Positions 1-64,000 of a stretch of 64,000 nt of DNA are shown here, piece by piece (within the stretch, counting starts at the first letter, position 1; each line of letters starts with the position of its first letter). The stretch is from a virus: IMG/VR virus record IMGVR_UViG_3300021256_000006, positions 32,001-96,000 of that record; one strand, written 5' to 3'. A program made the translations under genes and the position numbers. The notes under the pieces are model-generated. The model saw nothing but the letters and a program-made list of their open reading frames with translations, was not told where the DNA came from and ran no database searches.

Positions 1-54
1 TTCCATTCCTCATTCCTCATTCCTAATCCCAAATTCAATTAAATTTTTACGACT
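1..54 (+). repeat. Intergenic tandem-repeat tract (TTCCTMA heptamers); looks like the right arm of an element-X copy cut by the window edge
   Basis: ttccattcctcattcctcattcctaat is readable directly; same units as 1079-1110. Confidence 0.6.
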
Positions 55-1017
55 ATGACACAAGAAGAAATTATCCGCATCGCAACACAGGCAGCTATTG
101 CCGCAGTAAAAGCAATGGGCACAACAGCGCCACAAGTGAATAACTCTGCATCATCAAGGAGCGACAAGCCAAAGGCGCTCCCTGATGCAAAGGCGAATGC
201 CATTGGAAGCATCGTGGCAGAAGCCGCTACGGAAGCCGCCAAAAATGGCAAGAGAGTAGAGGCGCCCAAGGGCACCGCTATATTCATGGAGTATAGCGAG
301 AAACAGTTTGCCCTATGGGGTGACACGAAGGAAGTCCGCAATACGCTCAAAGAGTATGGAGCGAAAAAATGGGGCATCATCTGGGGGTTCATCCCCGATG
401 GCTGCAAAGAGGAAAACAAGGCCGAAGGCTGGTTCTTCCCCAAGAAAAACCTCGAAGAACACGGTGGAAAGACTGCACTCTTCAAGGCACTCAAAGCTCT
501 CGGAGTAAAAGTTACAGAGGGCGCAAGCCTAAAGGAGAAGACGGAGGCACACCGTGCCGCCATCGCCAAGGATAAGGCAGAGGAAGCTCCCAAGTCTGCT
601 CCCAAGACAAAGGATAGCAAACCAAAGGAGAGCAAGCCCAAGACAGAGCCAAAGCCAAAGGTCATCCCTATCAGGGTTGACGAGTATGAAGGCATCGCCA
701 TTGGAACGAAGAAACAAGAGAGTGGTGTCACATTCCAAGCCTATCCCGATGAGCCAGATGTGTTCTTCCGTGAGGACAAAATCTACCTCTGTATTGGGGA
801 GATAGGCGGGGAAAGCGCATTCCTCTTTGTCGGCAAGAAGGTTGATGGAGCGGTACCACCGCATATCAGACAGACTGCCGAGGACGGCATCCTCGTCGCA
901 ATCTCGAAGGGGATTGTCACCAAGGTTCATCAGTATATTATTGACGCATTCAAGGCTCTCGACGACAAATCCGGTTACAACTGGCTCGTCAAAGAGGGCT
1001 ATGTGAAAGCAGCGTGA
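55..1017 (+). CDS. Hypothetical protein with Lys/Pro/Glu-rich central linker
   Basis: 320-aa ORF with ATG in ACTATG context; linker KPKESKPKTEPKPK; no family recognised; ends in -KAA. Confidence 0.6.
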   Translation: MTQEEIIRIATQAAIAAVKAMGTTAPQVNNSASSRSDKPKALPDAKANAIGSIVAEAATEAAKNGKRVEAPKGTAIFMEYSEKQFALWGDTKEVRNTLKEYGAKKWGIIWGFIPDGCKEENKAEGWFFPKKNLEEHGGKTALFKALKALGVKVTEGASLKEKTEAHRAAIAKDKAEEAPKSAPKTKDSKPKESKPKTEPKPKVIPIRVDEYEGIAIGTKKQESGVTFQAYPDEPDVFFREDKIYLCIGEIGGESAFLFVGKKVDGAVPPHIRQTAEDGILVAISKGIVTKVHQYIIDAFKALDDKSGYNWLVKEGYVKAA

Positions 1018-1023
1018 AACTAA

Positions 1024-1129
1024 ATGAGGAGTTAGGAATTAGGAATTAGGAATTGATACCATGCCATCAGCATAACATTCCATTCCTCATTCCTCATTCC
1101 AAATTCCTAATTGTATCAACTCCTAATTC
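1024..1129 (+). repeat. Element X copy 1: large imperfect hairpin (AGGAATT-repeat arm, ~24-nt conserved core, AATTCCT-repeat arm, TTGTATCAAC)
   Basis: Arms are reverse-complementary heptamer repeats; core gataccatgccatcagcataacat; 1055-1109 matches the reverse complement of 14637-14691 at 53/55 positions. Confidence 0.75.
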
Positions 1130-1140
1130 TTTCAACGATT

Positions 1141-2178
1141 ATGGCTAAAAAGAAAAAACAATTTATCTCCGATTATAGCGCAAAGCGCATCGGAGACCTC
1201 ATAGAGGAAGTATTGAATAATGCGGAAAAGGTGCGGTGGCAAAAGCCGTGGCTTGATGTGGCAAGTGTGGAAACGCCTTGCCGCAACATTGATAGACCAG
1301 ACCCTTATCAAGGGGTTAATGCCGGACTCCTTCAGCTCGTAATGAGCGTGAAAGGCTACCGCACTCCATTGTTTGTGACTGGGGATAAAGCTCGTGACAT
1401 GGGGCTTTCTATCAAGAAGCAAGACAATGGCGACCGAGAGGAAGCATGGCCCGTGTTCAAGTGGCTCCATCTTATCTACGACAAAGATGGCAACCGCATC
1501 ACCTACGAGCAGTATTGCGACCTCGACGAAGAAGAGCAGCAGCAATGCCGAGAGCGTTGGTCACTCCGTGGCTATCTCGTCTATAACATTGACCAGACCA
1601 CTATGAAGGAAGATCTGCCAAACACTTATGCTAAATTCCTGGCCCTCTATCCTGAGGAAAAGGAGGTGCGCACCATGAAGGCAGAGGAAGACACCGTTGA
1701 CGAGGCATTGGACTATGTGCTTTCCACAGAGGGTGCATGGAGATGCCCAATTCATCATTCAATTAGCCACAAGGCTTATTATTCACCTGCCGAGGATGGC
1801 ATTCACCTCCCAATGAGGGAGCAGTTCAAGACAAACTCCGCTTATTATGGCGTGGCGCTTCATGAGATGGCGCACAGCACCAAGGGCGAGAAGAACATGA
1901 AGCGTGACTATGGGAGCAAAGGTTTTGGCTCCGAGGGCTATGCCCTTGAGGAATTGGTGGCAGAGTTCACTTCCGCATTCGTCGGACTTGACCGAGGTCA
2001 CACAAAGACTATCGACCAAGAGCACATCGCCTATGTGCAGAGTTGGCGCAAAGCCATCAAGAAGCACGATGTGGTAAGTACCATTGTTGACGACCTGATG
2101 AAAGCCGTCAATTACGAGATACGCATACTCCGAGAGACAGATACGATGCTTGCCGCTCCAAGCGCAGAGGCAGCATGA
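1141..2178 (+). CDS. ArdC-like antirestriction protein (ssDNA-binding N-domain plus zincin metallopeptidase C-domain)
   Basis: ORF 1111-2178 trimmed to the first ATG (GATTATGGCT). N-terminal motifs QKPW and PYQGVNAGLL; C-terminal HEMAHS (HExxH) and EELVAEF, as in the ArdC/DUF1738 family. Ends in -EAA. Confidence 0.7.
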   Translation: MAKKKKQFISDYSAKRIGDLIEEVLNNAEKVRWQKPWLDVASVETPCRNIDRPDPYQGVNAGLLQLVMSVKGYRTPLFVTGDKARDMGLSIKKQDNGDREEAWPVFKWLHLIYDKDGNRITYEQYCDLDEEEQQQCRERWSLRGYLVYNIDQTTMKEDLPNTYAKFLALYPEEKEVRTMKAEEDTVDEALDYVLSTEGAWRCPIHHSISHKAYYSPAEDGIHLPMREQFKTNSAYYGVALHEMAHSTKGEKNMKRDYGSKGFGSEGYALEELVAEFTSAFVGLDRGHTKTIDQEHIAYVQSWRKAIKKHDVVSTIVDDLMKAVNYEIRILRETDTMLAAPSAEAA

Positions 2179-2182
2179 TGCG

Positions 2183-2299
2183 GAGTTAGGAATTAGGAGT
2201 TAGGAATTAGGAATGAAATGTCATACCATTGGCAGAGTATCAATTCCTCATTCCTCATTCCTCATTCCTAATTCTATCAACATTCCTCATTCCTAATTC
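2183..2299 (+). repeat. Element X copy 2 (core flipped relative to copy 1)
   Basis: gagttaggaattaggagttaggaattaggaat / core gaaatgtcataccattggcagagtatc / aattcctcattcctcattcctcattcctaatt, then CTATCAAC. Confidence 0.7.
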
Positions 2300-2309
2300 T
2301 TAAACAACT

Positions 2310-2816
2310 ATGGCAAATCTTATGAACGGCACACTCTCTGCCATACTCAAGCAATCGCTTGACGAGAGAGCAAAAACGGATGCAGACTTTGCATCCAAGT
2401 ATAAAACAAAAAAAATCGAAGACTGCGTGTCTGCCATCTATGCTGCATTGGAAAGCATGGCAAGGAAAGCGGTCAGCGGTTCTGGTGGTGCTGCCGCCTG
2501 TGGTAGTGACGACCTGCTTGTCTCTGCCGCTGTCCATTGGTATGATGAGGAAAAACCCACGACCGAAAGCGTCGTGGCAATCCTCGAAGGTGGTACGGAA
2601 ATCATCAAGCAGAACAAACCGACGAAGCAAGCCAAGACTGCCGACGCCAAACCAACCGCAAAGCCCGCACCAACTGCCAAGCCAGCCGCAAAGCCAGCAC
2701 CGACACCAAAGCCAACTCCCAAGCCGATTCCGAAGATGGAGATTGTCAAGCCATCTGCAGCACCTATGACAGACGATGATGACGATGACGACGATGACAT
2801 TGATTTGTTCAGCTAA
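2310..2816 (+). CDS. PcfK-like protein (AcrIIA9-family candidate) with (A/T)KP-repeat linker and poly-Asp tail
   Basis: N-terminal AKTDADFASKY..IEDC..AAVHWYDEE matches PcfK-like proteins as I recall them. Sits immediately upstream of a PcfJ-like gene. C-terminus is AKPTAKPAPTAKPAAKPAPTPKPTPKP followed by DDDDDDDDD. Confidence 0.6.
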   Translation: MANLMNGTLSAILKQSLDERAKTDADFASKYKTKKIEDCVSAIYAALESMARKAVSGSGGAAACGSDDLLVSAAVHWYDEEKPTTESVVAILEGGTEIIKQNKPTKQAKTADAKPTAKPAPTAKPAAKPAPTPKPTPKPIPKMEIVKPSAAPMTDDDDDDDDDIDLFS

Positions 2817-2884
2817 TCGTCAGGGTAGGGGGACGCAGAGAATATTCCCCCTATCCACCAAGTATTATAAAAAATAGGAGGACT

Positions 2885-3067
2885 ATGGACAAGATTTGTA
2901 AAGGATGCCACTACAATCGTGGTTATTGGTGCAACCGATTGGTTATTCCTGGAGGAATGGGAATGCACGACAGAGTTGCAAGTGATTATCTGAAAGACAA
3001 TAAATGCAATTATTTCGAGGCAGGTCATTCAGAACCAACAACCAAACCTAATTTTGAAAATTCATAA
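2885..3067 (+). CDS. Small Cys-rich hypothetical protein (60 aa)
   Basis: ORF with CKGC...WC...KC pattern that fits the gap between neighbouring genes; no family recognised. Confidence 0.35.
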   Translation: MDKICKGCHYNRGYWCNRLVIPGGMGMHDRVASDYLKDNKCNYFEAGHSEPTTKPNFENS

Positions 3068-3082
3068 TTGGAGGACAAAACT

Positions 3083-4441
3083 ATGACGGAAATCGAACAC
3101 ATCAACGCATTGTTGGAGAAAAACACTCCGACATTTGGCGAAAGCGATATGATGGGTATCGCTTGTGACATTGAAGCAGATTTGGATTGGAACTATTATC
3201 CGGATAATGACGCAGAGGTGGCCATTGCCACTCATGCAGACGACTATCAAATAATAACCAACCATGTCATGTATATGTTACAGAAAGTCCACTGGAAAGA
3301 CCTTGACGGTGTGGAGCATGATGGAGAATATGACGAATGGGAAGACTATTATAGCTCGCTTAGTGATGTTGAGCGAGATAATTACGACAACGGATACGAT
3401 GACTTGTTCGATTATTATATGAAAGTCGAAGACGAGGGGGCGTATCGTCAATATTGGTACAATGTCAAGACTGGTGCTTGCTTTGTTCGTGACAGGCTTC
3501 TCGATCATCCAAAATATGGTACTATCAATAATGTCGAAGGAGAGTGGACGCCTCTGAAGGCTATCAAGCCATGCGAGGCGATAGATGAAGCCTATTACAA
3601 GGTTGATTTCAGCATCCATCCTCTTCTCGAAGAGAGAGGCTATGAATGTTTTTCCGCTCAGGAATACAACGATGCCACCGACCCAACAAACGACCATATC
3701 ATTGAGAATCGGATGCAGTTCTTCGATGGCATGAGAACAAATCCACAGTTGTGTTCGGTCATCCGTTACGGAGGATTGAAGATGCTTGGGCTTGTGTCTG
3801 GCGAACACCGTGAGCAATACATTACTGCCGTTAAGATTGCCAACCGACATCGCTATATGCCAGCCGACAAAGGAATGTGGATGGATTACCTTCACGACCT
3901 CATCGAATTGGGCAAAGACCTTCACAATCCATTTTATGTATGCCCCGAAGATTTGAGGGCTGCACATGAGAAATACCACCGCCTCTATGTTAGAGAAATG
4001 GAGAAGAGAGAAAAGGAAAGACGATTGCAGGAACTTATTGCCCGTTCCAAGCCCTATGCACAACGCATTGCTCCATTCCTTTCTCTTGCCTGGCACACCG
4101 ACCAGTATGCCGTGTTTGTCTGCCCATCGGTGGAAGATATGGTGGAGGAAGGACAGAAGATGCACCACTGCGTAGGCATTATGGGCTACGACAAGAAGCC
4201 CGACTCCCTCATCCTCTTCTGCCGCACTCCACAAGGAGAGCGTATCAGCACGATTGAGTACAGCATCAGTCGTGGCAAGGTGTTGCAAAACCGAGCCGCC
4301 TGCAACAAAGTTCCCCTCTATCTTGACGAGGTGAACAAGATGCTTGAAAAGGATGCAGAGCGCATCAGGTCTTGCAAACTTATCAGCATCAACAAAAACA
4401 AAGTTCAACCAGCAGCCGAGGCAATCGCCTTGGCTGCATAA
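3083..4441 (+). CDS. PcfJ-like protein
   Basis: ORF 3068 (TTG) trimmed to ATG 3083. C-terminal GKDLHNPFYVCPEDLRAAHEKY ... EEGQKMHHCVG ... KPDSLILF resembles the Bacteroides PcfJ-like family. Ends in -ALAA. Confidence 0.65.
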   Translation: MTEIEHINALLEKNTPTFGESDMMGIACDIEADLDWNYYPDNDAEVAIATHADDYQIITNHVMYMLQKVHWKDLDGVEHDGEYDEWEDYYSSLSDVERDNYDNGYDDLFDYYMKVEDEGAYRQYWYNVKTGACFVRDRLLDHPKYGTINNVEGEWTPLKAIKPCEAIDEAYYKVDFSIHPLLEERGYECFSAQEYNDATDPTNDHIIENRMQFFDGMRTNPQLCSVIRYGGLKMLGLVSGEHREQYITAVKIANRHRYMPADKGMWMDYLHDLIELGKDLHNPFYVCPEDLRAAHEKYHRLYVREMEKREKERRLQELIARSKPYAQRIAPFLSLAWHTDQYAVFVCPSVEDMVEEGQKMHHCVGIMGYDKKPDSLILFCRTPQGERISTIEYSISRGKVLQNRAACNKVPLYLDEVNKMLEKDAERIRSCKLISINKNKVQPAAEAIALAA

Positions 4442-4452
4442 TACTACGAATT

Positions 4453-4944
4453 ATGGCACACAGCAAAATTTTTCAAGTTAGCGAAGCTCCTATCGACAAG
4501 GACGACTTCAAAAGCTCGTATGATTATTGCGATAACCATCAAGAATTTGCCGACTGGATTGGCGATAACGTGGAAGATGAAGTAGAACGAAAAAAGTATA
4601 TTGAGTATCTCGTCAAAGAATTGGATGGCACATTCTCCATGGGTGAGAATGACACATTGGTGTTCAATGGTAAAAAGCCGCTCAACAAATTCTTGGAGGC
4701 ATGGGCAAACAAACTACAAGAACTTGCTAAAAGCATAACGAAAGATACAATCACAAGCAGCTCTGCCCTTAGCGACCTTCGCCATGTGGCAAGCGACACT
4801 CACAAGAACTCCGACTATAGATTTGACATTGAGAGCTGGACGGGTTATGCCGCACCTCTCTGCGAATTTATTGACTTTATATCAAATAGGTTAAAGAAAG
4901 GCGACAAAGTTTACATCGGAGCAATTATTGATTTTCACTATTAA
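4453..4944 (+). CDS. Hypothetical protein (163 aa)
   Basis: ORF 4372-4944 trimmed to ATG 4453 (AATTATGGCA context), just after the upstream stop. Confidence 0.5.
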   Translation: MAHSKIFQVSEAPIDKDDFKSSYDYCDNHQEFADWIGDNVEDEVERKKYIEYLVKELDGTFSMGENDTLVFNGKKPLNKFLEAWANKLQELAKSITKDTITSSSALSDLRHVASDTHKNSDYRFDIESWTGYAAPLCEFIDFISNRLKKGDKVYIGAIIDFHY

Positions 4945-4956
4945 AAAACAACAACT

Positions 4957-5118
4957 ATGGCAATACAAATTTCAATTTACAACCTGCGAACAAAGCAAAA
5001 GGATATTCGTTATATATATGACGAATCAAAAAATGTCGAGATTTGGAACGCTCAAAGAATACTCACAAATGAGACTTCGTGCAAAGGCTTTGATATGGTA
5101 TTAACTGAAATTGTATAA
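4957..5118 (+). CDS. Small hypothetical protein (53 aa)
   Basis: Not in the ORF track (<60 aa). ACAACTATGGCAA start context identical to neighbouring genes; open to TAA at 5116. Confidence 0.3.
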   Translation: MAIQISIYNLRTKQKDIRYIYDESKNVEIWNAQRILTNETSCKGFDMVLTEIV

Positions 5119-5168
5119 AGTATGGCAATACGTTATAAGAACCTGATAAGAGATAAGGAGGAACAGTT

Positions 5169-5705
5169 ATGGATAAAGAAATGAGAAAAAGACTCGAAAA
5201 GTTTGGTCGAGTTGAGGAAGATTCAAAAACTTGGGTGCATCCTTGGGAAACCTATTGGAGATTGTATTGCAAGAAACATCACGGCTTACTTGTAAAGATT
5301 CTTAGCAAGATGTACCCAGACTACACATTTTCACTGGGTGAGAGCCATATTTGCGGAACGATTTTCCAAGTAATCATAATAAACAAAAAAGGAATGACTA
5401 TGGCAAAGAAAAAAATATGGCTTGTCACACAAGAAAGCAATGTGGACGGAGAAATAACATTCAATGTGACGCCTTGCAAGGATTTAGGTACAGCCATCCG
5501 AACAATGAAGAAGGAAATAGACACAATCCTGGACGAGTCGCAAAAGTACAAGGATGCCCGCAGATGGATGGAAGGTGACGACACACTCAACTACGACGAT
5601 TGCCCCTTTGTATGGGAAAATGAAAACCATGACTCGTGGTATCTTAAAGTCATTAACGATGACTACTACGAAGACTTACGAATTGAAGAAAAGGAAATAA
5701 TTTAG
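5169..5705 (+). CDS. Hypothetical protein (178 aa; alternative start at 5400)
   Basis: ORF track; internal GACTATGGCAAAG context at 5397-5408 would give a 101-aa product. Confidence 0.5.
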   Translation: MDKEMRKRLEKFGRVEEDSKTWVHPWETYWRLYCKKHHGLLVKILSKMYPDYTFSLGESHICGTIFQVIIINKKGMTMAKKKIWLVTQESNVDGEITFNVTPCKDLGTAIRTMKKEIDTILDESQKYKDARRWMEGDDTLNYDDCPFVWENENHDSWYLKVINDDYYEDLRIEEKEII

Positions 5706-5717
5706 GAGGACAACACC

Positions 5718-6197
5718 ATGCTAATAGATTTAATTCTCAATCGCAAAGACGGTCAGCCCTACAACGCAAAGAAGTTCTATGATGCCGTAACTTCTTACCT
5801 CGACACTTTCCACTGCTACATCGGATTGGCAAGGGCGCTCGACGGTGGCGAAGAAGAGGACGTTATCACCGAACTCTGCGACTACATCAAAAGTGGAAAC
5901 TACAACCTCAACATCTGCGACTACATCAGCAGCGTGAAGTGGTTGGAAGACGACGAGCCAGAAAAGACAGAACAGCGTTCCGTTTGGCTACGCATTGGAG
6001 TGGTGGTAACAGGAACAGCGGAAGAAATCGAAGCCTTGTTCCAAGAAGAGGGTGCAGATAAAGCACTCCAAAAATTGCTTGACAACAAGCAATATGAGTT
6101 TGATGGCGACACTTACATCCCAGAATATTGTGTCGAAACCTACAATGAGGAATATCACACCGACCATGAAGTCGGTGAATACGAATTTAATGTATAA
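5718..6197 (+). CDS. Hypothetical acidic protein (159 aa)
   Basis: ORF track; tight spacing with neighbours; no family recognised. Confidence 0.5.
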   Translation: MLIDLILNRKDGQPYNAKKFYDAVTSYLDTFHCYIGLARALDGGEEEDVITELCDYIKSGNYNLNICDYISSVKWLEDDEPEKTEQRSVWLRIGVVVTGTAEEIEALFQEEGADKALQKLLDNKQYEFDGDTYIPEYCVETYNEEYHTDHEVGEYEFNV

Positions 6198-6253
6198 CTA
6201 AAAAAATATAACCAATAGGAACAGAAATAACAGTAAAGAAAACAACATTCGAG

Positions 6254-6469
6254 GTGGAGGGTTGCAAAGAGCCCTGCATTGAAGTAAGCAATGGCTATTG
6301 CATGGTAAGAATCAGCAAGTGCCACAGGCTGATAGGGCGGAGCTCGCTCTATATAAGAGAGTATCTGGACGGCTTCTACAATGGAGAAGACGAGTTTACG
6401 GGCAACTTTGACTCGCTATCCGATGAAGATGCAATCAGGTTGGCCAGGCAATACTCAGCATATCTATAA
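6254..6469 (+). CDS. Hypothetical small protein (GTG start; ATG alternative at 6302)
   Basis: 71-aa ORF in the + strand operon; start uncertain. Confidence 0.35.
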   Translation: MEGCKEPCIEVSNGYCMVRISKCHRLIGRSSLYIREYLDGFYNGEDEFTGNFDSLSDEDAIRLARQYSAYL

Positions 6470-6471
6470 TC

Positions 6472-6738
6472 ATGTTCCATTTAAACACCGACAAAACAAT
6501 GAAGAAACATATCAAGAACGCAATTCAATACGTGAAAGAAAATCACGAATGGAGCGAAGCGTGTGAGCAACACGCATTGGAAATCATTGACAAATGCAGA
6601 TGCCCTATTTCTCAGGCCTCCGACGAAATCACCTATGAAATTCAGCAGTTGATGAATGACTACGGCGATGATCATGACTTGCCTGAAGGCTGGTGGATGG
6701 AAGATATAGACGAGGATGAAATATTTATGAGAATATAA
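6472..6738 (+). CDS. Hypothetical acidic protein (88 aa)
   Basis: ORF track; starts 3 nt after the previous stop; next gene starts 2 nt after its stop. Confidence 0.45.
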
Positions 6739-6739
6739 T

Positions 6740-7354
6740 ATGGAAAAGACAATTATTCAGCAGTTCAATGAACTGAAAGAGAAGCACCCAACGGCAATCC
6801 TCCTGTTCCGGTGTGGCGACTTCTACGTAACCTACGAGGATGATGCTCAAATCTGTGCAAACGTGTTGGGCATCACCCTTACCAAACGAACAAGCGACGG
6901 CACTCGCACGGCAGGTTTTCCTTACCATGCTCTTGACACATATCTTCCCAAATTGGTACGATACGTGAATCAACCCGAAAGCATTATGAAACGTATCGCT
7001 ATCTGTGACCAGTTGGAAGACCCACAGACCCAAAAACTTGTGAAGCGAGGCAGTAACGAATTAACCAAACAAGGAGGACTAACAATGAAACTTTTCCACG
7101 ATGTAGGCATTAACGAGCCTTGCCGTGACATCAAAGTCAACGGCAGAAAAATCATGGCAAACGTGTGGGGAGGGCAGACGGAAGTCACCCTCACCACATG
7201 GAGCGAAATCCGACGACTGGGGTTCAAGAAAAGAGAGCGAGCCTTCGGCAACCTTAACGACGGAACTCCCGCACTCTACTTTCAAGCATGGGACGAACAA
7301 AACAATAACCACTGGTTTCTCACCACAGAGAAACTTGAAGAGCTGGAGGACTGA
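6740..7354 (+). CDS. Orphan MutS domain-I (mismatch-binding N-terminal domain) protein with an unknown C-terminal domain
   Basis: [32 protein letters not shown]...LGITLTKR...[16 protein letters not shown]...[10 protein letters not shown] aligns by eye to E. coli MutS residues ~12-115. No connector, core or ATPase domains present. Confidence 0.75.
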
Positions 7355-7510
7355 CAATGACCTACAAACGATTTCACCGCATCATGAATGGTAGGAGTTA
7401 CACCATCACAACCCACCAGCCTGACGTGCCGGACACACTCCGCATATCGAGAGACAAAATGATTGTGTTTAACTATATCAAATAAATTCATCATCTAAAT
7501 CATCACAACT

Positions 7511-8611
7511 ATGGAAACTATGACAGCAAACGGAGTGACTTACTACCAAGATTGGGAAAAGTCAGAGGGTCACATCTATATGGTAAAGCCCAAGACCATC
7601 AATCGCTACATAAAAATTAAAGAAGAGCATCCACGAGAAGAAGCCTACGGTGTGTTTTTTGCTTTCAGCAAGGAACAGTTTCAGGAAGGCTACAAATCGC
7701 TGGTGCGACGTGGTTACATCAAGGATGGCGACAAGATAACACCCGGTGCTATGGGCATCTATGGCACCGCTGATGAAATAGCACGATTCTTCGATTTCTA
7801 CAATGAACGAGACAAGCGCATCGCTAAGGAGTGCGACCCACAAGAGGTGTATTTCTACGAGTGGAACAACCACGAATGTATGTTTGGCGATGATGACGAT
7901 GTGGTGAAACTCATTGCAGACTACTTCGGCAAGGAAGCAGCCCACAAAATTCATCGGGTGGGAGGTGGAAGGGACATCAACATTCTTGTTCCAATTACCG
8001 AACGAGACCACCACCTGCAAGCCCATGAGCATGACATCCTGCTTCTCTCACGGCTGAAGTATGACTGCGAAGGATTCCTCAGCGAAGGTGACTGCCGACA
8101 CGCCAGACCCAGTGACCTGTGGGCAAAGGATTTGAAAATGCAGATAAAAAAGATGCGAGAGTTGTTAGGAGGACTGCCCGATGACATCAAGGGAGAATCG
8201 CCAGTTACCGAGTCTGACATTGACGACTACGAGAAGAGGATGGTTGACGAACTCTGCAAGGAATTTTCCAAACCCAAATACAATCCTGCACCTGATACAA
8301 CATTTGACGAGTACCACAACGCAGAAATCAATGACGTAGATTTATATTACCAAGACGATGACGGGAAATGGCAACGACCTACCAATGTGTGGTTTTCCAA
8401 TGATTCCAGACGCTGGCATCTCAATGATGCCAACACACACGGCAGAGCATTCACATCCTACCTTGGCAAGCATGGCACCACGTTGGCTCCAGTCTATTAC
8501 ATGAGTTGGGGGTCATTGACGAGAAGGCCCTACGTCAACCAGAGATTCTGCAACGTCACCGCCCGCTACGACCATGAATCCGAACGACTTTACGATTTTT
8601 ACAGAGAATAG
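7511..8611 (+). CDS. Hypothetical protein (366 aa)
   Basis: ORF track; CAACTATGGAA start context; no family recognised. Confidence 0.55.
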   Translation: METMTANGVTYYQDWEKSEGHIYMVKPKTINRYIKIKEEHPREEAYGVFFAFSKEQFQEGYKSLVRRGYIKDGDKITPGAMGIYGTADEIARFFDFYNERDKRIAKECDPQEVYFYEWNNHECMFGDDDDVVKLIADYFGKEAAHKIHRVGGGRDINILVPITERDHHLQAHEHDILLLSRLKYDCEGFLSEGDCRHARPSDLWAKDLKMQIKKMRELLGGLPDDIKGESPVTESDIDDYEKRMVDELCKEFSKPKYNPAPDTTFDEYHNAEINDVDLYYQDDDGKWQRPTNVWFSNDSRRWHLNDANTHGRAFTSYLGKHGTTLAPVYYMSWGSLTRRPYVNQRFCNVTARYDHESERLYDFYRE

Positions 8612-8638
8612 AAACAACAATTCAAATTCATCACAACT

Positions 8639-9529
8639 ATGGCAAAAGATTTTATCAAACAATGGGATGGCAGACGGCTTGAAGATTGGGGAAGTGTAGT
8701 TTCCAAGGAGTTCAACCAATTCCAAAACGCTTTCAAGCGTGAGGTGGAACGTCTGGCACAAGAGGGTGGGGCAAAGCTGGTGAGTTATAGCAAAGGGCAT
8801 TACGATATGAGCGGTTTCATAGAAAAGGATGGAATCTATGTGTATTTCAGCTATGGAGCACTTGACCGCACCAAAGTGCAACTCACATCTGCATCCGACT
8901 TTATCTCTCCACTCTTGATGCGAACGGCCAAGCATGAAAAGGATTTTAGTGGAGGGTCAAACAACCATATCCTCTTCACACAGTTCCTGCCCACCATGCA
9001 ACGACTGTTTAAGCAACAGCAACCAAGTGTAGTCACTACACAACCCGAACCTGTAAAGGAGGTGAAACCAAGTGTAGTCACCCCACAAAAGAGTTTAGAC
9101 CGACGCATCTATGACAAGCTGCTGGAATTGGCTCAATGGGAATTTGAACAGAATATGGAACTTGTCGGGCTTCCCGTTACAATGACAGAAGCCACTTTCA
9201 CACTGTATGAACTGACGCATGATAAACATTCCAAATATGGGCCATTTACCTTTGTGGAAAAAGACCGATGGAAAAAATTTCATATTGAAGAAGACAACTT
9301 TAAGTGTAACTTTTTATCAAGTGAAGTGTTTGCAATAGCCTATAAGTTTGAAAATCTTTGCAACATCAAACCTAAAGACAAGGCTCGTTTCCATTACGAG
9401 AAAATGAAGAAACCGGCAACGCCACTTGTCAAACAATCTTTGACAACTGAAGCCATGTGGCTCCATTATGCTAACCTCTTCTTCCTTTTCTTCAACTTTA
9501 ACCAAGCAGAGGCACAACAAGCTGCCTAA
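8639..9529 (+). CDS. Hypothetical protein (296 aa)
   Basis: ORF track; ACAACTATGGCAAAA start. C-terminus WLHYANLFFLFFNFNQAEAQQAA is paralogous to 10876-10945. Ends in -QAA. Confidence 0.55.
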   Translation: MAKDFIKQWDGRRLEDWGSVVSKEFNQFQNAFKREVERLAQEGGAKLVSYSKGHYDMSGFIEKDGIYVYFSYGALDRTKVQLTSASDFISPLLMRTAKHEKDFSGGSNNHILFTQFLPTMQRLFKQQQPSVVTTQPEPVKEVKPSVVTPQKSLDRRIYDKLLELAQWEFEQNMELVGLPVTMTEATFTLYELTHDKHSKYGPFTFVEKDRWKKFHIEEDNFKCNFLSSEVFAIAYKFENLCNIKPKDKARFHYEKMKKPATPLVKQSLTTEAMWLHYANLFFLFFNFNQAEAQQAA

Positions 9530-9606
9530 CCCCCAGGGTGTGTGAGTGTAGCAAATATCTCACACATCCACTAATTTCAAATTCATCATCTAAATCATCA
9601 ACAATT

Positions 9607-12600
9607 ATGGCAACAAAACTACAAAGGCTTCGCGACAACATCGAAGCCATCAGGCACGCCCTGACATCCCCGCATTACGATGCCGACATCATGAACAAGT
9701 ACACGGGATTTGGCGGCATGACTTTTCTCCTCAACAACTTGGAGAAGAAATCATGGAGCAAGACTGACAAGCCCTGCTATGACGACACCGTGAAACTGCG
9801 CCAGCTGCTGCATGACAAGAGCGAGAACGAGAAACAATACGAGGCATGGATACAGAGTCTGAAGGCAAGCACATCTACCGCCTACTACACACCAAGGGAG
9901 ATTCCTCAAACGCTCTTCGACAATCTCTACCACATGGCAAAAGGTTGGTACGACAGCAACATCTATCCCAAAAAGGTGCTTGACCCATCAGCAGGAACTG
10001 GAGTCTTCATGTGCTCTGTCCTCCAAGCCTCTCTGGATTCCGGCAACATCCCTAAGCAAGTGGGCTACGAACTTGACCTACTCACAGGAACTATCCTCAA
10101 ACAAAGACTCCTGGGGCATGACATCCGCATCAAGGGTTTTGAGACCATCCCGAATGAAGACCTCGGCACATTCGACCTCGTGACCACCAATGTTCCCTTC
10201 GGCAACATCAACGTGTTTGACCCTCTCTACACCAATAGCAAGGAGCAAGTGAAAAGGGATGCAGCAAAGATGATCCACCGCTACTATGTGCTGAAAGGTC
10301 TTGATTGCCTCCGCAATGGAGGAGTGCTTGCCTACATCATCACCAGCAACTACATCAACCGTGACAACGACCAATTGGCAGAAGCGCTGAAGCACGCCAA
10401 CCTCGTCACCGCCATCCGATTTCCGAACAACCTCTTCAAGGAGGCGGGAACAGAAGTAGGGACCGACCTTCTCATACTCCAGAAGGACGAGCACAAGCAA
10501 GCTCTCACAGAAGACGAGCAGCAACTCCTCACACCTATGGAAATGGACGATTGCCCAACCAACCTCTACTTCAACAATCATCCCGACCACATCATTGCCA
10601 CCTCCACCGAGATAGGCACCGACCCCTACGGAAAGCCTGGCTATATCTACTACCACAAAGACGGAGTGCAAGGCGTAGCCGCAGACATGGGCCGCTTGCT
10701 CAAAGCGGAATTGCCAAACATTGACAAGTCTGCCTTTCAAAAGGGCCCCTCACTCTCTCCATCTTCCTCCCTTGCAGTCAGCGGTTCCCCCGCTGACACC
10801 ACTTCCCCCGCTCCCACCGCCAAGCATCCCATTCCTAATTCCTCATTCCTCATTCCTAATTCCGAACCCCTCTTCTTCCACTATGCCAACAAGTTTTTCC
10901 TCTTCTTCACCTTTGCACCAAGCAAGCATCAAGCACCTGCAAGCAAAGAACAGAAACTGAAAAACTTGCACAAGTTATACACCGACCTCTACAATTACGA
11001 GGCAAGCTATCAGAACGAGGACGAAGAAGGGCGCTGCAAGTTGAATGCTTCTTATGATTTGTTCGTCAGGTCTTACGGTTTCCTGAACGATTCCAAGAAT
11101 GCTTCTCTTGCCAAGCGTTTAGGCATTACCGACTTGCTTGCCATTGAGCGTTACGAGAATGGCACATGGGTAAAGGCAGACATCATGCTGGCACCCGTCG
11201 CCTTCTCCACCGACGAGGAACCGAAAGCGAGCTCACCCCAAGAGGCATTGGCAGCATCGCTGAATAAATACGGAAAGCCCAATATTGATTATATGCTCTC
11301 CATCACCACCTGTACCCGTGACCAACTTCTCAGCGAACTGCATGACGAGGTGTTCCTCAACCCCATCAACGGGCAATACGAAGTCAGGGCAAAGTTCCTC
11401 AGCGGAAATGTGATTGAGAAGATTGATGCAATCGAAAAACTTTCAGCTTCTCAACTGTCAACTGCGACCTGTCAACTTTCGCTGAAGGCTCTCAAGTCTG
11501 TCATCCCCGCTCCCATTCCTTTTGAGGAACTTGACTTCAACCTTGGCGAGCGCTGGATTGACTGCAAGGTGTATGAGCGCTTCGCCAACGACTTCTTCTC
11601 CATGCCTGGCAACACTCCCGACATCGAGGTGCGCTACAATCCTCTCCTCGACCAGTATGCAGCAGGTCTCAGGAAATGGGACTGGAATGAGAAGATACGC
11701 ACTCAGTACGCGGTCAAGAGTGAAGCATCCAAGACGCTTGACGGACTTGAAATATTCACTCATGCCCTGCATAATACAATACCCAAGTTGATGAAGTATC
11801 AACGAGACAAGGAAGGGCGCATCATGACGGACGAGAACTACGATAAAATTAAAATAGAGGACTCGGAGAATATGCAGTTGGCAGCAACCAAGATTGAAGA
11901 AATCAGACAGGCATTTGAGGAGTGGCTACGCCGACAGCCAAGGGAGTTCAGGGATGATTTGGCCAGCGTATACAACCATCGCTTCAACTGCTTTGTCAAG
12001 CCTAAATATGACGGTAGCCATCAGACATTCCCGGACCTCAACATGAAAGGGCTGAAAGAAAAGTATGGCATTGACCACATCTACGACAGCCAAAAGGATT
12101 GCGTCTGGATGCTCTTGCTGAATGGTGGTGGCATCTGCGACCACGAGGTAGGAAGCGGAAAGACACTCATCATGTGTATTGCAGCCCACGAGATGAAACG
12201 TCTCGGACTGTGCCACAAGCCAATGATAATAGGCATGAAGGCCAACGTGAGTGCCATAGCAGAAACATATCGGACAGCATATCCCAATGCTCGCATCCTC
12301 TTCGCTACAGAGGCTGACTACTCGGCAAGCAACCGTATGGCGTTCTTCAACAACGCCAAAAACAACGACTATGACTGCATCATCATGAGCCACGACCAGT
12401 TCGGACGTATTCCACAGAGCGAAAAAATACAGCTCGACATCATGTGCGACGAACTGCGACAGGTAGAAGACAGTCTGACAGCAATGGAGGATTGGGGCTA
12501 CAAAGTGACTTCAAAAATGCTCCGTGGATTGGAGATTAGAAAGCGCAACCTTCACGCAAAAATCATGAACCTCCGCAATTCTATCAATTCGAGGAAGGAT

Positions 12601-14628
12601 GATATTGTGGACTTCGAGAGGCTGGGCATTGACCACATCTTCATTGACGAGAGCCACCAGTTCAAGAACCTCGGCTTTGTGACACGGCATGACCGCGTGG
12701 CTGGCATTGGCAACACACAGGGCAGCAAGCGTGCTTTCAATCTGTTGATGGCCATCCGCACCATACAGAACCGCACAGGGCGTGACCTCGGTGCCACCTT
12801 CCTCAGTGGCACCACCGTTACTAATTCCCTCACAGAACTGTTCCTTCTCTTCAAGTATCTCCGGCCCAATGCACTTCGCAAACAAGCCATCACTTGCTTC
12901 GATGCTTGGGCTGCTATATTCACGAAGAAGAGCACGGAGTTCGAGTTCAATGTCACCAACTGCATCGTTCAGAAGGAGCGCTTCCGTTACTTTATCAAGG
13001 TGCCGGAACTCGCCATGTTCTACAACGAGATTACAGACTTCCGAACGGCAGAGGATGTCGGCATCGAACGACCCCAAAAGCATGCAAGACTGCTGAACAT
13101 AAAGCCGACACCGGACCAAGAGGGCTTCATTGAGCGTCTGATGAAGTTTGCGCAGGGAGGTTCCCCTTCCCTGATATTCCGTGAAAGCCTTTCCGACAAC
13201 GAGGAAAAGGCGCGTATGCTTATCTGTACCGACCTCGCTCGAAAGATGTCTCTGGATATGCGGCTGATTGACCCTCGCTTTGGTGATCATCCATCCAACA
13301 AGGCAAGCCAATGCGCCAACCTCGTCAAGAAGTATTATGATGAATATGACGACCAACGTGGCACACAGCTCATCTTCTCCGACATATCCACATGGCAAAA
13401 CAATACCGATTGGAGTGTGTACAGCGAAATCAAGCGAAAGCTGATGGACATGGGCATACCTGGCAGCGAAATCAGGTTCATTCAGGAGTGTAAGAACGAC
13501 CACCAAAAACAATTGCTCATTGAGCAGGTCAACCTCGGATATGTGCGTGTCCTCTTTGGCTCCACATCCATGCTGGGTACCGGAGTGAACCTCCAGCAGC
13601 GAGTGGTGGCCGTGCATCACCTCGACACACCGTGGCGACCTTCCGACCTCGAACAGAGAGACGGACGGGCCATCCGGAAAGGAAACGAAGTGGCACGGCT
13701 CTATGCCAACAACCAAGTAGATGTTATCATCTATGCTGTTGAACGCTCGTTGGACTCTTACAAGTTCAATCTCCTGCACCTCAAACAAACCTTCATCAAC
13801 CAACTCAAACGAGGACAACTCGGAGTGAGAACGATTGACGAGGGCAGCATGGACGAGAACGGCATGAACTTCTCGGAGTACATGGCTATTCTTTCCGGCA
13901 ACACCGACTTGCTGGAACGTGCCAAACTGGAGAAGCGCATTGCCATGCTGGAGGCCGAACGCAAGAACTTCTACCGTGACCAGCGAGAACAAGAGGAAAA
14001 AATGGAAACGCTGAAAAAGGATAACGAGCTCTACAAAAATCACCTTGCAGACGCCCAAGCCGACTTTGCCAAGTTCAACAAAGCAAGGCGCCTCGATGAA
14101 GAGGGCAATGTAGTGAACGACCTCCGTCTGGATGGTCTCGCACTCAGCGGTTCCCCCGCTGAGATACAAACCCTCCTCGGCAACCACCTCATCAAAATTG
14201 CCAACACCGCCAGAACACAAGATGCCCACCTTCCCATCGGCTCCATCTATGGATTCAAGGTGCTGGTCAAGACGGTGGAGACAGCAACGATGGACGGCAA
14301 TCCGCAGTACGCTAATATGTTCTTTGTCAGCAGCGACACACTCATGTATTCTTACAATAATGGCTACATCAATCGCAACTCTCCCAAGGCATCAGCACTC
14401 TACCCGCTGAACGCCTTGCAGCGCATCCCGGAAATCATCACTGGGTGGATGGAGAAAATCGAAAGCAACGAGAACAGCATCAAGCAGATTGCATCTATCC
14501 TTTCCGCAACGACTGAATGGTCAAAGGAGGACCGTTTGAAGCAGCTGAAGAATGACCTCAAACTTCTTGACAAGAAGATTGAGGAAGACATGAAGAAAAA
14601 GGACGAGCCCACCAAGAAAGCAGCCTAA
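9607..14628 (+). CDS. N6-adenine DNA methyltransferase / SNF2-family helicase fusion (P1 DarB-like architecture), 1673 aa
   Basis: Trimmed to ATG 9607 (ACAATTATGGCAACA). MTase motifs VLDPSAGTGVF and TNVPFG; helicase motifs GSGKT, DESHQFKN, LSGTTVTN, GTGVNLQ, QRDGRAIRKGN; coiled-coil C-terminus. Ends in -KAA. Confidence 0.85.
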   Translation: MATKLQRLRDNIEAIRHALTSPHYDADIMNKYTGFGGMTFLLNNLEKKSWSKTDKPCYDDTVKLRQLLHDKSENEKQYEAWIQSLKASTSTAYYTPREIPQTLFDNLYHMAKGWYDSNIYPKKVLDPSAGTGVFMCSVLQASLDSGNIPKQVGYELDLLTGTILKQRLLGHDIRIKGFETIPNEDLGTFDLVTTNVPFGNINVFDPLYTNSKEQVKRDAAKMIHRYYVLKGLDCLRNGGVLAYIITSNYINRDNDQLAEALKHANLVTAIRFPNNLFKEAGTEVGTDLLILQKDEHKQALTEDEQQLLTPMEMDDCPTNLYFNNHPDHIIATSTEIGTDPYGKPGYIYYHKDGVQGVAADMGRLLKAELPNIDKSAFQKGPSLSPSSSLAVSGSPADTTSPAPTAKHPIPNSSFLIPNSEPLFFHYANKFFLFFTFAPSKHQAPASKEQKLKNLHKLYTDLYNYEASYQNEDEEGRCKLNASYDLFVRSYGFLNDSKNASLAKRLGITDLLAIERYENGTWVKADIMLAPVAFSTDEEPKASSPQEALAASLNKYGKPNIDYMLSITTCTRDQLLSELHDEVFLNPINGQYEVRAKFLSGNVIEKIDAIEKLSASQLSTATCQLSLKALKSVIPAPIPFEELDFNLGERWIDCKVYERFANDFFSMPGNTPDIEVRYNPLLDQYAAGLRKWDWNEKIRTQYAVKSEASKTLDGLEIFTHALHNTIPKLMKYQRDKEGRIMTDENYDKIKIEDSENMQLAATKIEEIRQAFEEWLRRQPREFRDDLASVYNHRFNCFVKPKYDGSHQTFPDLNMKGLKEKYGIDHIYDSQKDCVWMLLLNGGGICDHEVGSGKTLIMCIAAHEMKRLGLCHKPMIIGMKANVSAIAETYRTAYPNARILFATEADYSASNRMAFFNNAKNNDYDCIIMSHDQFGRIPQSEKIQLDIMCDELRQVEDSLTAMEDWGYKVTSKMLRGLEIRKRNLHAKIMNLRNSINSRKDDIVDFERLGIDHIFIDESHQFKNLGFVTRHDRVAGIGNTQGSKRAFNLLMAIRTIQNRTGRDLGATFLSGTTVTNSLTELFLLFKYLRPNALRKQAITCFDAWAAIFTKKSTEFEFNVTNCIVQKERFRYFIKVPELAMFYNEITDFRTAEDVGIERPQKHARLLNIKPTPDQEGFIERLMKFAQGGSPSLIFRESLSDNEEKARMLICTDLARKMSLDMRLIDPRFGDHPSNKASQCANLVKKYYDEYDDQRGTQLIFSDISTWQNNTDWSVYSEIKRKLMDMGIPGSEIRFIQECKNDHQKQLLIEQVNLGYVRVLFGSTSMLGTGVNLQQRVVAVHHLDTPWRPSDLEQRDGRAIRKGNEVARLYANNQVDVIIYAVERSLDSYKFNLLHLKQTFINQLKRGQLGVRTIDEGSMDENGMNFSEYMAILSGNTDLLERAKLEKRIAMLEAERKNFYRDQREQEEKMETLKKDNELYKNHLADAQADFAKFNKARRLDEEGNVVNDLRLDGLALSGSPAEIQTLLGNHLIKIANTARTQDAHLPIGSIYGFKVLVKTVETATMDGNPQYANMFFVSSDTLMYSYNNGYINRNSPKASALYPLNALQRIPEIITGWMEKIESNENSIKQIASILSATTEWSKEDRLKQLKNDLKLLDKKIEEDMKKKDEPTKKAA
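10741..10945 (+). repeat. Intergenic-type repeat module embedded in-frame between the MTase and helicase halves
   Basis: Contains a hairpin copy (10777-10797), TTCCTMA heptamers (10829-10862), a CACCTTTGCACC box and a ~70-nt paralog of 9459-9529. Confidence 0.7.
10777..10797 (+). repeat. GC hairpin family copy (inside ORF, translated as SGSPA)
   Basis: cttgca GTCAGCGG-TTCCC-CCGCTGAC. Confidence 0.8.
14144..14162 (+). repeat. GC hairpin family copy (inside ORF, translated as SGSPA)
   Basis: ctcgcac TCAGCGG-TTCCC-CCGCTGA. Confidence 0.8.
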
Positions 14629-14636
14629 TAAAAAAA

Positions 14637-14790
14637 TAGGAATTTGGAATGAGGAATGAGGAATGGTATGTTATGCTGATTGCATGGTATCAATTCCTAT
14701 CTCCTCATTTCTCATTCCTAACTCCTCATTGTATCAACATTCCATTCCTAACTCCTAATTCCTAATTCCTCATTTTGTATAATTCCTCAT
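14637..14790 (+). repeat. Element X copy 3 (inverted relative to copy 1) plus extra TTCCTMA heptamers
   Basis: 14637-14691 is the reverse complement of 1055-1109 with 2 mismatches; followed by an AATTCCT-type arm, TTGTATCAAC and more heptamers. Confidence 0.75.
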
Positions 14791-14805
14791 TTATTCTTAC
14801 CTTTG
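14774..14805 (+). promoter_or_regulatory. Bacteroides-type promoter (-33 TTTG, -7 TACCTTTG)
   Basis: TTTG at 14774-14777 and TACCTTTG at 14798-14805, 20 nt apart; matches the TTTG / TAnnTTTG consensus. Confidence 0.5.
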
Positions 14806-14809
14806 CACC

Positions 14810-14903
14810 GGAAATGCGATAGTTTCCGGTCATAGTAATCCTTGTTTCCAAGGATGATTTGATGATGAGGAGGGCGGCGTGATGAACCGCCCTCCAACTT
14901 TTT
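14810..14903 (+). ncRNA. Candidate ~94-nt structured small RNA
   Basis: Promoter immediately upstream; three hairpins (CCGGAAA/TTTCCGG at 14808-14829, ATCCTTG/CAAGGAT at 14838-14855, GGAGGGCGG/CCGCCCTCC at 14869-14895) followed by TTTTT; no credible ORF. Confidence 0.45.
14869..14903 (+). terminator. Rho-independent terminator
   Basis: 9-bp GC stem GGAGGGCGG-cgtgatgaa-CCGCCCTCC followed by aacTTTTT. Confidence 0.65.
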
Positions 14904-14924
14904 CCCATCCTTTGCTCCTGCGTA

Positions 14925-14941
14925 CAGCGGTTTTCCCGCTG
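14925..14941 (+). repeat. GC hairpin family copy
   Basis: cctgcgta CAGCGG-TTTTC-CCGCTG. Confidence 0.85.
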
Positions 14942-14968
14942 ACACCGCTCAATCACCCTCCCTGCGTA

Positions 14969-14985
14969 CAGCGGTTTTCCCGCTG
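14969..14985 (+). repeat. GC hairpin family copy
   Basis: cctgcgta CAGCGG-TTTTC-CCGCTG; second copy 44 nt after the first. Confidence 0.85.
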
Positions 14986-15043
14986 TCTCCCATCTTATAT
15001 AAATAATGTGTACTGCAACTTCAAGACAAAAAAGTTGCAAAAC

Positions 15044-15057
15044 ATGTTGCATAACAT
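15044..15057. promoter_or_regulatory. Candidate operator ATGTT-N4-AACAT
   Basis: Dyad arms ATGTT/AACAT 47 nt upstream of the -7 box; the same arrangement occurs at 55446-55501. Confidence 0.4.
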
Positions 15058-15090
15058 AAAAATGATGTAACAAAATACATCAAAACACGA

Positions 15091-15098
15091 TAACTTTG
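15091..15098 (+). promoter_or_regulatory. -7 promoter box TAACTTTG
   Basis: Exact TAnnTTTG match 67 nt upstream of ATG 15165. Confidence 0.5.
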
Positions 15099-15164
15099 CA
15101 AACAGAATCAATAAACGCTGCGCCAGATAGCAAAACCAAATCCCAAGGGCATGGGTAACAGATT

Positions 15165-16280
15165 ATGAAAAAGTTCACAGCATCCGAGAACGCAACACGC
15201 AAGCAGGTTTTCGCCTACAACCGCGAGAGGTCAAAGAACTCATGGATGGACTCTTGCACCAAGGTATTCGGCAAGAGTAAGGTTGTTCGCCAGGCCATCG
15301 AAGACAGCAACAAGCGCATTGCTTCTCACACTACAGTTCTTACAGGTATCGACGCTTACAAGGCTCGATTGAAGGACCGCCTCGAAGGTTTTGCCGCTTG
15401 CCTTCCTTCATCCGGTTACAGCATGGGCGAGTTCAAACACATTACTTGCCGCCACCTGGGCATCGTTTCTTCTTACGACGCTACCGATGAATACGCAAGG
15501 TCTTGCAAGTTCCGCGCAACTCACGGACGTGTAGAGGTTGAGCTTCCCGTTCGCTTGCTCGCCAAGGCTGAGAACATGGACGGCATGATTACCATCCGCA
15601 CCAAGCAGATTCAGAATCGCATCTGGAAGTGCCAGTGGGTAGAGTTTGACTACACCCGAAACGGTCGTGGCATCATCAACAGCGAGGTTGGCTACCATCT
15701 GGTAAGTGGTTACGTTGTACGCTATGAGAACCACCGAGTTGAGACTTACGCTTTCAAGAATGGTAAGAACAACACATCAGGCGTTGATTACATCGGAGGT
15801 TGGTATCACACCACATCACTTGACAAAGCTCGCAAGAACTTGAAGAGATACCTTGCTGAAGAGAAGTATTACACCAAGTGTCACGCCATCTTCGCAAAGC
15901 GTCGCGCTATCGAAGAGAAGGAGGACGAGAAACGCGCCAAGGCTGAAGCTCGTGCCAAGGCAAAGGCTGCCAAGGAGTTTGCCAAGCAGGTGAAGCGCGT
16001 ACAGAAGAGCACCGAACTTTCCGACATCCTTCAGCACATGTACGTCTATCAGGACAGCATCAAGGCTGGCAACTGTGTGCCCGGAACCGATGGATTCCTC
16101 AAAGCTCACAACCTTCAGAAGACTGACACCCGTAGCGGTGAGTTTCTTCTCCGCATCAGTCGCCACACATGGCAGCATAAGAACGTCATCCGCGTCCTTG
16201 TCCGCTACGCCGCTGACACTCACACCGATTTCTATCAGCAGAATCAGGAGGCTGTTCGTTCAATTCTTAATACTTTATAA
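15165..16280 (+). CDS. Hypothetical protein (371 aa) with a central Lys/Ala/Glu coiled-coil
   Basis: ORF track; own promoter; no family recognised. Confidence 0.55.
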   Translation: MKKFTASENATRKQVFAYNRERSKNSWMDSCTKVFGKSKVVRQAIEDSNKRIASHTTVLTGIDAYKARLKDRLEGFAACLPSSGYSMGEFKHITCRHLGIVSSYDATDEYARSCKFRATHGRVEVELPVRLLAKAENMDGMITIRTKQIQNRIWKCQWVEFDYTRNGRGIINSEVGYHLVSGYVVRYENHRVETYAFKNGKNNTSGVDYIGGWYHTTSLDKARKNLKRYLAEEKYYTKCHAIFAKRRAIEEKEDEKRAKAEARAKAKAAKEFAKQVKRVQKSTELSDILQHMYVYQDSIKAGNCVPGTDGFLKAHNLQKTDTRSGEFLLRISRHTWQHKNVIRVLVRYAADTHTDFYQQNQEAVRSILNTL

Positions 16281-16336
16281 TCCTACTTCATTATATAACC
16301 CAACAGCCCTCGACATCACGGTTAAGTCAGGAACTT

Positions 16337-17149
16337 ATGAAAACAATGGAATGGAAAGATTACCTGAATACTCAGCAAGATGCCTATTTGGATGAAGAAA
16401 ATGGTGCTGACAACGAGGTTGCATATAAGAATGATGACTATACAGTATGGGCACACCAGTCATTACACGCAGACGGAGAACATTTCTTCAGTGGTAGCGG
16501 CATTGATTTCGCGATGGTTAGCAACAACGCTGAATACGAATACCTGTGCTATGACTGCACGCTGAATGAGATTATCAAGAGTCTGGCTCCCGATGCTGAG
16601 ACTATGCAGGACGTAGCCGACTACTACAACAATTGCGAATCCCTCGACACCCAGGCTCTTGAAGCCATGATTGAGGCTAACGGATGGGTAAGCGATTGTG
16701 ATACCGAGTGGGGTGTATGCCACAACGACACAGAGAGGGTGATCATCAACGATGAAGGTCAGGCTGTAGTTGTTTCGATGGAAAAGAACTCAGCACTTGC
16801 CGCGCTCATGGATGTTAGACTTCAAATTGCGGTCGAAGGTTGGACTATCCCCACCAATGACGAAGGTAGTGGCAGCGCAGGCGTGAACTTCCTGACAGAC
16901 ACCGAGGCTGTTGATGCTTACATCCGCTTTGCCTTGACAGGTGACAACACCGATTGTCCTAACACTAACAGCATCGAGTATGTTCCTGTTGCTGATTTTG
17001 GCGACACCGAGAATGAAGTGCTCGACGAGATTATGCAGTACGCTCACATTTGCAACGTGGAACGTGACGAGGTTCTTGGATTCATCGTCTGTCACGAAGC
17101 ATATCACGATATGCCTTACACATTCTACATCACTCACATTCGCGGATAA
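16337..17149 (+). CDS. Hypothetical acidic protein (270 aa)
   Basis: ORF track; no family recognised. Confidence 0.5.
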   Translation: MKTMEWKDYLNTQQDAYLDEENGADNEVAYKNDDYTVWAHQSLHADGEHFFSGSGIDFAMVSNNAEYEYLCYDCTLNEIIKSLAPDAETMQDVADYYNNCESLDTQALEAMIEANGWVSDCDTEWGVCHNDTERVIINDEGQAVVVSMEKNSALAALMDVRLQIAVEGWTIPTNDEGSGSAGVNFLTDTEAVDAYIRFALTGDNTDCPNTNSIEYVPVADFGDTENEVLDEIMQYAHICNVERDEVLGFIVCHEAYHDMPYTFYITHIRG

Positions 17150-17179
17150 TAACGAACGAAAGCATTATATCATATAATT

Positions 17180-17398
17180 ATGAATTTACTCCAACTATCA
17201 GCAGTTGCACAGGCATACTACGAGGGGCTTCGCGCCCCCAGCCTGGCGCAAGGGTGGGAAAAGTATGTCGCCACCAACGGCACAACGTGTATGTTTGTTC
17301 ACAGCGACTACAACCCACAACCAGGCGAGGCAGTCTTTTTCCTCGCAACGAGAAACCGTCAAATCAGTTGTCAACTCTACAAACACGTTGAACCATGA
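17180..17398 (+). CDS. Hypothetical protein (72 aa)
   Basis: ORF track; ATGA overlap with the next gene. Confidence 0.4.
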   Translation: MNLLQLSAVAQAYYEGLRAPSLAQGWEKYVATNGTTCMFVHSDYNPQPGEAVFFLATRNRQISCQLYKHVEP

Positions 17399-17868
17399 AG
17401 GCTCCACAAAAACCGCTCTTCATCATCGACTCGTCTCACACTCATGGACGAGGGACAGAGACAGAATGGGTGAGCTGCACATCATCAAGCTGTCCATTTG
17501 TGGCAAGTGTTGTCGTTGTCAGTGAGCAAGAGTACAACAGGCACTATGACCCTGCTGATACAATGACCGCTTACTCGGACGTACAAAATGGTATGCGCCT
17601 GATGGTTCACGTCACCAACATTGACACCGAGCATGACCCTTCACAACTCCGTACCTTGCTGCGCAAACTTGTGAAGGAGTTAATGCTTCGGAAAGCCATC
17701 GTTGAGTATTCACCAGAGGCACCGTCAGACGAAGCCATCATCAAGTTCATTGAGATTCTGCAAGGGCAGAACCGCGAGAACCTGCGCACGGAACCTAACG
17801 AGCAGACACACCGAACGGTGTATGCGCTCCTGAAGAAGATGCACGATGACTACACGAACAAGCAATAA
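17395..17868 (+). CDS. Hypothetical protein (157 aa)
   Basis: ORF track; followed by a hairpin at 17878-17901. Confidence 0.5.
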   Translation: MKAPQKPLFIIDSSHTHGRGTETEWVSCTSSSCPFVASVVVVSEQEYNRHYDPADTMTAYSDVQNGMRLMVHVTNIDTEHDPSQLRTLLRKLVKELMLRKAIVEYSPEAPSDEAIIKFIEILQGQNRENLRTEPNEQTHRTVYALLKKMHDDYTNKQ

Positions 17869-17877
17869 CAAACGAAG

Positions 17878-17901
17878 GGAGGGAGCCAACAGACTCCCTC
17901 C
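17878..17901. terminator. GC hairpin, possible bidirectional terminator
   Basis: GGAGGGAG-ccaacaga-CTCCCTCC 10 nt after the stop; T-rich run only on the minus-strand side. Confidence 0.4.
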
Positions 17902-18042
17902 TAAGATACTAATTTGTGAGCAATTCACATACCGCTTTTGCGGTTATCTACAATAGTAGAAATTCAATGCTGCAAAGGTACTGAGTATGCACGGTGTGAA
18001 CAAACAAAAAAAGATGTTTAACGACATAAAACCACTACAATT

Positions 18043-18204
18043 ATGACTGCAAAACAACTCGACCGCCTCATTGACGAGCTTCTTAATCTAACAGAAGAAG
18101 AACGTAAGCAATTCCTAAGCCGGATGCGACAAGTGATAAAGTCCACAGCTTGCAACTGTGAAGACCTTGCCAAAGCCTTTTCTAATTTCACGCAAGAAGA
18201 ATGA
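18043..18204 (+). CDS. Small hypothetical protein (53 aa) translationally coupled to the XRE gene
   Basis: Not in the ORF track; ACAATTATGAC start; stop overlaps ATG 18201 (ATGA). Confidence 0.3.
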   Translation: MTAKQLDRLIDELLNLTEEERKQFLSRMRQVIKSTACNCEDLAKAFSNFTQEE

Positions 18205-18422
18205 ATACAAGAACTAATATCGGCAAGCGCATTGCCGAACTCCGAGAACAACAAAATCTGTCGCAGAGAGAGCTGGCCCGTCGATGCAACATTGACCAGG
18301 CTCACATATCCAGAATAGAGCGAGGACTGTTATCGCCATCTCTCGACACGCTTGCAGAAATAGCGGAAACACTTGATGCCAAGGTGGAACTTGTCCCCTG
18401 CGCTCAACGGTTTTCCCGTTGA
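18201..18422 (+). CDS. XRE-family helix-turn-helix transcriptional regulator
   Basis: IGKRIAELREQQNLSQRELARRCNIDQAHISRIERG is a canonical Cro/C1 HTH; the last 8 codons are a hairpin-family copy. Confidence 0.8.
   Translation: MNTRTNIGKRIAELREQQNLSQRELARRCNIDQAHISRIERGLLSPSLDTLAEIAETLDAKVELVPCAQRFSR
18405..18421 (+). repeat. GC hairpin family copy (forms the 3' end of the XRE gene)
   Basis: cctgcgct CAACGG-TTTTC-CCGTTG; compensated stem variant. Confidence 0.85.
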
Positions 18423-18458
18423 AAAATAAAAATACTAATCATCAAATCTCAAACAACT

Positions 18459-18908
18459 ATGTTAACAATTATCGCAATCATCATCACAGCAGTAGTGGCA
18501 GCATCACTTACTTTTACAGCCACACGCTCACTCTACATTCACCGCTTTGCGGAATGGTATCGCCAAGCCGTTGACAGCGAAGACATCAACGAAACAGCAA
18601 GAGCTGAAGGAGACGCCATGTATAATACGCTTTACAACAAGTGGCACATGATCCGGGAAGTGGACAATTCCATCATCCCAGAATATGTGTCCCAAAAATT
18701 TGACGTCGAAGGAGATGTGTTCACACAATGTGACCTGCGCTTCAATTGCCGTGTGGCCCGTTGGTTGGGTTATGACCTCACATTGACTAAGCGTGACGTT
18801 CCGCCACCACCACCATTCAAACCATCTTCCCCCAAAAACATACGCACCGAATTGGTGGAGTGCATAGATGCAACATTAAGCGCCGAAGATGAACAGGAAG
18901 AATCATGA
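18459..18908 (+). CDS. Membrane-anchored hypothetical protein (149 aa)
   Basis: N-terminal hydrophobic segment LTIIAIIITAVVAASLTFTA; CAACTATG start. Confidence 0.5.
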   Translation: MLTIIAIIITAVVAASLTFTATRSLYIHRFAEWYRQAVDSEDINETARAEGDAMYNTLYNKWHMIREVDNSIIPEYVSQKFDVEGDVFTQCDLRFNCRVARWLGYDLTLTKRDVPPPPPFKPSSPKNIRTELVECIDATLSAEDEQEES

Positions 18909-19088
18909 ATGTAACCGCAATTATGTTAAATACCGAGGGGAATGCCTAAAAAAGACGGCACCTTATAAGGGTGTCGCCACTTGTGCTTAGCAATCAAATG
19001 CAGAAACTCTTACCACTCCGTACACATAATTGCCATACAGCATAATATTGATTCCAGTTGCTTTATGTTTGGTGTTCTCGCAATCCCA

Positions 19089-19925
19089 TCACAGGGAGTC
19101 GCTAAAATCTTCTGCTACTTTCATGCTTTGCTCGTCCAGCTCACCAAGTGCAGCAGCAAGTTCACGGCTTTTCCTGCCAAGTGCTTGCCTGAGCCGTTCC
19201 ACCTCCTGCTTCAGTTCAGCAACGGTCGCCCGCTCCTTATCCAGCTCTCTCACAAGCCTTGCATTATAGGACATCACGTCAATATTGCGTGCCGAGAGCG
19301 CTTGTAGGCTCCCTTCTTTTCGCCCCATGTACCCGTCCAGCACAGGAACGTCAACAGAATTGCTGGTGAAGAAGTCTAAAGGATAAGTCTTTGTCTTGTT
19401 GCACATCCTTAACCATTTCTGTATCGTGATGTTAGGCCCTATCGTGTTGCAATTGCGGAAATTGCCGTAAAATGTGGTCGCGCTGATGCCCACAAGAGAA
19501 CAGAAGTCTAAGACCTGCCTTCCTTGGATGGTTGTCACCTCTTCCCCAAATTCTTTGTTCAAGAATCGGATGCGGGTAAAAGAATCGGAGCGTTCTATGT
19601 AGTGTCGTCTTCCCACATGCACCTTTGTGGACTCTTGGGTGCAGATGAAATGTCCGATTTGTATTTTCAACGTGTTGCACAAGTTCAAAAGATTAACGAT
19701 GGGCAGGTCGCCAGAGCGACGCCACCGTCTCAGGGTCGTGTCGGTTACTCCAATCGCTTGTGCTACCGAGTGCGCACTCATTTCCAGCAAGGTTGGCAAC
19801 GAACAGAAAAGACTCTCATTAAAATAATACATAATCACAACAAATTTACATAAAAACAATATACTGGGGACGTTATCCTGTCTAAAAATCCTCTGTTTAC
19901 GAACAAACTTAGGGCTAAAATCCAA
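19089..19925 (-). CDS. Putative HTH regulator with C-terminal coiled-coil (start uncertain: 19925, 19832 or 19781)
   Basis: MSAHSVAQAIGVTDTTLRRWRRSGDLP is HTH-like; the C-terminal LVRELDKERATVAELKQEVERLRQAL is a coiled coil; divergent from the + strand block. Confidence 0.5.
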   Translation of the reverse strand: MDFSPKFVRKQRIFRQDNVPSILFLCKFVVIMYYFNESLFCSLPTLLEMSAHSVAQAIGVTDTTLRRWRRSGDLPIVNLLNLCNTLKIQIGHFICTQESTKVHVGRRHYIERSDSFTRIRFLNKEFGEEVTTIQGRQVLDFCSLVGISATTFYGNFRNCNTIGPNITIQKWLRMCNKTKTYPLDFFTSNSVDVPVLDGYMGRKEGSLQALSARNIDVMSYNARLVRELDKERATVAELKQEVERLRQALGRKSRELAAALGELDEQSMKVAEDFSDSL

Positions 19926-19992
19926 TTCATGTGCGAATGAGTTAAGCCGTCATAATTAAATTACTTCATCCGGTTTCTCACTTTTTTGGCTA

Positions 19993-20035
19993 CAAATTTA
20001 TGCGCACATATTGTATATATATGTATGCAAAAGTA
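19993..20035 (-). promoter_or_regulatory. Two minus-strand -7 boxes (TAAATTTG, TACTTTTG)
   Basis: Reverse complements of caaattta (19993-20000) and caaaagta (20028-20035); upstream of the minus-strand gene ending at 19925. Confidence 0.35.
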
Positions 20036-20178
20036 TGTTTTGCAGCATGTTTTTCCTGTTGAGAACTTGGCTTCCTAAAGCAAAGTTCTCAAAATTTTTT
20101 CATCACCCCAACCACCAAAGGCCAAACTATGCCCTTTTGTCACTTACCCCCCCCTTTCTCCCTCCTCTCTCCTGCGTC

Positions 20179-20195
20179 CAGCGGTTTTCCCGCTG
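20179..20195 (+). repeat. GC hairpin family copy
   Basis: cctgcgtc CAGCGG-TTTTC-CCGCTG. Confidence 0.85.
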
Positions 20196-20215
20196 TCTCT
20201 CCCTCCCCCTCACCC

Positions 20216-20247
20216 AAAAAGCGCCCGACTTTCACAAGCCGGGCGCT
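20216..20247 (-). terminator. Rho-independent terminator of the tape-measure operon
   Basis: On the minus strand AGCGCCCG-loop-CGGGCGCT followed by TTTTT, 33 nt after stop 20280. Confidence 0.65.
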
Positions 20248-20279
20248 CCCCAAAACAATCAATTAAAAAAAGAAAACGA

Positions 20280-23200
20280 TTACAAATCTATACCTCGTCT
20301 TTGCGCAAACCTGTCGCCTTTCTTCCCCGTTGCTCTCATGCCATACTTTCCATAGTAGTCCACGATGGCGGGGATTCCAGTTTGCTTGATGTCTGCAAGC
20401 ACAGAAGACAGTTCAGAAAGAGTTTGTCTCATGCTCTCCATAGTGCCATCGGTTGAAGGCATAGATGCAGGACTGATAACCTCTCCGATATTTCCGTCTG
20501 CATACGCGCGTACACCTCCACGATTCATCACCACCTCATTGCCCATTCTTGCAGTCTTGGAGAAGTCAATGCTCCGCATTCCATACTGCTTCATGGCATA
20601 AATGCGTCGCAGAGTCTCGGGGTCATACCGTTTCAGTCCTTCGTAAGTCTGGTGGTCGATAATGACTTCTGCCCCTTTCTCGCCCACGATGCCTAAATGA
20701 GGCCCGTTCACCACGCCCGTCTTCAAGTTGGGCTGGTACTTGGCAGCATACGTCTGCCCGTCATTGCCCCTCACACTCACCAACTGGCCCTGCACACGTC
20801 CGTTTCCATCATCCGCATACGCTCCATTCGCATACACTGGATAACGGCCCTTGCCGTAGGTCAGCATACCTGTAGCAAGTTTGCCAGCACTGCCACTGCT
20901 CACGCCAGTTGCAGCAGAAATAGCGCTTCTCGCTTTGGCTGACAATGCGCTGAACACCATGGTCATTAAGAGAGAAAGCCCGGCACCAATAGCCCAGCCA
21001 ATCCAACCAGCTCTTGATGCTTCTTTGGCTTGTGCGCTGGCTGCATCTGTGGCATTCTGTGCCAATTTCACGGTCTCTTCGGCTTGTGCAGTCTGTCCCC
21101 ATACTTTCATTTTTGCCGCTTGTGCTTCAAGTTCGATAGCAAGGAGTTGCTGCTGCTTGACTTGCTCGTTCAATACTTCCATTTTGTCGAACATCTGCTT
21201 GGTGGAGACATAAACAAGCCATTGTGTCAGCATCTTTCCTGTTGTTTGAATCAAATTGGCGAGTGCTTCTCTTGCGGCTTGTTGTCTGTCCTCTTTTTTG
21301 CCAAACATATTGGCACCAAAATCTTCAGCGAATGAATGAAGATTGTCATAATAGGGCTTAATCTGTTCAACGCTATTGGTCATCAGCTCAAACTGCGCTT
21401 GAGTTGCATTTCGCTGGGCTTCTTCCACATCATGCCATGCTTCTGCCTCTGCTTTCATAGAGGCGGTCTTCAGCGCCTCTGCCTCTTGCATCAGTAAAGC
21501 CTTCTCTTTCGGGTCGCCTTCCAGTTCAATTCTTTTCTGAATAGCGGCTATCTCCTTAGCATATCGCTCCTTGTCGAGCAGGTATTGCTCTTTCTTGATG
21601 GCAAGTTCTTCTTTAAGGATGTCGATGTTTGAATACTCTGAAGTGGTCACTCCTGCAACGTCATTTCCAGCCATTCCCCACGATTCTGCCACGCCTTCCG
21701 TCTGCTGGCGCCTTGATAGGCGGTTCGTTCTTTCTTCCCATCGCTGATTTTGCGATAGACCATCTTCTCCAACCATGCTCCGCTCCAGTTCAATTCTTCG
21801 CTCAATCTTCTTAATCATCTTTCGAGTGGCATCTTCATAATCATCGTAGAAACTTTGTGTTTTGAGCACAAGGGCCGACAGCGCATCGGGTGAAAGGCTT
21901 TCAATCCATGCGTTAATGGCTGGGTTGCCGTTCTTTTTGGCGTCTTCTTTCAGTTCTTCGGCAGTCAACGCATATCCTTTTTTGGCTTCCTCCATTAAGA
22001 ACGACATGCGCTCAATCATCATCTTCCGTGTTTCTTCTTCCGTGTGCAGCATGGCTTCATCGGCATCGTTCCAAAGCACACCGAGGTCTGCAAGGTCTTT
22101 GGTGAACGATTCCGCAACTTTGGCAATTGGGCGCTCGTCCAGCAGCACCTTCAGGATTTTTTCTCTATTAGCACGGATATTTTTCTCCAACTCATTCTCG
22201 TCTTTGGCAATGTTCAGCTTGATGCCATCCACCATATTCTGCCCCATACCTTTCAAGAATTCACTCAATGCAGGGAAATCAACCCCCTTCATCAGGTCTT
22301 TCACACCCTCTGTTGCAAACTCATGACTGCTGTCAAGCCATTTCTTGCGAAGGTTCTCACGTTCTAACAGGTGCTCTTGCTCGTTGGCATACATATAGCG
22401 GTTGTATTCATCCTCGCCAATCATCCCCTCATTCAGATACTTCTCTGCCATCATCTTTCTCCGTTCGTAATATTCTTCTAACTTCTTCAAGGTGGCATCC
22501 ATCAGTTCCTTCATTTCGGTTTCTTTCTTCCCTCCCTTCTTGTCTGTAAAGTCTTTGAAGTCACCTTTAGGGTTGGCAAAGTTATCTGTTTCTTGCATTT
22601 TCTTTGCTTCTTGCCAGTTGGTATATGCCCAATTTCTGATCTGCTCCTTGGTCCAGAAGTTGATGTCGGACGGAATGGTTACGCCTGCAGGTGTCTTGTG
22701 GGCGCTGGTCCGCTGAATGTCTTGCCCTGACCTCCAGTTTTTATAGATGTCATTGAAGAAGTCAACAACGTCGGCCAGGTCTGCTCCGGCCTGCTCGGAA
22801 AGGTCAAAGGAAGTCTTTCCCCACGGCTTGATGTATTCAAGCAACTGGGGGATTGCTTTCGCGAACTCTTTGGAATACTTGTCTCCGTATTTATTGCGTG
22901 GGTCTTTATCGTATTTCTCGTTTAATTCTCTGTACTTTGTGATATTGGCATACAGCTCTCTGTATTCCATGCCAGTCTTTTGGGGATTTTGCTGGGCTGC
23001 TACAATCTGCTTCCTCAGTTCTGTCATAAGACGGATTTCCTCGTCTTGTGCCATTTGTTTCTGACCTTTGGCTTGCTCCACAAACGGTGCCCTCACCATT
23101 TCTCCTTCAAACACAGCGTTGATATAATCATTCACGGCTTTTTGAAGGCGTGTGGTCCGTGATTGGGATTTGGCAGCGACGCGCTTTCCCCCGCGCACCA

Positions 23201-26200
23201 TCATGATTTGACCAGTCAATTGATTGGTTTCGTACTTGGTGTTGCTGTCTCCTCCTGTTCCCCAGGTGGTTGCCACCAGTCTTTGGTCATTGCCAAGTCG
23301 TCTGCCAAGTTCGGCTTGTATGCGCTGTTTCAGCTTTTCTTGTTCCGACTTGCTTTGCGGAATACCTTCTTCTGTCATTTGCAGCACCACGCTCTGTATG
23401 CTCGATGCGATATTGCTGCGGTCGTAGGAGGAAATACCTTTCCGTTTGGCCCAGTTCTCGCCCAGATTACCTTGCATGAGCGCTTCTATCATGGCGCCGA
23501 TGGCTTCTCTTTGGTCGTCCCCACTGGCTTCTTCTGCTGCTTGTTTGCCTTTTTCTTCCATGGCTGCTGCGTTCTTTTCGCGGATGGCTGCGGCAGCTTC
23601 ATGATAGGCTATTTTCAACCGTTTGGCAACGTCTTCTTCACGGAGAAGTTTCGAGAGGTAGCCTCCGAACATACGGTTAAAGGCGTTGATTTTGTTGGTT
23701 CTGTCTTGCTGGGCAAGGTTCACATTCTTCAAACTGCGGTACAGGGAATTAAGGCTTGCGATTTCATCCTCGACCTTGTTTTGAAGTTCACCAAGACTCT
23801 TCCTTGCGTCTGCTGTGGCTTTGGCTGTGCGCATGAGATACCCTATCAGCATGCCTAACGCAGTCAGTACAAGTCCAATCCAGTTACTGCTCCACGCAAT
23901 CTTAAAGCGCTCTGTTGCCTGTCGCGCTTTTTCTGCAGCGACGGCGCTTCCCAGCAATGCGGCGGTCTTTAAGGCAAGGACCTTGACGCCTTGATACATG
24001 ATTTGTATAAGCCCGAACAATGTTCCCTTGAATCCTTTATAGGTGGATTCGTTCAATGCGGCAGCGACTGAATCCTGCCACCACGCTTTGGCGTTGACAA
24101 TAAGTTGTTTGGTCAGTACGAGCAATGTGGCAATGACAACTCCGCCAAGGATATTCCACTCTCTCAGCCATTTTACAAAGCCGAGCAGCGTATTGGCCGC
24201 AGTCAGCATTGAGCTATTGGTTCCTTCTACACTGGTGGTCATCTCGTAGAACTCATTGCCTACCTGTGCCATCACACCGGCCAGGTTGTTGTTGGCTCGC
24301 TCAAATTCTTGCGTGACAAGGGTGCCTTCCGCAAATCCTTCCTCTGCAAGGGCAACTTGATAGTTAAGTTCGCCTATGTGTTGGCTTAACAATGCCATGG
24401 CGTTTCTTGCCTGAACATTGTTTCTGCCTCCTATGGCTTTGAAGAAATTGTCATATACGGCAGGACCTTGCTCGCCCAGTTCTGTCAACACAAGCTCTAA
24501 CGCCTCAAAGGTTTTGCCAGCTTGTATCATCTGGTCAAGTTCGTCATAACCGATATTCAGGGCTTGTGCCACGTCTTTGGTATGAGACACAATGCCGAGA
24601 ACCACACGCTGTGTGGCGGTTGAGGAGCGTTCCATGGTCTCGCCTAACGAGCTGAAGGCTCCGCCTAAACCGAAGATTTGCTGCATGGTCAGTCCGGTCA
24701 CACTTCCTGTTGCGCCTAATCGCTTGGTGAACTCTACAACGTCTGCGTAGGTGGCTTTGGAGTTGTTACCGACATTCAAAATAGCAGAGCCAATCTTGTT
24801 CAGGTCTTTTTCCAAACCCTCGCTCTGCTTGTTGACAACATCATTCACCTTCAGCAGGTCGTTGATGGCCTCTGCGCCGCCAATATCACCAAGGGTGTTA
24901 AGAATCTTCTGTCCTTCTTTCACGAAAGAGACAAGACCGTCTGCACCTTCTCGGGTCGCAATACCCAGTTTACCTGCCTGTTCTGCCATCTCCATCAACT
25001 GCTGATTGCTCATTCGGGTGTCAATGGACTGAATGGCATTGGTCATGTGCTCGATTTCTTCTGTTGTCAACTGCGTGACTTTTTGTACATTGGTCATTTG
25101 GTCACTCAGCTCAATCGTGTTATGGATGATTTCTCGTGTCTTGTTCATCAAGGCATTAAAGCCAATATAAATCATCACATAGTTTTTGAGTCGGCTGAAA
25201 GCATTTTCAAGCGTAGAGACATGATGTGCCATGTGGCCGTTCAACCGCTTCACTTGCTCGTTGATGGCTTTGAGTTGCATCGCCTTCTCGTTGTACTCTT
25301 TCTGTGCAGGACTCAGGCTTTCTATCTCTTTTTTCAGCGTCTCGTAGGCGTTCTTCAACTCTGTCAAACTGCGCTTCTTTAACTCGCTTCCTCTGTATTT
25401 CTCCCACTTGATTTCGCTGGATGCCACCTGCTTTGTCTTCCGGTCAATGGCAGTCAGCATGGTCTCTATTTGCTTCAATTGCTCCGGATCTGCGTTTTTA
25501 AGACTCTTCTTGAAGGCTTCAAGGTTGGTCCGAATGGCTTGCAGTTCCTTGGTAGAGGAAGGCAATATTTTGACAACGCGACCAACTCCTTCTATTGCTG
25601 CGTCGTGAAGATTATTGAAGGCTTGTTCTCCGTCAATTACATCTTGCTTGGTTTGTGCAAGGGCCTCGTTGAGTTTGTTGATGGCGTTAGTCGTCGCTTC
25701 CAGTCCAGAACGGTCGTCTGTGCGCAGTTCACTCTTGTATGCCTGTATCTTTTTGATGGCTTCTTCGGTCTCCTTGATGGTGCCTTGGAACTGCCCATTG
25801 TTGACCTGCGTAACTAATGCTTGACCTTCACTAATAGTCGATAATTGTTTGCGATATTCAAGTTCTGCATTAAGTGCTTTTAGGTGGACTGTAGCCGTTT
25901 CTATCTCCTGACTTCCCTGCTTTGCCTTTTCCTGTACCGTCGTCCAATATTTCTGCAGGTTGGCTATTTCTGATTTGCTAAGTTCTGAAACGTGATCCAT
26001 CTCTACAGACATTTGTGTAAACATGCTTGTTCCAGCCTTGTATTTCGATGCGTCTTGGTAGGTCTGTAGATATTGTGTGCCACGAGCAATGGCGCTGTTC
26101 AATTTGTTGGCATATTCTTCTGTAAGGTTTGTCTGCTGCGCAAATTTTTGGAGATACTCCACAGATTTCTGTACTTCTTCAGGCGTTCGGAGGTCCATAA

Positions 26201-27020
26201 TGCCTTTTTGGAGACTTTTTAGGCTTTTTTCAAGAAGAAGACCTCTGGCCTCTTTGTATTTGTCATTGAATAGTTCAATTTGCTTTGCGCTTGCACCACT
26301 ATACTCACCCATCTCTTTCCAAAACATGGCAGACCGTTCTAAATCTTCCCGACTCATGCTTTCTGTCAGTTTCTTCAACGAGCCATTGAGATACCCAATG
26401 CGTAATTTTGCATTGGTAGCGTTCTCGCCCATCTGCGCAAATGCCTTGTTGCTGTTTTCGTAATTGTCAGCAAGTGCTTTTCCGCTTTGTTCGTAGGTCT
26501 TAATATATCGTGTCAATTCCTCTACTCCCAACGAACTCGTCTTCAGTTTTGCCGTCATGTCCTGGAACCCTTGCCCAATAGCATTGGCTTGTGCTTGCAG
26601 TCCTGTCATTTCCTTAACAAGTCCTGCGATATGGCCTCTCAACTTTTCTGCTTCGGCTGCATCAAGGTCTTTGAGGCTGATGCTCTTGACACCCTTAATG
26701 ATAGACTTAGTGGCTGTCTCCAGTTTCTTGCCCGACTCCACCGTCTTGTTGTTGATGATGTCAAGAACGGTGCTTGCTTGTTTCCCAAGGTCCTGAAGAA
26801 GTTTCTTCTGTCGCTCATAATAGGCGTTTGCTTTATCCACGTTCTTTGCCTGAGCCTTGTAAGCCTCAGTACCTGCAGAAAGTGTTTTCAGCAATTCCTT
26901 TTGGTCTTTCAAAGAATCCTTTGCGTTCTTTGCAATCTTCTTCTGAGCTTCATACACGGCATCCATTCCGCTGATGCCGAACTTGACCACCCTCTCCTGT
27001 AAAATTCGTTTGTCTGCCAT
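20280..27020 (-). CDS. Tail tape measure protein (2246 aa)
   Basis: Largest structural ORF; extensive coiled-coil; TP901-type TMP core (LMEMAEQAGKLGIATREGADGL...GLGGAFSSLGE); three hydrophobic segments. Confidence 0.8.
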   Translation of the reverse strand: MADKRILQERVVKFGISGMDAVYEAQKKIAKNAKDSLKDQKELLKTLSAGTEAYKAQAKNVDKANAYYERQKKLLQDLGKQASTVLDIINNKTVESGKKLETATKSIIKGVKSISLKDLDAAEAEKLRGHIAGLVKEMTGLQAQANAIGQGFQDMTAKLKTSSLGVEELTRYIKTYEQSGKALADNYENSNKAFAQMGENATNAKLRIGYLNGSLKKLTESMSREDLERSAMFWKEMGEYSGASAKQIELFNDKYKEARGLLLEKSLKSLQKGIMDLRTPEEVQKSVEYLQKFAQQTNLTEEYANKLNSAIARGTQYLQTYQDASKYKAGTSMFTQMSVEMDHVSELSKSEIANLQKYWTTVQEKAKQGSQEIETATVHLKALNAELEYRKQLSTISEGQALVTQVNNGQFQGTIKETEEAIKKIQAYKSELRTDDRSGLEATTNAINKLNEALAQTKQDVIDGEQAFNNLHDAAIEGVGRVVKILPSSTKELQAIRTNLEAFKKSLKNADPEQLKQIETMLTAIDRKTKQVASSEIKWEKYRGSELKKRSLTELKNAYETLKKEIESLSPAQKEYNEKAMQLKAINEQVKRLNGHMAHHVSTLENAFSRLKNYVMIYIGFNALMNKTREIIHNTIELSDQMTNVQKVTQLTTEEIEHMTNAIQSIDTRMSNQQLMEMAEQAGKLGIATREGADGLVSFVKEGQKILNTLGDIGGAEAINDLLKVNDVVNKQSEGLEKDLNKIGSAILNVGNNSKATYADVVEFTKRLGATGSVTGLTMQQIFGLGGAFSSLGETMERSSTATQRVVLGIVSHTKDVAQALNIGYDELDQMIQAGKTFEALELVLTELGEQGPAVYDNFFKAIGGRNNVQARNAMALLSQHIGELNYQVALAEEGFAEGTLVTQEFERANNNLAGVMAQVGNEFYEMTTSVEGTNSSMLTAANTLLGFVKWLREWNILGGVVIATLLVLTKQLIVNAKAWWQDSVAAALNESTYKGFKGTLFGLIQIMYQGVKVLALKTAALLGSAVAAEKARQATERFKIAWSSNWIGLVLTALGMLIGYLMRTAKATADARKSLGELQNKVEDEIASLNSLYRSLKNVNLAQQDRTNKINAFNRMFGGYLSKLLREEDVAKRLKIAYHEAAAAIREKNAAAMEEKGKQAAEEASGDDQREAIGAMIEALMQGNLGENWAKRKGISSYDRSNIASSIQSVVLQMTEEGIPQSKSEQEKLKQRIQAELGRRLGNDQRLVATTWGTGGDSNTKYETNQLTGQIMMVRGGKRVAAKSQSRTTRLQKAVNDYINAVFEGEMVRAPFVEQAKGQKQMAQDEEIRLMTELRKQIVAAQQNPQKTGMEYRELYANITKYRELNEKYDKDPRNKYGDKYSKEFAKAIPQLLEYIKPWGKTSFDLSEQAGADLADVVDFFNDIYKNWRSGQDIQRTSAHKTPAGVTIPSDINFWTKEQIRNWAYTNWQEAKKMQETDNFANPKGDFKDFTDKKGGKKETEMKELMDATLKKLEEYYERRKMMAEKYLNEGMIGEDEYNRYMYANEQEHLLERENLRKKWLDSSHEFATEGVKDLMKGVDFPALSEFLKGMGQNMVDGIKLNIAKDENELEKNIRANREKILKVLLDERPIAKVAESFTKDLADLGVLWNDADEAMLHTEEETRKMMIERMSFLMEEAKKGYALTAEELKEDAKKNGNPAINAWIESLSPDALSALVLKTQSFYDDYEDATRKMIKKIERRIELERSMVGEDGLSQNQRWEERTNRLSRRQQTEGVAESWGMAGNDVAGVTTSEYSNIDILKEELAIKKEQYLLDKERYAKEIAAIQKRIELEGDPKEKALLMQEAEALKTASMKAEAEAWHDVEEAQRNATQAQFELMTNSVEQIKPYYDNLHSFAEDFGANMFGKKEDRQQAAREALANLIQTTGKMLTQWLVYVSTKQMFDKMEVLNEQVKQQQLLAIELEAQAAKMKVWGQTAQAEETVKLAQNATDAASAQAKEASRAGWIGWAIGAGLSLLMTMVFSALSAKARSAISAATGVSSGSAGKLATGMLTYGKGRYPVYANGAYADDGNGRVQGQLVSVRGNDGQTYAAKYQPNLKTGVVNGPHLGIVGEKGAEVIIDHQTYEGLKRYDPETLRRIYAMKQYGMRSIDFSKTARMGNEVVMNRGGVRAYADGNIGEVISPASMPSTDGTMESMRQTLSELSSVLADIKQTGIPAIVDYYGKYGMRATGKKGDRFAQRRGIDL

Positions 27021-27254
27021 AGCTGTGCTTGTTATTTGTGCTTGTGTTATTTGTGTCTGTTTTTGTATGGTTATACAATTTTAATTGCTTCTCCCTGCGT
27101 CCAGCGGTTTTCCAGCTGTCTCTCTCCTTTCCCCTCTCTTCGTCTTCGTTTTCGTCCTCCTCCCTCCTGCGCCCGCCGGTCCTCTCTCCCCTCTCCTCTC
27201 TTCCCTCATCCCTCATCCCTCATACATCTTCCCTCATCCCTCTTCCCTCTTCCC
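27021..27254 (+). repeat. Composite intergenic module (hairpin, CGTYTT hexamers, CCCTCAT heptamers; polypyrimidine on + strand)
   Basis: Hairpin 27102-27118, hexamers 27141-27158, degenerate hairpin remnant ~27164-27185, CCCTCAT units 27203-27250. Confidence 0.75.
27102..27118 (+). repeat. GC hairpin family copy (degenerate 3' arm)
   Basis: cctgcgtc CAGCGG-TTTTC-CAGCTG. Confidence 0.7.
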
Positions 27255-29174
27255 TCACCATCTCCGGCTCCCCCATCTTCCGTTCTTCCATGCGTTATGA
27301 CTTCTTCCGCTCCACATCGTCTGCTCTTTCATACCAAACTTGCAAAGTCCTCGCATGATATTGTCGAAGGCATCGCTCATGTCGGTGTAGTTGTTGCTGC
27401 CCAGTTCATCATCTGTACTCATCCCATCACCGCTTGTGCGCTTCTCTGGAGCCTTGTACTTGTGCAACTTGCCCATCTTTGTCGTCGTCTTTGAGTTCTC
27501 CAGCGAGGCCACAAGATAGTCATTGCGAATAGCGTTAATTCGTGGCATATACCGCTCTTTACCGGCAAAGCACGCATTGATAAACTCAAACTTCACATCG
27601 TGGAACATCGGATTGCCCATGTCAATCATGATGACATTCCATCCATGATTTTCGAGTGATTCACGGATGATATTGTAGAAGTAGTATCGTTCATCGTTTC
27701 CAGCGCGACTGGCATACGAGCGCCCTTGCTTGCCTGTGCTGTCATAGTATAGCACGACGTCTTTGCAGGTGTACTGGTGTGGAGCGTAGTAATTGTGCCA
27801 CTTCTCCATAAGGTCTTCCAGCATCTTTGGATTCTTCATGAACATGCTGGATAGGATGATGGCGCTTTCTGTGCCATCCATCATGCCCGTCTGTGCAGTC
27901 ACCACCGTATTCACGTTGGAGTTGTAGTCATGAGCAATATAGAGTGGCTTGCCCGGCTGCATATCCACGTCAAGGGTGCAGTTGCCGCCTACGGCACCGA
28001 GTTCCTGAAGGTCTGGCGCCTCATAATCGTAGGTCTTGCTGTAAGCTCCGAGGTCAATGTTGGCCTTGTGCTTGGACTGAAACTTGCTGTAAATACGGTT
28101 GGTCTCATCGCTTTGGCTTGGCGTGTAGCCGTGAATATCCATGTCGAAGTTCGGATAAAAGCGCTGTGACTTGTCTAACGTGGCTTTCTTTCCAAGAATC
28201 TGCACGTTGTACAAGAGGTCTGGCATGTCTCGTTTTCGGTCTGCCATGTACTGCATTCCTAAAATGCTGGCATTGTAAAACGAAGAGAACCTAAAGAACA
28301 CTCTGGACTGGCACCTCAAATAGCGGAGCCGTTCTACAAACTTGGGCGCATGGGATAATTGCCAGGCTGCATCCGTCGTGTATCGACCGTCTTTCTTGTT
28401 GGCTTCATCATATTCTTCTGCATATTTCAGTTGCGCCAGCATCTCGCAGATGAGGTCATTGTAGTCTCCCGTTTGGTCTTCTTCCATGCATTCCCACTCT
28501 TGCTGCTTCTTGATGACTCCTGCATCGGAGAAGAAGGACTCGGAGAGGTAAAACGGGTTTTCGTTCCGTCTGTAACCGGGGTGATCATATACTTCGCCAC
28601 GCAGAGCAGGACGCACAGACTCCACATAGTTCCTCCAGTTGGCATATCTTGCCTCGTCCATCAACGAATAGCTGAGGTTCAGACCATTTGCTGGGGCGTA
28701 GGAATTGGTGGAGATGCACATCAGGATATTCCCGTTGATGAACGACAGCACGTTCTCCCATCGGCGAGGAACAGCCATAGGTTTGTCCCATCCCCACCGC
28801 GCGTTGGGCTTTCCGCGCACAAAGTCACGGCCCTCTATGATGCCAAAAGTCTCCATCGACTTCACAAGGTTGGGCATCAGGATGGCAAACACCTGCTTGA
28901 TGGTGGCGCCAAACAACGCACCTGTTGCCCTCGGCAAGGTGGCTACGCACCCATGTAGCCGGGTGGATTCAAAGGTGGTCTTGCCCAGACCACGACCGCC
29001 GCACATAGCCATTGACTTGCTGCCCATGTTGTGTGCCAGCCGTTGTGCGGGATTAAGATACACCTGTTTGGTCCCACTCGCCATAGGTGTCTCTTCCGTC
29101 TCGCTAAACATCAATGGGTACTGCTTGGCCACGTCTTTGATGTTATCCTCTAATGTAAGCCCATTTCTTGCCAT
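27255..29174 (-). CDS. terL: Terminase large subunit
   Basis: 639 aa; Walker A CGGRGLGKTTF near the N-terminus; size and position typical of TerL. Confidence 0.8.
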   Translation of the reverse strand: MARNGLTLEDNIKDVAKQYPLMFSETEETPMASGTKQVYLNPAQRLAHNMGSKSMAMCGGRGLGKTTFESTRLHGCVATLPRATGALFGATIKQVFAILMPNLVKSMETFGIIEGRDFVRGKPNARWGWDKPMAVPRRWENVLSFINGNILMCISTNSYAPANGLNLSYSLMDEARYANWRNYVESVRPALRGEVYDHPGYRRNENPFYLSESFFSDAGVIKKQQEWECMEEDQTGDYNDLICEMLAQLKYAEEYDEANKKDGRYTTDAAWQLSHAPKFVERLRYLRCQSRVFFRFSSFYNASILGMQYMADRKRDMPDLLYNVQILGKKATLDKSQRFYPNFDMDIHGYTPSQSDETNRIYSKFQSKHKANIDLGAYSKTYDYEAPDLQELGAVGGNCTLDVDMQPGKPLYIAHDYNSNVNTVVTAQTGMMDGTESAIILSSMFMKNPKMLEDLMEKWHNYYAPHQYTCKDVVLYYDSTGKQGRSYASRAGNDERYYFYNIIRESLENHGWNVIMIDMGNPMFHDVKFEFINACFAGKERYMPRINAIRNDYLVASLENSKTTTKMGKLHKYKAPEKRTSGDGMSTDDELGSNNYTDMSDAFDNIMRGLCKFGMKEQTMWSGRSHNAWKNGRWGSRRW

Positions 29175-29190
29175 ATCAATTCCCTAATTG

Positions 29191-29246
29191 TCAACTATCA
29201 ACTGTCAACTATCAACTGTCAGCTATCAACTGTCAATTATCAATTC
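29191..29246 (+). repeat. Eight tandem TCAACTR heptamers
   Basis: tcaacta tcaactg tcaacta tcaactg tcagcta tcaactg tcaatta tcaattc. Confidence 0.85.
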
Positions 29247-29913
29247 CCTCCTCCCCTGCGTCCAGCGGTTCGCCCGCTGGTTCATCCATCTTGTGTGTAA
29301 TACGGTTCCCAACTTCCACTTCCTGCTTCTCCTTCAACTTATCCAGTGCTTTTTCAATCTTCTCATCATGTTCATCAATATGCGCATCCCATTGTCGCAT
29401 AATGCCCAGCAAAGTCTTGTCGCCAATCGTTTTGCGGTCAGGGTCAAGCACCTCGACGTAGGGAGTGTACACAAAGGCTTGTGGTCTGATTTGCTTGTCT
29501 TCAACCTCCGGCTCTGGCTTGTCAAGTTGATTGGCTCTTGTCAGCACCTTGGCAGCATCGAGCATGCCTTTTCGGTCGTTCACTGCCGCAGAATCTCGCA
29601 TGACCTTTTCGCTGGCCCAGTTCACCAGGTCTTTCGCCTTCTGCCGTGTCATGCGCTGAAAGTTGTTGCGGATATACTCGAAGTAAACCATGTCCTCAGC
29701 AATCATGGACGGTGAATGTTTGAACTTCCACCGTAGGCACTGAACCACATCCATGCAAGGATTCTCGTTGTACATGTCGTACAGCGAAAACAAGTCATTA
29801 AGCCTCTTGCGAACGTGCACAAGTTCCGTCAGTTCGTGTGCCGGAATGCCGTTCACGAAGTGTGACTGAATAAAAGGTGTCAAATCTGTCTTCATATAAC
29901 TGTCAACTATCAA
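29233..29913 (-). CDS. Hypothetical protein, terminase small subunit candidate by position only
   Basis: 226-aa ORF directly upstream of terL; the last ~15 codons are encoded by the hairpin and heptamer module. Confidence 0.4.
   Translation of the reverse strand: MIVDSYMKTDLTPFIQSHFVNGIPAHELTELVHVRKRLNDLFSLYDMYNENPCMDVVQCLRWKFKHSPSMIAEDMVYFEYIRNNFQRMTRQKAKDLVNWASEKVMRDSAAVNDRKGMLDAAKVLTRANQLDKPEPEVEDKQIRPQAFVYTPYVEVLDPDRKTIGDKTLLGIMRQWDAHIDEHDEKIEKALDKLKEKQEVEVGNRITHKMDEPAGEPLDAGEEGIDN
29263..29279 (+). repeat. GC hairpin family copy (loop TTCGC)
   Basis: cctgcgtc CAGCGG-TTCGC-CCGCTG. Confidence 0.8.
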
Positions 29914-29999
29914 CTATCAACTATCAACTATCAATTCCTCATTCCTAATTCCTAACTCCTAATTCCTAACTCCTCACTCCTAACTCCTCACTCCTAACT
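29899..29999 (+). repeat. TCAACTA heptamers followed by TTCCTMA / CTCCTMA heptamers
   Basis: actgtcaactatcaactatcaactatcaactatcaattcctcattcctaattcctaactcc... Confidence 0.85.
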
Positions 30000-30260
30000 C
30001 ATCATTCTCAATTTCATCTCTTTCTCTATCTCTTTCAGCAGTATTTTTTTTTCTGCCTTTTCGTCTGCGAGGCTCTTGATGGCTGTGTCGTATTGGTCCT
30101 GTGCCATCTTCATGTGGCGGTCAAGTTCTTCAATCGCGCCCTCGGCCCATGGAAGGAATGAGGCAAGCGCTTTCACTTCCGTATCCATTGCTTTTTCCTC
30201 TTCGTCCGTGAATGGCACCATGGGGCGCTCATGCATGACTCTTAAATACTCTTGTTCCAT
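29994..30260 (-). CDS. Hypothetical coiled-coil protein (88 aa from ATG 30260; ORF extends to 30302)
   Basis: ORF track 29994-30302; start at 30260 avoids overlap with the upstream gene. Confidence 0.4.
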   Translation of the reverse strand: MEQEYLRVMHERPMVPFTDEEEKAMDTEVKALASFLPWAEGAIEELDRHMKMAQDQYDTAIKSLADEKAEKKILLKEIEKEMKLRMMS

Positions 30261-30273
30261 CTCTTTCAGGTAT

Positions 30274-30693
30274 TTACACTTTGCGCACAACGCTCTCCAC
30301 AAACACCATCATTGATTTTTGGTCGTAGATTCCGACATACAAAGGCTTTACGTCTTGGTCAACGACCGTGAAATGCAGCAAGTGCACTTCTTCTTTCTTC
30401 ACACCGTCCGATTCTCCTGCACTTCTGCGCTCATGATTCACATGGGCGAGAATACGGTCTAAATAGAACTTGACCTGCTCTTCAAACACCAGCTCTTCAA
30501 ACCATGAGTGATTCAAGATGGCAACAATTTTGAGCAGCCATTTCTTCCAGCGTGCCATTTTGTGCGCACGCAAAGCAAAGTCAAACATACTTGTATCAAG
30601 GAGTTCCTGATACAAGTCCTGACGGATAAAGACATGAGGCGTGTCAACGTCCACCGCCAAACGGTCATTTTTTAATTCGTCCCTAATATTCAT
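30274..30693 (-). CDS. Hypothetical protein (139 aa from ATG 30693)
   Basis: ORF track begins at a TTG at 30729 inside the repeat tract; first ATG at 30693 has an AGGAATATG context. Confidence 0.45.
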   Translation of the reverse strand: MNIRDELKNDRLAVDVDTPHVFIRQDLYQELLDTSMFDFALRAHKMARWKKWLLKIVAILNHSWFEELVFEEQVKFYLDRILAHVNHERRSAGESDGVKKEEVHLLHFTVVDQDVKPLYVGIYDQKSMMVFVESVVRKV

Positions 30694-30812
30694 ATTCCTA
30701 ATTATCAATTGTCTAATGTCTAATGTCAAAAGTCACAGGCCGAATGGCAATTATCAACTGTCAACTGTCAACTATCAACTATCAATTCCTAATTCCTCAT
30801 TCCTAATTCCTA
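30694..30812 (+). repeat. Composite tandem-repeat tract (TGTCTAA, TCAACTR, TTCCTMA units)
   Basis: attatcaattgtctaatgtctaatgtc ... atcaactgtcaactgtcaactatcaactatcaattcctaattcctcattcctaattcc. Confidence 0.8.
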
Positions 30813-31442
30813 ATTCCGATAAGGCCTACTTTTCACGTCCACATAATTGTCCTCCAGCGTATAATCATCGGTGGACCCGTTCTTAAACGGAGCGTGCAGG
30901 AGCCGTGCAACCTCTCCCCCAATCTCTGCACCAATTAGGTTAGCGATATGGATGTCAATCAGCACGCCAGCCTCGCTCATCAGCTTATAACTGATACGCT
31001 CAACTTGTCTTCTAATCTCGCTTCGCAGAAACGGTCTGGGTCTGTGGGTCTCCTCACGTCTCGCGTTTTGTGGCACCCCGCTGAAGGATGCTTTCAAGGC
31101 GCTATATCCGTATGTCGAAATCTGTGGCGCTTGAATGTTCTTACTCTTTACACCAACCTTTTTCCCAAGGTCTTTATCCACGCCATAATACTTACCTACG
31201 GCCTGTTCCACGCAGTCTCCGTAGTTCCAGTAAAAAAACTCAACAAGAGCCTCGTTCCCTCCGGCGTTGGTGTGAACAAGCGCCCTTATGCTGTCGCGCA
31301 AAGCTCCGGTGTTATAGATATTCATGCGGTCTATATGGTCAAAAATTTTTCCGACCGTATCTACCACAAAATAATGAAGGATAATGTAAACTTCCGAGGA
31401 AAATTTACGCTCCAGGTCTATTCTGCTATCTAATTGCGCCAT
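30810..31442 (-). CDS. HK97 gp10-like neck / tail-completion protein candidate
   Basis: 210 aa; NTGALRDSI resembles the TGxLRxSI signature of the HK97 gp10 family; weak. Confidence 0.4.
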   Translation of the reverse strand: MAQLDSRIDLERKFSSEVYIILHYFVVDTVGKIFDHIDRMNIYNTGALRDSIRALVHTNAGGNEALVEFFYWNYGDCVEQAVGKYYGVDKDLGKKVGVKSKNIQAPQISTYGYSALKASFSGVPQNARREETHRPRPFLRSEIRRQVERISYKLMSEAGVLIDIHIANLIGAEIGGEVARLLHAPFKNGSTDDYTLEDNYVDVKSRPYRN

Positions 31443-31495
31443 ACACTAACCGTTTTCGTTTTCGTCTTCGTTTTGGTTTTCGTTTCTCCTGCGCT

Positions 31496-31512
31496 CAGCG
31501 GTTTTCCCGCTG
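31496..31512 (+). repeat. GC hairpin family copy
   Basis: cctgcgct CAGCGG-TTTTC-CCGCTG. Confidence 0.85.
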
Positions 31513-31569
31513 GCCCTCTCTCCTCGTCTCTCCCGCCGTTTTCGTTTTCGTTTTCGTTTCTACTGCGCT

Positions 31570-31586
31570 CAGCGGTTTTCCCGCTG
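31570..31586 (+). repeat. GC hairpin family copy
   Basis: actgcgct CAGCGG-TTTTC-CCGCTG. Confidence 0.85.
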
Positions 31587-31603
31587 ATTCTCTCCCCCCC
31601 CCA

Positions 31604-32101
31604 TCAGCAATAATTGAACGGCATAACCACATTGACGTGCAGCACCACACTCTCCCAACCGTCTCCAAACGGACCGGTTGTGTCCCAGCTTAGATTGTCC
31701 ACATCAATCCAGAAAGCCAGCCCCATTGTATGATTCTTTTTGGCATCTTTGTGCGCAGAGACAAGGTCTTTGACAAACGCCTCAGTCATGTTTTGGGCGC
31801 GGTCAAGCGCTGCCGCCAGCCCTTGTGCGTTGGCATAGTCTGGCTCTCGGGCATTCATGTACAGTTCAAACGTGGCATACTTGAAGTCGCCTCTTTTCCC
31901 ACCGCCATAATTGAGGTCCATCATGGTAGAGTGAAATATCTCATTGCTCGCATGCTGCAGCATGTCCATCTTGCCCGCAAAGCCGTTGGCCAAAAAGCAC
32001 GCATCACGTTCTTCTTGGTTGCCAGTGATTCCCAATGCCTGGTGCATTCTGTCTGCAGTCCATATCTGCAAATACTCGAACATTTCTTCTCGCAGTGTCA
32101 T
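31604..32101 (-). CDS. Hypothetical virion-module protein (165 aa)
   Basis: ORF track; in the minus-strand structural operon; no family recognised. Confidence 0.45.
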   Translation of the reverse strand: MTLREEMFEYLQIWTADRMHQALGITGNQEERDACFLANGFAGKMDMLQHASNEIFHSTMMDLNYGGGKRGDFKYATFELYMNAREPDYANAQGLAAALDRAQNMTEAFVKDLVSAHKDAKKNHTMGLAFWIDVDNLSWDTTGPFGDGWESVVLHVNVVMPFNYC

Positions 32102-32119
32102 ATTGATAACCGTTAATTG

Positions 32120-33127
32120 TTACTTTTTTCTTTTGACTTTTTTCCACTCCTTGCTTTCTTTCGCCATAGCGTCCAGCCGTTCAAGAATCACGCCTACTGG
32201 CTCCTGATTCACGGCTTCCACATTGGGATAGCCAGCATACTTCATCACCGCATTGTCTGTGCCGAGCTTGGCCACATACATGTCTGTGTTCTTTCCAGAA
32301 GTTCCACCCTTGGAAATCAAATCGGGGAACCGCCCGTGGTAATAAGCAAGACTGCTCTGTACTAATTGCCACAGAATAGCAAATAGCCATGCAGGTGCTT
32401 TATCCATTTTCTCTGCAATACGCTCATGTGAAGAGCTGGAATAAGGGAATACTCTCCTTTGTGTGACAAAAGAGAAGCCGCGCTTGTCGTTTGCATCGTC
32501 AATCTTCTGCTCTTCTTTCACGGTTGGCAACAGCAACGATGCCAGGAAACTGTTTTTGTACACCTTCAGCAACTTCAGCAGTTCGGCATTGTTGGATTGG
32601 TCAAGTTTCTCCATCACATTCATCATGCCCATCATGTAAATCTGCATCGTACCGTATTGACCATACCGTACAGACCGTTCGTCGTTCCCTATGAATGAAG
32701 GCAATGCAAATGTCTCTCCGTCAATCGTGACAAACTTCTCCGGAAGTTTCAGCAGACCTTCTTTTTTTTCCAGCCATCGTGTCGATTCATGCACAAGCTC
32801 CACAAACGAACGCTTGTCCATCACAAGAACCTCACTCTGTTCTTTACGTTTCATCCACACGCAACTCCCAGACTTCGTGGTCTCGTTCTCCAGCCAGCGT
32901 ACTAACTCGTCTAAACGTGAATCTTCTTTGTCGAGAGGGCTAACACCCAGACCAAGCACGCTGACATTGGAGACAATCTCGAACTCTTGAACACGCTCCA
33001 TCAGGTTTAATGCTTGCTTCTTGTCTTCAGGCACCGTATAGTTCCGTTCAATGGAATGGTAGCGTACCAATTCGTCCCACGAAAGGTCTGTCCATCTTGT
33101 TTTATATGCAAGCGCTGTCGTTTTCAT
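32120..33127 (-). CDS. Hypothetical protein (335 aa from ATG 33127)
   Basis: ORF track 32120-33160; ATG 33127 preferred; first gene of the minus-strand operon. Confidence 0.5.
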   Translation of the reverse strand: MKTTALAYKTRWTDLSWDELVRYHSIERNYTVPEDKKQALNLMERVQEFEIVSNVSVLGLGVSPLDKEDSRLDELVRWLENETTKSGSCVWMKRKEQSEVLVMDKRSFVELVHESTRWLEKKEGLLKLPEKFVTIDGETFALPSFIGNDERSVRYGQYGTMQIYMMGMMNVMEKLDQSNNAELLKLLKVYKNSFLASLLLPTVKEEQKIDDANDKRGFSFVTQRRVFPYSSSSHERIAEKMDKAPAWLFAILWQLVQSSLAYYHGRFPDLISKGGTSGKNTDMYVAKLGTDNAVMKYAGYPNVEAVNQEPVGVILERLDAMAKESKEWKKVKRKK

Positions 33128-33192
33128 GCGCCAAATATAATAAAAAGTTTGCTGAAACAAACAAAAAAGAGAATCAAATTACATAAATGGTT

Positions 33193-33231
33193 TATATTTG
33201 TACGCATAACAAAAAATAATTACTATTTTTG
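33193..33231 (+). promoter_or_regulatory. Two + strand -7 boxes (TATATTTG, TATTTTTG) in a divergent promoter region
   Basis: 33193-33200 and 33224-33231 both match TAnnTTTG, upstream of ATG 33272. Confidence 0.45.
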
Positions 33232-33271
33232 CACAAACTTATGGCAACATCAAACGAAAAAACGAAACAGG

Positions 33272-34495
33272 ATGTATCATAATCTTATCCCAGTCAATCA
33301 GCGTCAGCAATATTTGGAATTGCTCGAAAATGCGGAAAGGCTTTTGCCTCTTTTGGCAAGGCATCCGGAACACTTTTCAATCATCCGTCGTGCAGCTTCG
33401 GCAGTGCGGGGCTCTGATACCGTGCTGGCGCGAATGAAACCACCATTGACTGCACAGCAAAGGGTGGCATTGTCACAACTGATTCAGAAATCTCGTGCTT
33501 ATGTGGATAATTTCTGGCCTCAAAATAAGGCACAAGGGAAGGAGAATCTGGAGAAGCCTGCAATCACGGGCGAAACGGACAAGCATGAAGCCGTCCCCCC
33601 TTCGCCAATTCCTTCTCCTGCGGCCATGAACGTGGTGCAGGTAGCACCGCGTACTGCTGTCCAGCAGCCCGCACAAGCACCAGCTGAACCTAATACACCT
33701 CAAACGCTTGCACAATATATGCATACGCTATCGCATAAATTGCAGTGCCAGGCATCTGTGCTCCCCATGAAATATGCAGAGCTGAATGACTTGCATGAGA
33801 CATTGGATAGGCTGGTGCGCAGCCAACTGTCAAGCGACGGTCAATCGCTGAATGTATCTGACAAGCCACACGCTCGTGAGTATTCTTATTATGCGAATAA
33901 GATTGACCTTCTTGTGCGCACAATTGATGCGTTTTGGAATCGTGTGCATGCTGAGAGAAAGGCTTTGGCCGGAGAACCTGTCACTCCTGAATACATGCAA
34001 TTTCTTCAGGACGAGGAGAAAAAGTACCCGATGGATGATGCTGAACGGGCGTGGGGAGATTACACCAAAGCCGAAATTGAACAGCTCGCCGCCAAGGTGC
34101 AGAATGACACCGTGCCGCTCTTCCCTACTCCTGATGCACCATGTGCGCAGCAACTCATTTATGCTCGGCAAGAAAGAAATAAGAAACTGCTTCGCAGAAG
34201 CCCGCAGCACACAAGCGAACGTGCTGTGCGTGAACGGGTGCTGGCCATGAATGAATTGTACGAATGGGGCATATTGCTGACGAAAAAGCAATGGGAGGTG
34301 CTGCAGTCGCTCGATATTGATGTCCCTAAAGAGTACATTGACCCATTTGTCACCATGACTGACGAGGAGAGACGGGCGCATAAGCAGGAGCGTGAACGGA
34401 AGTATTACCACGAGAACAAGCCTGACGCTGTGAAAATGAAAGTGGGCCTCAAACAGCGCCACTCAAAGACGCAGGATAACCCCTACAAATCATAA
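33272..34495 (+). CDS. Hypothetical protein (407 aa)
   Basis: ORF 33014-34495 trimmed because promoter boxes lie inside the 5' extension; Pro/Ala/Gln-rich linker; no family recognised. Confidence 0.5.
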   Translation: MYHNLIPVNQRQQYLELLENAERLLPLLARHPEHFSIIRRAASAVRGSDTVLARMKPPLTAQQRVALSQLIQKSRAYVDNFWPQNKAQGKENLEKPAITGETDKHEAVPPSPIPSPAAMNVVQVAPRTAVQQPAQAPAEPNTPQTLAQYMHTLSHKLQCQASVLPMKYAELNDLHETLDRLVRSQLSSDGQSLNVSDKPHAREYSYYANKIDLLVRTIDAFWNRVHAERKALAGEPVTPEYMQFLQDEEKKYPMDDAERAWGDYTKAEIEQLAAKVQNDTVPLFPTPDAPCAQQLIYARQERNKKLLRRSPQHTSERAVRERVLAMNELYEWGILLTKKQWEVLQSLDIDVPKEYIDPFVTMTDEERRAHKQERERKYYHENKPDAVKMKVGLKQRHSKTQDNPYKS

Positions 34496-34513
34496 GCACC
34501 TGCTTCCTGCGCC

Positions 34514-34530
34514 CAACGGTTTCCCCGTTG
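34514..34530 (+). repeat. GC hairpin family copy (compensated variant)
   Basis: cctgcgcc CAACGG-TTTCC-CCGTTG. Confidence 0.85.
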
Positions 34531-34625
34531 TCCCAATTCCCAACTCTCAACTGTCAACTCTCAATTGTCAACTATCAATTCCTCATTCCCAATTCCTCAT
34601 TCCTAATTCCTCATTCCTAATTATA
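34531..34625 (+). repeat. TCAACTN heptamers then six TTCCYMA heptamers
   Basis: caactctcaactgtcaactctcaattgtcaactatcaa + ttcctca ttcccaa ttcctca ttcctaa ttcctca ttcctaa (34579-34620). Confidence 0.85.
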
Positions 34626-34635
34626 AATTCTCCCC

Positions 34636-37599
34636 ATGCTATCACTTCAAATTTATATCCAAGAAGCCTGGAGCGAACTGGTGCTTGACCCAGAAACAAG
34701 TATCCCAATTGAGGATGTGAACCCTATCTTTGACATCAAAGGTGGTGGGTCATTTTCGCGCCAGTTCACAGTTCCATTGGAACTGAATCAGCATATCTTC
34801 CCGACGGTTGTCAATCATCATGGCCGGGATGTGTACAAGTGTGTATATCACAAGCCTTTCCGTTTGTATAGCGGAGGAGAACCGCTGATGCAGGGAATCG
34901 TGGATTTGGATGAGGAGGTTGAAATCGAAGAACGGGATGACGGGACACACGAAATAGAAATCTCGCTCTGCGCAAAGAATCAGGACTTGTCGGAACTGCT
35001 TGATGGCGTCGAGGCGCAGGACATACCGCTGAAGGACAGAATACCTGTGGGTAGCGAGGTGCACTCGCTGGAAGGCACGGTTTCTGGGCACTATTATCTG
35101 ACTCCGGAAACTGTGTACACGTCAAAAATATCTATCGACTTGCCGCCAAAGGTGTTCTCGCTGAATAAGTATAAGCCGAACATGGATGGCACCGGCGCGT
35201 GGATTGATGCGACAAATGTCAGCGAGCCTTATCCGGCAAAACCGTATTGCAATGTAGAGGTCTGTGTGCAGAAACGGGAGAAGCAGTCAGACGGTTCTTA
35301 TAAGACGCTGCGTGAATATGAGGTGTTCGGCGCGGACAGACCAAACTCGGGTCTCTGTTTCTATGTGCAGTATTTCTTGGATTGCCTCTTTGCCCATATC
35401 GGAGTGGCATATGACAATGCGGCGTTGAGGGCTGTGGAGGATTTGAACAGACTGGCGTTCTTTAACACAAAATGTGAATGCGATGCACAGCAAACTGCTT
35501 TCCAATTAAGGGAAGAGTTTGACTGGCCAGGAGAAGTGGCTATCAGGGAGTTTTCTGCATTGTTTGACAAGGTGACTGTCGAGGCTAAGAACTCGAGTCC
35601 TAAAGGATACTTAATGGTGGGCTCGTCGTTGCATGAATACATCTATTCCACAAGACTAAAAGCAAATGTGTGGACGAAGTATGCAAGTCCAAGGAATTTC
35701 CCGAAAGAGAAAGCGGTTGATATTTTGAACAGCATCCAAGAGGCTTTTGGCATTCGGTTTATCTTTGACTCGCAGCGCCAAAGGTGTAAGGCTGTTCTGG
35801 TGAAAGATGTGATGAGGAAGATGAACGCAGTCCGTCATGGCGCAATATTGCATGACGTGTATCACATCGACAACGATGTGCGGGGCGTGAAGATGTCTTA
35901 CGGACAGGAAGGAACGGATTATAACTATAACCCCGACGACGACAATTCGGTGGTGGATGTGCGACTGGGATATAGCAAAATACGCGACGAGCGTGGAATA
36001 TATGACAAGCGCACATTCTACGACCAGCAGACGGGAAATATGTACCGAATTAAGGTGGATGAAGATGCAAAAACCGTGGAGGAATTGTACCCTTCTCTTT
36101 TTGAGGTCGGACAATTTCAGGATGCTATAGTGGGCGACACGACGGATGAGGAAAAGACTAAAAATGTTGAGGTGTCTTTTACCCCGGTTGTCAGCAACGT
36201 CGTGGAGTATGTGGATAAAAAGCAGGATGTGGTAACGACGAACAGTTCAAGCAGCCGAGGGCGTGGCGTACAGTTAAGAACTGCAGCGCCAACAAGTCAG
36301 GATTGCCACTATGCTGTATTTCTTCCCGTTGAAATGGATGACGAAGAAAAACAGACGGTTTCTGCGTCTGTCTATTCTGTCATGTCGGGCAGGGGTGTAC
36401 ACCCTGAGCTTTATATTTTTCAGTATTACGAGCTGAAGGCAACGTATGTAACAAGGTATGGCTATGCTGATAACTATCTTTCTGCGAACAAGAAATATAG
36501 TGAATCGCAACGGGATTCATACACAAATAGCAGAAGGCGGACGAGTGCTCTAAACCAAAACGGAATAACGAACAGGGATGCGCTGAAGCCTATTGCTGCA
36601 TACGACGAGGATCCGCTGGAGTCTTATGATGCTGGATTCATGCTGGGCATCATGCGGGGTCCTGGCAATGAGGCAGGTGTCGATGTGGTGAATGAGAATT
36701 ATGATAACAACGGAAATGCACAATGGGCACAGGTGTCTGCGCTCCCTGCCTTTACAGCGGATTCGATTGACCAATACGGGAACGATTTTGACTACAACGG
36801 TCAAGGAGAAGGGGGTGTCTCTGGTGAAGGTCGTTTCTCCCTTAAACTGCAGGTGGAGAAAAGAAGCAAGGTGCAAACAATGTCGATTGAGAATAATTCG
36901 GCATGGGTTCGCACAAAGAAGGAGGCGGAATATTGGATTGCTTATCTGTTTTCACCAGAGCAAGAACAGAATCTGTTTACGTTTGCTCCACGAAAAATGA
37001 CTGATGTACAAAATGCTGGATGGGATGTGACGGGATTCACAGACGAATACACGGCTTTTTATCCAGTCTTGCGCACAATCGTGGTGGGCGAGTATCAATA
37101 TACGGTACTTCTCAATGCTATCATGCATGATGGCACGATTCTCACGCCACAAGAAATTCAAGAGTACATAGATGACCAAGGTGGAAGTCGCGCTCCTGCT
37201 GCTGTGAATGACAGTCTTGGCATCTTGATAAAGGATGATGCTACGGAAAAGGACGGCACGGACTTGTATGCGCTGATGCAGTTGTTTTATATGCCTGACA
37301 CCGCACAGCCGTATCTTCTTACAGGCTTGCCTGAAACAGCAACAACGAACTTCTATCCCATTAACTCGTCTGCCGCGCATCGTGGGTTGCTGCATAAGTT
37401 TAATTATGAATATTTCAAGTTCTTGGTGGAATCAAGGGTTGCGGTCATCACCACAACAATGACGGTCCAGGAGCTGAGAGAGCTTGACATGATGGAGTGG
37501 CACACGTTTGGCACCTATACGGGGCTAATAGAAAAGACGTCTTACCGAGTCACGGACAACGGCCTCTCCACGGTCATTATCCATCTCCGCTATCTGTAA
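34636..37599 (+). CDS. Large tail / baseplate-associated structural protein (987 aa)
   Basis: Size and position upstream of the fibre genes; no family recognised by eye. Confidence 0.45.
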   Translation: MLSLQIYIQEAWSELVLDPETSIPIEDVNPIFDIKGGGSFSRQFTVPLELNQHIFPTVVNHHGRDVYKCVYHKPFRLYSGGEPLMQGIVDLDEEVEIEERDDGTHEIEISLCAKNQDLSELLDGVEAQDIPLKDRIPVGSEVHSLEGTVSGHYYLTPETVYTSKISIDLPPKVFSLNKYKPNMDGTGAWIDATNVSEPYPAKPYCNVEVCVQKREKQSDGSYKTLREYEVFGADRPNSGLCFYVQYFLDCLFAHIGVAYDNAALRAVEDLNRLAFFNTKCECDAQQTAFQLREEFDWPGEVAIREFSALFDKVTVEAKNSSPKGYLMVGSSLHEYIYSTRLKANVWTKYASPRNFPKEKAVDILNSIQEAFGIRFIFDSQRQRCKAVLVKDVMRKMNAVRHGAILHDVYHIDNDVRGVKMSYGQEGTDYNYNPDDDNSVVDVRLGYSKIRDERGIYDKRTFYDQQTGNMYRIKVDEDAKTVEELYPSLFEVGQFQDAIVGDTTDEEKTKNVEVSFTPVVSNVVEYVDKKQDVVTTNSSSSRGRGVQLRTAAPTSQDCHYAVFLPVEMDDEEKQTVSASVYSVMSGRGVHPELYIFQYYELKATYVTRYGYADNYLSANKKYSESQRDSYTNSRRRTSALNQNGITNRDALKPIAAYDEDPLESYDAGFMLGIMRGPGNEAGVDVVNENYDNNGNAQWAQVSALPAFTADSIDQYGNDFDYNGQGEGGVSGEGRFSLKLQVEKRSKVQTMSIENNSAWVRTKKEAEYWIAYLFSPEQEQNLFTFAPRKMTDVQNAGWDVTGFTDEYTAFYPVLRTIVVGEYQYTVLLNAIMHDGTILTPQEIQEYIDDQGGSRAPAAVNDSLGILIKDDATEKDGTDLYALMQLFYMPDTAQPYLLTGLPETATTNFYPINSSAAHRGLLHKFNYEYFKFLVESRVAVITTTMTVQELRELDMMEWHTFGTYTGLIEKTSYRVTDNGLSTVIIHLRYL

Positions 37600-37615
37600 G
37601 CCCCCGCCCTGCGTC

Positions 37616-37632
37616 CAGCGGTTTTCCCGCTG
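37616..37632 (+). repeat. GC hairpin family copy
   Basis: cctgcgtc CAGCGG-TTTTC-CCGCTG. Confidence 0.85.
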
Positions 37633-37639
37633 GCCCTCT

Positions 37640-37675
37640 CGTTTTCGTCTTCGTTTTCGTCTTCGTTTTCGTCCC
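37640..37675 (+). repeat. Six CGTYTT hexamers
   Basis: cgtttt cgtctt cgtttt cgtctt cgtttt cgtccc. Confidence 0.85.
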
Positions 37676-37696
37676 CTCGTCCTTCTCCCCTGCGCT

Positions 37697-37713
37697 CAGC
37701 GGTTTTCCCGCTG
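37697..37713 (+). repeat. GC hairpin family copy
   Basis: cctgcgct CAGCGG-TTTTC-CCGCTG. Confidence 0.85.
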
Positions 37714-37760
37714 AATCTACAAAATAAAACCAACAACTACACACCTAATCCCAAAAACAA

Positions 37761-38909
37761 ATGACTATCTCAACAGACATCCTCAACAATTACAAGCACA
37801 TTTTTGCTGGCGACCCCATCATCGTCAGGGCACAAACCAGCAATGCTGACGCTCCAGCTTCTGCGGTGCTGGCGCAATTGGTTGTTAGAGTGCTTGTGCA
37901 TCTGCCTAACGAAATCACACACACGCATGATATTGCACAGCAGTTTATGCCGGGCGACACGGTGTTTGCTGACATATCATCTGCCTTGCAAACAGAATAT
38001 CAACTGATGGATAGGACCAATGAGCCTTCTGCAGACGTCCTTGATAACCTGGAGCCGGGCGTCACATCAACGGAATATTATTATCCGTTTAGTTTCTCGT
38101 TGCAGGCGTTTGTGCGATACTTGCAGAATGGCACAGAGTATTCGGGAGAGAACAACCCTGTCACAGTGATTGAAAACGTGCATGTTCTTAGGGGGCATCT
38201 TCTTCCTAATCTGCGAAGGATTATCAATAGCCCGTCTGCGGCAGTCGCTGAGTTCGCGCCTCTCTTAACGACAAAGCCTCACATCCCTGTTGATGTTATC
38301 TACCCTGCTCCTGCTGCTCCTGTTCTCTTGGAGACCGTCAACGCTGGAGACCCTTATGCTTATTCTGTATTTGATACGGAACCTACGCCGACAGTCACAT
38401 CCTCGTATATGATTGCAGATGCTGATAGCGATGAGCCTTATCCACAAATCGTTCCTGTTGATGGGCTCTCTTCTGTCTTGGTAATTGACCCGTCTCCTGA
38501 CCGACAACTGCTTGTGTTTAGAAATTCAATGGGTGTGCTTGAGACATTCTCTTCCATCACATTGAAGAAAACGTCTGTGAATAGAACATCGGAGCGGCTG
38601 GCATCTGTTCTCCCTCCTTCTTACGCTCAAAAGGAGAATGTGCTGAACAGCTCTGTATTTCCTAATCAAACCATCGAAATGTCAACGGGATTCTTGCCTA
38701 CTGAATGGGCTGATTGGTTTGTCGGGGAAGTGCTGACCGCTGAATATGTGTGGATACCGATGAAGACCCGTCACCCAAAGACAGGTACGGAATCATTTTT
38801 GTTTGTCCCTGTATATTTGGAGGTGGATAACGAGTTGGTAATGGAAGACTTAAAGACCACAAGCATACCGGAGGTCAAATTTAAGGTGAAAATAAAACAA
38901 AAAGTGTAA
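37761..38909 (+). CDS. Hypothetical structural-module protein (382 aa)
   Basis: ORF track; lies between the baseplate-size protein and the fibre. Confidence 0.45.
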   Translation: MTISTDILNNYKHIFAGDPIIVRAQTSNADAPASAVLAQLVVRVLVHLPNEITHTHDIAQQFMPGDTVFADISSALQTEYQLMDRTNEPSADVLDNLEPGVTSTEYYYPFSFSLQAFVRYLQNGTEYSGENNPVTVIENVHVLRGHLLPNLRRIINSPSAAVAEFAPLLTTKPHIPVDVIYPAPAAPVLLETVNAGDPYAYSVFDTEPTPTVTSSYMIADADSDEPYPQIVPVDGLSSVLVIDPSPDRQLLVFRNSMGVLETFSSITLKKTSVNRTSERLASVLPPSYAQKENVLNSSVFPNQTIEMSTGFLPTEWADWFVGEVLTAEYVWIPMKTRHPKTGTESFLFVPVYLEVDNELVMEDLKTTSIPEVKFKVKIKQKV

Positions 38910-38959
38910 AGTGTATTTCTTTTTTGTTTTTGTTTGTACACAAACAAAAAAAGAATTAC

Positions 38960-38967
38960 TATATTTG
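38960..38967 (+). promoter_or_regulatory. -7 promoter box TATATTTG
   Basis: Exact TAnnTTTG; lies inside the 5' extension of ORF 38934, which argues for start 38988. Confidence 0.4.
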
Positions 38968-38987
38968 CAACATCCAAACCGCATGAT

Positions 38988-41900
38988 ATGATTAAGCCGG
39001 AAAATTACTTCTTTTCACCGTCTGCCATCAGCATTGAACTGAACACAAACCTCGGTCACGAAGGGATTAACAAGTCTGAGACTTGTGCGGTCTCTGTTGC
39101 TGCTGGCTCTGCTGTTCGTTTGACGAATGAATTGACGACAAAGGCTGGTGTGAAGGTAAATGTGGGATATAATGCGCAATTGGGGTATCGCCAGTTCGTC
39201 TTTACTGGCTACAACACGGCTTTTGGCTATCCGGGAAACAAATATATTGGCGCGGCTATTCGAGTGTATGTCAGGATTGATGCTTCTAATAATGCGTCAA
39301 CGGGTACTCTGGTGTTCCTACCCTATGAGGTGGACTATGATGGACGTATCTTGGACGAGGATTTTGTGGCGTATGTTGATATTGCGACAGAGCAGCACAC
39401 AGAGGTGGTTGGCGGCCAAGAAAGAACTTACTACACGCTGGCAAATACGAATGAGGATAATGACTCTCACTTGTCATTCTATTATGTGCATATAGGAACC
39501 ATCGCTGCACCGGAGGACGGGAACCGTATATGGGAGGAGCCACTGAATAGCGGACGTCTCGATACGGCAAAGGGGGAGAATGAGGATGGAACGGGGGCCT
39601 GGACAAAGATGTTCAGGCTGGTCAACGGCTTGATTGAGTTGCTGCTACCTTTTAACCGCATTTTCTTCGCAACGGGGAATGCCTACATCAACCGAATCAC
39701 TGAACAGGTGAATGAAGCGGTAAGCGATTTTGGCTCGTTTACCGAATGGGCGTATGCACATACGGTTGCAACGACTCGCTCTGTGGCTTCTTATGTGGAA
39801 ACGAAGTTGCAGCAACTTGATGGCAGGTTCTTCCGGAAGGATCGCCCGGATGTTTCTCCGCACATGGCCACTTTTGGCGATATGCGGATTGAGGCTGGAT
39901 TGGAAAAAGGCGAAGGTGCTTCTTCCGGCTCTCTTGTTGTCGATGGCAACGCTTCTGTTGATGGAAACGCTCTCGTCAAAGGCACTTCCCGTCTGCAACG
40001 AGAACTGACGTTTGGCACAGAAGGGCAAACCGACGATTATGTACAGAACATAAAGGGCTGCAAGATTTTTTGGGATGGCTCAGGCTGGATGGTGGAGGCC
40101 GACTACATGAACATCCACAAGAAACTGTATGCAAAAACCATACAGGCAGATGAGGTGACTCATGTAGGTGGCGAGAATATCCTTTCCGATGCGAGTTGTA
40201 TTGCAGATGCCGTCATTCCTTATACCGTGAATGGAACGGTAGTCTTTTGGCGAGTGTTGTTCCGCAAGAAGAACGGTGAGGACAAGACGGTATATAACCG
40301 ATGGAAACGTGGAGATATGGCTTATTGTCAGGTCTTTAACGTCCAAGCAGGTACCACGTCAGACTTTGAGAACAAATACTATTGGCGAAAGGTCATTGGT
40401 ACGAACCTTTCCCCGAATCCCGAAATTGAGAATGACTCATTTAGCTCTGACGAGTACCACTACATAGACCTGTCTAACCAAGCTGGAGAGTTTGACAATG
40501 CTGGAGTAATGAGGGTAGATGTTAATGCGGGCTCGATTCCCGCAGCTGAAGACCCGATTATTCAAGTCGGTCACATCGCTTCACCCAACGATGACCCTGC
40601 AACGGTTATCGAGCGACAAGGTGTGACCATCGTGTCAGGCGGTGGCCAATACAAGCGTTCAATCATGATGTGGGAAGGTATTGGTGGCGGCACAAATCCG
40701 TGGACGTTCCCAGAACCCAAGGTGAAGTTAAGCCCTTACGATGTACGAATCATCGCCAATAAGTTCCTCATCAAGACCGACTACGGAGTAACATACCAAC
40801 CGCCAATTAACAGAGGTGTGTGGGCTAATCTCCCTCCCGAACCAGGGCAATCAGACAACTTGCACCGTTGCTACAAGGACGATGTTTTGCAGCACAACGG
40901 AGCGACTTGGATATGTACCTACATTCAAGTGAGCGGACAGCCAGCATATACCACCGAGGAACCTTCCGAAAATGCCGTGAACTGGCAAGTGTATGCCCAG
41001 AAAGGAATCAATGGTACTAATGCAGACGTGTGGACCATCGGCCAAGATGGCTACTGGTATAAGAACGGAGTCAAGCAGTCAACGAAAGCCGAGGGCAAGG
41101 ATGGCACGGGTATTGAACTTAGCGGTACGGTGGATGTGCTATTTATCGCAGACAAGACCACTCAATCCCAAATTGCATTGGAAGAATTGACTGGCGTGCC
41201 CGTTGGTCAATGTTGGACGGTTAGTGCCACACGTCACTTGTATTTTTATAATGGCACACAACCTGCAGAGGCTGGCGTGAACCCACAAGGTTGGAATGAC
41301 GTGGGTCTATTCCAAGGACAAGATGGTAAATCGTCCTATATGCACATTGTCTATGCAGATAACGTCACCTTTGATGCGCAAGGGAATCCAACTTCCGCAA
41401 CAGGCTTCACCATTACAAAGCAGAAGGAGGCCTATGCGTGGATGGGCTTATGCACGAATGATTCGCAAACAGACCCCACTACCTACACGGCTTACGAATG
41501 GAACAAAGTAGAAGGTGCACAAGGCGCACAGGGAACATCTAACGCATCGCTTGTCATTTCCGACCCGATGATTGTTGTTAATGCTGATTCTTCTGGACGA
41601 GCAAAGACCGCTGTTGATAAGACCGTGACCATTACGTTCAGAGTTGGTGACACACAAGCAGCCCTCGTTGATTCACAAAGCAGTGGTGTGACGGGTGTTC
41701 CTACGGGTGTGCAAACAACGCTTAACTATGTGGTATATAGCGGAATACTTGTACAGGCAACGGTGCGAATACAAATACCTTACAATAACTCTACCTTCCC
41801 CTCCACGCTCACCGTCACACTTAGCGGCATTGACCCCACAACAGGACTAACACGCACCACAAAAGGTACAATCACATTGGTAGCACAGAGAGACGGAGAC

Positions 41901-43874
41901 AACGGAGAAGATGCCATCAATCCCGTCCTTGACCCTCCATCTTTGCTGATTAACCAAGACATTACAAGTGGACTTTTTGACTTGCCTATATACAGCACTC
42001 TGAAGGTGTATAAAGGCGGTGTAGATGATTCCGCCAACGCAAACATTGAGGGGGTGTCGGCCACTGGTTGTAGTGCTACCTATGAGCAGAACACCAAGCG
42101 CATTATTATTAACGGGTGGAGTACAGACTCACAAGGCAATTACTACCAAAGTGCGACTGTTAATGTTGTTTTCTTGTACGGTGGCGCACCACGCACCATC
42201 CAACTCAAAGTTTTTGCTAATCTCGTAGGCACTTGGAAGCAGACCATTGAGGGGGATGTAAACACTGCTATTGCACAGAAAACTACCTACACCGTCAATG
42301 GGCACAGTTACACCGTTTCGGAGAATTTGGGCACGTTTATCCAATCTTCCAGCGAAAGCATTACCAAACTTGAAGAAACCGTAGGCGACCCCGAAGACCC
42401 GACTTCGGGAACGTTGGCTTACCGCACCTCTGCCATTGAACAACACGTAGATAGAATTGACTTGTCCGTTGCAGAGGGAAATCGCAATTTGCACCCCAAT
42501 CCCACATTTGCCAACTACAACCCCTACACCAACGGAACAAACCACGAATCGGGCACATTAGTAGGCAGCGTGGAATATGGCAGCACAATCGGAGCCCACA
42601 CATCTATCTGGGCGAACGAAGGCGCACAACTTGTAGCCTTGAAGGTGCTTACTAACACCACAACTGCGGCAACCGTCTTGTATGCCTACAATAGCCCGAC
42701 TGCCAATCCTCGCATACGTCTGACTGCTGGAAAGACCTATACATGGTCTGTGCTTGTAGCAGGGGATTTTGAGATGATTTCCGCATCCTCTGTCTTGGTT
42801 GAAGGTTCGCTGTACAACTCCAAAACAGGCGACCAACGCCAATCGCCCTGGGAATACATTCGTGCAAACGACGCAGTTCTGTGGCGAGATTCAGCGTGGA
42901 AACAACTTTACGCCACATTCGAGATTCCTGCCAATTCCGAATACGTTTGGTTTTCATGGATCCCACTTATTGAAGTCCTTGCTGGCGCAACAGGTAGAAT
43001 TGTGTATGGCGGCATCCGTCTTGAAGAAGGAACAAAGCCAACCATCATCAACTACAACGGTACAGAAGACAAACTTGTCAAAACGGGCATCAATATTGAG
43101 AACCACACGATTCGACACACTGCCGACAACTTCATCGTGGAGAACAATCAAGGTGAACGCACAGCGTGGATAGACAGGTTGGGCAACTTGGGCACGAGCG
43201 GAAATGTCTTTACTGGCTTGACGGAGATTAAATCCTCGTCCTTTAATGCTTATTTCACAAGTGCGGAATATGATGATATATGGCAAGATGGGGGTGAATA
43301 TGATTATATCGAGGAAAATGAATATCGTCTCGTTAAAGCAGGAGATGATTATTTCATTGCCGCTGGCTTGTTTCTCATTCCTGACATCTTCTTGCTTTCC
43401 GACATTGTTGTGTTTGACAATTCGTTGCCAACGAGCGGAGACCCCAGGCAAATCCTTCTTCCATTCGCCTTGCCACGTTTGTACAGCAATACTGGATATA
43501 TAGCTGATGTGGTGCGGACAAAGACCAATTACAAGGTAGGTACAGCGCACTTGCTTGATATGATGGAGTTGTATATGCTTGAAGGGAAGGAATTTACATT
43601 TATGACAAAACAAACCATTCAGAACATGTGGCTATTCCGCTTCCCTCGCCTTGAAGAGCATACAGACAGCGATGGCATGAAATACTACACGCTTGACGAA
43701 GAGCACCCGTTTGATACAAAAGACTTTGGAACAAATCCTTTATTAACTATTCAATATAAACGATTGCGATTCCAAATCCCCAACGGTGCAGGAGTACTCT
43801 ACACAGACGGGATAGTGCCAGTCATAAGTCAAACGGGCAACGGATTTTTGTACAACAATATAACAGGATTCTAA
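38988..43874 (+). CDS. Tail fibre / receptor-binding giant protein (1628 aa)
   Basis: Trimmed to ATG 38988; Gly/Thr/Asn-rich beta-type composition; position next to other fibre-like genes. Confidence 0.6.
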   Translation: MIKPENYFFSPSAISIELNTNLGHEGINKSETCAVSVAAGSAVRLTNELTTKAGVKVNVGYNAQLGYRQFVFTGYNTAFGYPGNKYIGAAIRVYVRIDASNNASTGTLVFLPYEVDYDGRILDEDFVAYVDIATEQHTEVVGGQERTYYTLANTNEDNDSHLSFYYVHIGTIAAPEDGNRIWEEPLNSGRLDTAKGENEDGTGAWTKMFRLVNGLIELLLPFNRIFFATGNAYINRITEQVNEAVSDFGSFTEWAYAHTVATTRSVASYVETKLQQLDGRFFRKDRPDVSPHMATFGDMRIEAGLEKGEGASSGSLVVDGNASVDGNALVKGTSRLQRELTFGTEGQTDDYVQNIKGCKIFWDGSGWMVEADYMNIHKKLYAKTIQADEVTHVGGENILSDASCIADAVIPYTVNGTVVFWRVLFRKKNGEDKTVYNRWKRGDMAYCQVFNVQAGTTSDFENKYYWRKVIGTNLSPNPEIENDSFSSDEYHYIDLSNQAGEFDNAGVMRVDVNAGSIPAAEDPIIQVGHIASPNDDPATVIERQGVTIVSGGGQYKRSIMMWEGIGGGTNPWTFPEPKVKLSPYDVRIIANKFLIKTDYGVTYQPPINRGVWANLPPEPGQSDNLHRCYKDDVLQHNGATWICTYIQVSGQPAYTTEEPSENAVNWQVYAQKGINGTNADVWTIGQDGYWYKNGVKQSTKAEGKDGTGIELSGTVDVLFIADKTTQSQIALEELTGVPVGQCWTVSATRHLYFYNGTQPAEAGVNPQGWNDVGLFQGQDGKSSYMHIVYADNVTFDAQGNPTSATGFTITKQKEAYAWMGLCTNDSQTDPTTYTAYEWNKVEGAQGAQGTSNASLVISDPMIVVNADSSGRAKTAVDKTVTITFRVGDTQAALVDSQSSGVTGVPTGVQTTLNYVVYSGILVQATVRIQIPYNNSTFPSTLTVTLSGIDPTTGLTRTTKGTITLVAQRDGDNGEDAINPVLDPPSLLINQDITSGLFDLPIYSTLKVYKGGVDDSANANIEGVSATGCSATYEQNTKRIIINGWSTDSQGNYYQSATVNVVFLYGGAPRTIQLKVFANLVGTWKQTIEGDVNTAIAQKTTYTVNGHSYTVSENLGTFIQSSSESITKLEETVGDPEDPTSGTLAYRTSAIEQHVDRIDLSVAEGNRNLHPNPTFANYNPYTNGTNHESGTLVGSVEYGSTIGAHTSIWANEGAQLVALKVLTNTTTAATVLYAYNSPTANPRIRLTAGKTYTWSVLVAGDFEMISASSVLVEGSLYNSKTGDQRQSPWEYIRANDAVLWRDSAWKQLYATFEIPANSEYVWFSWIPLIEVLAGATGRIVYGGIRLEEGTKPTIINYNGTEDKLVKTGINIENHTIRHTADNFIVENNQGERTAWIDRLGNLGTSGNVFTGLTEIKSSSFNAYFTSAEYDDIWQDGGEYDYIEENEYRLVKAGDDYFIAAGLFLIPDIFLLSDIVVFDNSLPTSGDPRQILLPFALPRLYSNTGYIADVVRTKTNYKVGTAHLLDMMELYMLEGKEFTFMTKQTIQNMWLFRFPRLEEHTDSDGMKYYTLDEEHPFDTKDFGTNPLLTIQYKRLRFQIPNGAGVLYTDGIVPVISQTGNGFLYNNITGF

Positions 43875-43893
43875 CCATTAAAACGAATACATT

Positions 43894-44526
43894 ATGAGCG
43901 AAAATAGACAAATGACAATGGGCGGCATCCCTGTTGATGTAGCCGACGAAACAGCAAGAGCAGCCATCGCCGCCATTCAAGCCCTTATTCCCTCCGAAGC
44001 ATCGGAAAGCAACCAGCTCGCAGACAAGAATTTTGTCAACTCTACGGTTGCAACCAACACGGCGACCTTCCGTGGCACATATAACCTTGTTTCCGACTTA
44101 GGCTTGACCATATCTGCCACGCAACAACAGATTGCTGCCGCATTGGCTACCGAGGTGGACGTGGCAGACAACAACGACTACGCCTATGTGCAGATTCCCA
44201 CATCCGCACAAAGACCTACGGAGATAGCAAGGATAGACCGATACAAGTTCAACGGCACAGCATGGGGGTTTGAGTACACGCTAAATAATTCTGGCTTTAC
44301 GGCAGACCAATGGGCTGCAATCAACTCCTACATCACGTCCGACTTGGTTTACAAGTTGCAACGCCTACCCGATTCCAATACTCTGAGCACCTTGCTGAGC
44401 GGCAAGCAAGACGTTATTTCAGACCTCGCAGCGATTCGTGCTGGCGCACAAGCAGGTGCAACGGCACTCCAACCTTCTGACATTTCTGTAGGGGCAGTGA
44501 TAACCGATATAACAACAATACTATAA
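43894..44526 (+). CDS. Fibre-associated protein (210 aa) ending in VITDITTIL
   Basis: ORF track; C-terminal motif shared with the next gene. Confidence 0.45.
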   Translation: MSENRQMTMGGIPVDVADETARAAIAAIQALIPSEASESNQLADKNFVNSTVATNTATFRGTYNLVSDLGLTISATQQQIAAALATEVDVADNNDYAYVQIPTSAQRPTEIARIDRYKFNGTAWGFEYTLNNSGFTADQWAAINSYITSDLVYKLQRLPDSNTLSTLLSGKQDVISDLAAIRAGAQAGATALQPSDISVGAVITDITTIL

Positions 44527-44536
44527 CTATAAGACT

Positions 44537-45109
44537 ATGGCAGACTCAGTAAATATCAAGCACGTATTTGGCAACCCTCTCCAAATAGCCATCCCTCTCA
44601 CACAAAGAATAAGAACGTTGGAGGGCGGGCAAGAGATTGAACGCACGGAGGATTTCTTCCCTTCTGGTGATGTAAAAGTCGTATTGTGGAGTAACATAAG
44701 GACATACGAATACATCGCCACTATGGATGGAAATGTGGCGATTATAACCGATGATAAGGGAGAGGTGAGTAGCGGTCTATATGGGGTGACGATTACTTGT
44801 TTAGACCAAGAGGGAAAATCGCGAAGATTTGCAATTGCTGATGCAATAAAGATAGTCACCTATACAGCAGATGCAGGGATAGTTGCAGGAGTTGAGTTTA
44901 ATGCGGAAACATATACACTTGAAGGTGCGGTCTTCTTTTATGCCAAGGGAGAAAAGGGTGATAAAGGCGACCCATTCACTTATGAAGACTTTACTCCTGC
45001 ACAGATAGCGGAATTGCAAAAGCCTGCAACCGATGCTGCACAAATGGTAAATGAAACATTATCACACTACATTGGGAACGTGATAACCGACATAACTGAT
45101 ATTCTTTAA
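44537..45109 (+). CDS. Fibre-associated protein (190 aa) ending in VITDITDIL
   Basis: ORF track; short collagen-like KGEKGDKGDP; shared C-terminal motif. Confidence 0.45.
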   Translation: MADSVNIKHVFGNPLQIAIPLTQRIRTLEGGQEIERTEDFFPSGDVKVVLWSNIRTYEYIATMDGNVAIITDDKGEVSSGLYGVTITCLDQEGKSRRFAIADAIKIVTYTADAGIVAGVEFNAETYTLEGAVFFYAKGEKGDKGDPFTYEDFTPAQIAELQKPATDAAQMVNETLSHYIGNVITDITDIL

Positions 45110-45128
45110 CTAATTAAATTATAAGACT

Positions 45129-47018
45129 ATGACTAAAGAAATAAGACCATTGCAGCGGTATAATGCGAATACCGAACAGACAGAAATTTTCTATCCTGCC
45201 ACAACGACCGACGCGATTGCGCACCCCACAAAAAGAAAGTCGCTAACAAACGTGATTTCTGACATAGAAGCAAGTATTGCCGACATCGAGACGATTGCCG
45301 AGGGCTATGTGCGTGTGGCTGGTTCGTCAAGTCCTGCTCTCTCTTACAAGTCATACAAGTATCACGAACAGGGCGGCTTCGGACGTGAATCTGTGTTCTC
45401 GCTGTTCTACCCCTGTCTGGTGGGAACACCGCTGACAGGCAGTGGCACAGAAGGCAAGGTGCTTCATGTGCTTCAGAAGTTCGGTGCAAGAACTATCGAC
45501 GGAAGCCCGAAATGGCTTGACATCTACGGAACACCTCATGCCATCGACGGCTCGGAGGGTGACGTGCTGATTGTGAACATTGAACCATTTTACAGCATCA
45601 ACGGCAAGCACACAATCGAGGGCACGGAGTATGATGTATTCCTGATGTCGCGCTCACCATTCACCTGGCAGGGCATCGAGGCAGAGCACATGGAGAAGTT
45701 CGGATGGAGCCCTGACTACTGCGTGAGCCATACGGACACCGACAACGTGGTGCGTATGCACTCAGTTTATAACCCTGCGTGGAACGGATCATACCAAGCA
45801 CCTCAAGGCGTGACTGGCAAGTACGTCTATACCACCGACCCTGAGACGGGCGACATTGTGGAAACCTATGATGCAAACGAGACACTGCTGGGTGGTGCAG
45901 GTGGCTTGCACTCTACTGACATCGACCTGACTACGGGTGAACAACGAGCCATGAACATGAACGCTGACCCGACGAAGACCGTGCCATGGATGAACCAGAC
46001 GGCAGAGGGTTGCAACCGACTGATGTCGCTGATACTGGCAGAGGGTGGCACGTTCGATGCGCACAACGCAGCTCGTATGGGTAGTGGTTTCTCATCCAAT
46101 GACCCCGCCACCGCAGCAGGCGACTGGGAACAGGCGGGCAGCGGTGCGAAGAACGGTTTGCGCGTGAAGGACAAGAACGACGCATGGAAGTACTACGGAA
46201 TGAACGGCAACGTCCGCTTCCTGACGGGTGCAACGTCGGGTGCGGTGTATGCTGCCAACGTTATCAACTCTTGGCGAAATCCGTGGCACATTCTGGAGGC
46301 GCACCGTGCGATGTCGTATGCTATTGAGAACGACGTGCACGAGCTGGAGTGGTTTGTGTTCGAGGGCAACAAGTACAAGTACCGCAGCGTGCAAGGCTTC
46401 AACGGTCCGAGTCACGGAGAAATGACCTGTGTGGTGTGGAAGCTCATGGCAACACAGGCTGGTGCCAATGCCATCGACCCGACAGACAACGCAACGAGCA
46501 TCGCAGGCAATCGCGTGGAAATACTCGTCAGCACAGCACTCGTTCACGGCATGACTACGCAGGTATCACCTTCGTGGTGGACTTCAGGACTGCTGTTCAC
46601 GGAAGATGAGAGCGGACAGTATGAGTGCTTCATTGAGCGCGACCAGGCAGAACTGGTGAAGGGCATTGCCGCTGACAATTACGACCCAGCAACACCACGA
46701 AACTTCGAGACTATCTACGATCATGTGCTCACCGTACAGAAGGGCGAAGGCTACGCTAAGAACTATCTGAACGGAGCGCTGATGCTGCCTGATACCAATG
46801 CCAACAAGACTGGGGCAGGCTTGCATACCTATGTTGGCAAATACAACTGGTTTACGGGTAGCAATGCAAGTGCTGGGAAGCGGTCGGTCCGTGGCTTCCG
46901 GCGCGGCGCCCTCGCTAACTACGCGGTCCTGTCTCCGTTGGCGCTGAACGCTTACTACTCGCCCTCGGGCGCGGGCACGGGCCTCGGCTTCGGCACCTGT
47001 TGTCGCATAGCGGAATAG
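45129..47018 (+). CDS. DGR target protein (fibre-like, 629 aa) with a C-terminal variable region
   Basis: The last ~45 codons (RSVRGFRRGALANYAVLSPLALNAYYSPSGAGTGLGFGT...) are the VR homologous to the TR at 47252. Confidence 0.85.
   Translation: MTKEIRPLQRYNANTEQTEIFYPATTTDAIAHPTKRKSLTNVISDIEASIADIETIAEGYVRVAGSSSPALSYKSYKYHEQGGFGRESVFSLFYPCLVGTPLTGSGTEGKVLHVLQKFGARTIDGSPKWLDIYGTPHAIDGSEGDVLIVNIEPFYSINGKHTIEGTEYDVFLMSRSPFTWQGIEAEHMEKFGWSPDYCVSHTDTDNVVRMHSVYNPAWNGSYQAPQGVTGKYVYTTDPETGDIVETYDANETLLGGAGGLHSTDIDLTTGEQRAMNMNADPTKTVPWMNQTAEGCNRLMSLILAEGGTFDAHNAARMGSGFSSNDPATAAGDWEQAGSGAKNGLRVKDKNDAWKYYGMNGNVRFLTGATSGAVYAANVINSWRNPWHILEAHRAMSYAIENDVHELEWFVFEGNKYKYRSVQGFNGPSHGEMTCVVWKLMATQAGANAIDPTDNATSIAGNRVEILVSTALVHGMTTQVSPSWWTSGLLFTEDESGQYECFIERDQAELVKGIAADNYDPATPRNFETIYDHVLTVQKGEGYAKNYLNGALMLPDTNANKTGAGLHTYVGKYNWFTGSNASAGKRSVRGFRRGALANYAVLSPLALNAYYSPSGAGTGLGFGTCCRIAE
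46880..46999 (+). repeat. DGR variable region (VR); may extend to ~47015
   Basis: Ungapped 120-nt match to 47252-47371 with 21 mismatches, all at TR adenines. Confidence 0.85.
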
Positions 47019-47062
47019 AAAACGTAAACCCCGCGAGCAAGGCGAGCGCGAAAACGAAAACT

Positions 47063-47079
47063 GCGCGGCTGAGCCGCGC
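47063..47079. promoter_or_regulatory. GC-rich hairpin/cruciform downstream of the VR (candidate DGR target-recognition element)
   Basis: GCGCGGC-TGA-GCCGCGC, perfect 7-bp stem, 45 nt after the stop. Confidence 0.4.
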
Positions 47080-47108
47080 CCGCTGAGCAATAGCGAAGGC
47101 TATAATAC

Positions 47109-47127
47109 TGCCGCAAGGCGGCATTTT
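47109..47127 (+). terminator. Weak terminator-like hairpin
   Basis: TGCCGC-AAG-GCGGCA followed by TTTT. Confidence 0.3.
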
Positions 47128-47251
47128 GCCCGAATAGTGTGGAGATGTGGTGCGACATCGTTGAAGCAAAAATCCATGCCACCGACCAAAGCGCACAAGG
47201 GAATCGGAGTACCCGTCAGGTGGTGAGGTTGAAATAAGGCGGCTGCACTGT

Positions 47252-47371
47252 ACGGTCGGTCCGTGGCTTCCGGCGCGGCAACAACGCTAACAACACGAAC
47301 CTGTCTCCGTTGACGATGAACGCTAACAACTCGCCCTCGAACGCGAACACGAACATCGGCTTCGGCAACTG
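47252..47371 (+). repeat. DGR template repeat (TR)
   Basis: In the target frame it carries 12 AAC codons (..GNNANNTNLSPLTMNANNSPSNANTNIGFGN*); non-coding context. Confidence 0.85.
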
Positions 47372-47575
47372 AAACGCAGTAACGAAATACATAAGCCCTC
47401 CAATGCTTGACCTGAGCATGAAGAGGCAGGTGCAGAGCCTCGCTGACGAAGAGAGCGGAACAACGCAGGAAAAGGTGCTAAGACCACCAGCCGACCGCGC
47501 AAGAATGAGCGAAGGAAAGGGTAGGCTGCAAGGCGTTCAAAAACCTTGCTATCGGCGCAACAGGTCATAAAGCGT

Positions 47576-47592
47576 TCAGCGGTTCCCCCGCT
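47576..47592 (+). repeat. GC hairpin family copy in the DGR TR-RT spacer
   Basis: aagcgtt CAGCGG-TTCCC-CCGCTG aaaaac, 20 nt before the RT ATG. Confidence 0.85.
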
Positions 47593-47612
47593 GAAAAACA
47601 AAGAAAAGAACA

Positions 47613-48941
47613 ATGGGGACATCCACATGGAACAACATCACCACCGGCCTTCACGCTGCTGTATATGACAGCTACATGGCCAAGAGCTCACGCCAACGCG
47701 CCAAGCGTGAGGTGGTGGAGGTCATGGCAGATGTGGACGGGTTCTGCCAACGGAAGCAGGCAGAGCTGGCAAGCGGCAGCTACCATGTGGGTGACTATCG
47801 TCACTTCCAGTTGAAGGACAAGAAGAAGGAGCGTAGCATCTCTGTACTGCCCTATGAAGACCGCTGCGTGCAGAATGCTATCAAGGATGCCATAGAGCCG
47901 CTATTGCTCCGTCAGATGACCGACGACATGATGGGAGGTCTGCCTGGTTGCGGCGTGCTGGCAAGCGACAAGCGGCACCAGGTGGTGGCACGGATGCGGG
48001 TGATGCTGAACGACCGCTCGCTGAGGTATTGCTTGCAAGGTGACATCGAGAAGTTCTACGACCATGTGGATAATGTCATCAGTATGCGGCTCATTGAGAA
48101 GCAGGTGAAAGACAAGCGCACAAGGGCGGTTATCCGTCAACACCTCTTCAACCAGAAGCGGCTCGCTATTGGTGATCCATTCAGTCACCTTATCGCCAAT
48201 CTCAATACGTCGGTCATTATTCGCAAGGCAAAGGAGTTGTACGGCAATAGCATCAAGGTGGTCAATTTTGCCGACGACTTCATAGCCTTCAGCAGAGACA
48301 AGACAATCCTCAATGCCCTGCGGAAAGATATGAAGATATGGGCAAAGGCGATGCGGTTGCATTACAAGCCGATGTACGTGCGTCCCATAGACCCGCAACC
48401 AGGAAAGGAATACAACCCTATTATCTTCTGCGGCTACAAGTGCGGGCGTGGTTATGTTCACCTCACCCCGCGCACTAAGAAACGATACGTCAAGACCCGA
48501 CACAAGGAACGCAGTATTGGCTCCTATCAGGGCATTATCGGCGTGGCTGACACGAAACATCTGAGACTAAAAGTACAAATTAACGATAACAAAACTATGA
48601 GCGAGAAAATCAGGCGACCATTTGCAGGACGCCCCATGAAGATAGAAACGATGGAAGGTATCAACCACACCATTGTGGACTTTCAGAAACGCAGCAGCAA
48701 TCAGAAGGACTGCGACAGTTACTATCACATCCAGGCACTTGCCGACGGGCTGGGGCTAATAGTCTATTCGACGGGCGCACAGAAAATCTGCAAGTATCTC
48801 GACACCAAGAGAAGGACGGACATCCCATTGCGTGACATGAAGATAGTGCACGACTGGAGTGGATTCTACTACGATGGCACCGTATATACCGATGCCGAGG
48901 AAGAGGAAATGATTCGCAAACAATTTAACATATCGAAATAA
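47613..48941 (+). CDS. DGR-type reverse transcriptase
   Basis: 442 aa; RT blocks SISVLPYEDRCVQ, LQGDIEKFYDHV, IGDPFSHLIANL (DGR-like I/LGxxxS box), NFADDFIAF (YxDD-type). Confidence 0.9.
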   Translation: MGTSTWNNITTGLHAAVYDSYMAKSSRQRAKREVVEVMADVDGFCQRKQAELASGSYHVGDYRHFQLKDKKKERSISVLPYEDRCVQNAIKDAIEPLLLRQMTDDMMGGLPGCGVLASDKRHQVVARMRVMLNDRSLRYCLQGDIEKFYDHVDNVISMRLIEKQVKDKRTRAVIRQHLFNQKRLAIGDPFSHLIANLNTSVIIRKAKELYGNSIKVVNFADDFIAFSRDKTILNALRKDMKIWAKAMRLHYKPMYVRPIDPQPGKEYNPIIFCGYKCGRGYVHLTPRTKKRYVKTRHKERSIGSYQGIIGVADTKHLRLKVQINDNKTMSEKIRRPFAGRPMKIETMEGINHTIVDFQKRSSNQKDCDSYYHIQALADGLGLIVYSTGAQKICKYLDTKRRTDIPLRDMKIVHDWSGFYYDGTVYTDAEEEEMIRKQFNISK

Positions 48942-48942
48942 T

Positions 48943-49284
48943 ATGAGACAAGAACGATTTTCAGAGCCTCACAAGCAAGGCTTGATGAAGCTCACTGGTG
49001 ACAACACAGGACTGGTGTACTGCAACGAGCGCACCGAAGTAGTAACCGACGAAGAGGGCAACGAAAAGACGGAGTACGTGTACGACGTGTACGAGGTCAC
49101 AGATGCCCGCGACCCTCACAAGGTGAAGAATGAGGTGATAGAGAATGAGCACCCCTTCGGCGATGAGACGAAGATACTGCGCAAGACCATTGCCAAGATG
49201 CTAAAGGCATCAGGTCAGTATAACAGCGAGGACTTCCGAGAGTTTAAGCAATACAACGAATTTGTCGAAAGCATCGACGTATAG
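48943..49284 (+). CDS. Hypothetical acidic protein (113 aa)
   Basis: Starts 2 nt after the RT stop; Glu/Asp-rich; not Avd-like. Confidence 0.45.
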   Translation: MRQERFSEPHKQGLMKLTGDNTGLVYCNERTEVVTDEEGNEKTEYVYDVYEVTDARDPHKVKNEVIENEHPFGDETKILRKTIAKMLKASGQYNSEDFREFKQYNEFVESIDV

Positions 49285-49308
49285 CCAAACGCAAATAACA
49301 CTCCTATC

Positions 49309-49788
49309 ATGTTCCATACTCTCACACACACCTATGACAAGCTGTGCAACATCCTGCAACGCCCCGCAGGATGGGCACTTGGCATCCTATTTGCCATCGC
49401 AAACTACTTTGAGGGACACTCTTTTGTCGTATTCCTCGTCGTCGCTGTCACACTCATTGACGCGGCCTGGGGAATAGCGGTCAGTATTCATCAAGGACAC
49501 TTCACGCTTTCAGAACTCCTGCGGCTCACCATTGCCAAACTCGGCGTGTACGGTTCAGCCCTCTTTGTATTCGTGGGCCTCGACAAGTTCATGAACAGCA
49601 CCATCACCACATCCGTCGTCGCTGGTGCCATCGTCCTTGTGGAGTTTTGGAGTTCCTGCGGAAGTATGCTGATTCTCTTCCCCAACTTTCTCTTCCTCCG
49701 TTTATTGAAGAAAGCCCTCACGGGAGAGATAGCAAGCAAATTGAACATTCCCGAAGAGGATGTTGAAAAAGTGTTGCGCAATGGATAA
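49309..49788 (+). CDS. Holin-like multi-pass membrane protein
   Basis: 159 aa with 3-4 hydrophobic segments, upstream of the endolysin. Confidence 0.5.
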   Translation: MFHTLTHTYDKLCNILQRPAGWALGILFAIANYFEGHSFVVFLVVAVTLIDAAWGIAVSIHQGHFTLSELLRLTIAKLGVYGSALFVFVGLDKFMNSTITTSVVAGAIVLVEFWSSCGSMLILFPNFLFLRLLKKALTGEIASKLNIPEEDVEKVLRNG

Positions 49789-49924
49789 GGTACTCGGATT
49801 CTGCGAAATTGATAAGGTGCTTGGCTTTTGCACAATGGATAAGATAGGCGGTTTCTTGATGATAGCCTTTCTCGTCTGGCTCATGTACGAGGCATACAAA
49901 TATGACAAGCGAAATCACGGATAA
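49781..49924 (+). CDS. Small membrane protein (47 aa) with an MDK(V/I)LGF internal repeat
   Basis: Not in the ORF track; overlaps the holin stop (ATGGATAA); a C-terminal hydrophobic segment FLMIAFLVWLM. Confidence 0.3.
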   Translation: MDKVLGFCEIDKVLGFCTMDKIGGFLMIAFLVWLMYEAYKYDKRNHG

Positions 49925-50005
49925 AATCCTTCTTGCTGCCTACACGCTCGCGCTCTGCGCAATGTTTTGGGCGTGGGCAAAGGACAAGGAATAAATAAGA
50001 AAAAT

Positions 50006-50443
50006 ATGAAGTACTTTACTATTACTGAGTTGACAAAAAGCTCGACGGCTCAACGGAAAGGCATCAAGAACACACCCAGCGATGAGGTGCGCAAAAGCCT
50101 CACGGCCCTCATTGAGAAGGTGCTTGACCCTCTCCGTGAAGCATACGGTAAACCTATAGTTGTTAATTCGGGTTACAGGTGCCCAAAACTGAATGCGGCT
50201 GTAGGAGGTTCTGCTTCCTCTCAGCACGTCAAAGGAGAAGCAGCCGACATCAGGAGTGTGGCCGACACGCCCGAAGAAAATAAGAAGCTCTACGACCTCA
50301 TCGTGAAGTTGAAACTCCCCTTTGACCAACTCATCAATGAGTATAATTTCGATTGGGTGCACGTCTCGTTCGGTCCTCGGCATCGACGCCAACGATTGAA
50401 AGCGGTAAAGAAAAATGGCAGGACATCTTACATTCCGGCATAA
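50006..50443 (+). CDS. Endolysin, peptidase M15 (VanY / L-Ala-D-Glu peptidase-like)
   Basis: Trimmed to ATG 50006; SGYRCPKLNAAVGGSASSQH..GEAADI..DWVHVS gives the H/D/H zinc ligand pattern. Confidence 0.8.
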   Translation: MKYFTITELTKSSTAQRKGIKNTPSDEVRKSLTALIEKVLDPLREAYGKPIVVNSGYRCPKLNAAVGGSASSQHVKGEAADIRSVADTPEENKKLYDLIVKLKLPFDQLINEYNFDWVHVSFGPRHRRQRLKAVKKNGRTSYIPA

Positions 50444-50576
50444 TCTCATAACTGACAGCGGTCAGTCGATTCTTTCATATACGTTTAAGGTTAATAATAA
50501 GATTAGTGTTTTTTCACGGTTGGCTAACCACTTGGGAAAGCCGTTAGCCATTTTCAACTCTTAAAAAATAAATGTT

Positions 50577-51173
50577 ATGACAAACTTTGCAAAAAAACAC
50601 CCAAACATCGCCTCCGTAGTGAGCGTGATTTTATTCTTTGTGTTCATGGCTGTGCTTTCCGCCCTGACGGGATGCAAGAGCTCGCACCAGGTAGTGACCG
50701 TCGTCACAACAGACACGCTGCATGTGTACCACACGGACACGCTGAAGGTGGTGCACAATGATACCATTCGGGAAGTAATAACCAAAGTGGTGCATGACTC
50801 CATCGTTAAGGGGACGATTATCAAGGAGGTGGTGAATGAATTGGGAGAAGTAATCCATTCGGAAAAGGAGACCAACAGCGAAGTGTGGCACAACAGCGAC
50901 ACCAATTCATCCCTCATTCAGCATACCGTTGACAGCATCCTTCAAGTCAAGATGGATTCTATCTACAATTCCAAGTACAACGAGAAGCCTGTAATTGTTG
51001 AGGTGGAGAAACCTACGCCCTGGTATAGGAAGGCTTGGAACTGGATAGTAAACAGGTTTGCCCATCTGATGGGTACTTTGGCTTTCTTCTTGCTCCTGTA
51101 TTTCTTGCCGGATATTCGGAAGGTTATCGGATGGATCATCTCAAAAAGAACAAGGAATGACTCCGGAACTTAA
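50577..51173 (+). CDS. Lipoprotein with a C-terminal transmembrane helix (unimolecular spanin candidate)
   Basis: Signal plus lipobox AVLSALTGC; C-terminal TM LMGTLAFFLLLYFL; directly follows the endolysin. Confidence 0.45.
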   Translation: MTNFAKKHPNIASVVSVILFFVFMAVLSALTGCKSSHQVVTVVTTDTLHVYHTDTLKVVHNDTIREVITKVVHDSIVKGTIIKEVVNELGEVIHSEKETNSEVWHNSDTNSSLIQHTVDSILQVKMDSIYNSKYNEKPVIVEVEKPTPWYRKAWNWIVNRFAHLMGTLAFFLLLYFLPDIRKVIGWIISKRTRNDSGT

Positions 51174-51198
51174 TTAGCAGGTGCTGAACTTGCCGCTT

Positions 51199-51285
51199 CA
51201 CCAAGGACAAAAAAATCCTTGGTGTAATAAATCTCTTACCTTTCATTACACATAAAATGCCCTACAGCATGACCAAGGATTTTTT
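51199..51285 (+). promoter_or_regulatory. Three-segment alternative-pairing element (attenuator-like)
   Basis: A CACCAAGGA (51199-51207), B TCCTTGGTG (51216-51224), C ACCAAGGA (51272-51279) followed by TTTTTT. Confidence 0.35.
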
Positions 51286-51376
51286 AACCTTTCTTGCTGT
51301 ACGGGCATATATTGTTTTTGTGTATGTCGGTTGGTAAGAGTGATGCAAAAGTATGGATTAAAAATTAAATAACCAA

Positions 51377-51604
51377 ATGAAAGCGGCAAAATTATTAAAA
51401 ATCGGTGCAGAAATTCTAAAAATGATGTCAGAAAATGACCTTAGAGTGAAAGATGTAGAACATTTAGACCTTTATGTTGACTACAAAAATGCACGCAAAA
51501 ATAAGGTAAAATATAATGCGATTGTCTATGACCTCTCTATACGGTATAATATTTCGGAAAGCACAGTAAAACGCATCATCCGGCGGTTTGAAAGGGAGGT
51601 ATGA
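51377..51604 (+). CDS. Small protein with a C-terminal HTH-like segment (75 aa)
   Basis: YNISESTVKRIIRRFERE resembles a recognition-helix region. Confidence 0.4.
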   Translation: MKAAKLLKIGAEILKMMSENDLRVKDVEHLDLYVDYKNARKNKVKYNAIVYDLSIRYNISESTVKRIIRRFEREV

Positions 51605-51736
51605 AGGGGGTCAACGGCTGAACCTTGCATTTTGCCTGTTTGTTTGTTCGTGTTTGTTTCTTCTACGATATTTGCCATCGTCATTGCGCATGGCAATAGC
51701 AAATCATTTTATTAACAAACACAAACACCAAAGATT

Positions 51737-52291
51737 ATGGCATTAGATTCTAACGACCTGATGATGCTGAAGGAGATGAATGGCAACATGTCTCCATACG
51801 AGCAGTTTAAGGTGGGCCACATGCAGTCACGACGCGCTTCTGGAACGTCTATCGGTGCACTGGGCGTCGGCATCGGCGCTGCCGTGTTGGGCATCGGAGC
51901 ATGGGTGTTCGCTCCTCTTTATGGCAATGCAAAGGCTGCACAGGCTAAAGAGGTGGCTAATGCGGCTAAGGAACAAGCAACACTCCTGGCCGCTGGCACA
52001 CAGCGACAACTCGACCAGCTCACTAACCTTTTTGCTGCCGAACGTCAAGAACGCATCAACGGAGATTACTCCATTACGCAAACAGTCAACGACACCGTTT
52101 CTTCTGCACAGCAGGGAACGCTGACTGCACAGCAGGCCGCAGAACTCGCCGCTTCACAGGCTACACAGCAGGTGATGCAGCAGACTTTTGCGGACGCAGT
52201 AACCGGACGTTCTTCGCTGAACGCAACTCCTGTGCAGATTTATTCTGCACCACAGCCTTGTGGCTGCCCCGGTTGCGGATGCAATGGCTAA
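51737..52291 (+). CDS. Membrane-anchored protein with a CGCPGCGC C-terminus (184 aa)
   Basis: TM IGALGVGIGAAVLGIGAWVFAPL; Gln/Ala-rich coil; ends PQPCGCPGCGCNG. Confidence 0.5.
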   Translation: MALDSNDLMMLKEMNGNMSPYEQFKVGHMQSRRASGTSIGALGVGIGAAVLGIGAWVFAPLYGNAKAAQAKEVANAAKEQATLLAAGTQRQLDQLTNLFAAERQERINGDYSITQTVNDTVSSAQQGTLTAQQAAELAASQATQQVMQQTFADAVTGRSSLNATPVQIYSAPQPCGCPGCGCNG

Positions 52292-52307
52292 ATCTCTTCG
52301 AGGGAAT

Positions 52308-52332
52308 GGTATGCCGGACCTTCCGGCATACC
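52308..52332 (+). terminator. Strong hairpin after 52291
   Basis: GGTATGCCGG-accTT-CCGGCATACC; followed by a CT-rich run rather than a U-tract. Confidence 0.45.
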
Positions 52333-52355
52333 TCTCTCTCTAAAAACACGGCAAA

Positions 52356-52724
52356 ATGTTATGGCTTAATAAGGATAAGGAACGTAAATTGGCTATCATG
52401 CAAGCAATAACTCCAACAAGCAAGACCTCTCTAAAAAGACAATGCCTATTTGCAGCAAAAGGAAACCTGAAAGAGGCAAGGGAACTCTATGATTTCTTTG
52501 CTGAGGACTTGAAGGACTTACCTGACTGTGACCCAGTTGCACCTACATGGCAGGAAAATGCTGCTAATACCGTGAATGGTATTATGGGATGGCTGAAGGA
52601 GAACCAGGGAACGCTGGTGGACGCATACTCGTTTGTGCAGGGCATTATCACAAACAAGGGAGTGCTGCCGGTCATGAACGTGGCGGAGGATGCGGAACAG
52701 GCACTGGAGCCAATCAATGAATAA
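52356..52724 (+). CDS. Hypothetical protein (122 aa; alternative start at 52398)
   Basis: ORF track. Confidence 0.45.
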   Translation: MLWLNKDKERKLAIMQAITPTSKTSLKRQCLFAAKGNLKEARELYDFFAEDLKDLPDCDPVAPTWQENAANTVNGIMGWLKENQGTLVDAYSFVQGIITNKGVLPVMNVAEDAEQALEPINE

Positions 52725-52735
52725 GGCACGGCAAT

Positions 52736-52948
52736 ATGGCACAGAATAATGTGAAAAGAATCGCTTTTAATATCTATGCGGACTCTGACGAGGAAGCGGA
52801 AAGCGGAAGACAAGCCATCATCATGTTTATCAACATGGTCGGACAGCATGGATATAAGGTCAGCGGAAACAAAATAGCAGAGGCTGTCAATAAAATGAAA
52901 TCTAATCATTTTATTGCAACACAAGTAATCAATTTCTTTAAAAGGTAA
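52736..52948 (+). CDS. Hypothetical protein (70 aa)
   Basis: ORF track; ATATGGCACAG start. Confidence 0.4.
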   Translation: MAQNNVKRIAFNIYADSDEEAESGRQAIIMFINMVGQHGYKVSGNKIAEAVNKMKSNHFIATQVINFFKR

Positions 52949-52951
52949 ACT

Positions 52952-53281
52952 ATGGCAGACAACGGAACAACGGCAACGAATGCCCAGCAAACATCACACT
53001 GCACCGGGGATTGCAGGAAATGTATGCCAATACAGAGAGCTTACTGCTCGTCTCAAATTGCTTACAGCAACATGAAGTTGCTGGATGCACTCACACAGTC
53101 TGTGGCAGCGCTTGACAATTCTGTTAAAATGATTCAGGCAAAAGTGGAGGCAATTCAAGGCAACGAGGCGCTTCTCTTTGCTCCATCGCATACAGATAGT
53201 TTGCCAACACAACAAACTCAAGAACAAGAGGGTCACGTATGCACCGATGCCATCGGCGCAGAAACTCCATCTGCAGAATAG
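52952..53281 (+). CDS. Hypothetical protein with an N-terminal Cys cluster (109 aa)
   Basis: AACTATGGCAGAC start; CTGDCRKCMPIQRAYC. Confidence 0.45.
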   Translation: MADNGTTATNAQQTSHCTGDCRKCMPIQRAYCSSQIAYSNMKLLDALTQSVAALDNSVKMIQAKVEAIQGNEALLFAPSHTDSLPTQQTQEQEGHVCTDAIGAETPSAE

Positions 53282-53380
53282 GCGCACCGCCATACCCCAT
53301 CGGATGAACATACCATAGCGCAGAGTGGGAGGCGGCGCAGAAAATAGGCCTCCAAAAACAAACAAACACAAAGTAATATT

Positions 53381-53827
53381 ATGAATTGTAACAACAACGG
53401 AAAGACATTTGTGGTAAGTCTTACTACGGTGCCAGGCGGCACAGCTGCCAATGCCAACTATCTGCTGGCGCTTGAACATTACACTTGCGGGAACCGCAAA
53501 CTCTGCACACAGGAGGTTTTCCCGGTTACCGCTGACTTGAAAGCACAGGTGATTGGAACGCCTGTCAGCGTGGGCAACGGTACATTCTGCTGCGAGGTGC
53601 TGGTGAGTGGAACCGTCACATACATGCCTTACGTTTGCGGATGCAACTGCAACGTGTGCCCTCGCACGGAAAATATCCACACAACTATTTGCGTGCCTTG
53701 CTCATCAGCAGCCGTGCCTACCCTTGCCATCGGCGAGAGTGTGGCTACGCCTACTAACGTGCAGCCTTGCTACAACCTTACAAACGCAGTGGCCATCACC
53801 ACTTCGCTGAATGTAACCACAGCGTAA
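53381..53827 (+). CDS. Cys-rich hypothetical protein (148 aa)
   Basis: Many Cys, including FCCEV and YVCGCNCNVCP..TICVPC. Confidence 0.5.
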   Translation: MNCNNNGKTFVVSLTTVPGGTAANANYLLALEHYTCGNRKLCTQEVFPVTADLKAQVIGTPVSVGNGTFCCEVLVSGTVTYMPYVCGCNCNVCPRTENIHTTICVPCSSAAVPTLAIGESVATPTNVQPCYNLTNAVAITTSLNVTTA

Positions 53828-53830
53828 GGC

Positions 53831-54199
53831 ATGATACAGTGGGAGGATATTGCTATGCTGGTGTTTGCCTGTGTGTCAGCAAACCACCTCGGGCTGATCG
53901 AGGCAATGGAACGTGCTATACGGCACCGCATCCCCATTGCCAACTGCCCTAAGTGCTTCACATTTTGGAGCGTGCTGTTCACTACCTACTTGACAGGCTG
54001 GAATATGATAGCAGCATTGGCAATATCTTTCCTCTGTGCATACCTTGCCATTTGGCTTGAACTATTGATGGCTTTCATTGACTTAATTTTTCAGAAACTC
54101 TATGAAACGATTTATCCCAACACTGGCACCGACGAGACTGCCACAGACAGCAACAATGATTTTCCCGACCGCACCATGCCCAACATGCCAAAAAACTAA
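53831..54199 (+). CDS. Multi-pass membrane protein (122 aa)
   Basis: Hydrophobic segments IAMLVFACVSANHLGL, FWSVLFTTYLTGW, IAALAISFLCAYLAIWLELLMAF. Confidence 0.5.
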   Translation: MIQWEDIAMLVFACVSANHLGLIEAMERAIRHRIPIANCPKCFTFWSVLFTTYLTGWNMIAALAISFLCAYLAIWLELLMAFIDLIFQKLYETIYPNTGTDETATDSNNDFPDRTMPNMPKN

Positions 54200-54327
54200 A
54201 GGAAGAATGAGAAATGCAACAAAGAAGTGAGGATGGACTACCGCCCACAAACCGAGGAGAAACCTACAAAACAGCAAGGTAATTGCTGTCAAGAAACTGC
54301 ACCACCCTTCTGCCCCACCCCTGCGTC

Positions 54328-54344
54328 CAGCGGTTTTCCCGCTG
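54328..54344 (+). repeat. GC hairpin family copy
   Basis: cctgcgtc CAGCGG-TTTTC-CCGCTG. Confidence 0.85.
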
Positions 54345-54410
54345 GCCCTCTCTCCTCCCTCTCTCCTCCCTCTCGTCTTCGTTTTCGTTTTCGTTTCTTC
54401 CCCCTGCGCT

Positions 54411-54427
54411 CAACGGTTTACCCGTTG
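54411..54427 (+). repeat. GC hairpin family copy (compensated variant)
   Basis: cctgcgct CAACGG-TTTAC-CCGTTG. Confidence 0.85.
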
Positions 54428-54546
54428 ACCCAACTCCCAATCACCGCATCCTCACACCTTCGCATTATCACATCTTCACATTTTAGTATTTCTACATTCT
54501 TACATCATTATATTATCAATCTTTCAAATTATCAAATTATTAAATT

Positions 54547-55053
54547 ATGAAAACTCCTGAACAAATGAAAGAGCAGTTTGACGAACTGTACAACCTCATG
54601 TCGAACAGCAACAATGTTGCTTTCATGCGCACGTTTGGTCATGTGCACAAGGAAATGATGAACTGGTTCATCGCTAACAAGCCCGAGGCGGCAGAGGAAT
54701 GGTTGTGCAAACTGGAGAGCATCAAGTGGCATAACTATCTCACGCAGAAGGAAGCGGACAAGATTGTCGCAGGAATGACCCCTAAAGCGCCATGGAGCCG
54801 AGACGCATGGAAACAGGCCATGGACGGACTTGGCATCTCAACGGAAGAGGCACCATACTATAACTCTTGTGCGCTCTATACAGAGATGAACAAGATGTAT
54901 AGCGACCATGCCGAAACCTTGGCTAAGTTGATGGGCAAGACCATTGCTGAAATTCCAGCCGAGACAATGGTCAAGGCCATGTACGGCTTTGCCATTGACA
55001 ACTTGAAGGACAAGGACCACGTGTACAACATCCGCTCCTACTTCAAACTCTAA
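54547..55053 (+). CDS. Hypothetical protein (168 aa)
   Basis: ORF track; no family recognised. Confidence 0.5.
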   Translation: MKTPEQMKEQFDELYNLMSNSNNVAFMRTFGHVHKEMMNWFIANKPEAAEEWLCKLESIKWHNYLTQKEADKIVAGMTPKAPWSRDAWKQAMDGLGISTEEAPYYNSCALYTEMNKMYSDHAETLAKLMGKTIAEIPAETMVKAMYGFAIDNLKDKDHVYNIRSYFKL

Positions 55054-55075
55054 CCACACATCTCCTACTTGCGTA

Positions 55076-55092
55076 TGACGGTTTACCCGTCA
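55076..55092 (+). repeat. GC hairpin family copy (compensated variant)
   Basis: cttgcgta TGACGG-TTTAC-CCGTCA. Confidence 0.8.
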
Positions 55093-55159
55093 CCCCAGCA
55101 CCCACACACTTGCCGTGTAATTCGGGCACCGACTGAGCATGCCAGCCGGTGCCCTTCCA

Positions 55160-55440
55160 TTATCAAATGATTACATCATCGCATCGTCACATCATCGCAT
55201 TTCCGCATTTCCCCGTTTCCGCATCTTCACATTTCCACATTTTCCCATCTTCCCCCCCCACCCTTTTTTTTATCTCCGTTTTCGCCTTCTCCCTGCGTCC
55301 AGCGGTTTTCCCGCTGGCTCTCCCTCCTCCACCTCCCCGTCTCCCCCTCCTTCGTCTTCGTCCCCTCATCCCTCATCCCTCATCCCTCATACATCTTCCC
55401 TCTTCCCCCCCCCCTCCTCTCTCCCCATCTTCACATTTTC
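55160..55440 (+). repeat. Composite polypyrimidine module (CGCATTTC/CACATTTC ~8-mers, hairpin, CCCTCAT heptamers)
   Basis: ~8-mer repeats 55170-55250; hairpin 55300-55316; CCCTCAT units 55363-55390, sharing ~35 nt with 27203-27235. Confidence 0.8.
55300..55316 (+). repeat. GC hairpin family copy
   Basis: cctgcgtc CAGCGG-TTTTC-CCGCTG. Confidence 0.85.
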
Positions 55441-55445
55441 AAATG

Positions 55446-55459
55446 ATGTTATATAACAT
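55446..55459. promoter_or_regulatory. Perfect 14-bp palindrome ATGTTATATAACAT (candidate operator)
   Basis: Self-complementary; 48 nt upstream of the parA -7 box; paralogous to 15044-15057. Confidence 0.45.
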
Positions 55460-55493
55460 ATAAAAATGTAATCACATTTTCACATTTTCACAC

Positions 55494-55501
55494 TAACTTT
55501 G
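55494..55501 (+). promoter_or_regulatory. -7 promoter box TAACTTTG (parA promoter)
   Basis: Exact TAnnTTTG, 74 nt upstream of ATG 55575; preceded by CACATTTT x2 (55473-55488). Confidence 0.5.
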
Positions 55502-55574
55502 CACCCAGTGAGAAAAATACTGCTGCATCGCATAGCAGCCATTCATCAATAATCATTATAAACAACATCAAATT

Positions 55575-56336
55575 ATGGCAAAAACTATCGCAATCCTCAA
55601 CTTCAAGGGTGGGGTAGGGAAGACGACCACAGCCATCAACCTGGCCGCAGCCCTGCATAACCACAAAAAGAAAGTCCTTGTAATCGACATTGACTTCCAG
55701 TGTAACGCATCTTCCACATTAGGGTACAGACCCAAGGACGGAGACAGCATCTACGAGTTGTTTACGGTCAAAGACATCAAGTCTCTTCCTCTCTATGAAC
55801 GGGAAAAAGGTTTTGACTTTATCCCTTCGTCCATGAACATGAAGAACTTCAATGAAATCATGTCTTCACGGAACCGACGTGAGTACATCCTAAAGAAGCT
55901 CGTCGATATGGTGCGTGACAATTATGATTTCATCTTTATTGATTGCCCGCCTAACGGTGGCCTCTTGAATACAAATGCAATGTGTGCAGCGGACTCTATC
56001 ATCATCCCTCTTGATTGTGAGCCGTATTCCCTGCAGGGAGTTATCACCATCTTGGATGAAATCAAATCCATACAGGAGGATGAGGTGAATCCTGACATCA
56101 ATATCCTTGGTTTTCTCCTTACTCGCTACGACTCTGTGCTGTCTATCCATAAGGAAGCAGCCAGCATGATGCGTGACCGCTATCCCGGGAAAGTCTTTAA
56201 CGCAAAGATACGAAAGAACACAGCGCTCTCCAAAGCATCAGCACAGGGAAAGACCATCTTCGAGTATGCACCTGACTCTGCCGGAGCCGCCGATTACGAC
56301 CAACTGGCCCGCGAAATCCTCAAAGCAAAGAAATAA
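55575..56336 (+). CDS. parA: ParA/Soj-family partition ATPase
   Basis: Deviant Walker A LNFKGGVGKTTTAINLA; IFIDCPP; 253 aa. Confidence 0.9.
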   Translation: MAKTIAILNFKGGVGKTTTAINLAAALHNHKKKVLVIDIDFQCNASSTLGYRPKDGDSIYELFTVKDIKSLPLYEREKGFDFIPSSMNMKNFNEIMSSRNRREYILKKLVDMVRDNYDFIFIDCPPNGGLLNTNAMCAADSIIIPLDCEPYSLQGVITILDEIKSIQEDEVNPDINILGFLLTRYDSVLSIHKEAASMMRDRYPGKVFNAKIRKNTALSKASAQGKTIFEYAPDSAGAADYDQLAREILKAKK

Positions 56337-56354
56337 CATCTTTCACCAAGCGTC

Positions 56355-56370
56355 CATCGGTTCCCCGATG
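56355..56370 (+). repeat. GC hairpin family copy (compensated variant) between parA and its partner
   Basis: aagcgtc CATCGG-TTCC-CCGATG. Confidence 0.75.
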
Positions 56371-56391
56371 GGACAAATAAAAATACTAATT

Positions 56392-56718
56392 ATGGCAACA
56401 AAGAAAAAACAAGTCCTGACTACAGGATTCCTCGTAGAAACAGAGGAAGATAAATATACGGAAAGAAACAAACAGAAGAAACTTGAAGCACAGAAGGGTG
56501 GGGGAGTGAACAGCCCAAAAGGGAAGGGCTCCCGATGGAGAGAAACACAACGCCCTCATGCCAAGTCTATCCATTTTGACGAGGCGCTGCATCAAAAAAT
56601 AAACTTACTGAAGCACCTCACCAACAAGCCTGTCGAGGATATTATCTACGACATCATCCACGAATGGTTTGACACCAACTTTGAAAATAAGAAAAAGGAA
56701 CTGCTCGGTCAACTATGA
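56392..56718 (+). CDS. Small basic protein with a C-terminal ribbon-helix-helix-like domain (ParG-type centromere-binding candidate)
   Basis: ORF 56173 trimmed to ATG 56392 (AATTATGGCAACA); KSIHFDEALHQKINLLKHLTNKPVEDIIYDIIHEWF; position after parA. Confidence 0.45.
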   Translation: MATKKKQVLTTGFLVETEEDKYTERNKQKKLEAQKGGGVNSPKGKGSRWRETQRPHAKSIHFDEALHQKINLLKHLTNKPVEDIIYDIIHEWFDTNFENKKKELLGQL

Positions 56719-56726
56719 CCGGGCAG
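56701..56726 (+). terminator. Hairpin spanning the stop codon of the par operon
   Basis: CTGCTCGGTC-aactat-GACCGGGCAG (10 bp with one G-U pair). Confidence 0.35.
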
Positions 56727-56736
56727 TTCCCATACT

Positions 56737-56835
56737 AACACATTTCCACATTTTCACATTTTTACACTTTCCCATTTCCGTATCTCCCCATCCCCCCGTT
56801 TTCGTCTTCGTTTTCGTTTTCGTTTTCGTTCTCTC
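56737..56835 (+). repeat. CACATTTY ~8-mers followed by six CGTYTT hexamers
   Basis: cacatttccacattttcacattttt (56740-56765) and hexamers 56797-56832. Confidence 0.8.
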
Positions 56836-56844
56836 ACCCGCGCC

Positions 56845-56861
56845 CAACGGTTTACCCGTTG
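56845..56861 (+). repeat. GC hairpin family copy (compensated variant)
   Basis: cccgcgcc CAACGG-TTTAC-CCGTTG. Confidence 0.85.
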
Positions 56862-57097
56862 CCTGTATCCTCCCAAAAACTGCTCATTAAGTCCCATTTG
56901 CATTCCTTTTTCCATCTTGTGCCATTCAGTCCACAACGATTTCTGCGGGCCAAATAGCAGTCTTGTTGTAAGCAAGGATAGCCATCCTTGACCACGCTCT
57001 TTGTCTCTTCCATTTTTTCTGCAATCATCCTATCAAGTTTGTTTATTGCGTTATAAAAAATAATATTGTTCACCTTCTCTTATATTCGTTTTCGTTA

Positions 57098-57475
57098 TCA
57101 CACCTTTTCCGTGATTAAGGTCCTGCGCTCCACAAAGTAGCACTCCACACTCATGAGCTTGCCTTTCTTGTTTCGCTGATGGTTTCGGTACCGTATCTCC
57201 GTTCCGTCAAGAAAGAGTTGCATATGCCTCTTGTCCTGTGTGATGAATTTCCAAAAGGTGTCAAGATATATCCAGTCTTCGCCCTTGGGCTTATCTCCCT
57301 CTATCAGCTGTCTCGTCACCTCTTGCACAGCTTGAATGGCACCTAAATAGTAGGCGCCATAATAAGTAACCATCTGCGCATTCAGTGGCAGGTCATGGCT
57401 CGTCGCAAAACGTCTTGCCTGGATGTCACGAGCCATCTCAATAATTCTATTCTCTTCTTCTGTTGTCATTGTCAA
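57098..57475 (-). CDS. Hypothetical protein (125 aa)
   Basis: ORF track; no family recognised. Confidence 0.5.
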   Translation of the reverse strand: MTMTTEEENRIIEMARDIQARRFATSHDLPLNAQMVTYYGAYYLGAIQAVQEVTRQLIEGDKPKGEDWIYLDTFWKFITQDKRHMQLFLDGTEIRYRNHQRNKKGKLMSVECYFVERRTLITEKV

Positions 57476-57478
57476 TTG

Positions 57479-57510
57479 TCAACGTTTGTAGCAGCGAGAG
57501 CAGTGTCAAG
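57479..57510 (+). repeat. 32-nt direct repeat, copy 1
   Basis: tcaacgtttgtagcagcgagagcagTgtcaag. Confidence 0.85.
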
Positions 57511-57559
57511 TTTACTTGAACTATGCCGAGTCGCGCCCAAACCTCAGCGAAGCTAATTC

Positions 57560-57591
57560 TCAACGTTTGTAGCAGCGAGAGCAGAGTCAAG
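57560..57591 (+). repeat. 32-nt direct repeat, copy 2 (31/32 identical)
   Basis: tcaacgtttgtagcagcgagagcagAgtcaag; 49-nt unique spacer between the copies. Confidence 0.85.
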
Positions 57592-57660
57592 CCAACTGTC
57601 AATTGTCAACTGTCAACTGTCAATTGAATAATTCCTCATTCCTCATTCCTAATTCCTAAT
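57592..57660 (+). repeat. TCAAYTG heptamers then TTCCTMA heptamers
   Basis: ccaactgtcaattgtcaactgtcaactgtcaattg ... ttcctcattcctcattcctaattcctaa. Confidence 0.85.
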
Positions 57661-57663
57661 TAA

Positions 57664-58515
57664 CTAAAAATGATTAAAACTTAATGCCAAAATATTTCTC
57701 CAGGAACTCCCGATAATGGGGGGGGTAAATTGTGTAACCGTCTTGTGGTCATTCCAGTAGTTCTGCCTTTCAAAGAAGACTTCACGGGTGAACCACTCAT
57801 ACACATCAGCGTACTTCTGCACCGTGGCATTATTAGGATGTGCGTCTATAAACTTCTGCGCTGCACGGCAGTACGCCTTCACCATGTTAGGGTATTTTTT
57901 GAAGTACTCAATGCGCTTTTTGTAATAAGCCAGCGGACAGCACATGCAGCCTAAGCGACGCTTGGCGTCGATGGTTCCGTCCTCTCGATAATAGAGAGGA
58001 TGAATCTTGATGTGCCGTGCCTCTATAAAGTCCACAACATCCTCGTCCGTCCAGTCAAGAATAGGGTAGAATACTTCTGCACTTGTCTCCTTGCGACCTT
58101 TACCATAAATGCGACACTCTGTTGGCTCTTCGTAATTCTTTGCACGGGAAGTGCTCTCGGATTTGCGGATGCCTTGAATGCTCCGGTCAAGCACCTTGTA
58201 CTCCTTCAGCACCCTACAGCATGACCGCTGAAACCGATTCGGGAAACCGTTGTTAGCAAGATACTGAAAGAACGTGTATTGGGGTTGAATAACCTCGGCC
58301 CCATTCTCCTTGGCGTGCTTGATTGTCCCGGGTGGGTCAATCGTTGTATTCTTATAGATGGCACGATACTTAATGCCCGCCATCTTTGTCAGTTCAAGAA
58401 TAATGTCGCTATCCTTCCCGCCTGAATAGGCTACTTCTACAACTTCTCCATCCGAACCGGCCGACCGTATTAACCGTATCGCCCTTTCCACTTTCTTCTG
58501 TAATTCTTCTGTCAT
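57664..58515 (-). CDS. PAPS reductase / DndC-like ATP-PPase superfamily protein
   Basis: 283 aa; PP-loop VAYSGGKDSD near the N-terminus; C-terminal Cys cluster RRLGCMCCP. Confidence 0.75.
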   Translation of the reverse strand: MTEELQKKVERAIRLIRSAGSDGEVVEVAYSGGKDSDIILELTKMAGIKYRAIYKNTTIDPPGTIKHAKENGAEVIQPQYTFFQYLANNGFPNRFQRSCCRVLKEYKVLDRSIQGIRKSESTSRAKNYEEPTECRIYGKGRKETSAEVFYPILDWTDEDVVDFIEARHIKIHPLYYREDGTIDAKRRLGCMCCPLAYYKKRIEYFKKYPNMVKAYCRAAQKFIDAHPNNATVQKYADVYEWFTREVFFERQNYWNDHKTVTQFTPPIIGSSWRNILALSFNHF

Positions 58516-58609
58516 AGTTTCTTATTCGTATCAATTCGTTAAATCCGTGGGCCAATATTTGTTTTATACCTCCCACGAATCAAACAAATTTTGATTTATT
58601 TTTCTTTCG

Positions 58610-59191
58610 TCAGTCCTCCTGCTTACTTTCTTCCTTATCCGGCCACCAAAACAACGCTGCATGCTCAGCCCTGCTGATCATCCACGGAGCGATACCTTTG
58701 ACAACCTCATCGTAGTATGCCCACGCCACTGGTAACTGCTTGCGCCCATCGCTATCGTGAAATTCACACGAGGCAGGCTGCACGCTGGCTGAGAAGAACT
58801 GCACGGGTTTAAACACGTACTGACCTTCTTTCAGGTCTTTTCTCGTAAATGCCATCAGTACACGTCGCTTTCCAGGACTCTCCGTTGCAGGCTGCCATGT
58901 GAATGCGGTTGGCTTCAAGTCGGGATATTTATTCTCTACCATTGTATAGGGCAACTCCAGTCCGTGCTTCTTATCCCACGTTCTCAGTCGAGGACATGAC
59001 ACGTCTGAGGTGCAGCCATACAATACGCCACCGTCAACGTAGCACTTATATCCTTTCTCGCATAACGTGCCCAACTTATTGTACTTGCACTTCTCTCGGA
59101 ACTTGATGCGCTCCTTGGGCTCCAATATCCATCTGTGTCCGTACTGGTTCTTCTTCAGAACCTTGAACTCTATTTGTTTCTTTTCTGCCAT
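58610..59191 (-). CDS. Hypothetical protein (193 aa)
   Basis: ORF track; Cys-rich N-terminal half; no family recognised. Confidence 0.5.
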   Translation of the reverse strand: MAEKKQIEFKVLKKNQYGHRWILEPKERIKFREKCKYNKLGTLCEKGYKCYVDGGVLYGCTSDVSCPRLRTWDKKHGLELPYTMVENKYPDLKPTAFTWQPATESPGKRRVLMAFTRKDLKEGQYVFKPVQFFSASVQPASCEFHDSDGRKQLPVAWAYYDEVVKGIAPWMISRAEHAALFWWPDKEESKQED

Positions 59192-59264
59192 AATTTCTAA
59201 TTCTCAATTGTCAACTGTCAATTAACTAAGATTCTCTAATTCTTGCTAATTCTTGATAAATTTG

Positions 59265-59867
59265 CTACCGCTTGAAAAGCGATGGCTCTGCCTGATATTC
59301 GGCCAATTTCTTTTTGAGGTTCCATACACGCATTCCGAGCAATCGCAACAGCTTCAGCTCTTCGTCGGTGTTCAGCTTGTAGTCGTGCATCAGTTGTGCC
59401 GGTACATTAAGACTACATGAGCCGATGTGGGTGTATCTTGCTCTCGATTCTTCTGAGTCGGCATAGATAATGAGTCCGCAGCGGTTCGGGTTGTGTTCCG
59501 TGTACCCCGTCACCTCCGACCGCTCGTAGTAGATGAAGCCAGGTTTGCACTTGTAGGCGCCTTCGTAGAGCCAATGGAACACGCGCTCGCCGATGCTCAG
59601 CGGCACGGCATAGTAGAAGCGCGACAGCTTGGGGTCGTCGTGCGTGTGGCTCTTCTTGAAGTCGGCCATAAAGTCTGACCATGTGCGCTTGATTTCTATC
59701 TCCACGAGCCGCTTGGTCTTATTCAGCACCAGAAGGTCGGCTTCGTGGTTCAGGAATCCCCAGTTGCAGTTGGGAACCACGATGTTCTGCCGGATATAGT
59801 ACGGCGCATCGGGATAGCCCGTGATGATTGTCTCTATCTGCTCTATCGTGAGGGTTGTTTCCTTCAT
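59265..59867 (-). CDS. PD-(D/E)xK-type nuclease fold candidate (MmcB-like)
   Basis: HEADLLVLNKTKRLVEIEIKRTWSDF fits a D...E-x-K motif; assignment from memory, weak. Confidence 0.4.
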   Translation of the reverse strand: MKETTLTIEQIETIITGYPDAPYYIRQNIVVPNCNWGFLNHEADLLVLNKTKRLVEIEIKRTWSDFMADFKKSHTHDDPKLSRFYYAVPLSIGERVFHWLYEGAYKCKPGFIYYERSEVTGYTEHNPNRCGLIIYADSEESRARYTHIGSCSLNVPAQLMHDYKLNTDEELKLLRLLGMRVWNLKKKLAEYQAEPSLFKR

Positions 59868-60061
59868 AGTTCCTTCTCTACCGTGATACTTATTGTTCCG
59901 TTGTTTGGTAAGCGGTCAATCTCGTTGGTTAGCATTGTGACAAACGTTCCGATTGATTCGCCAAAGCCTGTTGCAAGCTCGTTGGCGCACGTCCTGTCAT
60001 GCTTATGCAATGATACGATGTGCGAAGACTTGTCGAAATAAAATGTTACCGTCTTCTTCAT
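59864..60061 (-). CDS. Hypothetical protein (65 aa)
   Basis: ORF track; ATGA-type overlap with the downstream gene. Confidence 0.4.
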   Translation of the reverse strand: MKKTVTFYFDKSSHIVSLHKHDRTCANELATGFGESIGTFVTMLTNEIDRLPNNGTISITVEKEL

Positions 60062-60145
60062 AATTCCTAATTCTCCAATTCTCTAATTCTTGATAGACTT
60101 CTCTCTCATAGTTCCTTCTAATTATCAATTGTCAATTATCAACTG

Positions 60146-60505
60146 TCAATTATCCAAGTACTTGTTCATTGCCACCGTCTGCCCTTTCGATTCTTCGGGG
60201 TTTTCATCGTAAATCTCATATCCGTGTCGCTGATACCAGGGAATGAGGAACGTCCCCCTTCTCGCACCCAGCGCAACTTGTTTCAGTCCTAACTTCTTTG
60301 CCTTTTCCTCGGCAAACATCAGCATGACGTTGCCGCGCCCCTGCTGTCGTACCGATTCATGCACAAGCAATGACTGTATAGTACCGCAGTCGTTGCGCTC
60401 TTCATTATCTTCGATGACAAGTTCTATCATGCTCTTGCCATCGTCGGCTATCATGGTGTAACTCTTACCCCACCACCATTCGTTTTCGTGAGTTATTATC
60501 TTCAT
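60146..60505 (-). CDS. GNAT-family N-acetyltransferase
   Basis: LLVHESVRQQGRGNVMLMFAEEKAKKLG (acetyl-CoA binding Q/RxxGxG/A) ... WYQRHGYE. Confidence 0.7.
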   Translation of the reverse strand: MKIITHENEWWWGKSYTMIADDGKSMIELVIEDNEERNDCGTIQSLLVHESVRQQGRGNVMLMFAEEKAKKLGLKQVALGARRGTFLIPWYQRHGYEIYDENPEESKGQTVAMNKYLDN

Positions 60506-60768
60506 GACGGTCTTTCTTCAATATATACGTTAGTGAAGACAAACGTGATGCTGCCAATACGACATTGCCCGTCTATGATACTCACACCATCGAAGAACTT
60601 GCTCAGCTTGTCTACAATCTCATGTCGTTCATACTTTCGTTTGTCGAGCATAAATGTTGCCGTGTCGTTCTCATTCTCGGTCAACATCGAAGCGTTATCC
60701 GCTTCTCCCGTGTTCGTTTCAAACATGCCCTTGATTGCATCAATGGCTTCTCTCCTTGTAATTCTCAT
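60502..60768 (-). CDS. Hypothetical protein (88 aa)
   Basis: ORF track; AAGGAACTATG start module. Confidence 0.45.
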   Translation of the reverse strand: MRITRREAIDAIKGMFETNTGEADNASMLTENENDTATFMLDKRKYERHEIVDKLSKFFDGVSIIDGQCRIGSITFVFTNVYIEERPS

Positions 60769-60810
60769 AGTTCCTTGTAATTTGATTCTCCAATTCTCAA
60801 TAAGTTATTC

Positions 60811-60975
60811 CTAAGCATACCACTTGTCAATCTTTTCCCATTCAGCCACCACGTCTTGATAGCCAAGCTCGGTAAGCAAATCTGTGAGTACGCCGTCTGC
60901 ATCTACATGTGCTGCTTCAATATCAAAGTTTGACTGACATTGGCGCAACTTTATAATAGCTTCTTCTCTTGTCAT
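60811..60975 (-). CDS. Small hypothetical protein (54 aa)
   Basis: Not in the ORF track; AAGGAACTATG start module at 60975; open to TAG at 60811. Confidence 0.35.
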   Translation of the reverse strand: MTREEAIIKLRQCQSNFDIEAAHVDADGVLTDLLTELGYQDVVAEWEKIDKWYA

Positions 60976-61055
60976 AGTTCCTTAATTTATTCAATTCTCA
61001 ATTGTAAATTCCCAATTGTCAATTAACTAAGATTCTCCAATTCTTGATAGATTTT

Positions 61056-61244
61056 CTACCGCTGCATCTGGTCGATAGCCTCCTTTATTTCGTCCTTGTT
61101 GGCATCACGATATTCAAACATGTGTGCCATCAGTTCCATGAACTCAACACGATTGAGGAACACAAGCAACTGCATGTTGTCGGTGACGATGTTCAAAGCG
61201 ATGCGGTCTTTGTGTATCTTTGTGATTGATGATGTTGCTCTCAT
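61056..61244 (-). CDS. Hypothetical protein (62 aa)
   Basis: ORF track; AAAGAACTATG start module. Confidence 0.4.
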   Translation of the reverse strand: MRATSSITKIHKDRIALNIVTDNMQLLVFLNRVEFMELMAHMFEYRDANKDEIKEAIDQMQR

Positions 61245-61702
61245 AGTTCTTTATGCTTTTTAAGTTCGTCTAAAATTGCTTCAAGTACGGGTGCATTATC
61301 CTCATCCTCCCATTCCTTTGCCACGTTCCAACTTATAGACTTCTTTGGAGTCCAGTTGTCGAGCCGCATGGAGTGATGCGATAATCTTCCCTCTGTCGGT
61401 TTCAGTCCTTTGTCGTGAAGTTCGCAAAGTCCGTCATGGTAGAACGTACACCAATCACCCTCGGTTGTGGCTTGCACCATCCCGACAATGTGGTCAGTAC
61501 ATCCCATGATGATACCCGCCGCCCAATCAGTCCACGAAAGGCGGTCGGCATATCCCGCTTTTATCAGTTTCAAGATGTCTTGCGGAGTGCCCAAGCATGG
61601 CGTGTGGCACTGCTGTCGACATTGTTTGCACTTGCATTGTATCGGTTTGCGTCCTGTCTTTCGGATGATACGTTGCAACTGGCTTTCGCCCATTCTCTTC
61701 AT
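61241..61702 (-). CDS. Cys-rich hypothetical protein (153 aa)
   Basis: CKCKQCRQQCHTPC cluster; AAGGAACTATG start module. Confidence 0.5.
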   Translation of the reverse strand: MKRMGESQLQRIIRKTGRKPIQCKCKQCRQQCHTPCLGTPQDILKLIKAGYADRLSWTDWAAGIIMGCTDHIVGMVQATTEGDWCTFYHDGLCELHDKGLKPTEGRLSHHSMRLDNWTPKKSISWNVAKEWEDEDNAPVLEAILDELKKHKEL

Positions 61703-61710
61703 AGTTCCTT

Positions 61711-61944
61711 TTATTTTGTCAAATTCTTAAATAACATTTTGATTACTGTATAAATCATCGCGACACACATGATAACAAACCATATCGGCCACACTGACAA
61801 TATGGATATGCGAATCAATGTCCGCCAAATGCGTGAAAGATTGTTCCACCATTCTTCTGTCTCTAAAACTTCGCTCTGAAAGTCGACATATGCCGTGCAA
61901 AAGAATAGTATAGCAATCAGAACGTAAATGAAAACGATAATCAT
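61711..61944 (-). CDS. Small two-pass membrane protein (77 aa)
   Basis: Hydrophobic segments IIVFIYVLIAILFFCTAYV and ISILSVWPIWFVIMCVAMIY. Confidence 0.45.
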   Translation of the reverse strand: MIIVFIYVLIAILFFCTAYVDFQSEVLETEEWWNNLSRIWRTLIRISILSVWPIWFVIMCVAMIYTVIKMLFKNLTK

Positions 61945-61985
61945 AGTTCCTTATAATTCGTTAAATTCGTGATAATCCGTGGTCG

Positions 61986-62708
61986 TTACTCTCTCCCAAA
62001 CTTCTCCTTGCGTATCTCGGTCAGCTTGTCGATGAGCTGCTGGCGCAGTTCGGGTGTGGCAAACTTAACGTAGCGGTCAACGATGTCCTCCACCTTCAGC
62101 GATGCGTCCTTCACGTCCTCCGCCATGCGAGCCATCAGTTCAGCCGCCTTGTCCTCTGCGGTGTACTCGAACACGTCCACCAGCTGTGTCTCGCCTACGT
62201 TGGCCTGCACATAGTCAATCATCGTACCCTTCATCACCGTGTCAATGTTGTCGAGCGCATTGTGCAGCGAGCAAGCCTGCACCAGATACGTCACGTTGGT
62301 ACGCTTCTCCTTCTCCGTCCGCTCGTCGATGGTGATAAACTGGAGCTTCGCCTTGTACCAGCGGGTGTCGGCATTGTTCGGGTTCCAGTCCATCGGCTTG
62401 TCGTACTGCTCCATAGCGGCCTCTCTGCCCTTGTTCATGGCACGGCTCAGCTTCTCCGTCTCGTGCGACAGGATCTTCTCGCCGTCCTGCATGAAGAACA
62501 CCTCCTTGTAGGCCGCCTTCTTCACGTCCACTACTTCAAATCCGCCGCTGATGTACTGCGACATCTCCTCAATGATGCGCTTCTCCGCCTCTGCAAACGA
62601 CAGGGCATCGACCACGTACTGCTCCACGACCTGCTTCTGCAGTCCGTCTTCCATCACCTTTTCGTACTTGATTTTGCACTCAAACCATTGTGCTGATATA
62701 CTTTTCAT
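61986..62708 (-). CDS. DUF4494-like protein
   Basis: N-terminal WFECKIKYEKVMEDGLQKQVVEQYVVDALSFAEAEKRIIEEM matches the Bacteroidales DUF4494 family as I recall it. Confidence 0.5.
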   Translation of the reverse strand: MKSISAQWFECKIKYEKVMEDGLQKQVVEQYVVDALSFAEAEKRIIEEMSQYISGGFEVVDVKKAAYKEVFFMQDGEKILSHETEKLSRAMNKGREAAMEQYDKPMDWNPNNADTRWYKAKLQFITIDERTEKEKRTNVTYLVQACSLHNALDNIDTVMKGTMIDYVQANVGETQLVDVFEYTAEDKAAELMARMAEDVKDASLKVEDIVDRYVKFATPELRQQLIDKLTEIRKEKFGRE

Positions 62709-62733
62709 AATCGCAAATGTTTTAATAGGGTTG

Positions 62734-63423
62734 TTATTTTATTAACTCAAACTCATAAGCAAATACCCAAGGATTGCTCTGCCATGTGCCCTTGCCACTG
62801 ATGCGGTCTATGAGTGCGGCGAAGGCTTCGCGGGGAGAGTTGAACTTAAAATCTCTGTATCTGTCGCTATAGTAATGTTTGCCGTCTGCGGTCTGAGCGA
62901 TTGGAGGCATCTTTCCCTTGGGGATAGTCATGCCAATGCCATGAACACACCATCCATCGAAATACTCTTGTATTCCCTCTTTCAGACAATCCTCTTCGCT
63001 TATATCTTGCAATCGCTCTACTTTGATGTTGGTGAAGAGAATGCGGTGCGGCATCCAGTTGGCTTTGACAAACATCTTATTGTGGCATCCCTTTTCGTCT
63101 TGGATACACTCCAATGGGAATGTAGGGTCAGCCTTTTCTAATGCCTCATAGAATGCGTCACAATTCCGCAAATCCCAATATTTTTGAGCAATGGCCACCT
63201 CTTCGCCTATCTGATATTGAGGAGAGATGTCGCGCTGCTCGCAGTTGATAAAATCAAAGGTAAAATACACCTTGCCTCGGTTGTCAATGTCCTTGACTGG
63301 GTTCCACATATCAGAGGGCGTGATACCGTCAGGCAGTTTTATCACTCTCCGTGTCATCGTCTTTTCCCCTTCCAATACGGCTTGCGTCAGCCCATATCGG
63401 TCATTAAACATTATTTTCTTCAT
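62734..63423 (-). CDS. ASCH/PUA-like domain protein candidate
   Basis: N-terminal FNDRYGLTQAVLEGEKTMTRR resembles ASCH-domain N-termini; weak. Confidence 0.4.
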   Translation of the reverse strand: MKKIMFNDRYGLTQAVLEGEKTMTRRVIKLPDGITPSDMWNPVKDIDNRGKVYFTFDFINCEQRDISPQYQIGEEVAIAQKYWDLRNCDAFYEALEKADPTFPLECIQDEKGCHNKMFVKANWMPHRILFTNIKVERLQDISEEDCLKEGIQEYFDGWCVHGIGMTIPKGKMPPIAQTADGKHYYSDRYRDFKFNSPREAFAALIDRISGKGTWQSNPWVFAYEFELIK

Positions 63424-63426
63424 ACG

Positions 63427-63903
63427 TCAGTCCTCCTCATCATCAATCCTCGTCACCTTCACCCAGACGGGGAACACCGAACCCTCTGCAATGTCGGGGA
63501 AGTGGTCGCAGTTGCACCACTGTTCGATGTACACCGAGCCGTTCTTGATCTCCGCAATCGTCGAGTCCTCGCCCCGCTCCACGCTGCGCGGCTTGTGCTC
63601 CGTAATGCAGCGCGAGCGACCCACGAATCCGAACACCCACATCTGGCGCCAGCCCTCACGCTCCACGCGGCTCACGTGCAGGTCCACCGCAATACCCTGA
63701 CGCGGCGACCGCTTGCCGTTGGGGTTCTCCATGTCAGCCTCACGCGGCTTCAAGTCCGGCAGCAGGTCAATCGCCCACAGGCCGTCAAAACTCATGAATG
63801 TCTTGCCACCCCGCGACCGGTTGGGGAATCCACTCGTCAAAAACTGGTAGCCATCCGCCGCCGTGCAGATGCGCTTCCGCACTGTAAATTCTTGGTCTTG
63901 CAT
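63427..63903 (-). CDS. Hypothetical protein (158 aa)
   Basis: ORF track; GGAGGAATAATTATG start; no family recognised. Confidence 0.45.
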   Translation of the reverse strand: MQDQEFTVRKRICTAADGYQFLTSGFPNRSRGGKTFMSFDGLWAIDLLPDLKPREADMENPNGKRSPRQGIAVDLHVSRVEREGWRQMWVFGFVGRSRCITEHKPRSVERGEDSTIAEIKNGSVYIEQWCNCDHFPDIAEGSVFPVWVKVTRIDDEED

Positions 63904-64000
63904 AATTATTCCTCCATTTTAATCGTCTATTGGTTTTGATATTACTTGCGGATTAGTGCAAACCGTAACCATGTTGTTACAATTCTCGCACCGCACCTTA

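Follow-up and report, generated by a model that had tools for sequence, protein, structure and literature searches.

The window, as the whole 64,000-nt stretch of DNA analysed here is called, belongs to a gut or rumen phage in which many intergenic gaps are occupied by tandem repeats of short units and by a single type of small GC hairpin (H). With a period of 6-8, at least 3 copies and a score of at least 40 as criteria, 29 arrays were found in the window against none in 30 dinucleotide-preserving shuffles. Arrays cover 15% of intergenic bases and 0.14% of coding bases, which is an intergenic enrichment of about 100-fold. A preliminary description of this DNA had proposed a small vocabulary of 6-8-nt units, and the array inventory supports it. 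All the arrays which it listed were recovered by tandem-repeat search at, or a few bases from, the positions given there. On the + strand, to which all coordinates of repeats and hairpins refer, these are TTCCTMA (34576-34622, 57629-57661 and 29934-30007), TCAACTR (29191-29243 with 7.6 copies, 29898-29934, 30748-30785 and 57593-57623), CGTYTT (31451-31485, 31537-31559, 37639-37673, 54373-54396, 56797-56830 and 27137-27156), CCCTCAT (27184-27256 and 55363-55407), CACATTTY octamers (55158-55254, 55472-55492 and 56739-56777) and AATTCTC-like units (59195-59267, 60061-60090 and 60991-61024). It was also thought that almost every gap is built in this way. This was an overstatement, as an array is present in just 17 of the 44 gaps of at least 40 nt (39%), and the gaps of the regions 2.8-14.6 kb, 15-20.3 kb and 38.9-54.2 kb are ordinary, A/T-rich or promoter-like.

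The gap sequences and the hairpin map bear out that the units are joined with the GC hairpin in recurring orders. At the left end, tandem-repeat search gives a CATTCCT x3 array (4-24, within 1-54) upstream of gene 55-1017. Downstream of the tape-measure gene (20147-20215), H (20173-20195) stands between a CT tract with a 27-nt pure pyrimidine run and a second CT tract. Between two minus-strand genes (27021-27254) the order is H (27096-27118), CT tract, CGTYTT and CCCTCAT/CCCTCTT. At 29175-29279 the TCAACTR array precedes H (29257-29279); the minus-strand gene 29233-29895 reads through H, which forms its C-terminal tail. Minus-strand genes lie on both sides of the next two regions, namely 29896-30007, where (TCAACTA) x5.3 and then (TTCCTMA/CTCCTMA) x8-10 give a 135-nt G-free run, and 30694-30817, with TGTCTAA x2.6, (CAACTRT) x5.4 and (AATTCCT) x4.9. 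A module of CGTTTT hexamers and H occurs twice at 31443-31603 (hairpins 31490-31512 and 31564-31586). H (34508-34530), (TCAACTN)n and (TTCCTMA)n lie upstream of the plus-strand gene for a 987-aa protein (34496-34635), and 37600-37760 holds H (37610-37632), (CGTYTT) x5.8, a CT tract, H (37691-37713) and a G-free A/C leader.

Further to the right, 54310-54552 is composed of H (54322-54344), CCCTCTCTCCT x2.6, (TCGTTT) x4, H (54405-54427), CAYMTTCA octamers and ATTATCAA octamers. The largest repeat region (55054-55574) is upstream of parA and contains an H-like hairpin (55070-55092), the first CACATTTY array, H (55294-55316), CCCTCAT x6.4, TCACATTT x2.6 (55472-55492) and then a TAnnTTTG promoter-like site. 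After parA there is an H-like hairpin with a 4-nt loop (CATCGG-TTCC-CCGATG; 56337-56391). A 108-aa ORF lies 3' of parA, and downstream of it is a module (56719-56861) of CACATTTT octamers (56739-56777), (CGTTTT) x5.7 and H (56839-56861). Minus-strand genes again flank 57470-57663, which carries TTGTCAA x3, two copies of a direct repeat of about 31 nt, (CAACTGT) x4.4 and (TAATTCC) x4.7. Four short minus-gene gaps between 59192 and 61055 hold arrays of the AATTCTC/TCAATTG type (59195-59267, 60061-60154, 60769-60810 and 60991-61024). As had been suspected, several tracts are translated into spurious ORFs, for example 27029-27358, 27036-27494, 55139-55456 and 55149-55463.

Hairpin H and element X

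H consists of a 5' YTGCG, a 6-8-bp stem, the apex CGG-TTYYC-CCG and a closing stem, and is about 25 nt long. A 23-nt pattern search of the window gave 16 copies against 0 expected, and a looser apex scan gave 20 true copies; in both cases all were on the + strand. Pattern search placed copies also at 14919-14941 and 14963-14985, at the end of the Cro-like HTH gene (18399-18421) and directly upstream of the reverse-transcriptase gene (47571-47593). In relatives H occurs on the equivalent strand only, with 11 copies in L004, 8 in L009 and 1 in L008, and of the 5 apex matches in L001, 3 are clear copies. In a set of 31 copies, 85% of cells are paired and in 46 cells both sides have changed; no shuffle out of 500 reached the observed value, and slid controls gave 2-17. 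H is conserved across relatives, with compensatory changes in its stem. It is found in frame within ORFs of both orientations. In the DarB-like ORF of the window, H (CAGCGG-TTCCC-CCGCTG) and (ATTCCTM) x4.7 (10773-10880) are translated as the linker joining the methylase and helicase parts; this linker is variable in the homologue P0019, and the apex scan found another copy in the 3' part of the ORF (14139-14161). In the L004 minus-strand gene 8644-9870, two copies encode ESVGRTDGRKE-like insertions which are missing from four orthologues. The ORFs scanned include no transposase of the HUH, RAYT or any other type.

Element X occurs three times on the + strand. X1 (1018-1140) has a purine arm (AGGAATT)n at 1023-1054, a core of about 25 nt and a pyrimidine arm (CATTCCT)n at 1081-1136, which form a long hairpin of 6-bp helices parted by single mismatches (fold -33 kcal/mol, z = -6.1). 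X2 (2179-2309) has (GGAGTTA/GGAATTA)n at 2182-2214, a core inverted with respect to X1 and (ATTCCTC)n at 2243-2299 (fold -42.9 kcal/mol, z = -6.3). X3 (14629-14790) has (AGGAATG)n at 14638-14665, a core which is the reverse complement of that of X1 and (ATTCCTA/ACTCCTC)n at 14711-14774 (fold z = -5.2). Of the inverted heptamer pairs in unrelated genomes, 49 begin with the purine arm and 1 has the reverse order. Their cores are often terminator-like GC hairpins with UUCG or GNRA loops, and the flanking ORFs are mostly convergent or co-directional.

It could be that H and the long X hairpins work at the RNA level, as partial terminators or attenuators, as RNase III-type processing sites or as stabilisers of 3' ends, with the arrays as their arms or spacers. 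The elements are intercistronic and usually begin a few bases from a stop codon, and the divergent promoter region 33128-33271 is free of them. The regular 6-bp helices of all three X copies, and the pure pyrimidine tract that follows H on the + strand and would give a weak, terminator-like RNA:DNA hybrid, fit such a role. The order of the arms in inverted pairs elsewhere is that expected of a bidirectional terminator, and their cores and flanking genes agree with it. However, one DNA strand is kept whatever the direction of transcription, and therefore the RNAs differ, with a UUYYC loop and pyrimidine flanks in one case and a GRRAA loop and purine flanks in the other. H also lies within coding regions of both orientations and has no U-run, whereas canonical U-run terminators are present elsewhere in the window (~14870-14905 and ~20215-20250), and all these elements are missing from a close sister phage whose operons are the same. 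A role of this kind is considered unlikely.

Strand polarity and base composition

The polarity of the arrays follows the DNA strand regardless of gene direction, as was first reported. The left arms of element X are indeed the only exceptions, as 3 of 33 intergenic arrays are purine-rich (1023-1054, 2182-2214 and 14638-14665) and none of the 17 in minus-gene regions is. The window has 17 G-free runs of at least 45 nt and one C-free run. The polarity thus stands, but the term "pyrimidine-rich" does not, since TCAACTR arrays are just 54-59% pyrimidine, and "G-poor" is accurate. The tracts 27100-27260 and 55260-55440 had been called near-pure polypyrimidine for over 100 nt; each is 86% pyrimidine and the longest pure runs are 33 and 29 nt, so the tracts are Y-rich and not near-pure beyond 100 nt. 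The potential for H-DNA attributed to them is confined to two or three CT tracts; the TCAACTR, AATTCTC and octamer flavours lack homopurine/homopyrimidine character.

GC3 skew on the + strand of the window is -0.11 for plus genes and -0.06 for minus genes and is negative in all four gene blocks. The corresponding values are -0.32/-0.53 in L001, -0.32/-0.29 in L004, -0.31/-0.33 in L009, -0.17/-0.64 in L008 and -0.09/-0.13 in L006. The whole phage clade therefore has C in excess of G at synonymous sites on the + strand in genes of both orientations, and the arrays are an extreme form of this genome-wide strand asymmetry. The fixed strand of the arrays is not a separate signal; its sign equals that of the clade-wide skew. 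Skew is insufficient for arrays, as the skew of L006 is like that of the window, yet arrays are absent from it; the window has the weakest skew among array-bearing genomes and the most arrays.

The host is a Bacteroidia-type bacterium. Genes have the start context A(-3)-Y-T-ATG-G, an SD-like motif is present in just 8 of 64 genes, and TAnnTTTG promoter-like sites are found in the window. Bacteroidia ribosomes do not use the SD sequence, and mRNA structure tunes initiation (PMC6847099, PMC7797042). From -50 to +15, starts preceded by an array have a mean folding energy of -3.4 kcal/mol, compared with -7.3 kcal/mol at the remaining starts and -12.2 kcal/mol in random windows.

Variation between strains and relatives

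Copy and module numbers differ among near-identical strains, which was expected from the first description. L005, an independent assembly 97% identical to the window with matching arrays and hairpins, has one copy of the hexamer and H module where the window has two (31443-31603), an indel of 82 bp. L004 carries 55-nt and ~20-nt H modules, both of which are absent from the 96-97%-identical L009; the 55-nt indel lies within a heptamer array, with CCCAAC microhomology at its borders. Divergence is higher at array positions (5 changes in 40 nt) than in coding sequence (~3%). For several proteins the sister phage L006 is the nearest relative (77% and 60% identity), and repeat and apex scans found no arrays and no H in it; its intergenic DNA amounts to 3%, that of the window to about 11%. 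The junction after the 407-aa gene has arrays in the window, L001, L004, L009 and L008, with units that differ.

An assembly or sequencing artefact at low-complexity DNA is hardly credible. Short-read contigs of relatives tend to stop within arrays, and L005 stops at 34571. Against this, matching arrays and hairpins occur in independent assemblies from other samples such as L005, L001 and L002 are 99.98% identical across arrays, and the grammar, the hairpin covariation and the strand rules are consistent. The array types are also present in finished genomes and megabase-scale contigs.

The idea that module boundaries coincide with mosaic breakpoints receives support from a single example, the gene 30810-31442, which has arrays on both sides and adjoins the tape-measure gene in relatives. 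This touches on the proposal that the tracts adopt a triplex, i-motif, G4 or slipped conformation, or supply dispersed same-orientation homology, and so promote module exchange between co-infecting relatives. Linker-mediated mosaicism would need same-orientation repeats at gene boundaries, and this 210-aa gene has moved relative to L004, L006 and L009. CT tracts are pure for up to 33 nt and 86-90% pyrimidine over 126-181 nt, the regular CCC runs of CCCTCAT arrays give GGG runs on the complementary strand, and GGGAATC-type heptamer arrays form G4 and i-motif in vitro (PMC4692102). Still, most flavours (TCAACTR, AATTCTC, CACATTTY and CGTYTT) are not mirror repeats of the homopurine/homopyrimidine kind, nor do they consist of G- or C-run repeats. 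The arrays also offer little homology between genomes, because unit sequences are not common to relatives, and with one rearrangement in total the proposal appears very improbable.

The arrays, or maybe the CACATTTY flavour only, could instead serve as operators or as centromere-like sites to which DNA-binding proteins of the phage attach (for example a partition adaptor or a plasmid-like-prophage global silencer), comparable to omega/ParG heptad operators. In type Ib partition loci iterated sites are typically on both sides. CACATTTY octamers occur at four places, all about 1.1 kb or less from the operon of parA and the 108-aa ORF, three upstream (54447-54481, 55158-55254 and 55472-55492) and one downstream (56739-56777). 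Genes for a CI-like HTH protein (19089-19781) and a Cro-like one (18201-18404) are present, and in Geobacter paired 4-5-unit heptamer arrays are annotated as putative global regulator sites (PMC2700814). On the other hand double-stranded sites have no reason to hold one strand polarity, corresponding junctions carry different units in different relatives, and one sister phage is without any. Identical heptamers occur in unrelated genomes sharing no proteins with the phage, and the 108-aa ORF has no recognisable DNA-binding domain. Binding sites are thus a rather improbable explanation.

Bacterial counterparts and origin of the repeats

The organisation had been regarded as without known precedent, which does not hold, as comparable heptanucleotide arrays between genes, with some 4-5 units and frequently as inverted pairs, have been described in cyanobacteria and Beggiatoaceae (PMC4679880), Xanthomonas and Nostoc (PMC4692102) and Geobacter (PMC2700814). 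According to Mrazek 2007, as cited in PMC4679880 and PMC4692102, no long simple-sequence repeat is commoner in prokaryotes than the heptanucleotide array, for which polymerase slippage was proposed as the cause. Unrelated contigs, both bacterial and viral, carry identical (ATTCCTM)n and (TCAACTR)n arrays. Across many phyla, the (AGGAATK)n arrays of unrelated genomes have a size mode of about 4.4-4.9 copies, with the purine arm nearly always first. Because they keep to a single strand and change fast between strains, the repeats look like a phage version of the bacterial heptamer repeats and not like a new gene-control code.

The reading we prefer, in which we place about even confidence, is that the repeats are simple-sequence and REP-like DNA that evolves fast and is mostly dispensable. 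One-directional replication would give it its orientation, and non-SD translation in Bacteroidia would make it tolerable. Two linked kinds of dispensable, quickly evolving DNA would be involved. H could be a REP-like hairpin that multiplied on one DNA strand only to at least 20 sites, and its insertions into genes of either strand would persist in frame at tolerant parts. Next to the hairpins the arrays, mainly of heptamers, may expand, contract and switch unit sequence, probably by replication slippage and unequal recombination. Hairpins reportedly promote slippage with a strand bias between direct repeats on either side of them. The G-poor polarity would be a local extreme of the clade-wide asymmetry, which most likely comes from one-directional, asymmetric replication with the + strand always as the same kind of template. 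As intercistronic spacers the arrays could be tolerated, perhaps even mildly useful, because translation in Bacteroidia-type hosts disregards Shine-Dalgarno sequences. An unstructured leader would suffice there, and a three-letter array, whether G-free or C-free, may provide one in either orientation.

The narrow copy-number mode and near-absolute polarity of (AGGAATK)n in unrelated genomes are not predicted by pure neutral slippage. This pattern across phyla points to sequence-specific selection or horizontal spread. The recurrence of arrays at one gene junction in diverged relatives could reflect selection for an array at that spot, and the conservation of the apex and of the 5' motif speaks for recognition of H by a putative factor.

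Array polarity, strand asymmetry and turnover

The arrays and the hairpin H (a GC hairpin of about 25 nt) can be understood as unstable simple-sequence and REP-like DNA, which is oriented by a clade-wide strand asymmetry and is tolerated in a host whose translation is independent of Shine-Dalgarno (SD) pairing. We give this explanation about an even chance of being correct. Tandem Repeats Finder recovered every array whose coordinates had been listed in the preliminary description. With a period of 6-8, at least 3 copies and a score of at least 40, the window contains 29 arrays, whereas none was found in 30 dinucleotide-preserving shuffles. Arrays of period 7 form the majority among those of period 5-9, in the window and likewise in its relatives. 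The copy number has its mode at 4.0-5.0 in the window and also in 484 arrays from elsewhere, the latter being partly picked by a 4-unit pattern. Arrays make up 15% of intergenic bases as against 0.14% of coding bases, and are clustered in four regions (1-2.3 kb, 14.6-14.8 kb, 27-37.8 kb and 54.2-61.1 kb). The divergent promoter region at 33128-33271 has no array. It had been stated that almost every gap between genes consists of such repeats, but only 17 of the 44 gaps of at least 40 nt have one.

On the other hand, the fixed strand polarity that had been described is borne out. Purine-rich arrays account for only 3 of the 33 intergenic arrays, and all three are left arms of element X (a purine heptamer arm, a core of about 25 nt and a pyrimidine heptamer arm; 1018-1140, 2179-2309 and 14629-14790). 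The 17 arrays of minus-gene regions include no purine-rich one, and among runs of at least 45 nt there are 17 without G against 1 without C. While the polarity stands, "pyrimidine-rich" is better replaced by "G-poor", as the TCAACTR arrays are about 55% pyrimidine. The two long tracts that had been taken for near-pure polypyrimidine are 86% pyrimidine each, with pure runs of at most 33 nt. Non-B DNA at the tracts is a rival explanation of the arrays, and pure pyrimidine runs of 20-33 nt do occur at 20147, 27119, 27180, 27237, 54346 and 55394. A tract prone to H-DNA would need a mirror repeat of homopurine/homopyrimidine type with arms of some 15 bp or longer, and most array flavours (the different repeat units) are not homopurine/homopyrimidine.

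It was found that the GC3 skew of the + strand is negative for genes of either orientation, and all four gene blocks of the window are negative. The values for plus and minus genes are -0.11 and -0.06 in the window, and among the related phage contigs -0.32 and -0.53 in L001, -0.32 and -0.29 in L004, -0.31 and -0.33 in L009, -0.17 and -0.64 in L008, and -0.09 and -0.13 in L006. The negative sign in both gene orientations therefore indicates a clade-wide strand asymmetry that is independent of transcription. We infer that one-directional or otherwise asymmetric replication is probably behind it. The G-poor arrays have the same sign as the clade skew. However, the skew alone is insufficient to account for the arrays, since a comparable skew is seen in L006, where arrays are missing. 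In unrelated loci the correlation of array polarity with local skew is weak and confounded by gene orientation (Spearman 0.27; same sign in 33 of 50).

Hairpins and arrays co-vary across the genomes. For several proteins (77% and 60% identity) no relative is closer than L006, which has neither hairpins nor arrays and whose gene junctions are compact. At the junction that follows the gene for a 407-aa protein, arrays are present in five genomes with different units. An independent assembly of 97% identity (L005) has the same elements, which are therefore no assembly artefact. A comparison of copy numbers between strains, which the preliminary description had proposed, did reveal differences from this assembly: an 82-bp module of hexamers plus hairpin is present twice in the window and once in L005, the length of a C-run is not the same, and 5 of 40 bases have changed at array positions. 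L004 and L009 (96-97% identical) differ by the presence or absence of a 55-nt hairpin module inside a heptamer array, bounded by CCCAAC microhomology, and of a hairpin of about 20 nt. As judged from sequence, these strain differences bear the signature of slippage or unequal recombination in DNA that is unstable and dispensable. Short-read assemblies are also broken at arrays. Units of the form CCCTAAA/CTCTAAA are found in relatives (L004, 8175-8218; L009, 8483-8529; L001, 3681-3746). Read on the opposite strand, CCCTAAA gives TTTAGGG, the telomere repeat of plant type, with GGG runs at regular intervals; the likeness is probably a coincidence.

The hairpin family H

A 23-nt pattern search of the window found 16 copies of H where none is expected, and a looser scan found 20 true copies; in both cases all are on the + strand. 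On the equivalent strand of relatives there are 11 copies in L004, 8 in L009, 3 clear ones among 5 apex matches in L001 and 1 in L008. These H-bearing relatives have just 40-50% protein identity to the window. An apex scan of L006 found no H. The apex CGG-TTYYC-CCG and the 5' YTGCG motif are conserved, and the lower stem exists in compensatory variants (CAGCGG/CCGCTG, CAACGG/CCGTTG, TGGCGG/CCGCCA, CGTCGG/CCGACG and TGACGG/CCGTCA). In an alignment of 31 copies, 85% of cells are paired and there are 46 double-sided changes, with 9-13 at each of four stem positions. None of 500 shuffles scored as high and slid registers were far below.

Copies of H are also found inside ORFs, where they are in-frame and always on the same DNA strand. 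The plus-strand DarB-like ORF has H and an ATTCCTM array in its linker, and the minus-strand gene at 8644-9870 of L004 contains five apex matches. Two adjacent H copies in this gene encode ESVGRTDGRKE-like insertions, which are missing from four orthologues. Because the structure is maintained and one strand is fixed whatever the direction of transcription, the evidence points to the level of DNA, probably ssDNA, rather than to mRNA. Punctuation of RNA by H and X elements is a rival explanation. G-free and C-free arrays are unable to form strong structure, and the GC hairpins are the only structures in RNA folds of array spacers. No U-run follows H directly, as it would in an intrinsic (factor-independent) terminator, and canonical hairpin-plus-T-run sites occur elsewhere in the window. 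What comes after H is C/T-mixed tracts when the + strand is read, and GACGCAGG when the - strand is read.

Several known elements can be compared with H. The REP/BIME elements of enterobacteria and pseudomonads are likewise short GC-rich imperfect palindromes with a conserved 5' motif and many dispersed copies, which form mosaics with other short motifs and are placed after genes within operons. H shares with them the nature of a dispersed GC-rich imperfect palindrome kept as structure. REPs, however, keep to extragenic DNA, where either orientation is found (in alternation within BIMEs); GTAG is their motif and RAYT their linked transposase. H has a single orientation and a YTGCG motif in place of GTAG, and it also lies inside ORFs. 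Among some 50 of the distinct ORFs of the window, searched with Pfam or PHROGs, no Y1_Tnp, HUH or RAYT transposase was found. Rickettsia palindromic elements are selfish DNA inserted in-frame in protein-coding genes. Like the genic copies of H, they are palindromes that are translated in tolerant parts of conserved proteins, but they are 100-150 bp long and specific to Rickettsia, whereas H modules measure 25-55 nt, keep to one strand and are for the most part intergenic. The stoperators of cluster A mycobacteriophages are asymmetric sites in short intergenic regions, oriented with transcription. The orientation of the present elements tracks the DNA strand and not transcription.

The region 45129-48941 is likely a diversity-generating retroelement (DGR), whose 629-aa target gene ends in a GC-rich region. 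This gene is followed by a template-repeat-like stretch of 384 nt (47019-47402), non-coding and rich in AAC codons, and by a reverse transcriptase gene (47613-48941) that comes after a small ORF 3' of this stretch. One H copy is just 5' of the reverse transcriptase gene. No link of the DGR to the spread of H was found, and the hairpins directly 3' of the target gene (47019 onward) differ from H.

Heptamer arrays in bacteria and element X

Tandem heptanucleotide arrays have been known from bacteria since 1990, and we know of no accepted function or origin for them. The LSSR/STRR class to which they belong is defined by units of 5-11 nt that are repeated head to tail over a greater length than chance permits. 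The arrays of the window have the defining features of the heptanucleotide members of this class. Both consist of 7-nt tandem units, typically in about 4-5 copies, strongly intergenic between co-oriented genes and often in inverted pairs, with mixed flavours per spacer, strain indels in unit steps, occasional copies in ORFs and no established function. Examples are the STRR of cyanobacteria and the TAACTGA repeats of Beggiatoaceae, Cyanobacteria and Bacteroidetes (PMC4679880), the GGGAATC/GGGGAYT arrays of Xanthomonas and Nostoc, where four units are preferred between aligned ORFs (PMC4692102), and the mostly paired arrays of Geobacter with four to five units (PMC2700814). According to two of these reports, heptanucleotide arrays are the commonest long simple repeat of prokaryotes and polymerase slippage is the usual proposal for their origin (PMC4679880, PMC4692102). 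The organisation had been thought to be without precedent, which does not hold in view of these bacterial arrays (PMC4679880, PMC4692102, PMC2700814). On the whole the preliminary description was right in what it observed, and the corrections concern the frequency of gaps with arrays, arrays that are G-poor and not polypyrimidine, and the existence of a precedent.

What sets the arrays of the window apart from the bacterial ones is that they are in a tailed phage, are accompanied by a dedicated hairpin family and keep to one DNA strand across 64 kb, whatever the gene direction. In Xanthomonas and Nostoc a G-rich array is found after the stop codon and a C-rich one ahead of the start (PMC4692102); in the window this rule is true for the three X elements only. 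The tandem repeats of Borgs are also pervasive, fast-evolving and independently arising in a mobile genome, both intergenic and genic, and their genic copies make disordered linkers (PMC9879509). Borgs are archaeal and their units are longer and more varied, with neither a companion hairpin family nor a transcription-independent strand rule reported (PMC9879509).

Element X folds into long hairpins in which 6-bp helices are regularly interrupted by single mismatches (z = -5.2 to -6.3), and its core of about 25 nt occurs in either orientation. Exact (ATTCCTM)4 is spread over many phyla, with at least 120 contigs of species-representative genomes having it, where about 0.03 chance matches would be expected as estimated from database size and pattern length. 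It is also present in 30 IMG/VR contigs. (TCAACTR)4 is present in 17 IMG/VR contigs. The 120 bacterial (ATTCCTM)4 loci listed have no proteins in common with the window, and its hairpin and most of its other flavours are missing from them. In bacterial genomes and IMG/VR contigs the same heptamer hairpin as in element X has the form (AGGAATK)~4.6, a variable core and (MATTCCT)~4.6, for example in L047 (988-1075), L077 (3613-3711), L131 (338-570) and L156 (990-1203) among the unrelated loci L010-L159. Among the matches listed, array length in unrelated loci is mostly 4.4-4.9 copies, and in paired arrays the purine arm comes first in 49 cases against 1. The cores of paired arrays are often GC hairpins with UUCG or GNRA loops. 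In the literature searched, no purine-arm-first heptamer hairpin is described and the exact repeat sequences are not mentioned. Such regularity of size and polarity is not predicted by neutral slippage, and an RNA-level or other sequence-specific role of X-type elements is possible.

A further alternative, which we consider unlikely, would have H and the arrays form a strand-specific system at the ssDNA level and, separately, X represent an undescribed pan-bacterial and viral class of hairpins. H could, for instance, be recognised on the lagging-strand template or a displaced strand by a replication, priming or HUH-type factor, and would then spread via that factor, marking one strand genome-wide. 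The purine-arm-first (AGGAATK)n - core - (MATTCCT)n hairpins would punctuate transcription or RNA bidirectionally. If true, this would provide a mechanism for bacterial heptamer repeats that are long known and unexplained. The phage clade offers a compact and tractable comparative system, as arrays abound in some members, are missing from a sister phage, shift between 97%-identical strains, and are tied to a covarying single-strand hairpin and a strong transcription-independent skew. The clade could thus tell replication by-products from selfish elements or expression signals.

Host, translation and gene content

The window comes from a tailed phage: profile searches identified a tape-measure protein of 2246 aa, a ParA ATPase, a holin-like protein and an M15 endolysin. 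The host is most likely a Bacteroidia-type bacterium, because the start codon context is A(-3)-Y-T-ATG-G, SD-like motifs precede only 8 of 64 genes and TAnnTTTG promoter-like sites are present. The ribosomes of Bacteroidia do not use SD pairing, and initiation is tuned by mRNA structure (PMC6847099, PMC7797042). The mean folding energy from -50 to +15 is -3.4 kcal/mol at starts preceded by arrays, -7.3 at others and -12.2 in random windows (p = 0.04). Either array polarity would work as an open leader in an SD-blind host, so that arrays would be tolerated and perhaps mildly beneficial. The purine version of the heptamers has AGGA or GAGG once per 7 nt. A role of arrays as tandem SD or anti-SD mimics is unlikely since this type of host is SD-blind (PMC7797042) and plus-strand genes have the complement. 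A role as promoters was rejected, as the A/T-rich promoter-like gaps with TAnnTTTG have no arrays. A cyanobacterial origin, as for the STRR, was rejected in view of phage-like proteins and Bacteroidia-like start contexts and promoters.

No match to 20 kb of the window (megablast) or to a 987-aa protein (tblastn) was found in GenBank phages. In IMG/VR the 407-aa protein has no relative and the hairpin is not present in exact form. The 407-aa protein has 18 homologues, all from ENA and Logan metagenomes, some bovine; the relatives of the window were obtained solely from these two sources. Searches of the window for tRNAs and Rfam families were negative.

The left 14.6 kb (55-14628) resembles the anti-restriction leading region of a Bacteroidales conjugative element. 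It encodes an ArdC-like protein with zincin peptidase (1141-2178), PcfK-like (2310-2816) and PcfJ-like (3068-4441) proteins, an LPD11 polyvalent-protein domain (7511-8611) and a DarB-like methylase-helicase (9538-14628, an ORF of 1696 aa). The sole homologue found for the DarB linker sits on a contig that also has RteC, DUF3945 and Toprim genes. Of the three stop codons only TAA is possible in G-free tracts, and these give rise to spurious ORFs and apparent gene fusions, the DarB-like ORF being an example. This ORF runs through an intergenic-type module with a hairpin, an ATTCCTM array and a CACTATG start-like context at about 10884, and it could represent either one fused protein or two genes. 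At 6740-7354 (+) a stand-alone protein of 204 aa matches domain I of MutS, which binds mismatches (Pfam E = 2e-25). A phage mismatch or loop binder without the rest of MutS could disturb host mismatch repair, which could bear on repeat instability.

Cro-like and CI-like HTH genes lie on opposite strands (18201-19781), and a small ParA gene has a partner ORF of 108 aa (55575-56718). These two pairs suggest a temperate, plasmid-like prophage lifestyle. CACATTTY octamers flank parA and the 108-aa ORF, upstream at 55158-55254 and 55472-55492 and downstream at 56739-56777. Binding of a protein to the repeats is another rival explanation of the arrays, which probably applies to the octamers only. 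The heptad operators of omega/ParG and the type Ib centromeres are contiguous 7-8-bp direct repeats by a small parA operon, as the octamers are, but they serve few promoters, whereas the other flavours of the window are spread over structural and early operons. Iterated 6-8-bp sites around a small parA operon, as expected of type Ib, are seen for the octamer flavour alone. The 108-aa ORF has no Pfam match, and no RHH protein was recognised. By analogy, the octamers may be genuine binding sites in the manner of a type Ib centromere, as a sub-hypothesis.

A direct repeat of about 31 nt (CAACGTTTGTAGCAGCGAGAGCAG[T/A]GTCAAG) is present twice at 57479-57594, about 80 nt apart, between a PAPS-reductase-like gene and the next minus-strand gene, beside TCAACTG and TAATTCC arrays. 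L006 shares with the window a 639-aa gene and four more small genes in the part of the tail region to the left of the divergent promoter; L004 and L009 have none of them. A 210-aa gene adjoins the tape-measure gene in L004, L006 and L009; in the window it is displaced and flanked by arrays.

Follow-up and report, generated by a model that had tools for sequence, protein, structure and literature searches.

The window analyzed here is 64,000 nucleotides long and corresponds to bases 32001-96000 of a 99,953-bp assembly that closes into a circle (IMG/VR record IMGVR_UViG_3300021256_000006), which is a roughly 100-kb gut/rumen-type Bacteroidales phage. From position 55 to 14628 all 15 ORFs share the + strand and are spaced 1-156 nt apart. 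An initial annotation had described positions 1141-14628 as a co-oriented block with many small acidic ORFs at the leading end of a phage genome. The co-orientation was borne out. The location was not, since the window opens at base 32,001 of a circular record and the block lies at genome 33.1-46.6 kb; no terminase gene or pac site could be placed in this record. The five family calls that had been made, listed below with their scores, were all supported at the given coordinates by profile searches.

Genes and intergenic repeats of the block

The block is best extended by one upstream gene, to 55-14628. This gene, g320 (55-1017), specifies a 320-aa protein with no match in Pfam, PHROG, NCBIfam or Atlas, and is the conserved first gene of a g320-ArdC-PcfK-PcfJ core. 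Homologs with 38-49% identity lie directly 5' of ArdC in the related contigs L016, L020 and L023, and a 348-aa protein 5' of PcfJ in L018 matches it with 97% probability (hhalign).

The ArdC-like gene (1141-2178) encodes an ArdC-N ssDNA-binding domain (Pfam ArdcN, 42.1 bits; cut-off 22.6) followed by a zincin metallopeptidase domain (MPTase-PolyVal, 100.2 bits). The protein falls in phrog_7245, 'anti-restriction protein' (E 3e-48), and aligns over its full length with the structure of R388 ArdC (PDB 6i89/6sna; PMC7213743; E 2e-22). The two share their domain layout and an HExxH + Glu zinc site, which is intact in the phage protein: HEMAH (residue 241) and EELVAE align with the HExxH and EELIAE of ArdC. 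The phage protein differs in having an acidic N-domain insertion of ~40 aa (query residues ~100-140 are poorly aligned), and in being encoded by a tailed dsDNA phage whereas R388 ArdC comes from a conjugative IncW plasmid.

The call of a PcfK-like protein (2310-2816) stands but is marginal, the Pfam PcfK score of 29.6 bits being just 2.6 bits above the cut-off of 27. A globular domain of ~95 aa is followed by a linker rich in Pro, Ala and Lys, and the C-terminus is an acidic tip ending DDD..IDLFS; the linker and a DDD-x-DLF(G) tip are conserved in an alignment of 11 homologs. The proposed link between PcfK-like proteins and AcrIIA9 agrees with the assignment of AcrIIA9 to the PcfK family (PMC6739104). 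The phage protein matches no NCBIfam AcrIIA9 model. Across 76 aa it shares 33% identity (E 6e-7) with the N-part of a protein encoded on a P. dorei plasmid and called 'Cas9 inhibitor AcrIIA9 family' by NCBI. A 60-aa ORF (2885-3067), with a 96-aa ORF at the counterpart position in L023, separates pcfK from the gene for a 452-aa PcfJ-like protein (3083-4441; Pfam PcfJ, 113.6 bits). Its PcfJ domain is C-terminal and contains the invariant motif E356-G357 ... H361-H362-C363-V364, with H361 present in at least 90% of the aligned sequences. The AF2 model (pLDDT 87.8) has no PDB match with Foldseek; residues 330-433 bear a weak GNAT-like resemblance (Z 5-6.7).

Six small family-less ORFs occupy 4453-6738 (4453-4944, 4957-5118, 5169-5705, 5718-6197, 6254-6469 and 6472-6738). 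The description of the small ORFs as acidic fits the last three (pI 4.19, 4.78 and 4.48, respectively) but not the others, which are near neutral. Only parts of this stretch recur in relatives (g178, g159), at other positions, and it is the mosaic part of the island. Beyond it lies a stand-alone MutS domain I protein of 204 aa (6740-7354; Pfam MutS_I, 89.5 bits); as had been claimed, Pfam detects no second MutS domain, and the C-terminal ~90 aa have no assignment. Aligned with residues 13-103 of E. coli MutS, the protein retains the wedge Phe (GDFYV) and has Val in place of the Glu of Phe-x-Glu. Relatives have 111-aa and 175-aa versions of it. The gene at 7511-8611, absent from the initial annotation, encodes a 366-aa protein with Pfam domains DUF7659 and LPD11 and has a homolog with 48% identity in L016. 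LPD11 denotes a 'large polyvalent-protein-associated domain'.

Directly 5' of the methylase-helicase gene, as in L020 and L023, lies g296 (8639-9529), whose product has a conserved N-domain and a variable C-part. The N-domain (~128 aa) has invariant GH, Y69-F70-x-Y72, DR, MR and GG-x-N motifs, with neighboring Y55-D56, T78 and T96 retained in at least 90% of sequences. It is modeled by AF2 with pLDDT ~80, the remainder being disordered or low, and fold searches gave no informative match. In the relatives P0041/P0042 this domain is fused to MutS-I.

The last gene (9607-14628) encodes a DarB-like fusion of an N6-adenine MTase and an SF2/SNF2-type helicase, 1673 aa from the ATG. Both parts are seen by Pfam (N6_Mtase, 43.1 bits; Helicase_C, 32.1 bits; SNF2 weak), and there are a motif I (DPSAGTG), a motif IV (NVPF), a Walker A (GSGKT, ~residues 857-861) and a DESH box (residue 1014). 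The likeness to P1 DarB that had been noticed is confirmed by phrog_10089, 'DarB-like antirestriction' (E 1.4e-261). P1 DarB, like this protein, joins an N6-adenine MTase to an SF2 helicase, but is 2255 aa long; a further difference is that motif IV of the phage protein is NVPF instead of NPPY/F. DarA/Hdf-type partners were not recognized in the phage.

Three heptamer-repeat palindromes punctuate the block. One, long and imperfect as read from the sequence, (AGGAATT)n ... (AATTCCT)n, lies between g320 and ardC (1023-1112) and matches itself and about 10 further intergenic sites of the genome, on both strands. Another separates ardC from pcfK (2179-2303), where an Rfam search gave a spurious sub-threshold hairpin match alone. 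The third (14634-14790) marks the 3' boundary, and is followed by REP-like hairpins and a Bacteroides-type -7 box (TAACTTTG at 15091) at the start of the next unit.

Relatives in phages and conjugative elements

The same families cluster, in permuted order, in L016, L020/21, L023, L030 and an 11-kb contig. As at least five related contigs with differing gene orders share it, the clustering is not chance. Among related phage contigs of 80-130 kb the gene set is retained; identities are 55-85%, gene order is rearranged and some domains are fused.

ArdC, PcfJ and PcfK had been called typical of conjugative elements and not of phages. There is genuine kinship with Bacteroidales conjugative elements: proteins of CTnDOT-like elements and plasmids share 50-55% identity with the DarB-like protein (helicase part), as against ~28% for other DarB-like proteins of phages, and the closest relatives of this protein outside the lineage are all in CTnDOT-like elements and Bacteroides/Bacteroidales plasmids. 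The corresponding values are 31-35% for ArdC and 33% for the PcfJ domain. The second half of the statement fails, however, since 57 GenBank phage records contain an ArdC homolog, 25 the PcfJ domain and 33 MutS-I, and isolates are among them (phiCbK, Bacteroides phage BS-TP3, Polaribacter phages). Each of these three families has PHROGs. Certain records titled 'Bacteriophage sp.' may in fact be fragments of conjugative elements (e.g. MT835707.1).

In plasmids the order is ArdC-like ... DUF1896 ... MTase-helicase. Thus in B. fragilis pBFS01_1 the ArdC-like gene adjoins the DUF1896/MTase-helicase pair, and in a B. thetaiotaomicron conjugative plasmid PcfK-PcfJ is near an ArdC-like gene. CTnDOT-like elements and Bacteroides plasmids likewise carry DUF1896 with an 'N-6 DNA methylase/helicase-related protein' of 1.8-2.0 kaa, with ArdC-like and PcfK-PcfJ genes nearby. 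The phage differs in having g296 in the place of DUF1896, in a methylase-helicase about 340 aa shorter between its MTase and helicase parts, and in lacking a T4SS, relaxase and integrase.

Probable counter-defense role and alternative functions

The block is probably a counter-defense module, of an essentially known kind. Polyvalent proteins of phages and conjugative elements (Iyer, Burroughs, Anand, de Souza and Aravind 2017, PMC5512222) contain ArdC-N with the MPTase zincin, MutS-I, LPD11 and the DarB-typified MTase-helicase dyad, and are proposed to protect and establish invading DNA; solo forms of these domains adjoin phage structural or T4SS genes, and MutS-I of Bacteroidetes/Firmicutes occurs with ArdC-N in about 80% of cases. 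There the domains form one giant polypeptide; judged by its domains, the phage block appears to be this repertoire split into a separate gene per domain or domain pair, in one co-oriented row. It also holds a mobile PcfK-PcfJ pair. That catalog is without PcfK, PcfJ (neither occurs in the paper), g320 and the g296 N-domain.

Domain identities, intact catalytic motifs, conserved clustering, fusions and conjugative-element kinship were demonstrated directly; all activities, the time of expression, and the choice between injection and early synthesis of the proteins are inferences. On this basis the block 55-14628 is probably a lineage-conserved counter-defense and establishment arm of the phage, and its gene row most likely protects phage DNA from host restriction and CRISPR. 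The ArdC-like protein would bind incoming DNA and its metalloprotease would disable a component of host restriction, in the way that R388 ArdC acts against hsdRMS when expressed in the recipient (PMC7213743). The DarB-like protein would move along phage DNA, methylating its adenines in cis and so weakening type I restriction in the manner of P1; anti-restriction by DarB is described in PMC5512222 (citing Iida 1987). The anti-restriction reading of both proteins in the initial annotation is supported as a prediction from sequence. PcfK, with its AcrIIA9-family domain, may work together with PcfJ to inhibit Cas9-type interference or to target DNA-processing proteins of the host, and MutS-I and LPD11 may be accessory DNA-binding or adaptor modules. 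The C5 and N4/N6 MTases encoded outside the block also favor counter-defense. Against it, ArdC-N binds ssDNA, which suits conjugation, but the DNA injected by a tailed phage is double-stranded; the PcfK match is marginal; MutS-I lacks the discriminating Glu; and no function can be assigned to PcfJ, g320, g296 and the six small ORFs.

The proteins could instead be virion cargo, the methylase-helicase, and perhaps ArdC and the g296-N-domain proteins, residing in the head and being injected with the DNA; gene position would then be uninformative on early expression. In P1, DarB is a structural protein of the head, and it has been proposed that polyvalent proteins accompany the DNA (PMC5512222); the head-gene arm (protease phrog_53) is on one side of the block and the tail arm (tape measure) on the other; and a constant g296 N-domain with swappable C-terminal cargo, including MutS-I, is a typical layout of delivered effectors. 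We nevertheless consider this unlikely, as no packaging signal, DarA/Hdf homolog or MuF-type header was found, the g296 fold searches were uninformative, and R388 ArdC works from within the recipient. Somewhat less likely again is that the block mainly serves DNA establishment, replication and recombination in a phage-plasmid, coating, remodeling and repairing the genome into an episome, with anti-restriction secondary. The block is 3' of, and on the same strand as, a Rep3-type initiator gene whose matches are Bacteroidales plasmid Reps only, and the sole canonical Bacteroides -7 box 5' of the block is the one before rep. The parA gene noted earlier at 55575 is confirmed (55575-56336; phrog_164, E 6e-72), and no tyrosine or serine recombinase or integrase was found in the genome; these features, with the Rep3-type initiator, are compatible with, and lend some support to, the phage-plasmid chimera that had been suggested. 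In relatives, HU genes and an NAD-dependent DNA ligase gene are in or beside the cluster, which would also fit a role in replication or establishment; the adjacent PcfK-PcfJ pair of BS-TP3 is amid helicase, VRR-NUC nuclease and integrase genes; in plasmids ssb is just 5' of PcfK, whose tail resembles the SSB C-terminal tip. However, the best-characterized families here, ArdC and DarB, are those with experimentally shown anti-restriction (in the sources cited above), and variable small acidic ORFs and shuffled order typify accessory counter-defense islands, not core replication.

Recent capture of a conjugative leading-region module, the other origin that had been proposed, is very unlikely. 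It would suit the methylase-helicase relatives outside the lineage, which include a 'Bacteriophage sp.' record that is really a conjugative element, but identities to conjugative-element proteins are far below those within the phage lineage, the block does not stand out from the rest of the genome in GC content, and no relaxase was found.

Within the preferred counter-defense reading, the PcfK protein shares the Pfam PcfK domain with AcrIIA9 as a distant member. AcrIIA9 activity was shown on a type II-A Cas9, not on Bacteroidales systems (preprint 10.64898/2026.08.04.741601). The phage PcfK family, unlike AcrIIA9, is always paired with PcfJ, and in a P. dorei plasmid the two are joined as one 552-aa ORF, which suggests a system of two parts and not an Acr acting alone.

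Position and limits of the gene block

The 99,953-bp record carries a 127-bp repeat at both ends, indicating a circular, complete assembly. The genome is that of a tailed phage, with a head maturation protease (phrog_53), a 2246-aa tape measure protein (PF10145) and the reverse transcriptase of a diversity-generating retroelement; beyond the phage core it has genes for a DnaG-type primase, HU, a C5 methyltransferase and N4/N6 methyltransferases. There is no near-identical DNA among GenBank phages. The initial annotation described an anti-defence island at the leading end of the genome. However, the window covers bases 32,001-96,000 of the record, which puts the block concerned at 33.1-46.6 kb of a circular molecule, and the impression of a leading end arose from where the window was cut. 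The Terminase_6N profile found no match, so neither the start of packaging nor a genuine leading end could be placed.

The natural unit begins one gene before the block first delimited (1141-14628), at the gene for a 320-aa protein (g320, 55-1017, + strand), and ends at the stop codon of the DarB-like gene. Its 15 ORFs (55-14628) share one orientation and are close-set, with intergenic gaps of 1-156 nt. The co-orientation noted earlier therefore stands, but the accompanying "many small acidic ORFs" shrink to a few that are strongly acidic (pI 4.2-4.8). Beyond the DarB-like stop come a heptamer-repeat palindrome and, at 15091, a fresh promoter box of Bacteroides type. Just 3' of the block is a 270-aa protein (16337-17149) of pI 4.05 with 20% Asp+Glu, 3.7% Lys+Arg and no family match; it could be a DNA mimic.

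Pfam profile searches recovered every family named in the initial annotation where it had been placed, together with a DUF7659+LPD11 protein (7511-8611) that had been overlooked. What kind of system do these genes form? Iyer et al. (2017) listed these very domains among the modules that make up "polyvalent proteins", found in phages and conjugative elements alike and proposed to accompany, or act on, invading DNA; LPD11 is among the associated domains, and solo forms of the domains adjoin phage structural or T4SS genes (PMC5512222). Polyvalent proteins have 2-15 such domains per polypeptide, whereas those of the block are in separate ORFs with stops between them, so that the block would function alike without being a member of the class, and it adds a PcfK-PcfJ pair to the repertoire. 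From its domain content we view it as a disaggregated anti-restriction and establishment module of polyvalent-protein type, that is, as a known kind of system.

Proteins of the block

The ArdC-like protein (1141-2178) resembles R388 ArdC in having an N-terminal, ssDNA-binding ArdC-N domain (PF08401, 42.1 bits, cut-off 22.6) and a C-terminal zincin metalloprotease domain in which a Glu ligand follows the HExxH motif (MPTase-PolyVal, PF18818, 100.2 bits). It aligns to residues 25-265 of R388 ArdC (6i89, E 2e-22), and its HEMAH (residue 241) and EELVAE fall on HEATH and EELIAE, the zinc site of 6i89; the catalytic motifs are intact. ArdC-N is joined to MPTase in about 70% of cases (PMC5512222).

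At the other end of the block, the 1673-aa DarB-like protein (9607-14628) combines an EcoKI/TaqI-type N6-adenine methyltransferase (PF02384, 43.1 bits) with a C-terminal SF2/SNF2-type helicase. The methyltransferase has motif I as DPSAGTG and motif IV as NVPF, the N-[LIV]-P-[FY] variant seen in Erm and KsgA. The helicase part carries a Walker A motif (GSGKT, about residues 857-861) and a DExH motif (DESH, residue 1014); Helicase_C scores 32.1 bits and SNF2-rel_dom falls under its Pfam cut-off. Both sets of catalytic motifs are intact. Together with these motifs, a full-length match to phrog_10089, "DarB-like antirestriction" (E 1.4e-261), bears out the likeness to P1 DarB that had been proposed, P1 DarB being the archetype of the methyltransferase-helicase dyad (PMC5512222). 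Pfam gave no match before residue ~78, the stretch in which an N-terminal LPD36 domain (PMC5512222) would be expected. A PDB sequence search with the whole protein found no match.

The call of an orphan MutS domain I likewise held. The MutS_I domain encoded at 6740-7354 scores 89.5 bits in a match confined to residues 5-115, and Pfam finds no connector, core, clamp or ABC ATPase domain; against the NCBIfam MutS models the protein is far under the cut-off (95.8 versus 480). In its Phe-x-Glu motif, which reads F-Y-V, the intercalating Phe is retained and the discriminating Glu has become Val. We accordingly take the protein for a stand-alone domain I rather than a MutS, and for a putative DNA-binding module rather than a repair protein. 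MutS-I occurs in Bacteroidetes and Firmicutes, with ArdC-N as its usual companion (PMC5512222).

The protein encoded 5' of the DarB-like gene (g296, 8639-9529) has an N-domain of about 128 aa with many invariant residues (GH, DR, MR, GG-x-N), which is the sole confident part of its structural model. In relatives on contigs of 80-130 kb this N-domain is joined to unrelated C-terminal parts, two of which carry MutS_I. Its fold matches were rejected as noise, being a mixed bag with Z<=7 (P1 head chain, Z 5.6; AcrIIA11, Z 5.1; PsiB, Z 5.0), and BFVD matches were uninformative. For the proteins g320, g163, g178, g159, s88, g296, g371 and g270, Pfam (E<=5), PHROGs, NCBIfam and Atlas yielded nothing usable. 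A 341-aa protein 5' of PcfK in the integrated element L022 was considered as a relative of g320, but hhalign found no relation.

PcfK (2310-2816) is a marginal match to its Pfam profile, PF14058 (29.6 bits, cut-off 27, over profile positions 8-107 of 139), and half of its ten homologues carry the domain. No NCBIfam model matches it; with a protein that NCBI names "AcrIIA9 family" it shares 33% identity over 76 aa (E 6e-7). In the PcfK-like proteins of this lineage a globular domain of about 95 aa is followed by a linker rich in Pro, Ala and Lys and by an acidic tip with DLF(G/S) at its end, a layout that recalls the C-terminal tail of SSB. PcfJ (3083-4441) is a strong match (113.6 bits, cut-off 25). 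In the homologue alignment its core E-G ... H-C-V is invariant and a second His is present in at least 90% of sequences. The PcfJ model is confident (pLDDT 87.8), and Foldseek found no match to it in the PDB at E<=0.001. An acetyltransferase assignment was set aside: GNAT-like VIA-align matches to residues 330-433 were only middling (Z 5.1-6.7, rmsd 3-4.7 A, 71-108 residues aligned), below the level trusted. HEKYH (residue 295) was likewise rejected as a possible zincin motif, since it is not kept among homologues.

Do PcfK and PcfJ work together? On a Phocaeicola dorei plasmid (CP126057.1, L028:1882-3540) the two form a single 552-aa ORF, annotated "Cas9 inhibitor AcrIIA9 family protein"; on a Bacteroides thetaiotaomicron plasmid (NZ_CP103154.1, L027:7882-9540) the same 1659-nt stretch is frameshifted into two genes. 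This fusion and the constant adjacency of the genes argue that PcfK and PcfJ act jointly, and are genomic-context evidence that the widespread AcrIIA9/PcfK family normally partners PcfJ. AcrIIA9/PcfK homologues are abundant in IMG/VR (PMC6739104). A complex prediction for PcfJ with PcfK scored 0.10, the mark being 0.32, and is evidence neither way. A more specific scheme, which we put forward as speculation and consider improbable as a whole, is that PcfK and PcfJ form the two components of one system, rather than PcfK being an anti-CRISPR by itself, with the g296 N-domain as a delivery or header module. PcfK, through its SSB-like disordered linker and acidic ...DDD-x-DLF tip, would plug into or compete for host repair and replication proteins that interact with SSB; PcfJ, as an enzyme with the invariant E-G-x-x-M-H-H-C-V motif at its centre, would be the source of the system's activity; and the g296 N-domain would bring exchangeable cargo, MutS-I for instance, into the cell alongside phage DNA.

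Relation to other phages, conjugative elements and plasmids

Starting from homologues of PcfJ, PcfK and g296, we reached related contigs in metagenomes; IMG/VR related-locus searches with PcfJ or the DarB-like protein singly returned no relatives. A tblastn check of synteny covered the contigs for which identities are given below. Two contigs (L020 and L021) have the order g320-ArdC-PcfK-PcfJ-MutS_I (111 aa)-small ORFs-g296-DarB-like, with 76-89% identity for the named genes and 49% for g320. A third (L023, 95.9 kb) has Rep3, then g329-ArdC-PcfK-x-PcfJ, a 175-aa MutS_I protein, and a 299-aa protein next to the DarB-like gene; identity is 72-82% for ArdC, PcfK and PcfJ and 68% for the DarB-like protein. 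L016 (70.7 kb; 38-64% identity) has g320-ArdC-x-PcfK-PcfJ and, further on, DUF7659/LPD11. More distant are L030 (131.7 kb), with two HU genes, then a member of the g296 N-domain family-PcfK-PcfJ-ArdC and, beyond, a DnaJ+LPD29 gene next to one for a large helicase, and an 11-kb contig with PcfJ and, separately, a g296 N-domain+MutS_I fusion-ArdC-x-NAD ligase. The DnaJ+LPD29 protein (L030:15559-16944) and the NAD-dependent DNA ligase adjoining ArdC are additions to the cluster. Conservation across these contigs suggests that the gene set is old within this phage lineage. Gene order is fluid, small ORFs turn over and domains are swapped between genes, and the block seems to behave as a counter-defence island of accessory type in which certain anchor genes are conserved.

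A different origin had been proposed, in which a phage captured the leading region of a conjugative element, ArdC, PcfJ and PcfK being held typical of such elements and not of phages. A common gene pool is real: plasmids of Bacteroides, Phocaeicola and Prevotella, as well as CTnDOT-like elements, encode proteins with 50-55% identity to the DarB-like protein, against only ~28% for the DarB-like proteins of other phages. Related layouts are found in a CTnDOT-like B. fragilis element (NZ_OR675140: integrase, DUF3945, topoisomerase IA, DUF1896, 1946-aa methylase, tetQ, rteC, mobB/C), on pBFS01_1 (ParA and, further on, zincin metallopeptidase-DUF4116-DUF1896-helicase-related protein) and on a conjugative plasmid of B. 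thetaiotaomicron (ssb-x-PcfK-PcfJ, with traM and an ArdC-like gene within a few kb). The top "phage" match of the DarB-like protein, MT835707.1 (L029, "UNVERIFIED: Bacteriophage sp."), is probably a mislabelled conjugative-transposon fragment; its ORFs of 528, 722, 150 and 1982 aa fit the DUF3945/topoisomerase IA/DUF1896/methyltransferase-helicase order of CTnDOT-like elements. However, ArdC and PcfJ are just 31-35% identical to conjugative-element proteins, which makes recent capture unlikely, and the set appears old in phages. The block is not a conjugative leading region: the PF03432 relaxase is absent from the whole 99,953-bp genome (a B. thetaiotaomicron control was positive) and phage head and tail genes are present. 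Nor are the families foreign to phages. Among GenBank phage records, 57 have ArdC homologues (in the phiCbK group these are annotated as ArdC-like antirestriction), 33 have MutS-I, and 25 have PcfJ-domain proteins; the last include Polaribacter phages and Bacteroides phage BS-TP3, in which PcfK and PcfJ adjoin.

The idea of a phage-plasmid chimera fares better. Upstream of the window is a Rep3_N-type initiator (genome 25523-26923, L012:11523-12923) whose only matches (23% identity, E 3e-12) are replication initiation proteins encoded on 36 plasmids of Bacteroidales, 31 of these plasmids being typed conjugative, with none among GenBank phages. A parA gene is at 55575-56336, and the recombinase profiles PF00589 (tyrosine) and PF00239 (serine) were not found in the genome. 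Because plasmid-type Rep3 and ParA coexist with structural genes (head protease, tape measure) and no integrase, these gene contents suggest a phage-plasmid, and an episomal lifestyle is plausible. ParB_N was not found in the genome.

Bacteroidales phages dominate the gut virome, and their counter-defence is poorly charted. A family of large phages (80-130 kb), possibly phage-plasmids, would on this evidence retain a stable toolkit from the gene pool of CTnDOT-type conjugative transposons and Bacteroides plasmids, and the locus ties together how two types of mobile element counter restriction within one host clade. The ArdC-like, DarB-like and PcfK/PcfJ proteins and the acidic small ORFs are clonable candidates for improving the delivery of phages or plasmids into Bacteroides strains that are rich in restriction systems.

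Palindromes and expression signals

Long imperfect palindromes of heptamer repeats, (AGGAATT/AGGAGTT)n then (AATTCCT/CATTCCT)n, are found at 1023-1112, 2179-2303 and 14634-14790 and at about eight other genome sites. They flank ardC on both sides, and one closes the DarB-like gene; a role as terminator, operator or phage-specific promoter is conceivable. An Rfam search of positions 1-19500 gave only sub-threshold, spurious hairpin matches on the palindromes, and scans for sigma-70 promoters and intrinsic terminators showed no excess over shuffled sequences. Canonical Bacteroides -7 boxes (TAnnTTTG) precede only a handful of + strand genes in the whole genome, at genome positions 14234, 22539, 25329 (rep), 47091 (window 15091) and 87494 (parA), and most genes, including the whole block, are without one. 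Several block genes have GGAGGA boxes of Shine-Dalgarno type (2885, 3083, 5169 and 5718), which are unusual in Bacteroidota.

Follow-up and report, generated by a model that had tools for sequence, protein, structure and literature searches.

The MutS-I-bearing reading frame at the centre of this study, which lies in the first part of the window (the whole 64,000-nucleotide stretch of phage DNA analysed), encodes a real MutS mismatch-binding domain of a known kind, and the two features that had made it look special, its long C-terminal tail and a valine in its mismatch-reading motif, are recent changes at the level of the strain (Table 1). Pfam MutS_I (PF01624) matches residues 5-115 of the 204-residue ORF (E 2.2e-25; 89.5 bits against a gathering cut-off of 20.6) and covers positions 3-110 of the 113 in the profile, i.e. 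the whole domain. E. coli MutS domain I matches the ORF at E 2e-17, its residues 13-103 aligning such that Phe28 falls on Phe36 and Val30 on Glu38. The first-pass annotation, which had read the N-terminal ~115 residues as MutS domain I with the mismatch-stacking Phe retained and the clamp, core and ATPase domains absent, is borne out by this alignment and by the profile search, which sees MutS_I alone. By sequence the domain belongs to the same family as domain I of E. coli MutS (1E3M; Glu38 mutants 1WB9, 1WBB and 1WBD), but the window protein differs from that enzyme in having no connector, core, clamp or ATPase domain anywhere in the 204 residues, in the Val at the Glu38 position and in a 7-residue insertion seen in the MutS-I of this phage lineage; it is not a MutS1 repair protein. 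A chance match to MutS_I was rejected, as was a truncated host mutS, the latter on phage context and purifying selection. Folded without an alignment, the 204-residue ORF gave a pLDDT of only 34, and a promoter scan was at chance level (21 versus 18.9 +/- 4.9).

The virus record is complete (99,953 bp, with a tape measure gene and a large terminase) and holds this single MutS_I match. Identity of the window domain is 55-59% to chromosomal MutS of Bacteroidales and 38-44% to MutS of Bacillus and Salmonella; from this closer identity we infer a Bacteroidales host for the gut-type phage, and the phage domain appears to derive from a host-type MutS. Elsewhere the genome carries a 41-nt intergenic repeat with a CAGCGG...CCGCTG hairpin in 14 copies (window 14909, 20163, 27086, 31480, 37600, 54312, 55284 and others), many scattered 7-nt tandem units, and a ParA-family ATPase at window 55575-56336 that suggests a plasmid-like prophage state.

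Table 1. Features of the MutS-I locus, its anti-defence cluster and the DGR cassette, in window coordinates.
Feature	Position	Strand	Remarks
ArdC-N + MPTase zincin (anti-restriction) gene	1111..2178	+	same cluster
PcfK-like gene	2310..2816	+	
PcfJ-like gene	3068..4441	+	
MutS-I-bearing ORF	6740-7354	+	204 aa as fused
Ancestral MutS domain I gene of 110 codons (no domain beyond the mismatch-binding one)	6740..7069	+	Phe28 kept, Glu30 to Val
Codon 30, GTA (Val)	6827..6829	+	Glu in 10/10 ortholog loci; GAA in all three with a DNA alignment
Lost stop codon, CAA	7070..7072	+	TAA in L006, TAG in L007; creates the 204-aa read-through; common to L008
AGGAGG ribosome-binding site and ATG of downstream gene	7072..7087	+	retained, in frame with the fusion
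Separate 89-aa gene, no known family	7085..7354	+	modelled with confidence as a small domain, mainly beta
DUF7659 + LPD11 (large polyvalent protein domain 11) gene	7511..8611	+	
N6-adenine methyltransferase + SNF2-type helicase fusion	9538..14628	+	
DGR cassette (target, VR, TR, RT)	45129..48941	+	no avd
DGR target gene	45129-47018	+	contains VR 46881-46999
TR	47253-47371	+	order target-TR-RT
RT	47613-48941	+	DGR reverse transcriptase

The tail had been taken for ~90 unrelated residues of one protein; it is instead a second gene, joined on by loss of a stop codon. In L006, a near-identical locus, MutS-I stops after 110 codons (TAA) and is followed by the same AGGAGG and ATG, making two separate products of 110 and 89 residues, and a single change, TAA to CAA at 7070, fuses the two in the window, a recent event at the strain level. 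In the window genome, translation of the 89-residue protein probably still begins at its own ATG as well. This part has 16 free-standing short homologues and matched no family in Pfam, and its fold, predicted with confidence (pLDDT 92), has no clear match in the PDB (Foldseek best E 0.2; VIA best Z 3.5), a result that does not establish a new fold. The family has conserved Trp, Arg and Phe, with homologues within the ArdC clusters of L007, L309 and L310, and the 89-residue gene of L009 and L010 was rejected as a homologue of the window tail. By eye, the second half of a 178-residue ORF at window 5169-5705 resembles that gene of L009 (10261-10530), so that this cluster may hold another fusion made by read-through. 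Another relative has MutS-I fused to a different, 64-residue neighbour, which also stands alone (P0002, P0124). Under the strict definition of a polyvalent protein (2-15 conflict domains per polypeptide) the window ORF reaches two, by way of the recent stop loss and with a second domain of no known family, and we do not class it as a polyvalent protein proper.

The valine arises from an A to T change at 6828 and leaves the Phe-X-Glu mismatch-reading motif of the window protein incomplete. All ten ortholog loci (some of them near-duplicates) have FYE, including L006 and also L008, which bears the same fusion, and FYE is present in 115 of 117 parsed homologues, a set chosen by similarity beyond which diverged copies lacking the motif exist. 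The earlier statement that the discriminating Glu is Val holds for the window allele and does not extend to the family, and loss of the Glu at family level was rejected. Other copies also vary, with FYV in L061, FYR in L001 and FYQ in P0076. Val30 recurs in a second assembly (P0001, an ENA assembly protein with one other residue different) and is for that reason probably a genuine allele, a sequencing artefact being rejected; the change is nearly private, recent and strain-level. E. coli MutS contacts the mismatched base through Phe36, which stacks on it, and through Glu38, which hydrogen-bonds to it, and replacing Glu38 by Gln abolishes discrimination (review, PMC3848065); because of this latter effect, DNA binding by the Val30 allele is probably less selective for mismatches. 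The MutS-I family is under purifying selection, with dN/dS of 0.04-0.18 (about 0.1) over 95 codons among family orthologs; the value for the window against L006 is 0.05, and against L008 the window domain shows three amino-acid differences, two of them at conserved positions (E30V, M57T).

The neighbourhood of the gene indicates the company in which it moves. The ArdC-N, MPTase, LPD and methylase-helicase modules are encoded by separate genes on one strand within 1.1-14.6 kb, the last of them (9538..14628) being what we take, by its architecture, to be a DarB-like protein. ArdC lies at most 4 kb from MutS-I in 27 of 77 viral loci with MutS-I outside MutS (ArdC being sometimes apparently in the same polypeptide), compared with 3 of 80 PcfJ control loci. 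In relatives the frame of the cluster is kept with its small genes shuffled, one or two MutS-I copies and varied fusion neighbours, and in Bacteroidales plasmids lacking an RT MutS-I either ends an ArdC-type zincin protein or sits inside a giant methylase-helicase protein. The MutS-I gene travels with ArdC, in an ArdC-PcfK-PcfJ-LPD11-methylase/helicase anti-defence cluster, and not with the DGR. A second, diverged MutS-I paralogue of 175 residues with an extra N-terminal domain occurs in relatives (L001:9019-9546, where the motif is FYR, and L303:8915-9442). An Ala-Ala C-terminus, possibly a degron or packaging signal, is found in 11 of 57 MutS-I-containing ORFs of other phages (L016-L095) versus 26 of 526 other long ORFs, a background that includes spurious ORFs (p 3e-4); it ends five genes of the window cluster (55-1017, 1111-2178, 3068-4441, 8639-9529 and 9538-14628) and not the MutS-I protein.

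Searches at E 0.001 return 1,962 short MutS-I homologues, a total that includes pieces of ordinary MutS. In 2017 Iyer et al. reported MutS-I domains within polyvalent proteins that phages and conjugative elements of Bacteroidetes and Firmicutes encode, gave a co-occurrence with ArdC-N of ~80% and proposed, as a hypothesis, recognition of short ssDNA after entry (PMC5512222). The window gene belongs to this mobile-element class, with which it shares an origin from classical MutS and a location outside MutS in a Bacteroidetes mobile element, together with ArdC-N, MPTase, LPD11 and methylase-helicase. Unlike the polyvalent proteins of Iyer et al., however, its modules are separate genes, its MutS-I was ancestrally a solo 110-residue protein, and the only partner of that domain is the unnamed 89-residue one acquired through stop loss. 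A solo MutS-I is also present in the cultured Bacteroides phage B124-14, as the 81-residue ORF064c (YP_005102529.1, 'putative mismatch repair protein'), although this copy is about 37% identical, adjoins antirepressor and replication genes and has the motif DFCE rather than DFYE; no RT is present in the B124-14 genome.

The phage does bear a genuine DGR, as first supposed, in that 20 of 20 differences between TR and VR fall at TR adenines and an RT adjoins them. The RT (47613-48941) has a C-terminal extension of ~110 residues starting at an internal Met, in a cassette without avd, and similar long RTs with a downstream gene of 126-161 residues occur in L219-L222. The first-pass annotation had further proposed a DGR accessory that blocks mismatch repair, calling it undescribed. 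Its premise stands, since mutS deletion in Bacteroides ovatus raises DGR VR mutagenesis 5- to 10-fold (10.1101/2024.11.15.621889); in the Bordetella phage DGR MutS is dispensable. Its novelty does not, as MSL proteins, small MutS-related DGR accessories of 112-283 residues encoded in the cassette and always with avd, are already known (Wu et al. 2018, PMC5758913), and mobile-element MutS-I dates from 2017 (PMC5512222). Like MSL and the Bacteroides Msl (10.1101/2024.11.15.621889), the window gene encodes a small homologue of the mismatch-recognition domain in a DGR-bearing element, and its size is within the MSL range as fused and just under it at the ancestral 110 residues. Unlike MSL it lies 37.8 kb outside the cassette, in a genome where avd (NF033474) has no match at E 1, a search that a very diverged avd could escape, and by both cassette and avd it appears not to be an MSL.

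The proposed link of the gene to DGRs fares no better in comparison across genomes. Among near-complete viruses with MutS-I, 16 of 29 have an RT match and 12 of 29 (about 41%) a TR/VR pair, against 10 and 9 of 25 near-complete PcfJ-bearing viruses without MutS-I; in the co-occurrence test that had been suggested, DGRs are thus not enriched among MutS-I viruses (12/29 vs 9/25; Fisher p 0.78, or 0.42 on adding two probable DGRs). The samples are small and non-independent, contain near-duplicates, have controls picked by PcfJ and come from outside the window phage's own family, and a weak enrichment is possible. The gene is 37.8 kb from the DGR target gene and 40.3 kb from the RT (57.8 kb counting in the opposite direction), and in 18 other viruses with both MutS-I and a DGR the two come no closer than 13.7 kb, with a median of 26 kb. 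One MutS-I subclade (SH-aLRT 94) places complete genomes without an RT (G007, G017) beside genomes with a DGR (G011, G014), in a quick tree of 119 columns where 47 of 86 branches are left open and where the clade of the window has support (99) but no order of events does. No MutS-I was found in the 5 kb around 84 DGR-type RT loci or in the 1.5 kb around 37 more. A DGR link for the MutS-I gene is not supported by these genome comparisons. That the protein is a DGR-specific accessory, which like MSL would protect the cDNA:VR heteroduplex from host MutS, is in our judgement improbable: a genuine DGR in the genome, the 5- to 10-fold cost that host MutS imposes on DGR mutagenesis, the existence of MSL genes and the 41% of MutS-I viruses with a DGR are outweighed by the distances, the missing enrichment, the mixed subclade, the RT-free B124-14 with its solo copy, the RT loci lacking MutS-I and the avd that MSL cassettes carry and this genome does not.

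Wider interference with host repair is a different proposal, in which the domain would act in trans as a decoy, occupying mismatches genome-wide and competing with host MutS, with mutation and recombination between diverged phages raised. The retention of Phe-X-Glu under purifying selection would suit such a role, as would the QLxLxF-like clamp-binding motif that ends 4 of 143 short homologues (host MutS has QLSFF), and other elements do switch mismatch repair off by integration (SpyCI in mutL, PMC3430984; an element in mutS, PMC5296598). The window protein, for which loading onto the beta-clamp had been suggested, was searched for a clamp-binding motif, though, and has none; a monomeric domain without a clamp should also compete poorly with dimeric MutS, and a limited literature search found neither a phage-encoded inhibitor of mismatch repair nor a phage protein inhibitor of MutS. 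We consider the decoy, which is the main rival to the shield favoured below, rather unlikely for these reasons, and are equally doubtful of its general form, that host mismatch repair has natural protein inhibitors in the solo MutS-I of Bacteroidales phages, which would mask heteroduplexes and so raise mutation, diverged-phage recombination and, in phages with a DGR, its output. QLxLxF-like endings occur in P0008, P0011, P0061 and P0097, and L032:10001-10312 ends similarly; a true MutS decoy is best sought among solo MutS-I proteins with such tails. The same tails, with conservation that spans the whole domain surface in MutS-I homologues, might instead suggest that the domain binds a host protein (the sliding clamp, MutL or a MutS partner) and not DNA, but the window lineage has no clamp motif and the invariant columns include the motif that wedges into DNA, which makes such surface mimicry very improbable. 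A reading compatible with any role of the family is that the window allele is weakened or decaying, with stop loss and Glu-to-Val as drift in a dispensable accessory. Two of its three domain differences from L008 lie at conserved positions, E. coli MutS loses discrimination when Glu38 is substituted (PMC3848065), and copy number and neighbours differ among relatives; yet the frame is intact with low dN/dS against L006, more than one assembly carries the Val allele and the motif varies in other copies too, and we regard decay as a minority reading of some weight.

Sequence comparison establishes the identity of the domain, its context, the purifying selection on its family and the recency of both fusion and valine, and for its function we lean, with modest confidence, towards an early DNA-shielding module whose Phe enters distorted or single-stranded phage DNA and caps such sites without signalling. 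On this view the host-type MutS domain I is part of a modular, reshuffled anti-defence cluster in a Bacteroidales phage lineage, which would express it early, wedging the Phe into local distortions (mismatches, bubbles and short single-stranded stretches) of incoming, replicating or recombining phage DNA. As the domain comes without clamp, ATPase or MutL interface it would not signal, and would act only as a passive cap that works alongside ArdC and keeps host nucleases and MutS from surveying these sites; any benefit to the DGR would be a side effect. We count in favour of this shield the MutS_I match, the retained Phe, the low dN/dS, the Bacteroidales-like identity, the ArdC context, the plasmid copies, the varied copies and fusions in the clusters of close relatives, and the ArdC-N co-occurrence of Iyer et al. 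(PMC5512222), whose ssDNA proposal is itself a hypothesis. A lone domain I may bind weakly, because MutS grips DNA by both subunits and several domains (PMC3848065), and the retention of Phe-X-Glu in the parsed homologues suits mismatch reading better than generic coating of ssDNA.

The gene is one more member of a widespread class of mobile-element MutS-I, described computationally in 2017, for which we found no experimental assay in the literature searched. The Glu30 solo ortholog of L006 is the better reagent, with the Val30 allele as a natural control. If true, mismatch masking by a 110-residue protein would offer recombineering and DGR engineering a small tool and would reveal a new route by which phages tune the fidelity of their hosts. 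The locus also illustrates how polyvalent-type fusions arise through single stop losses.
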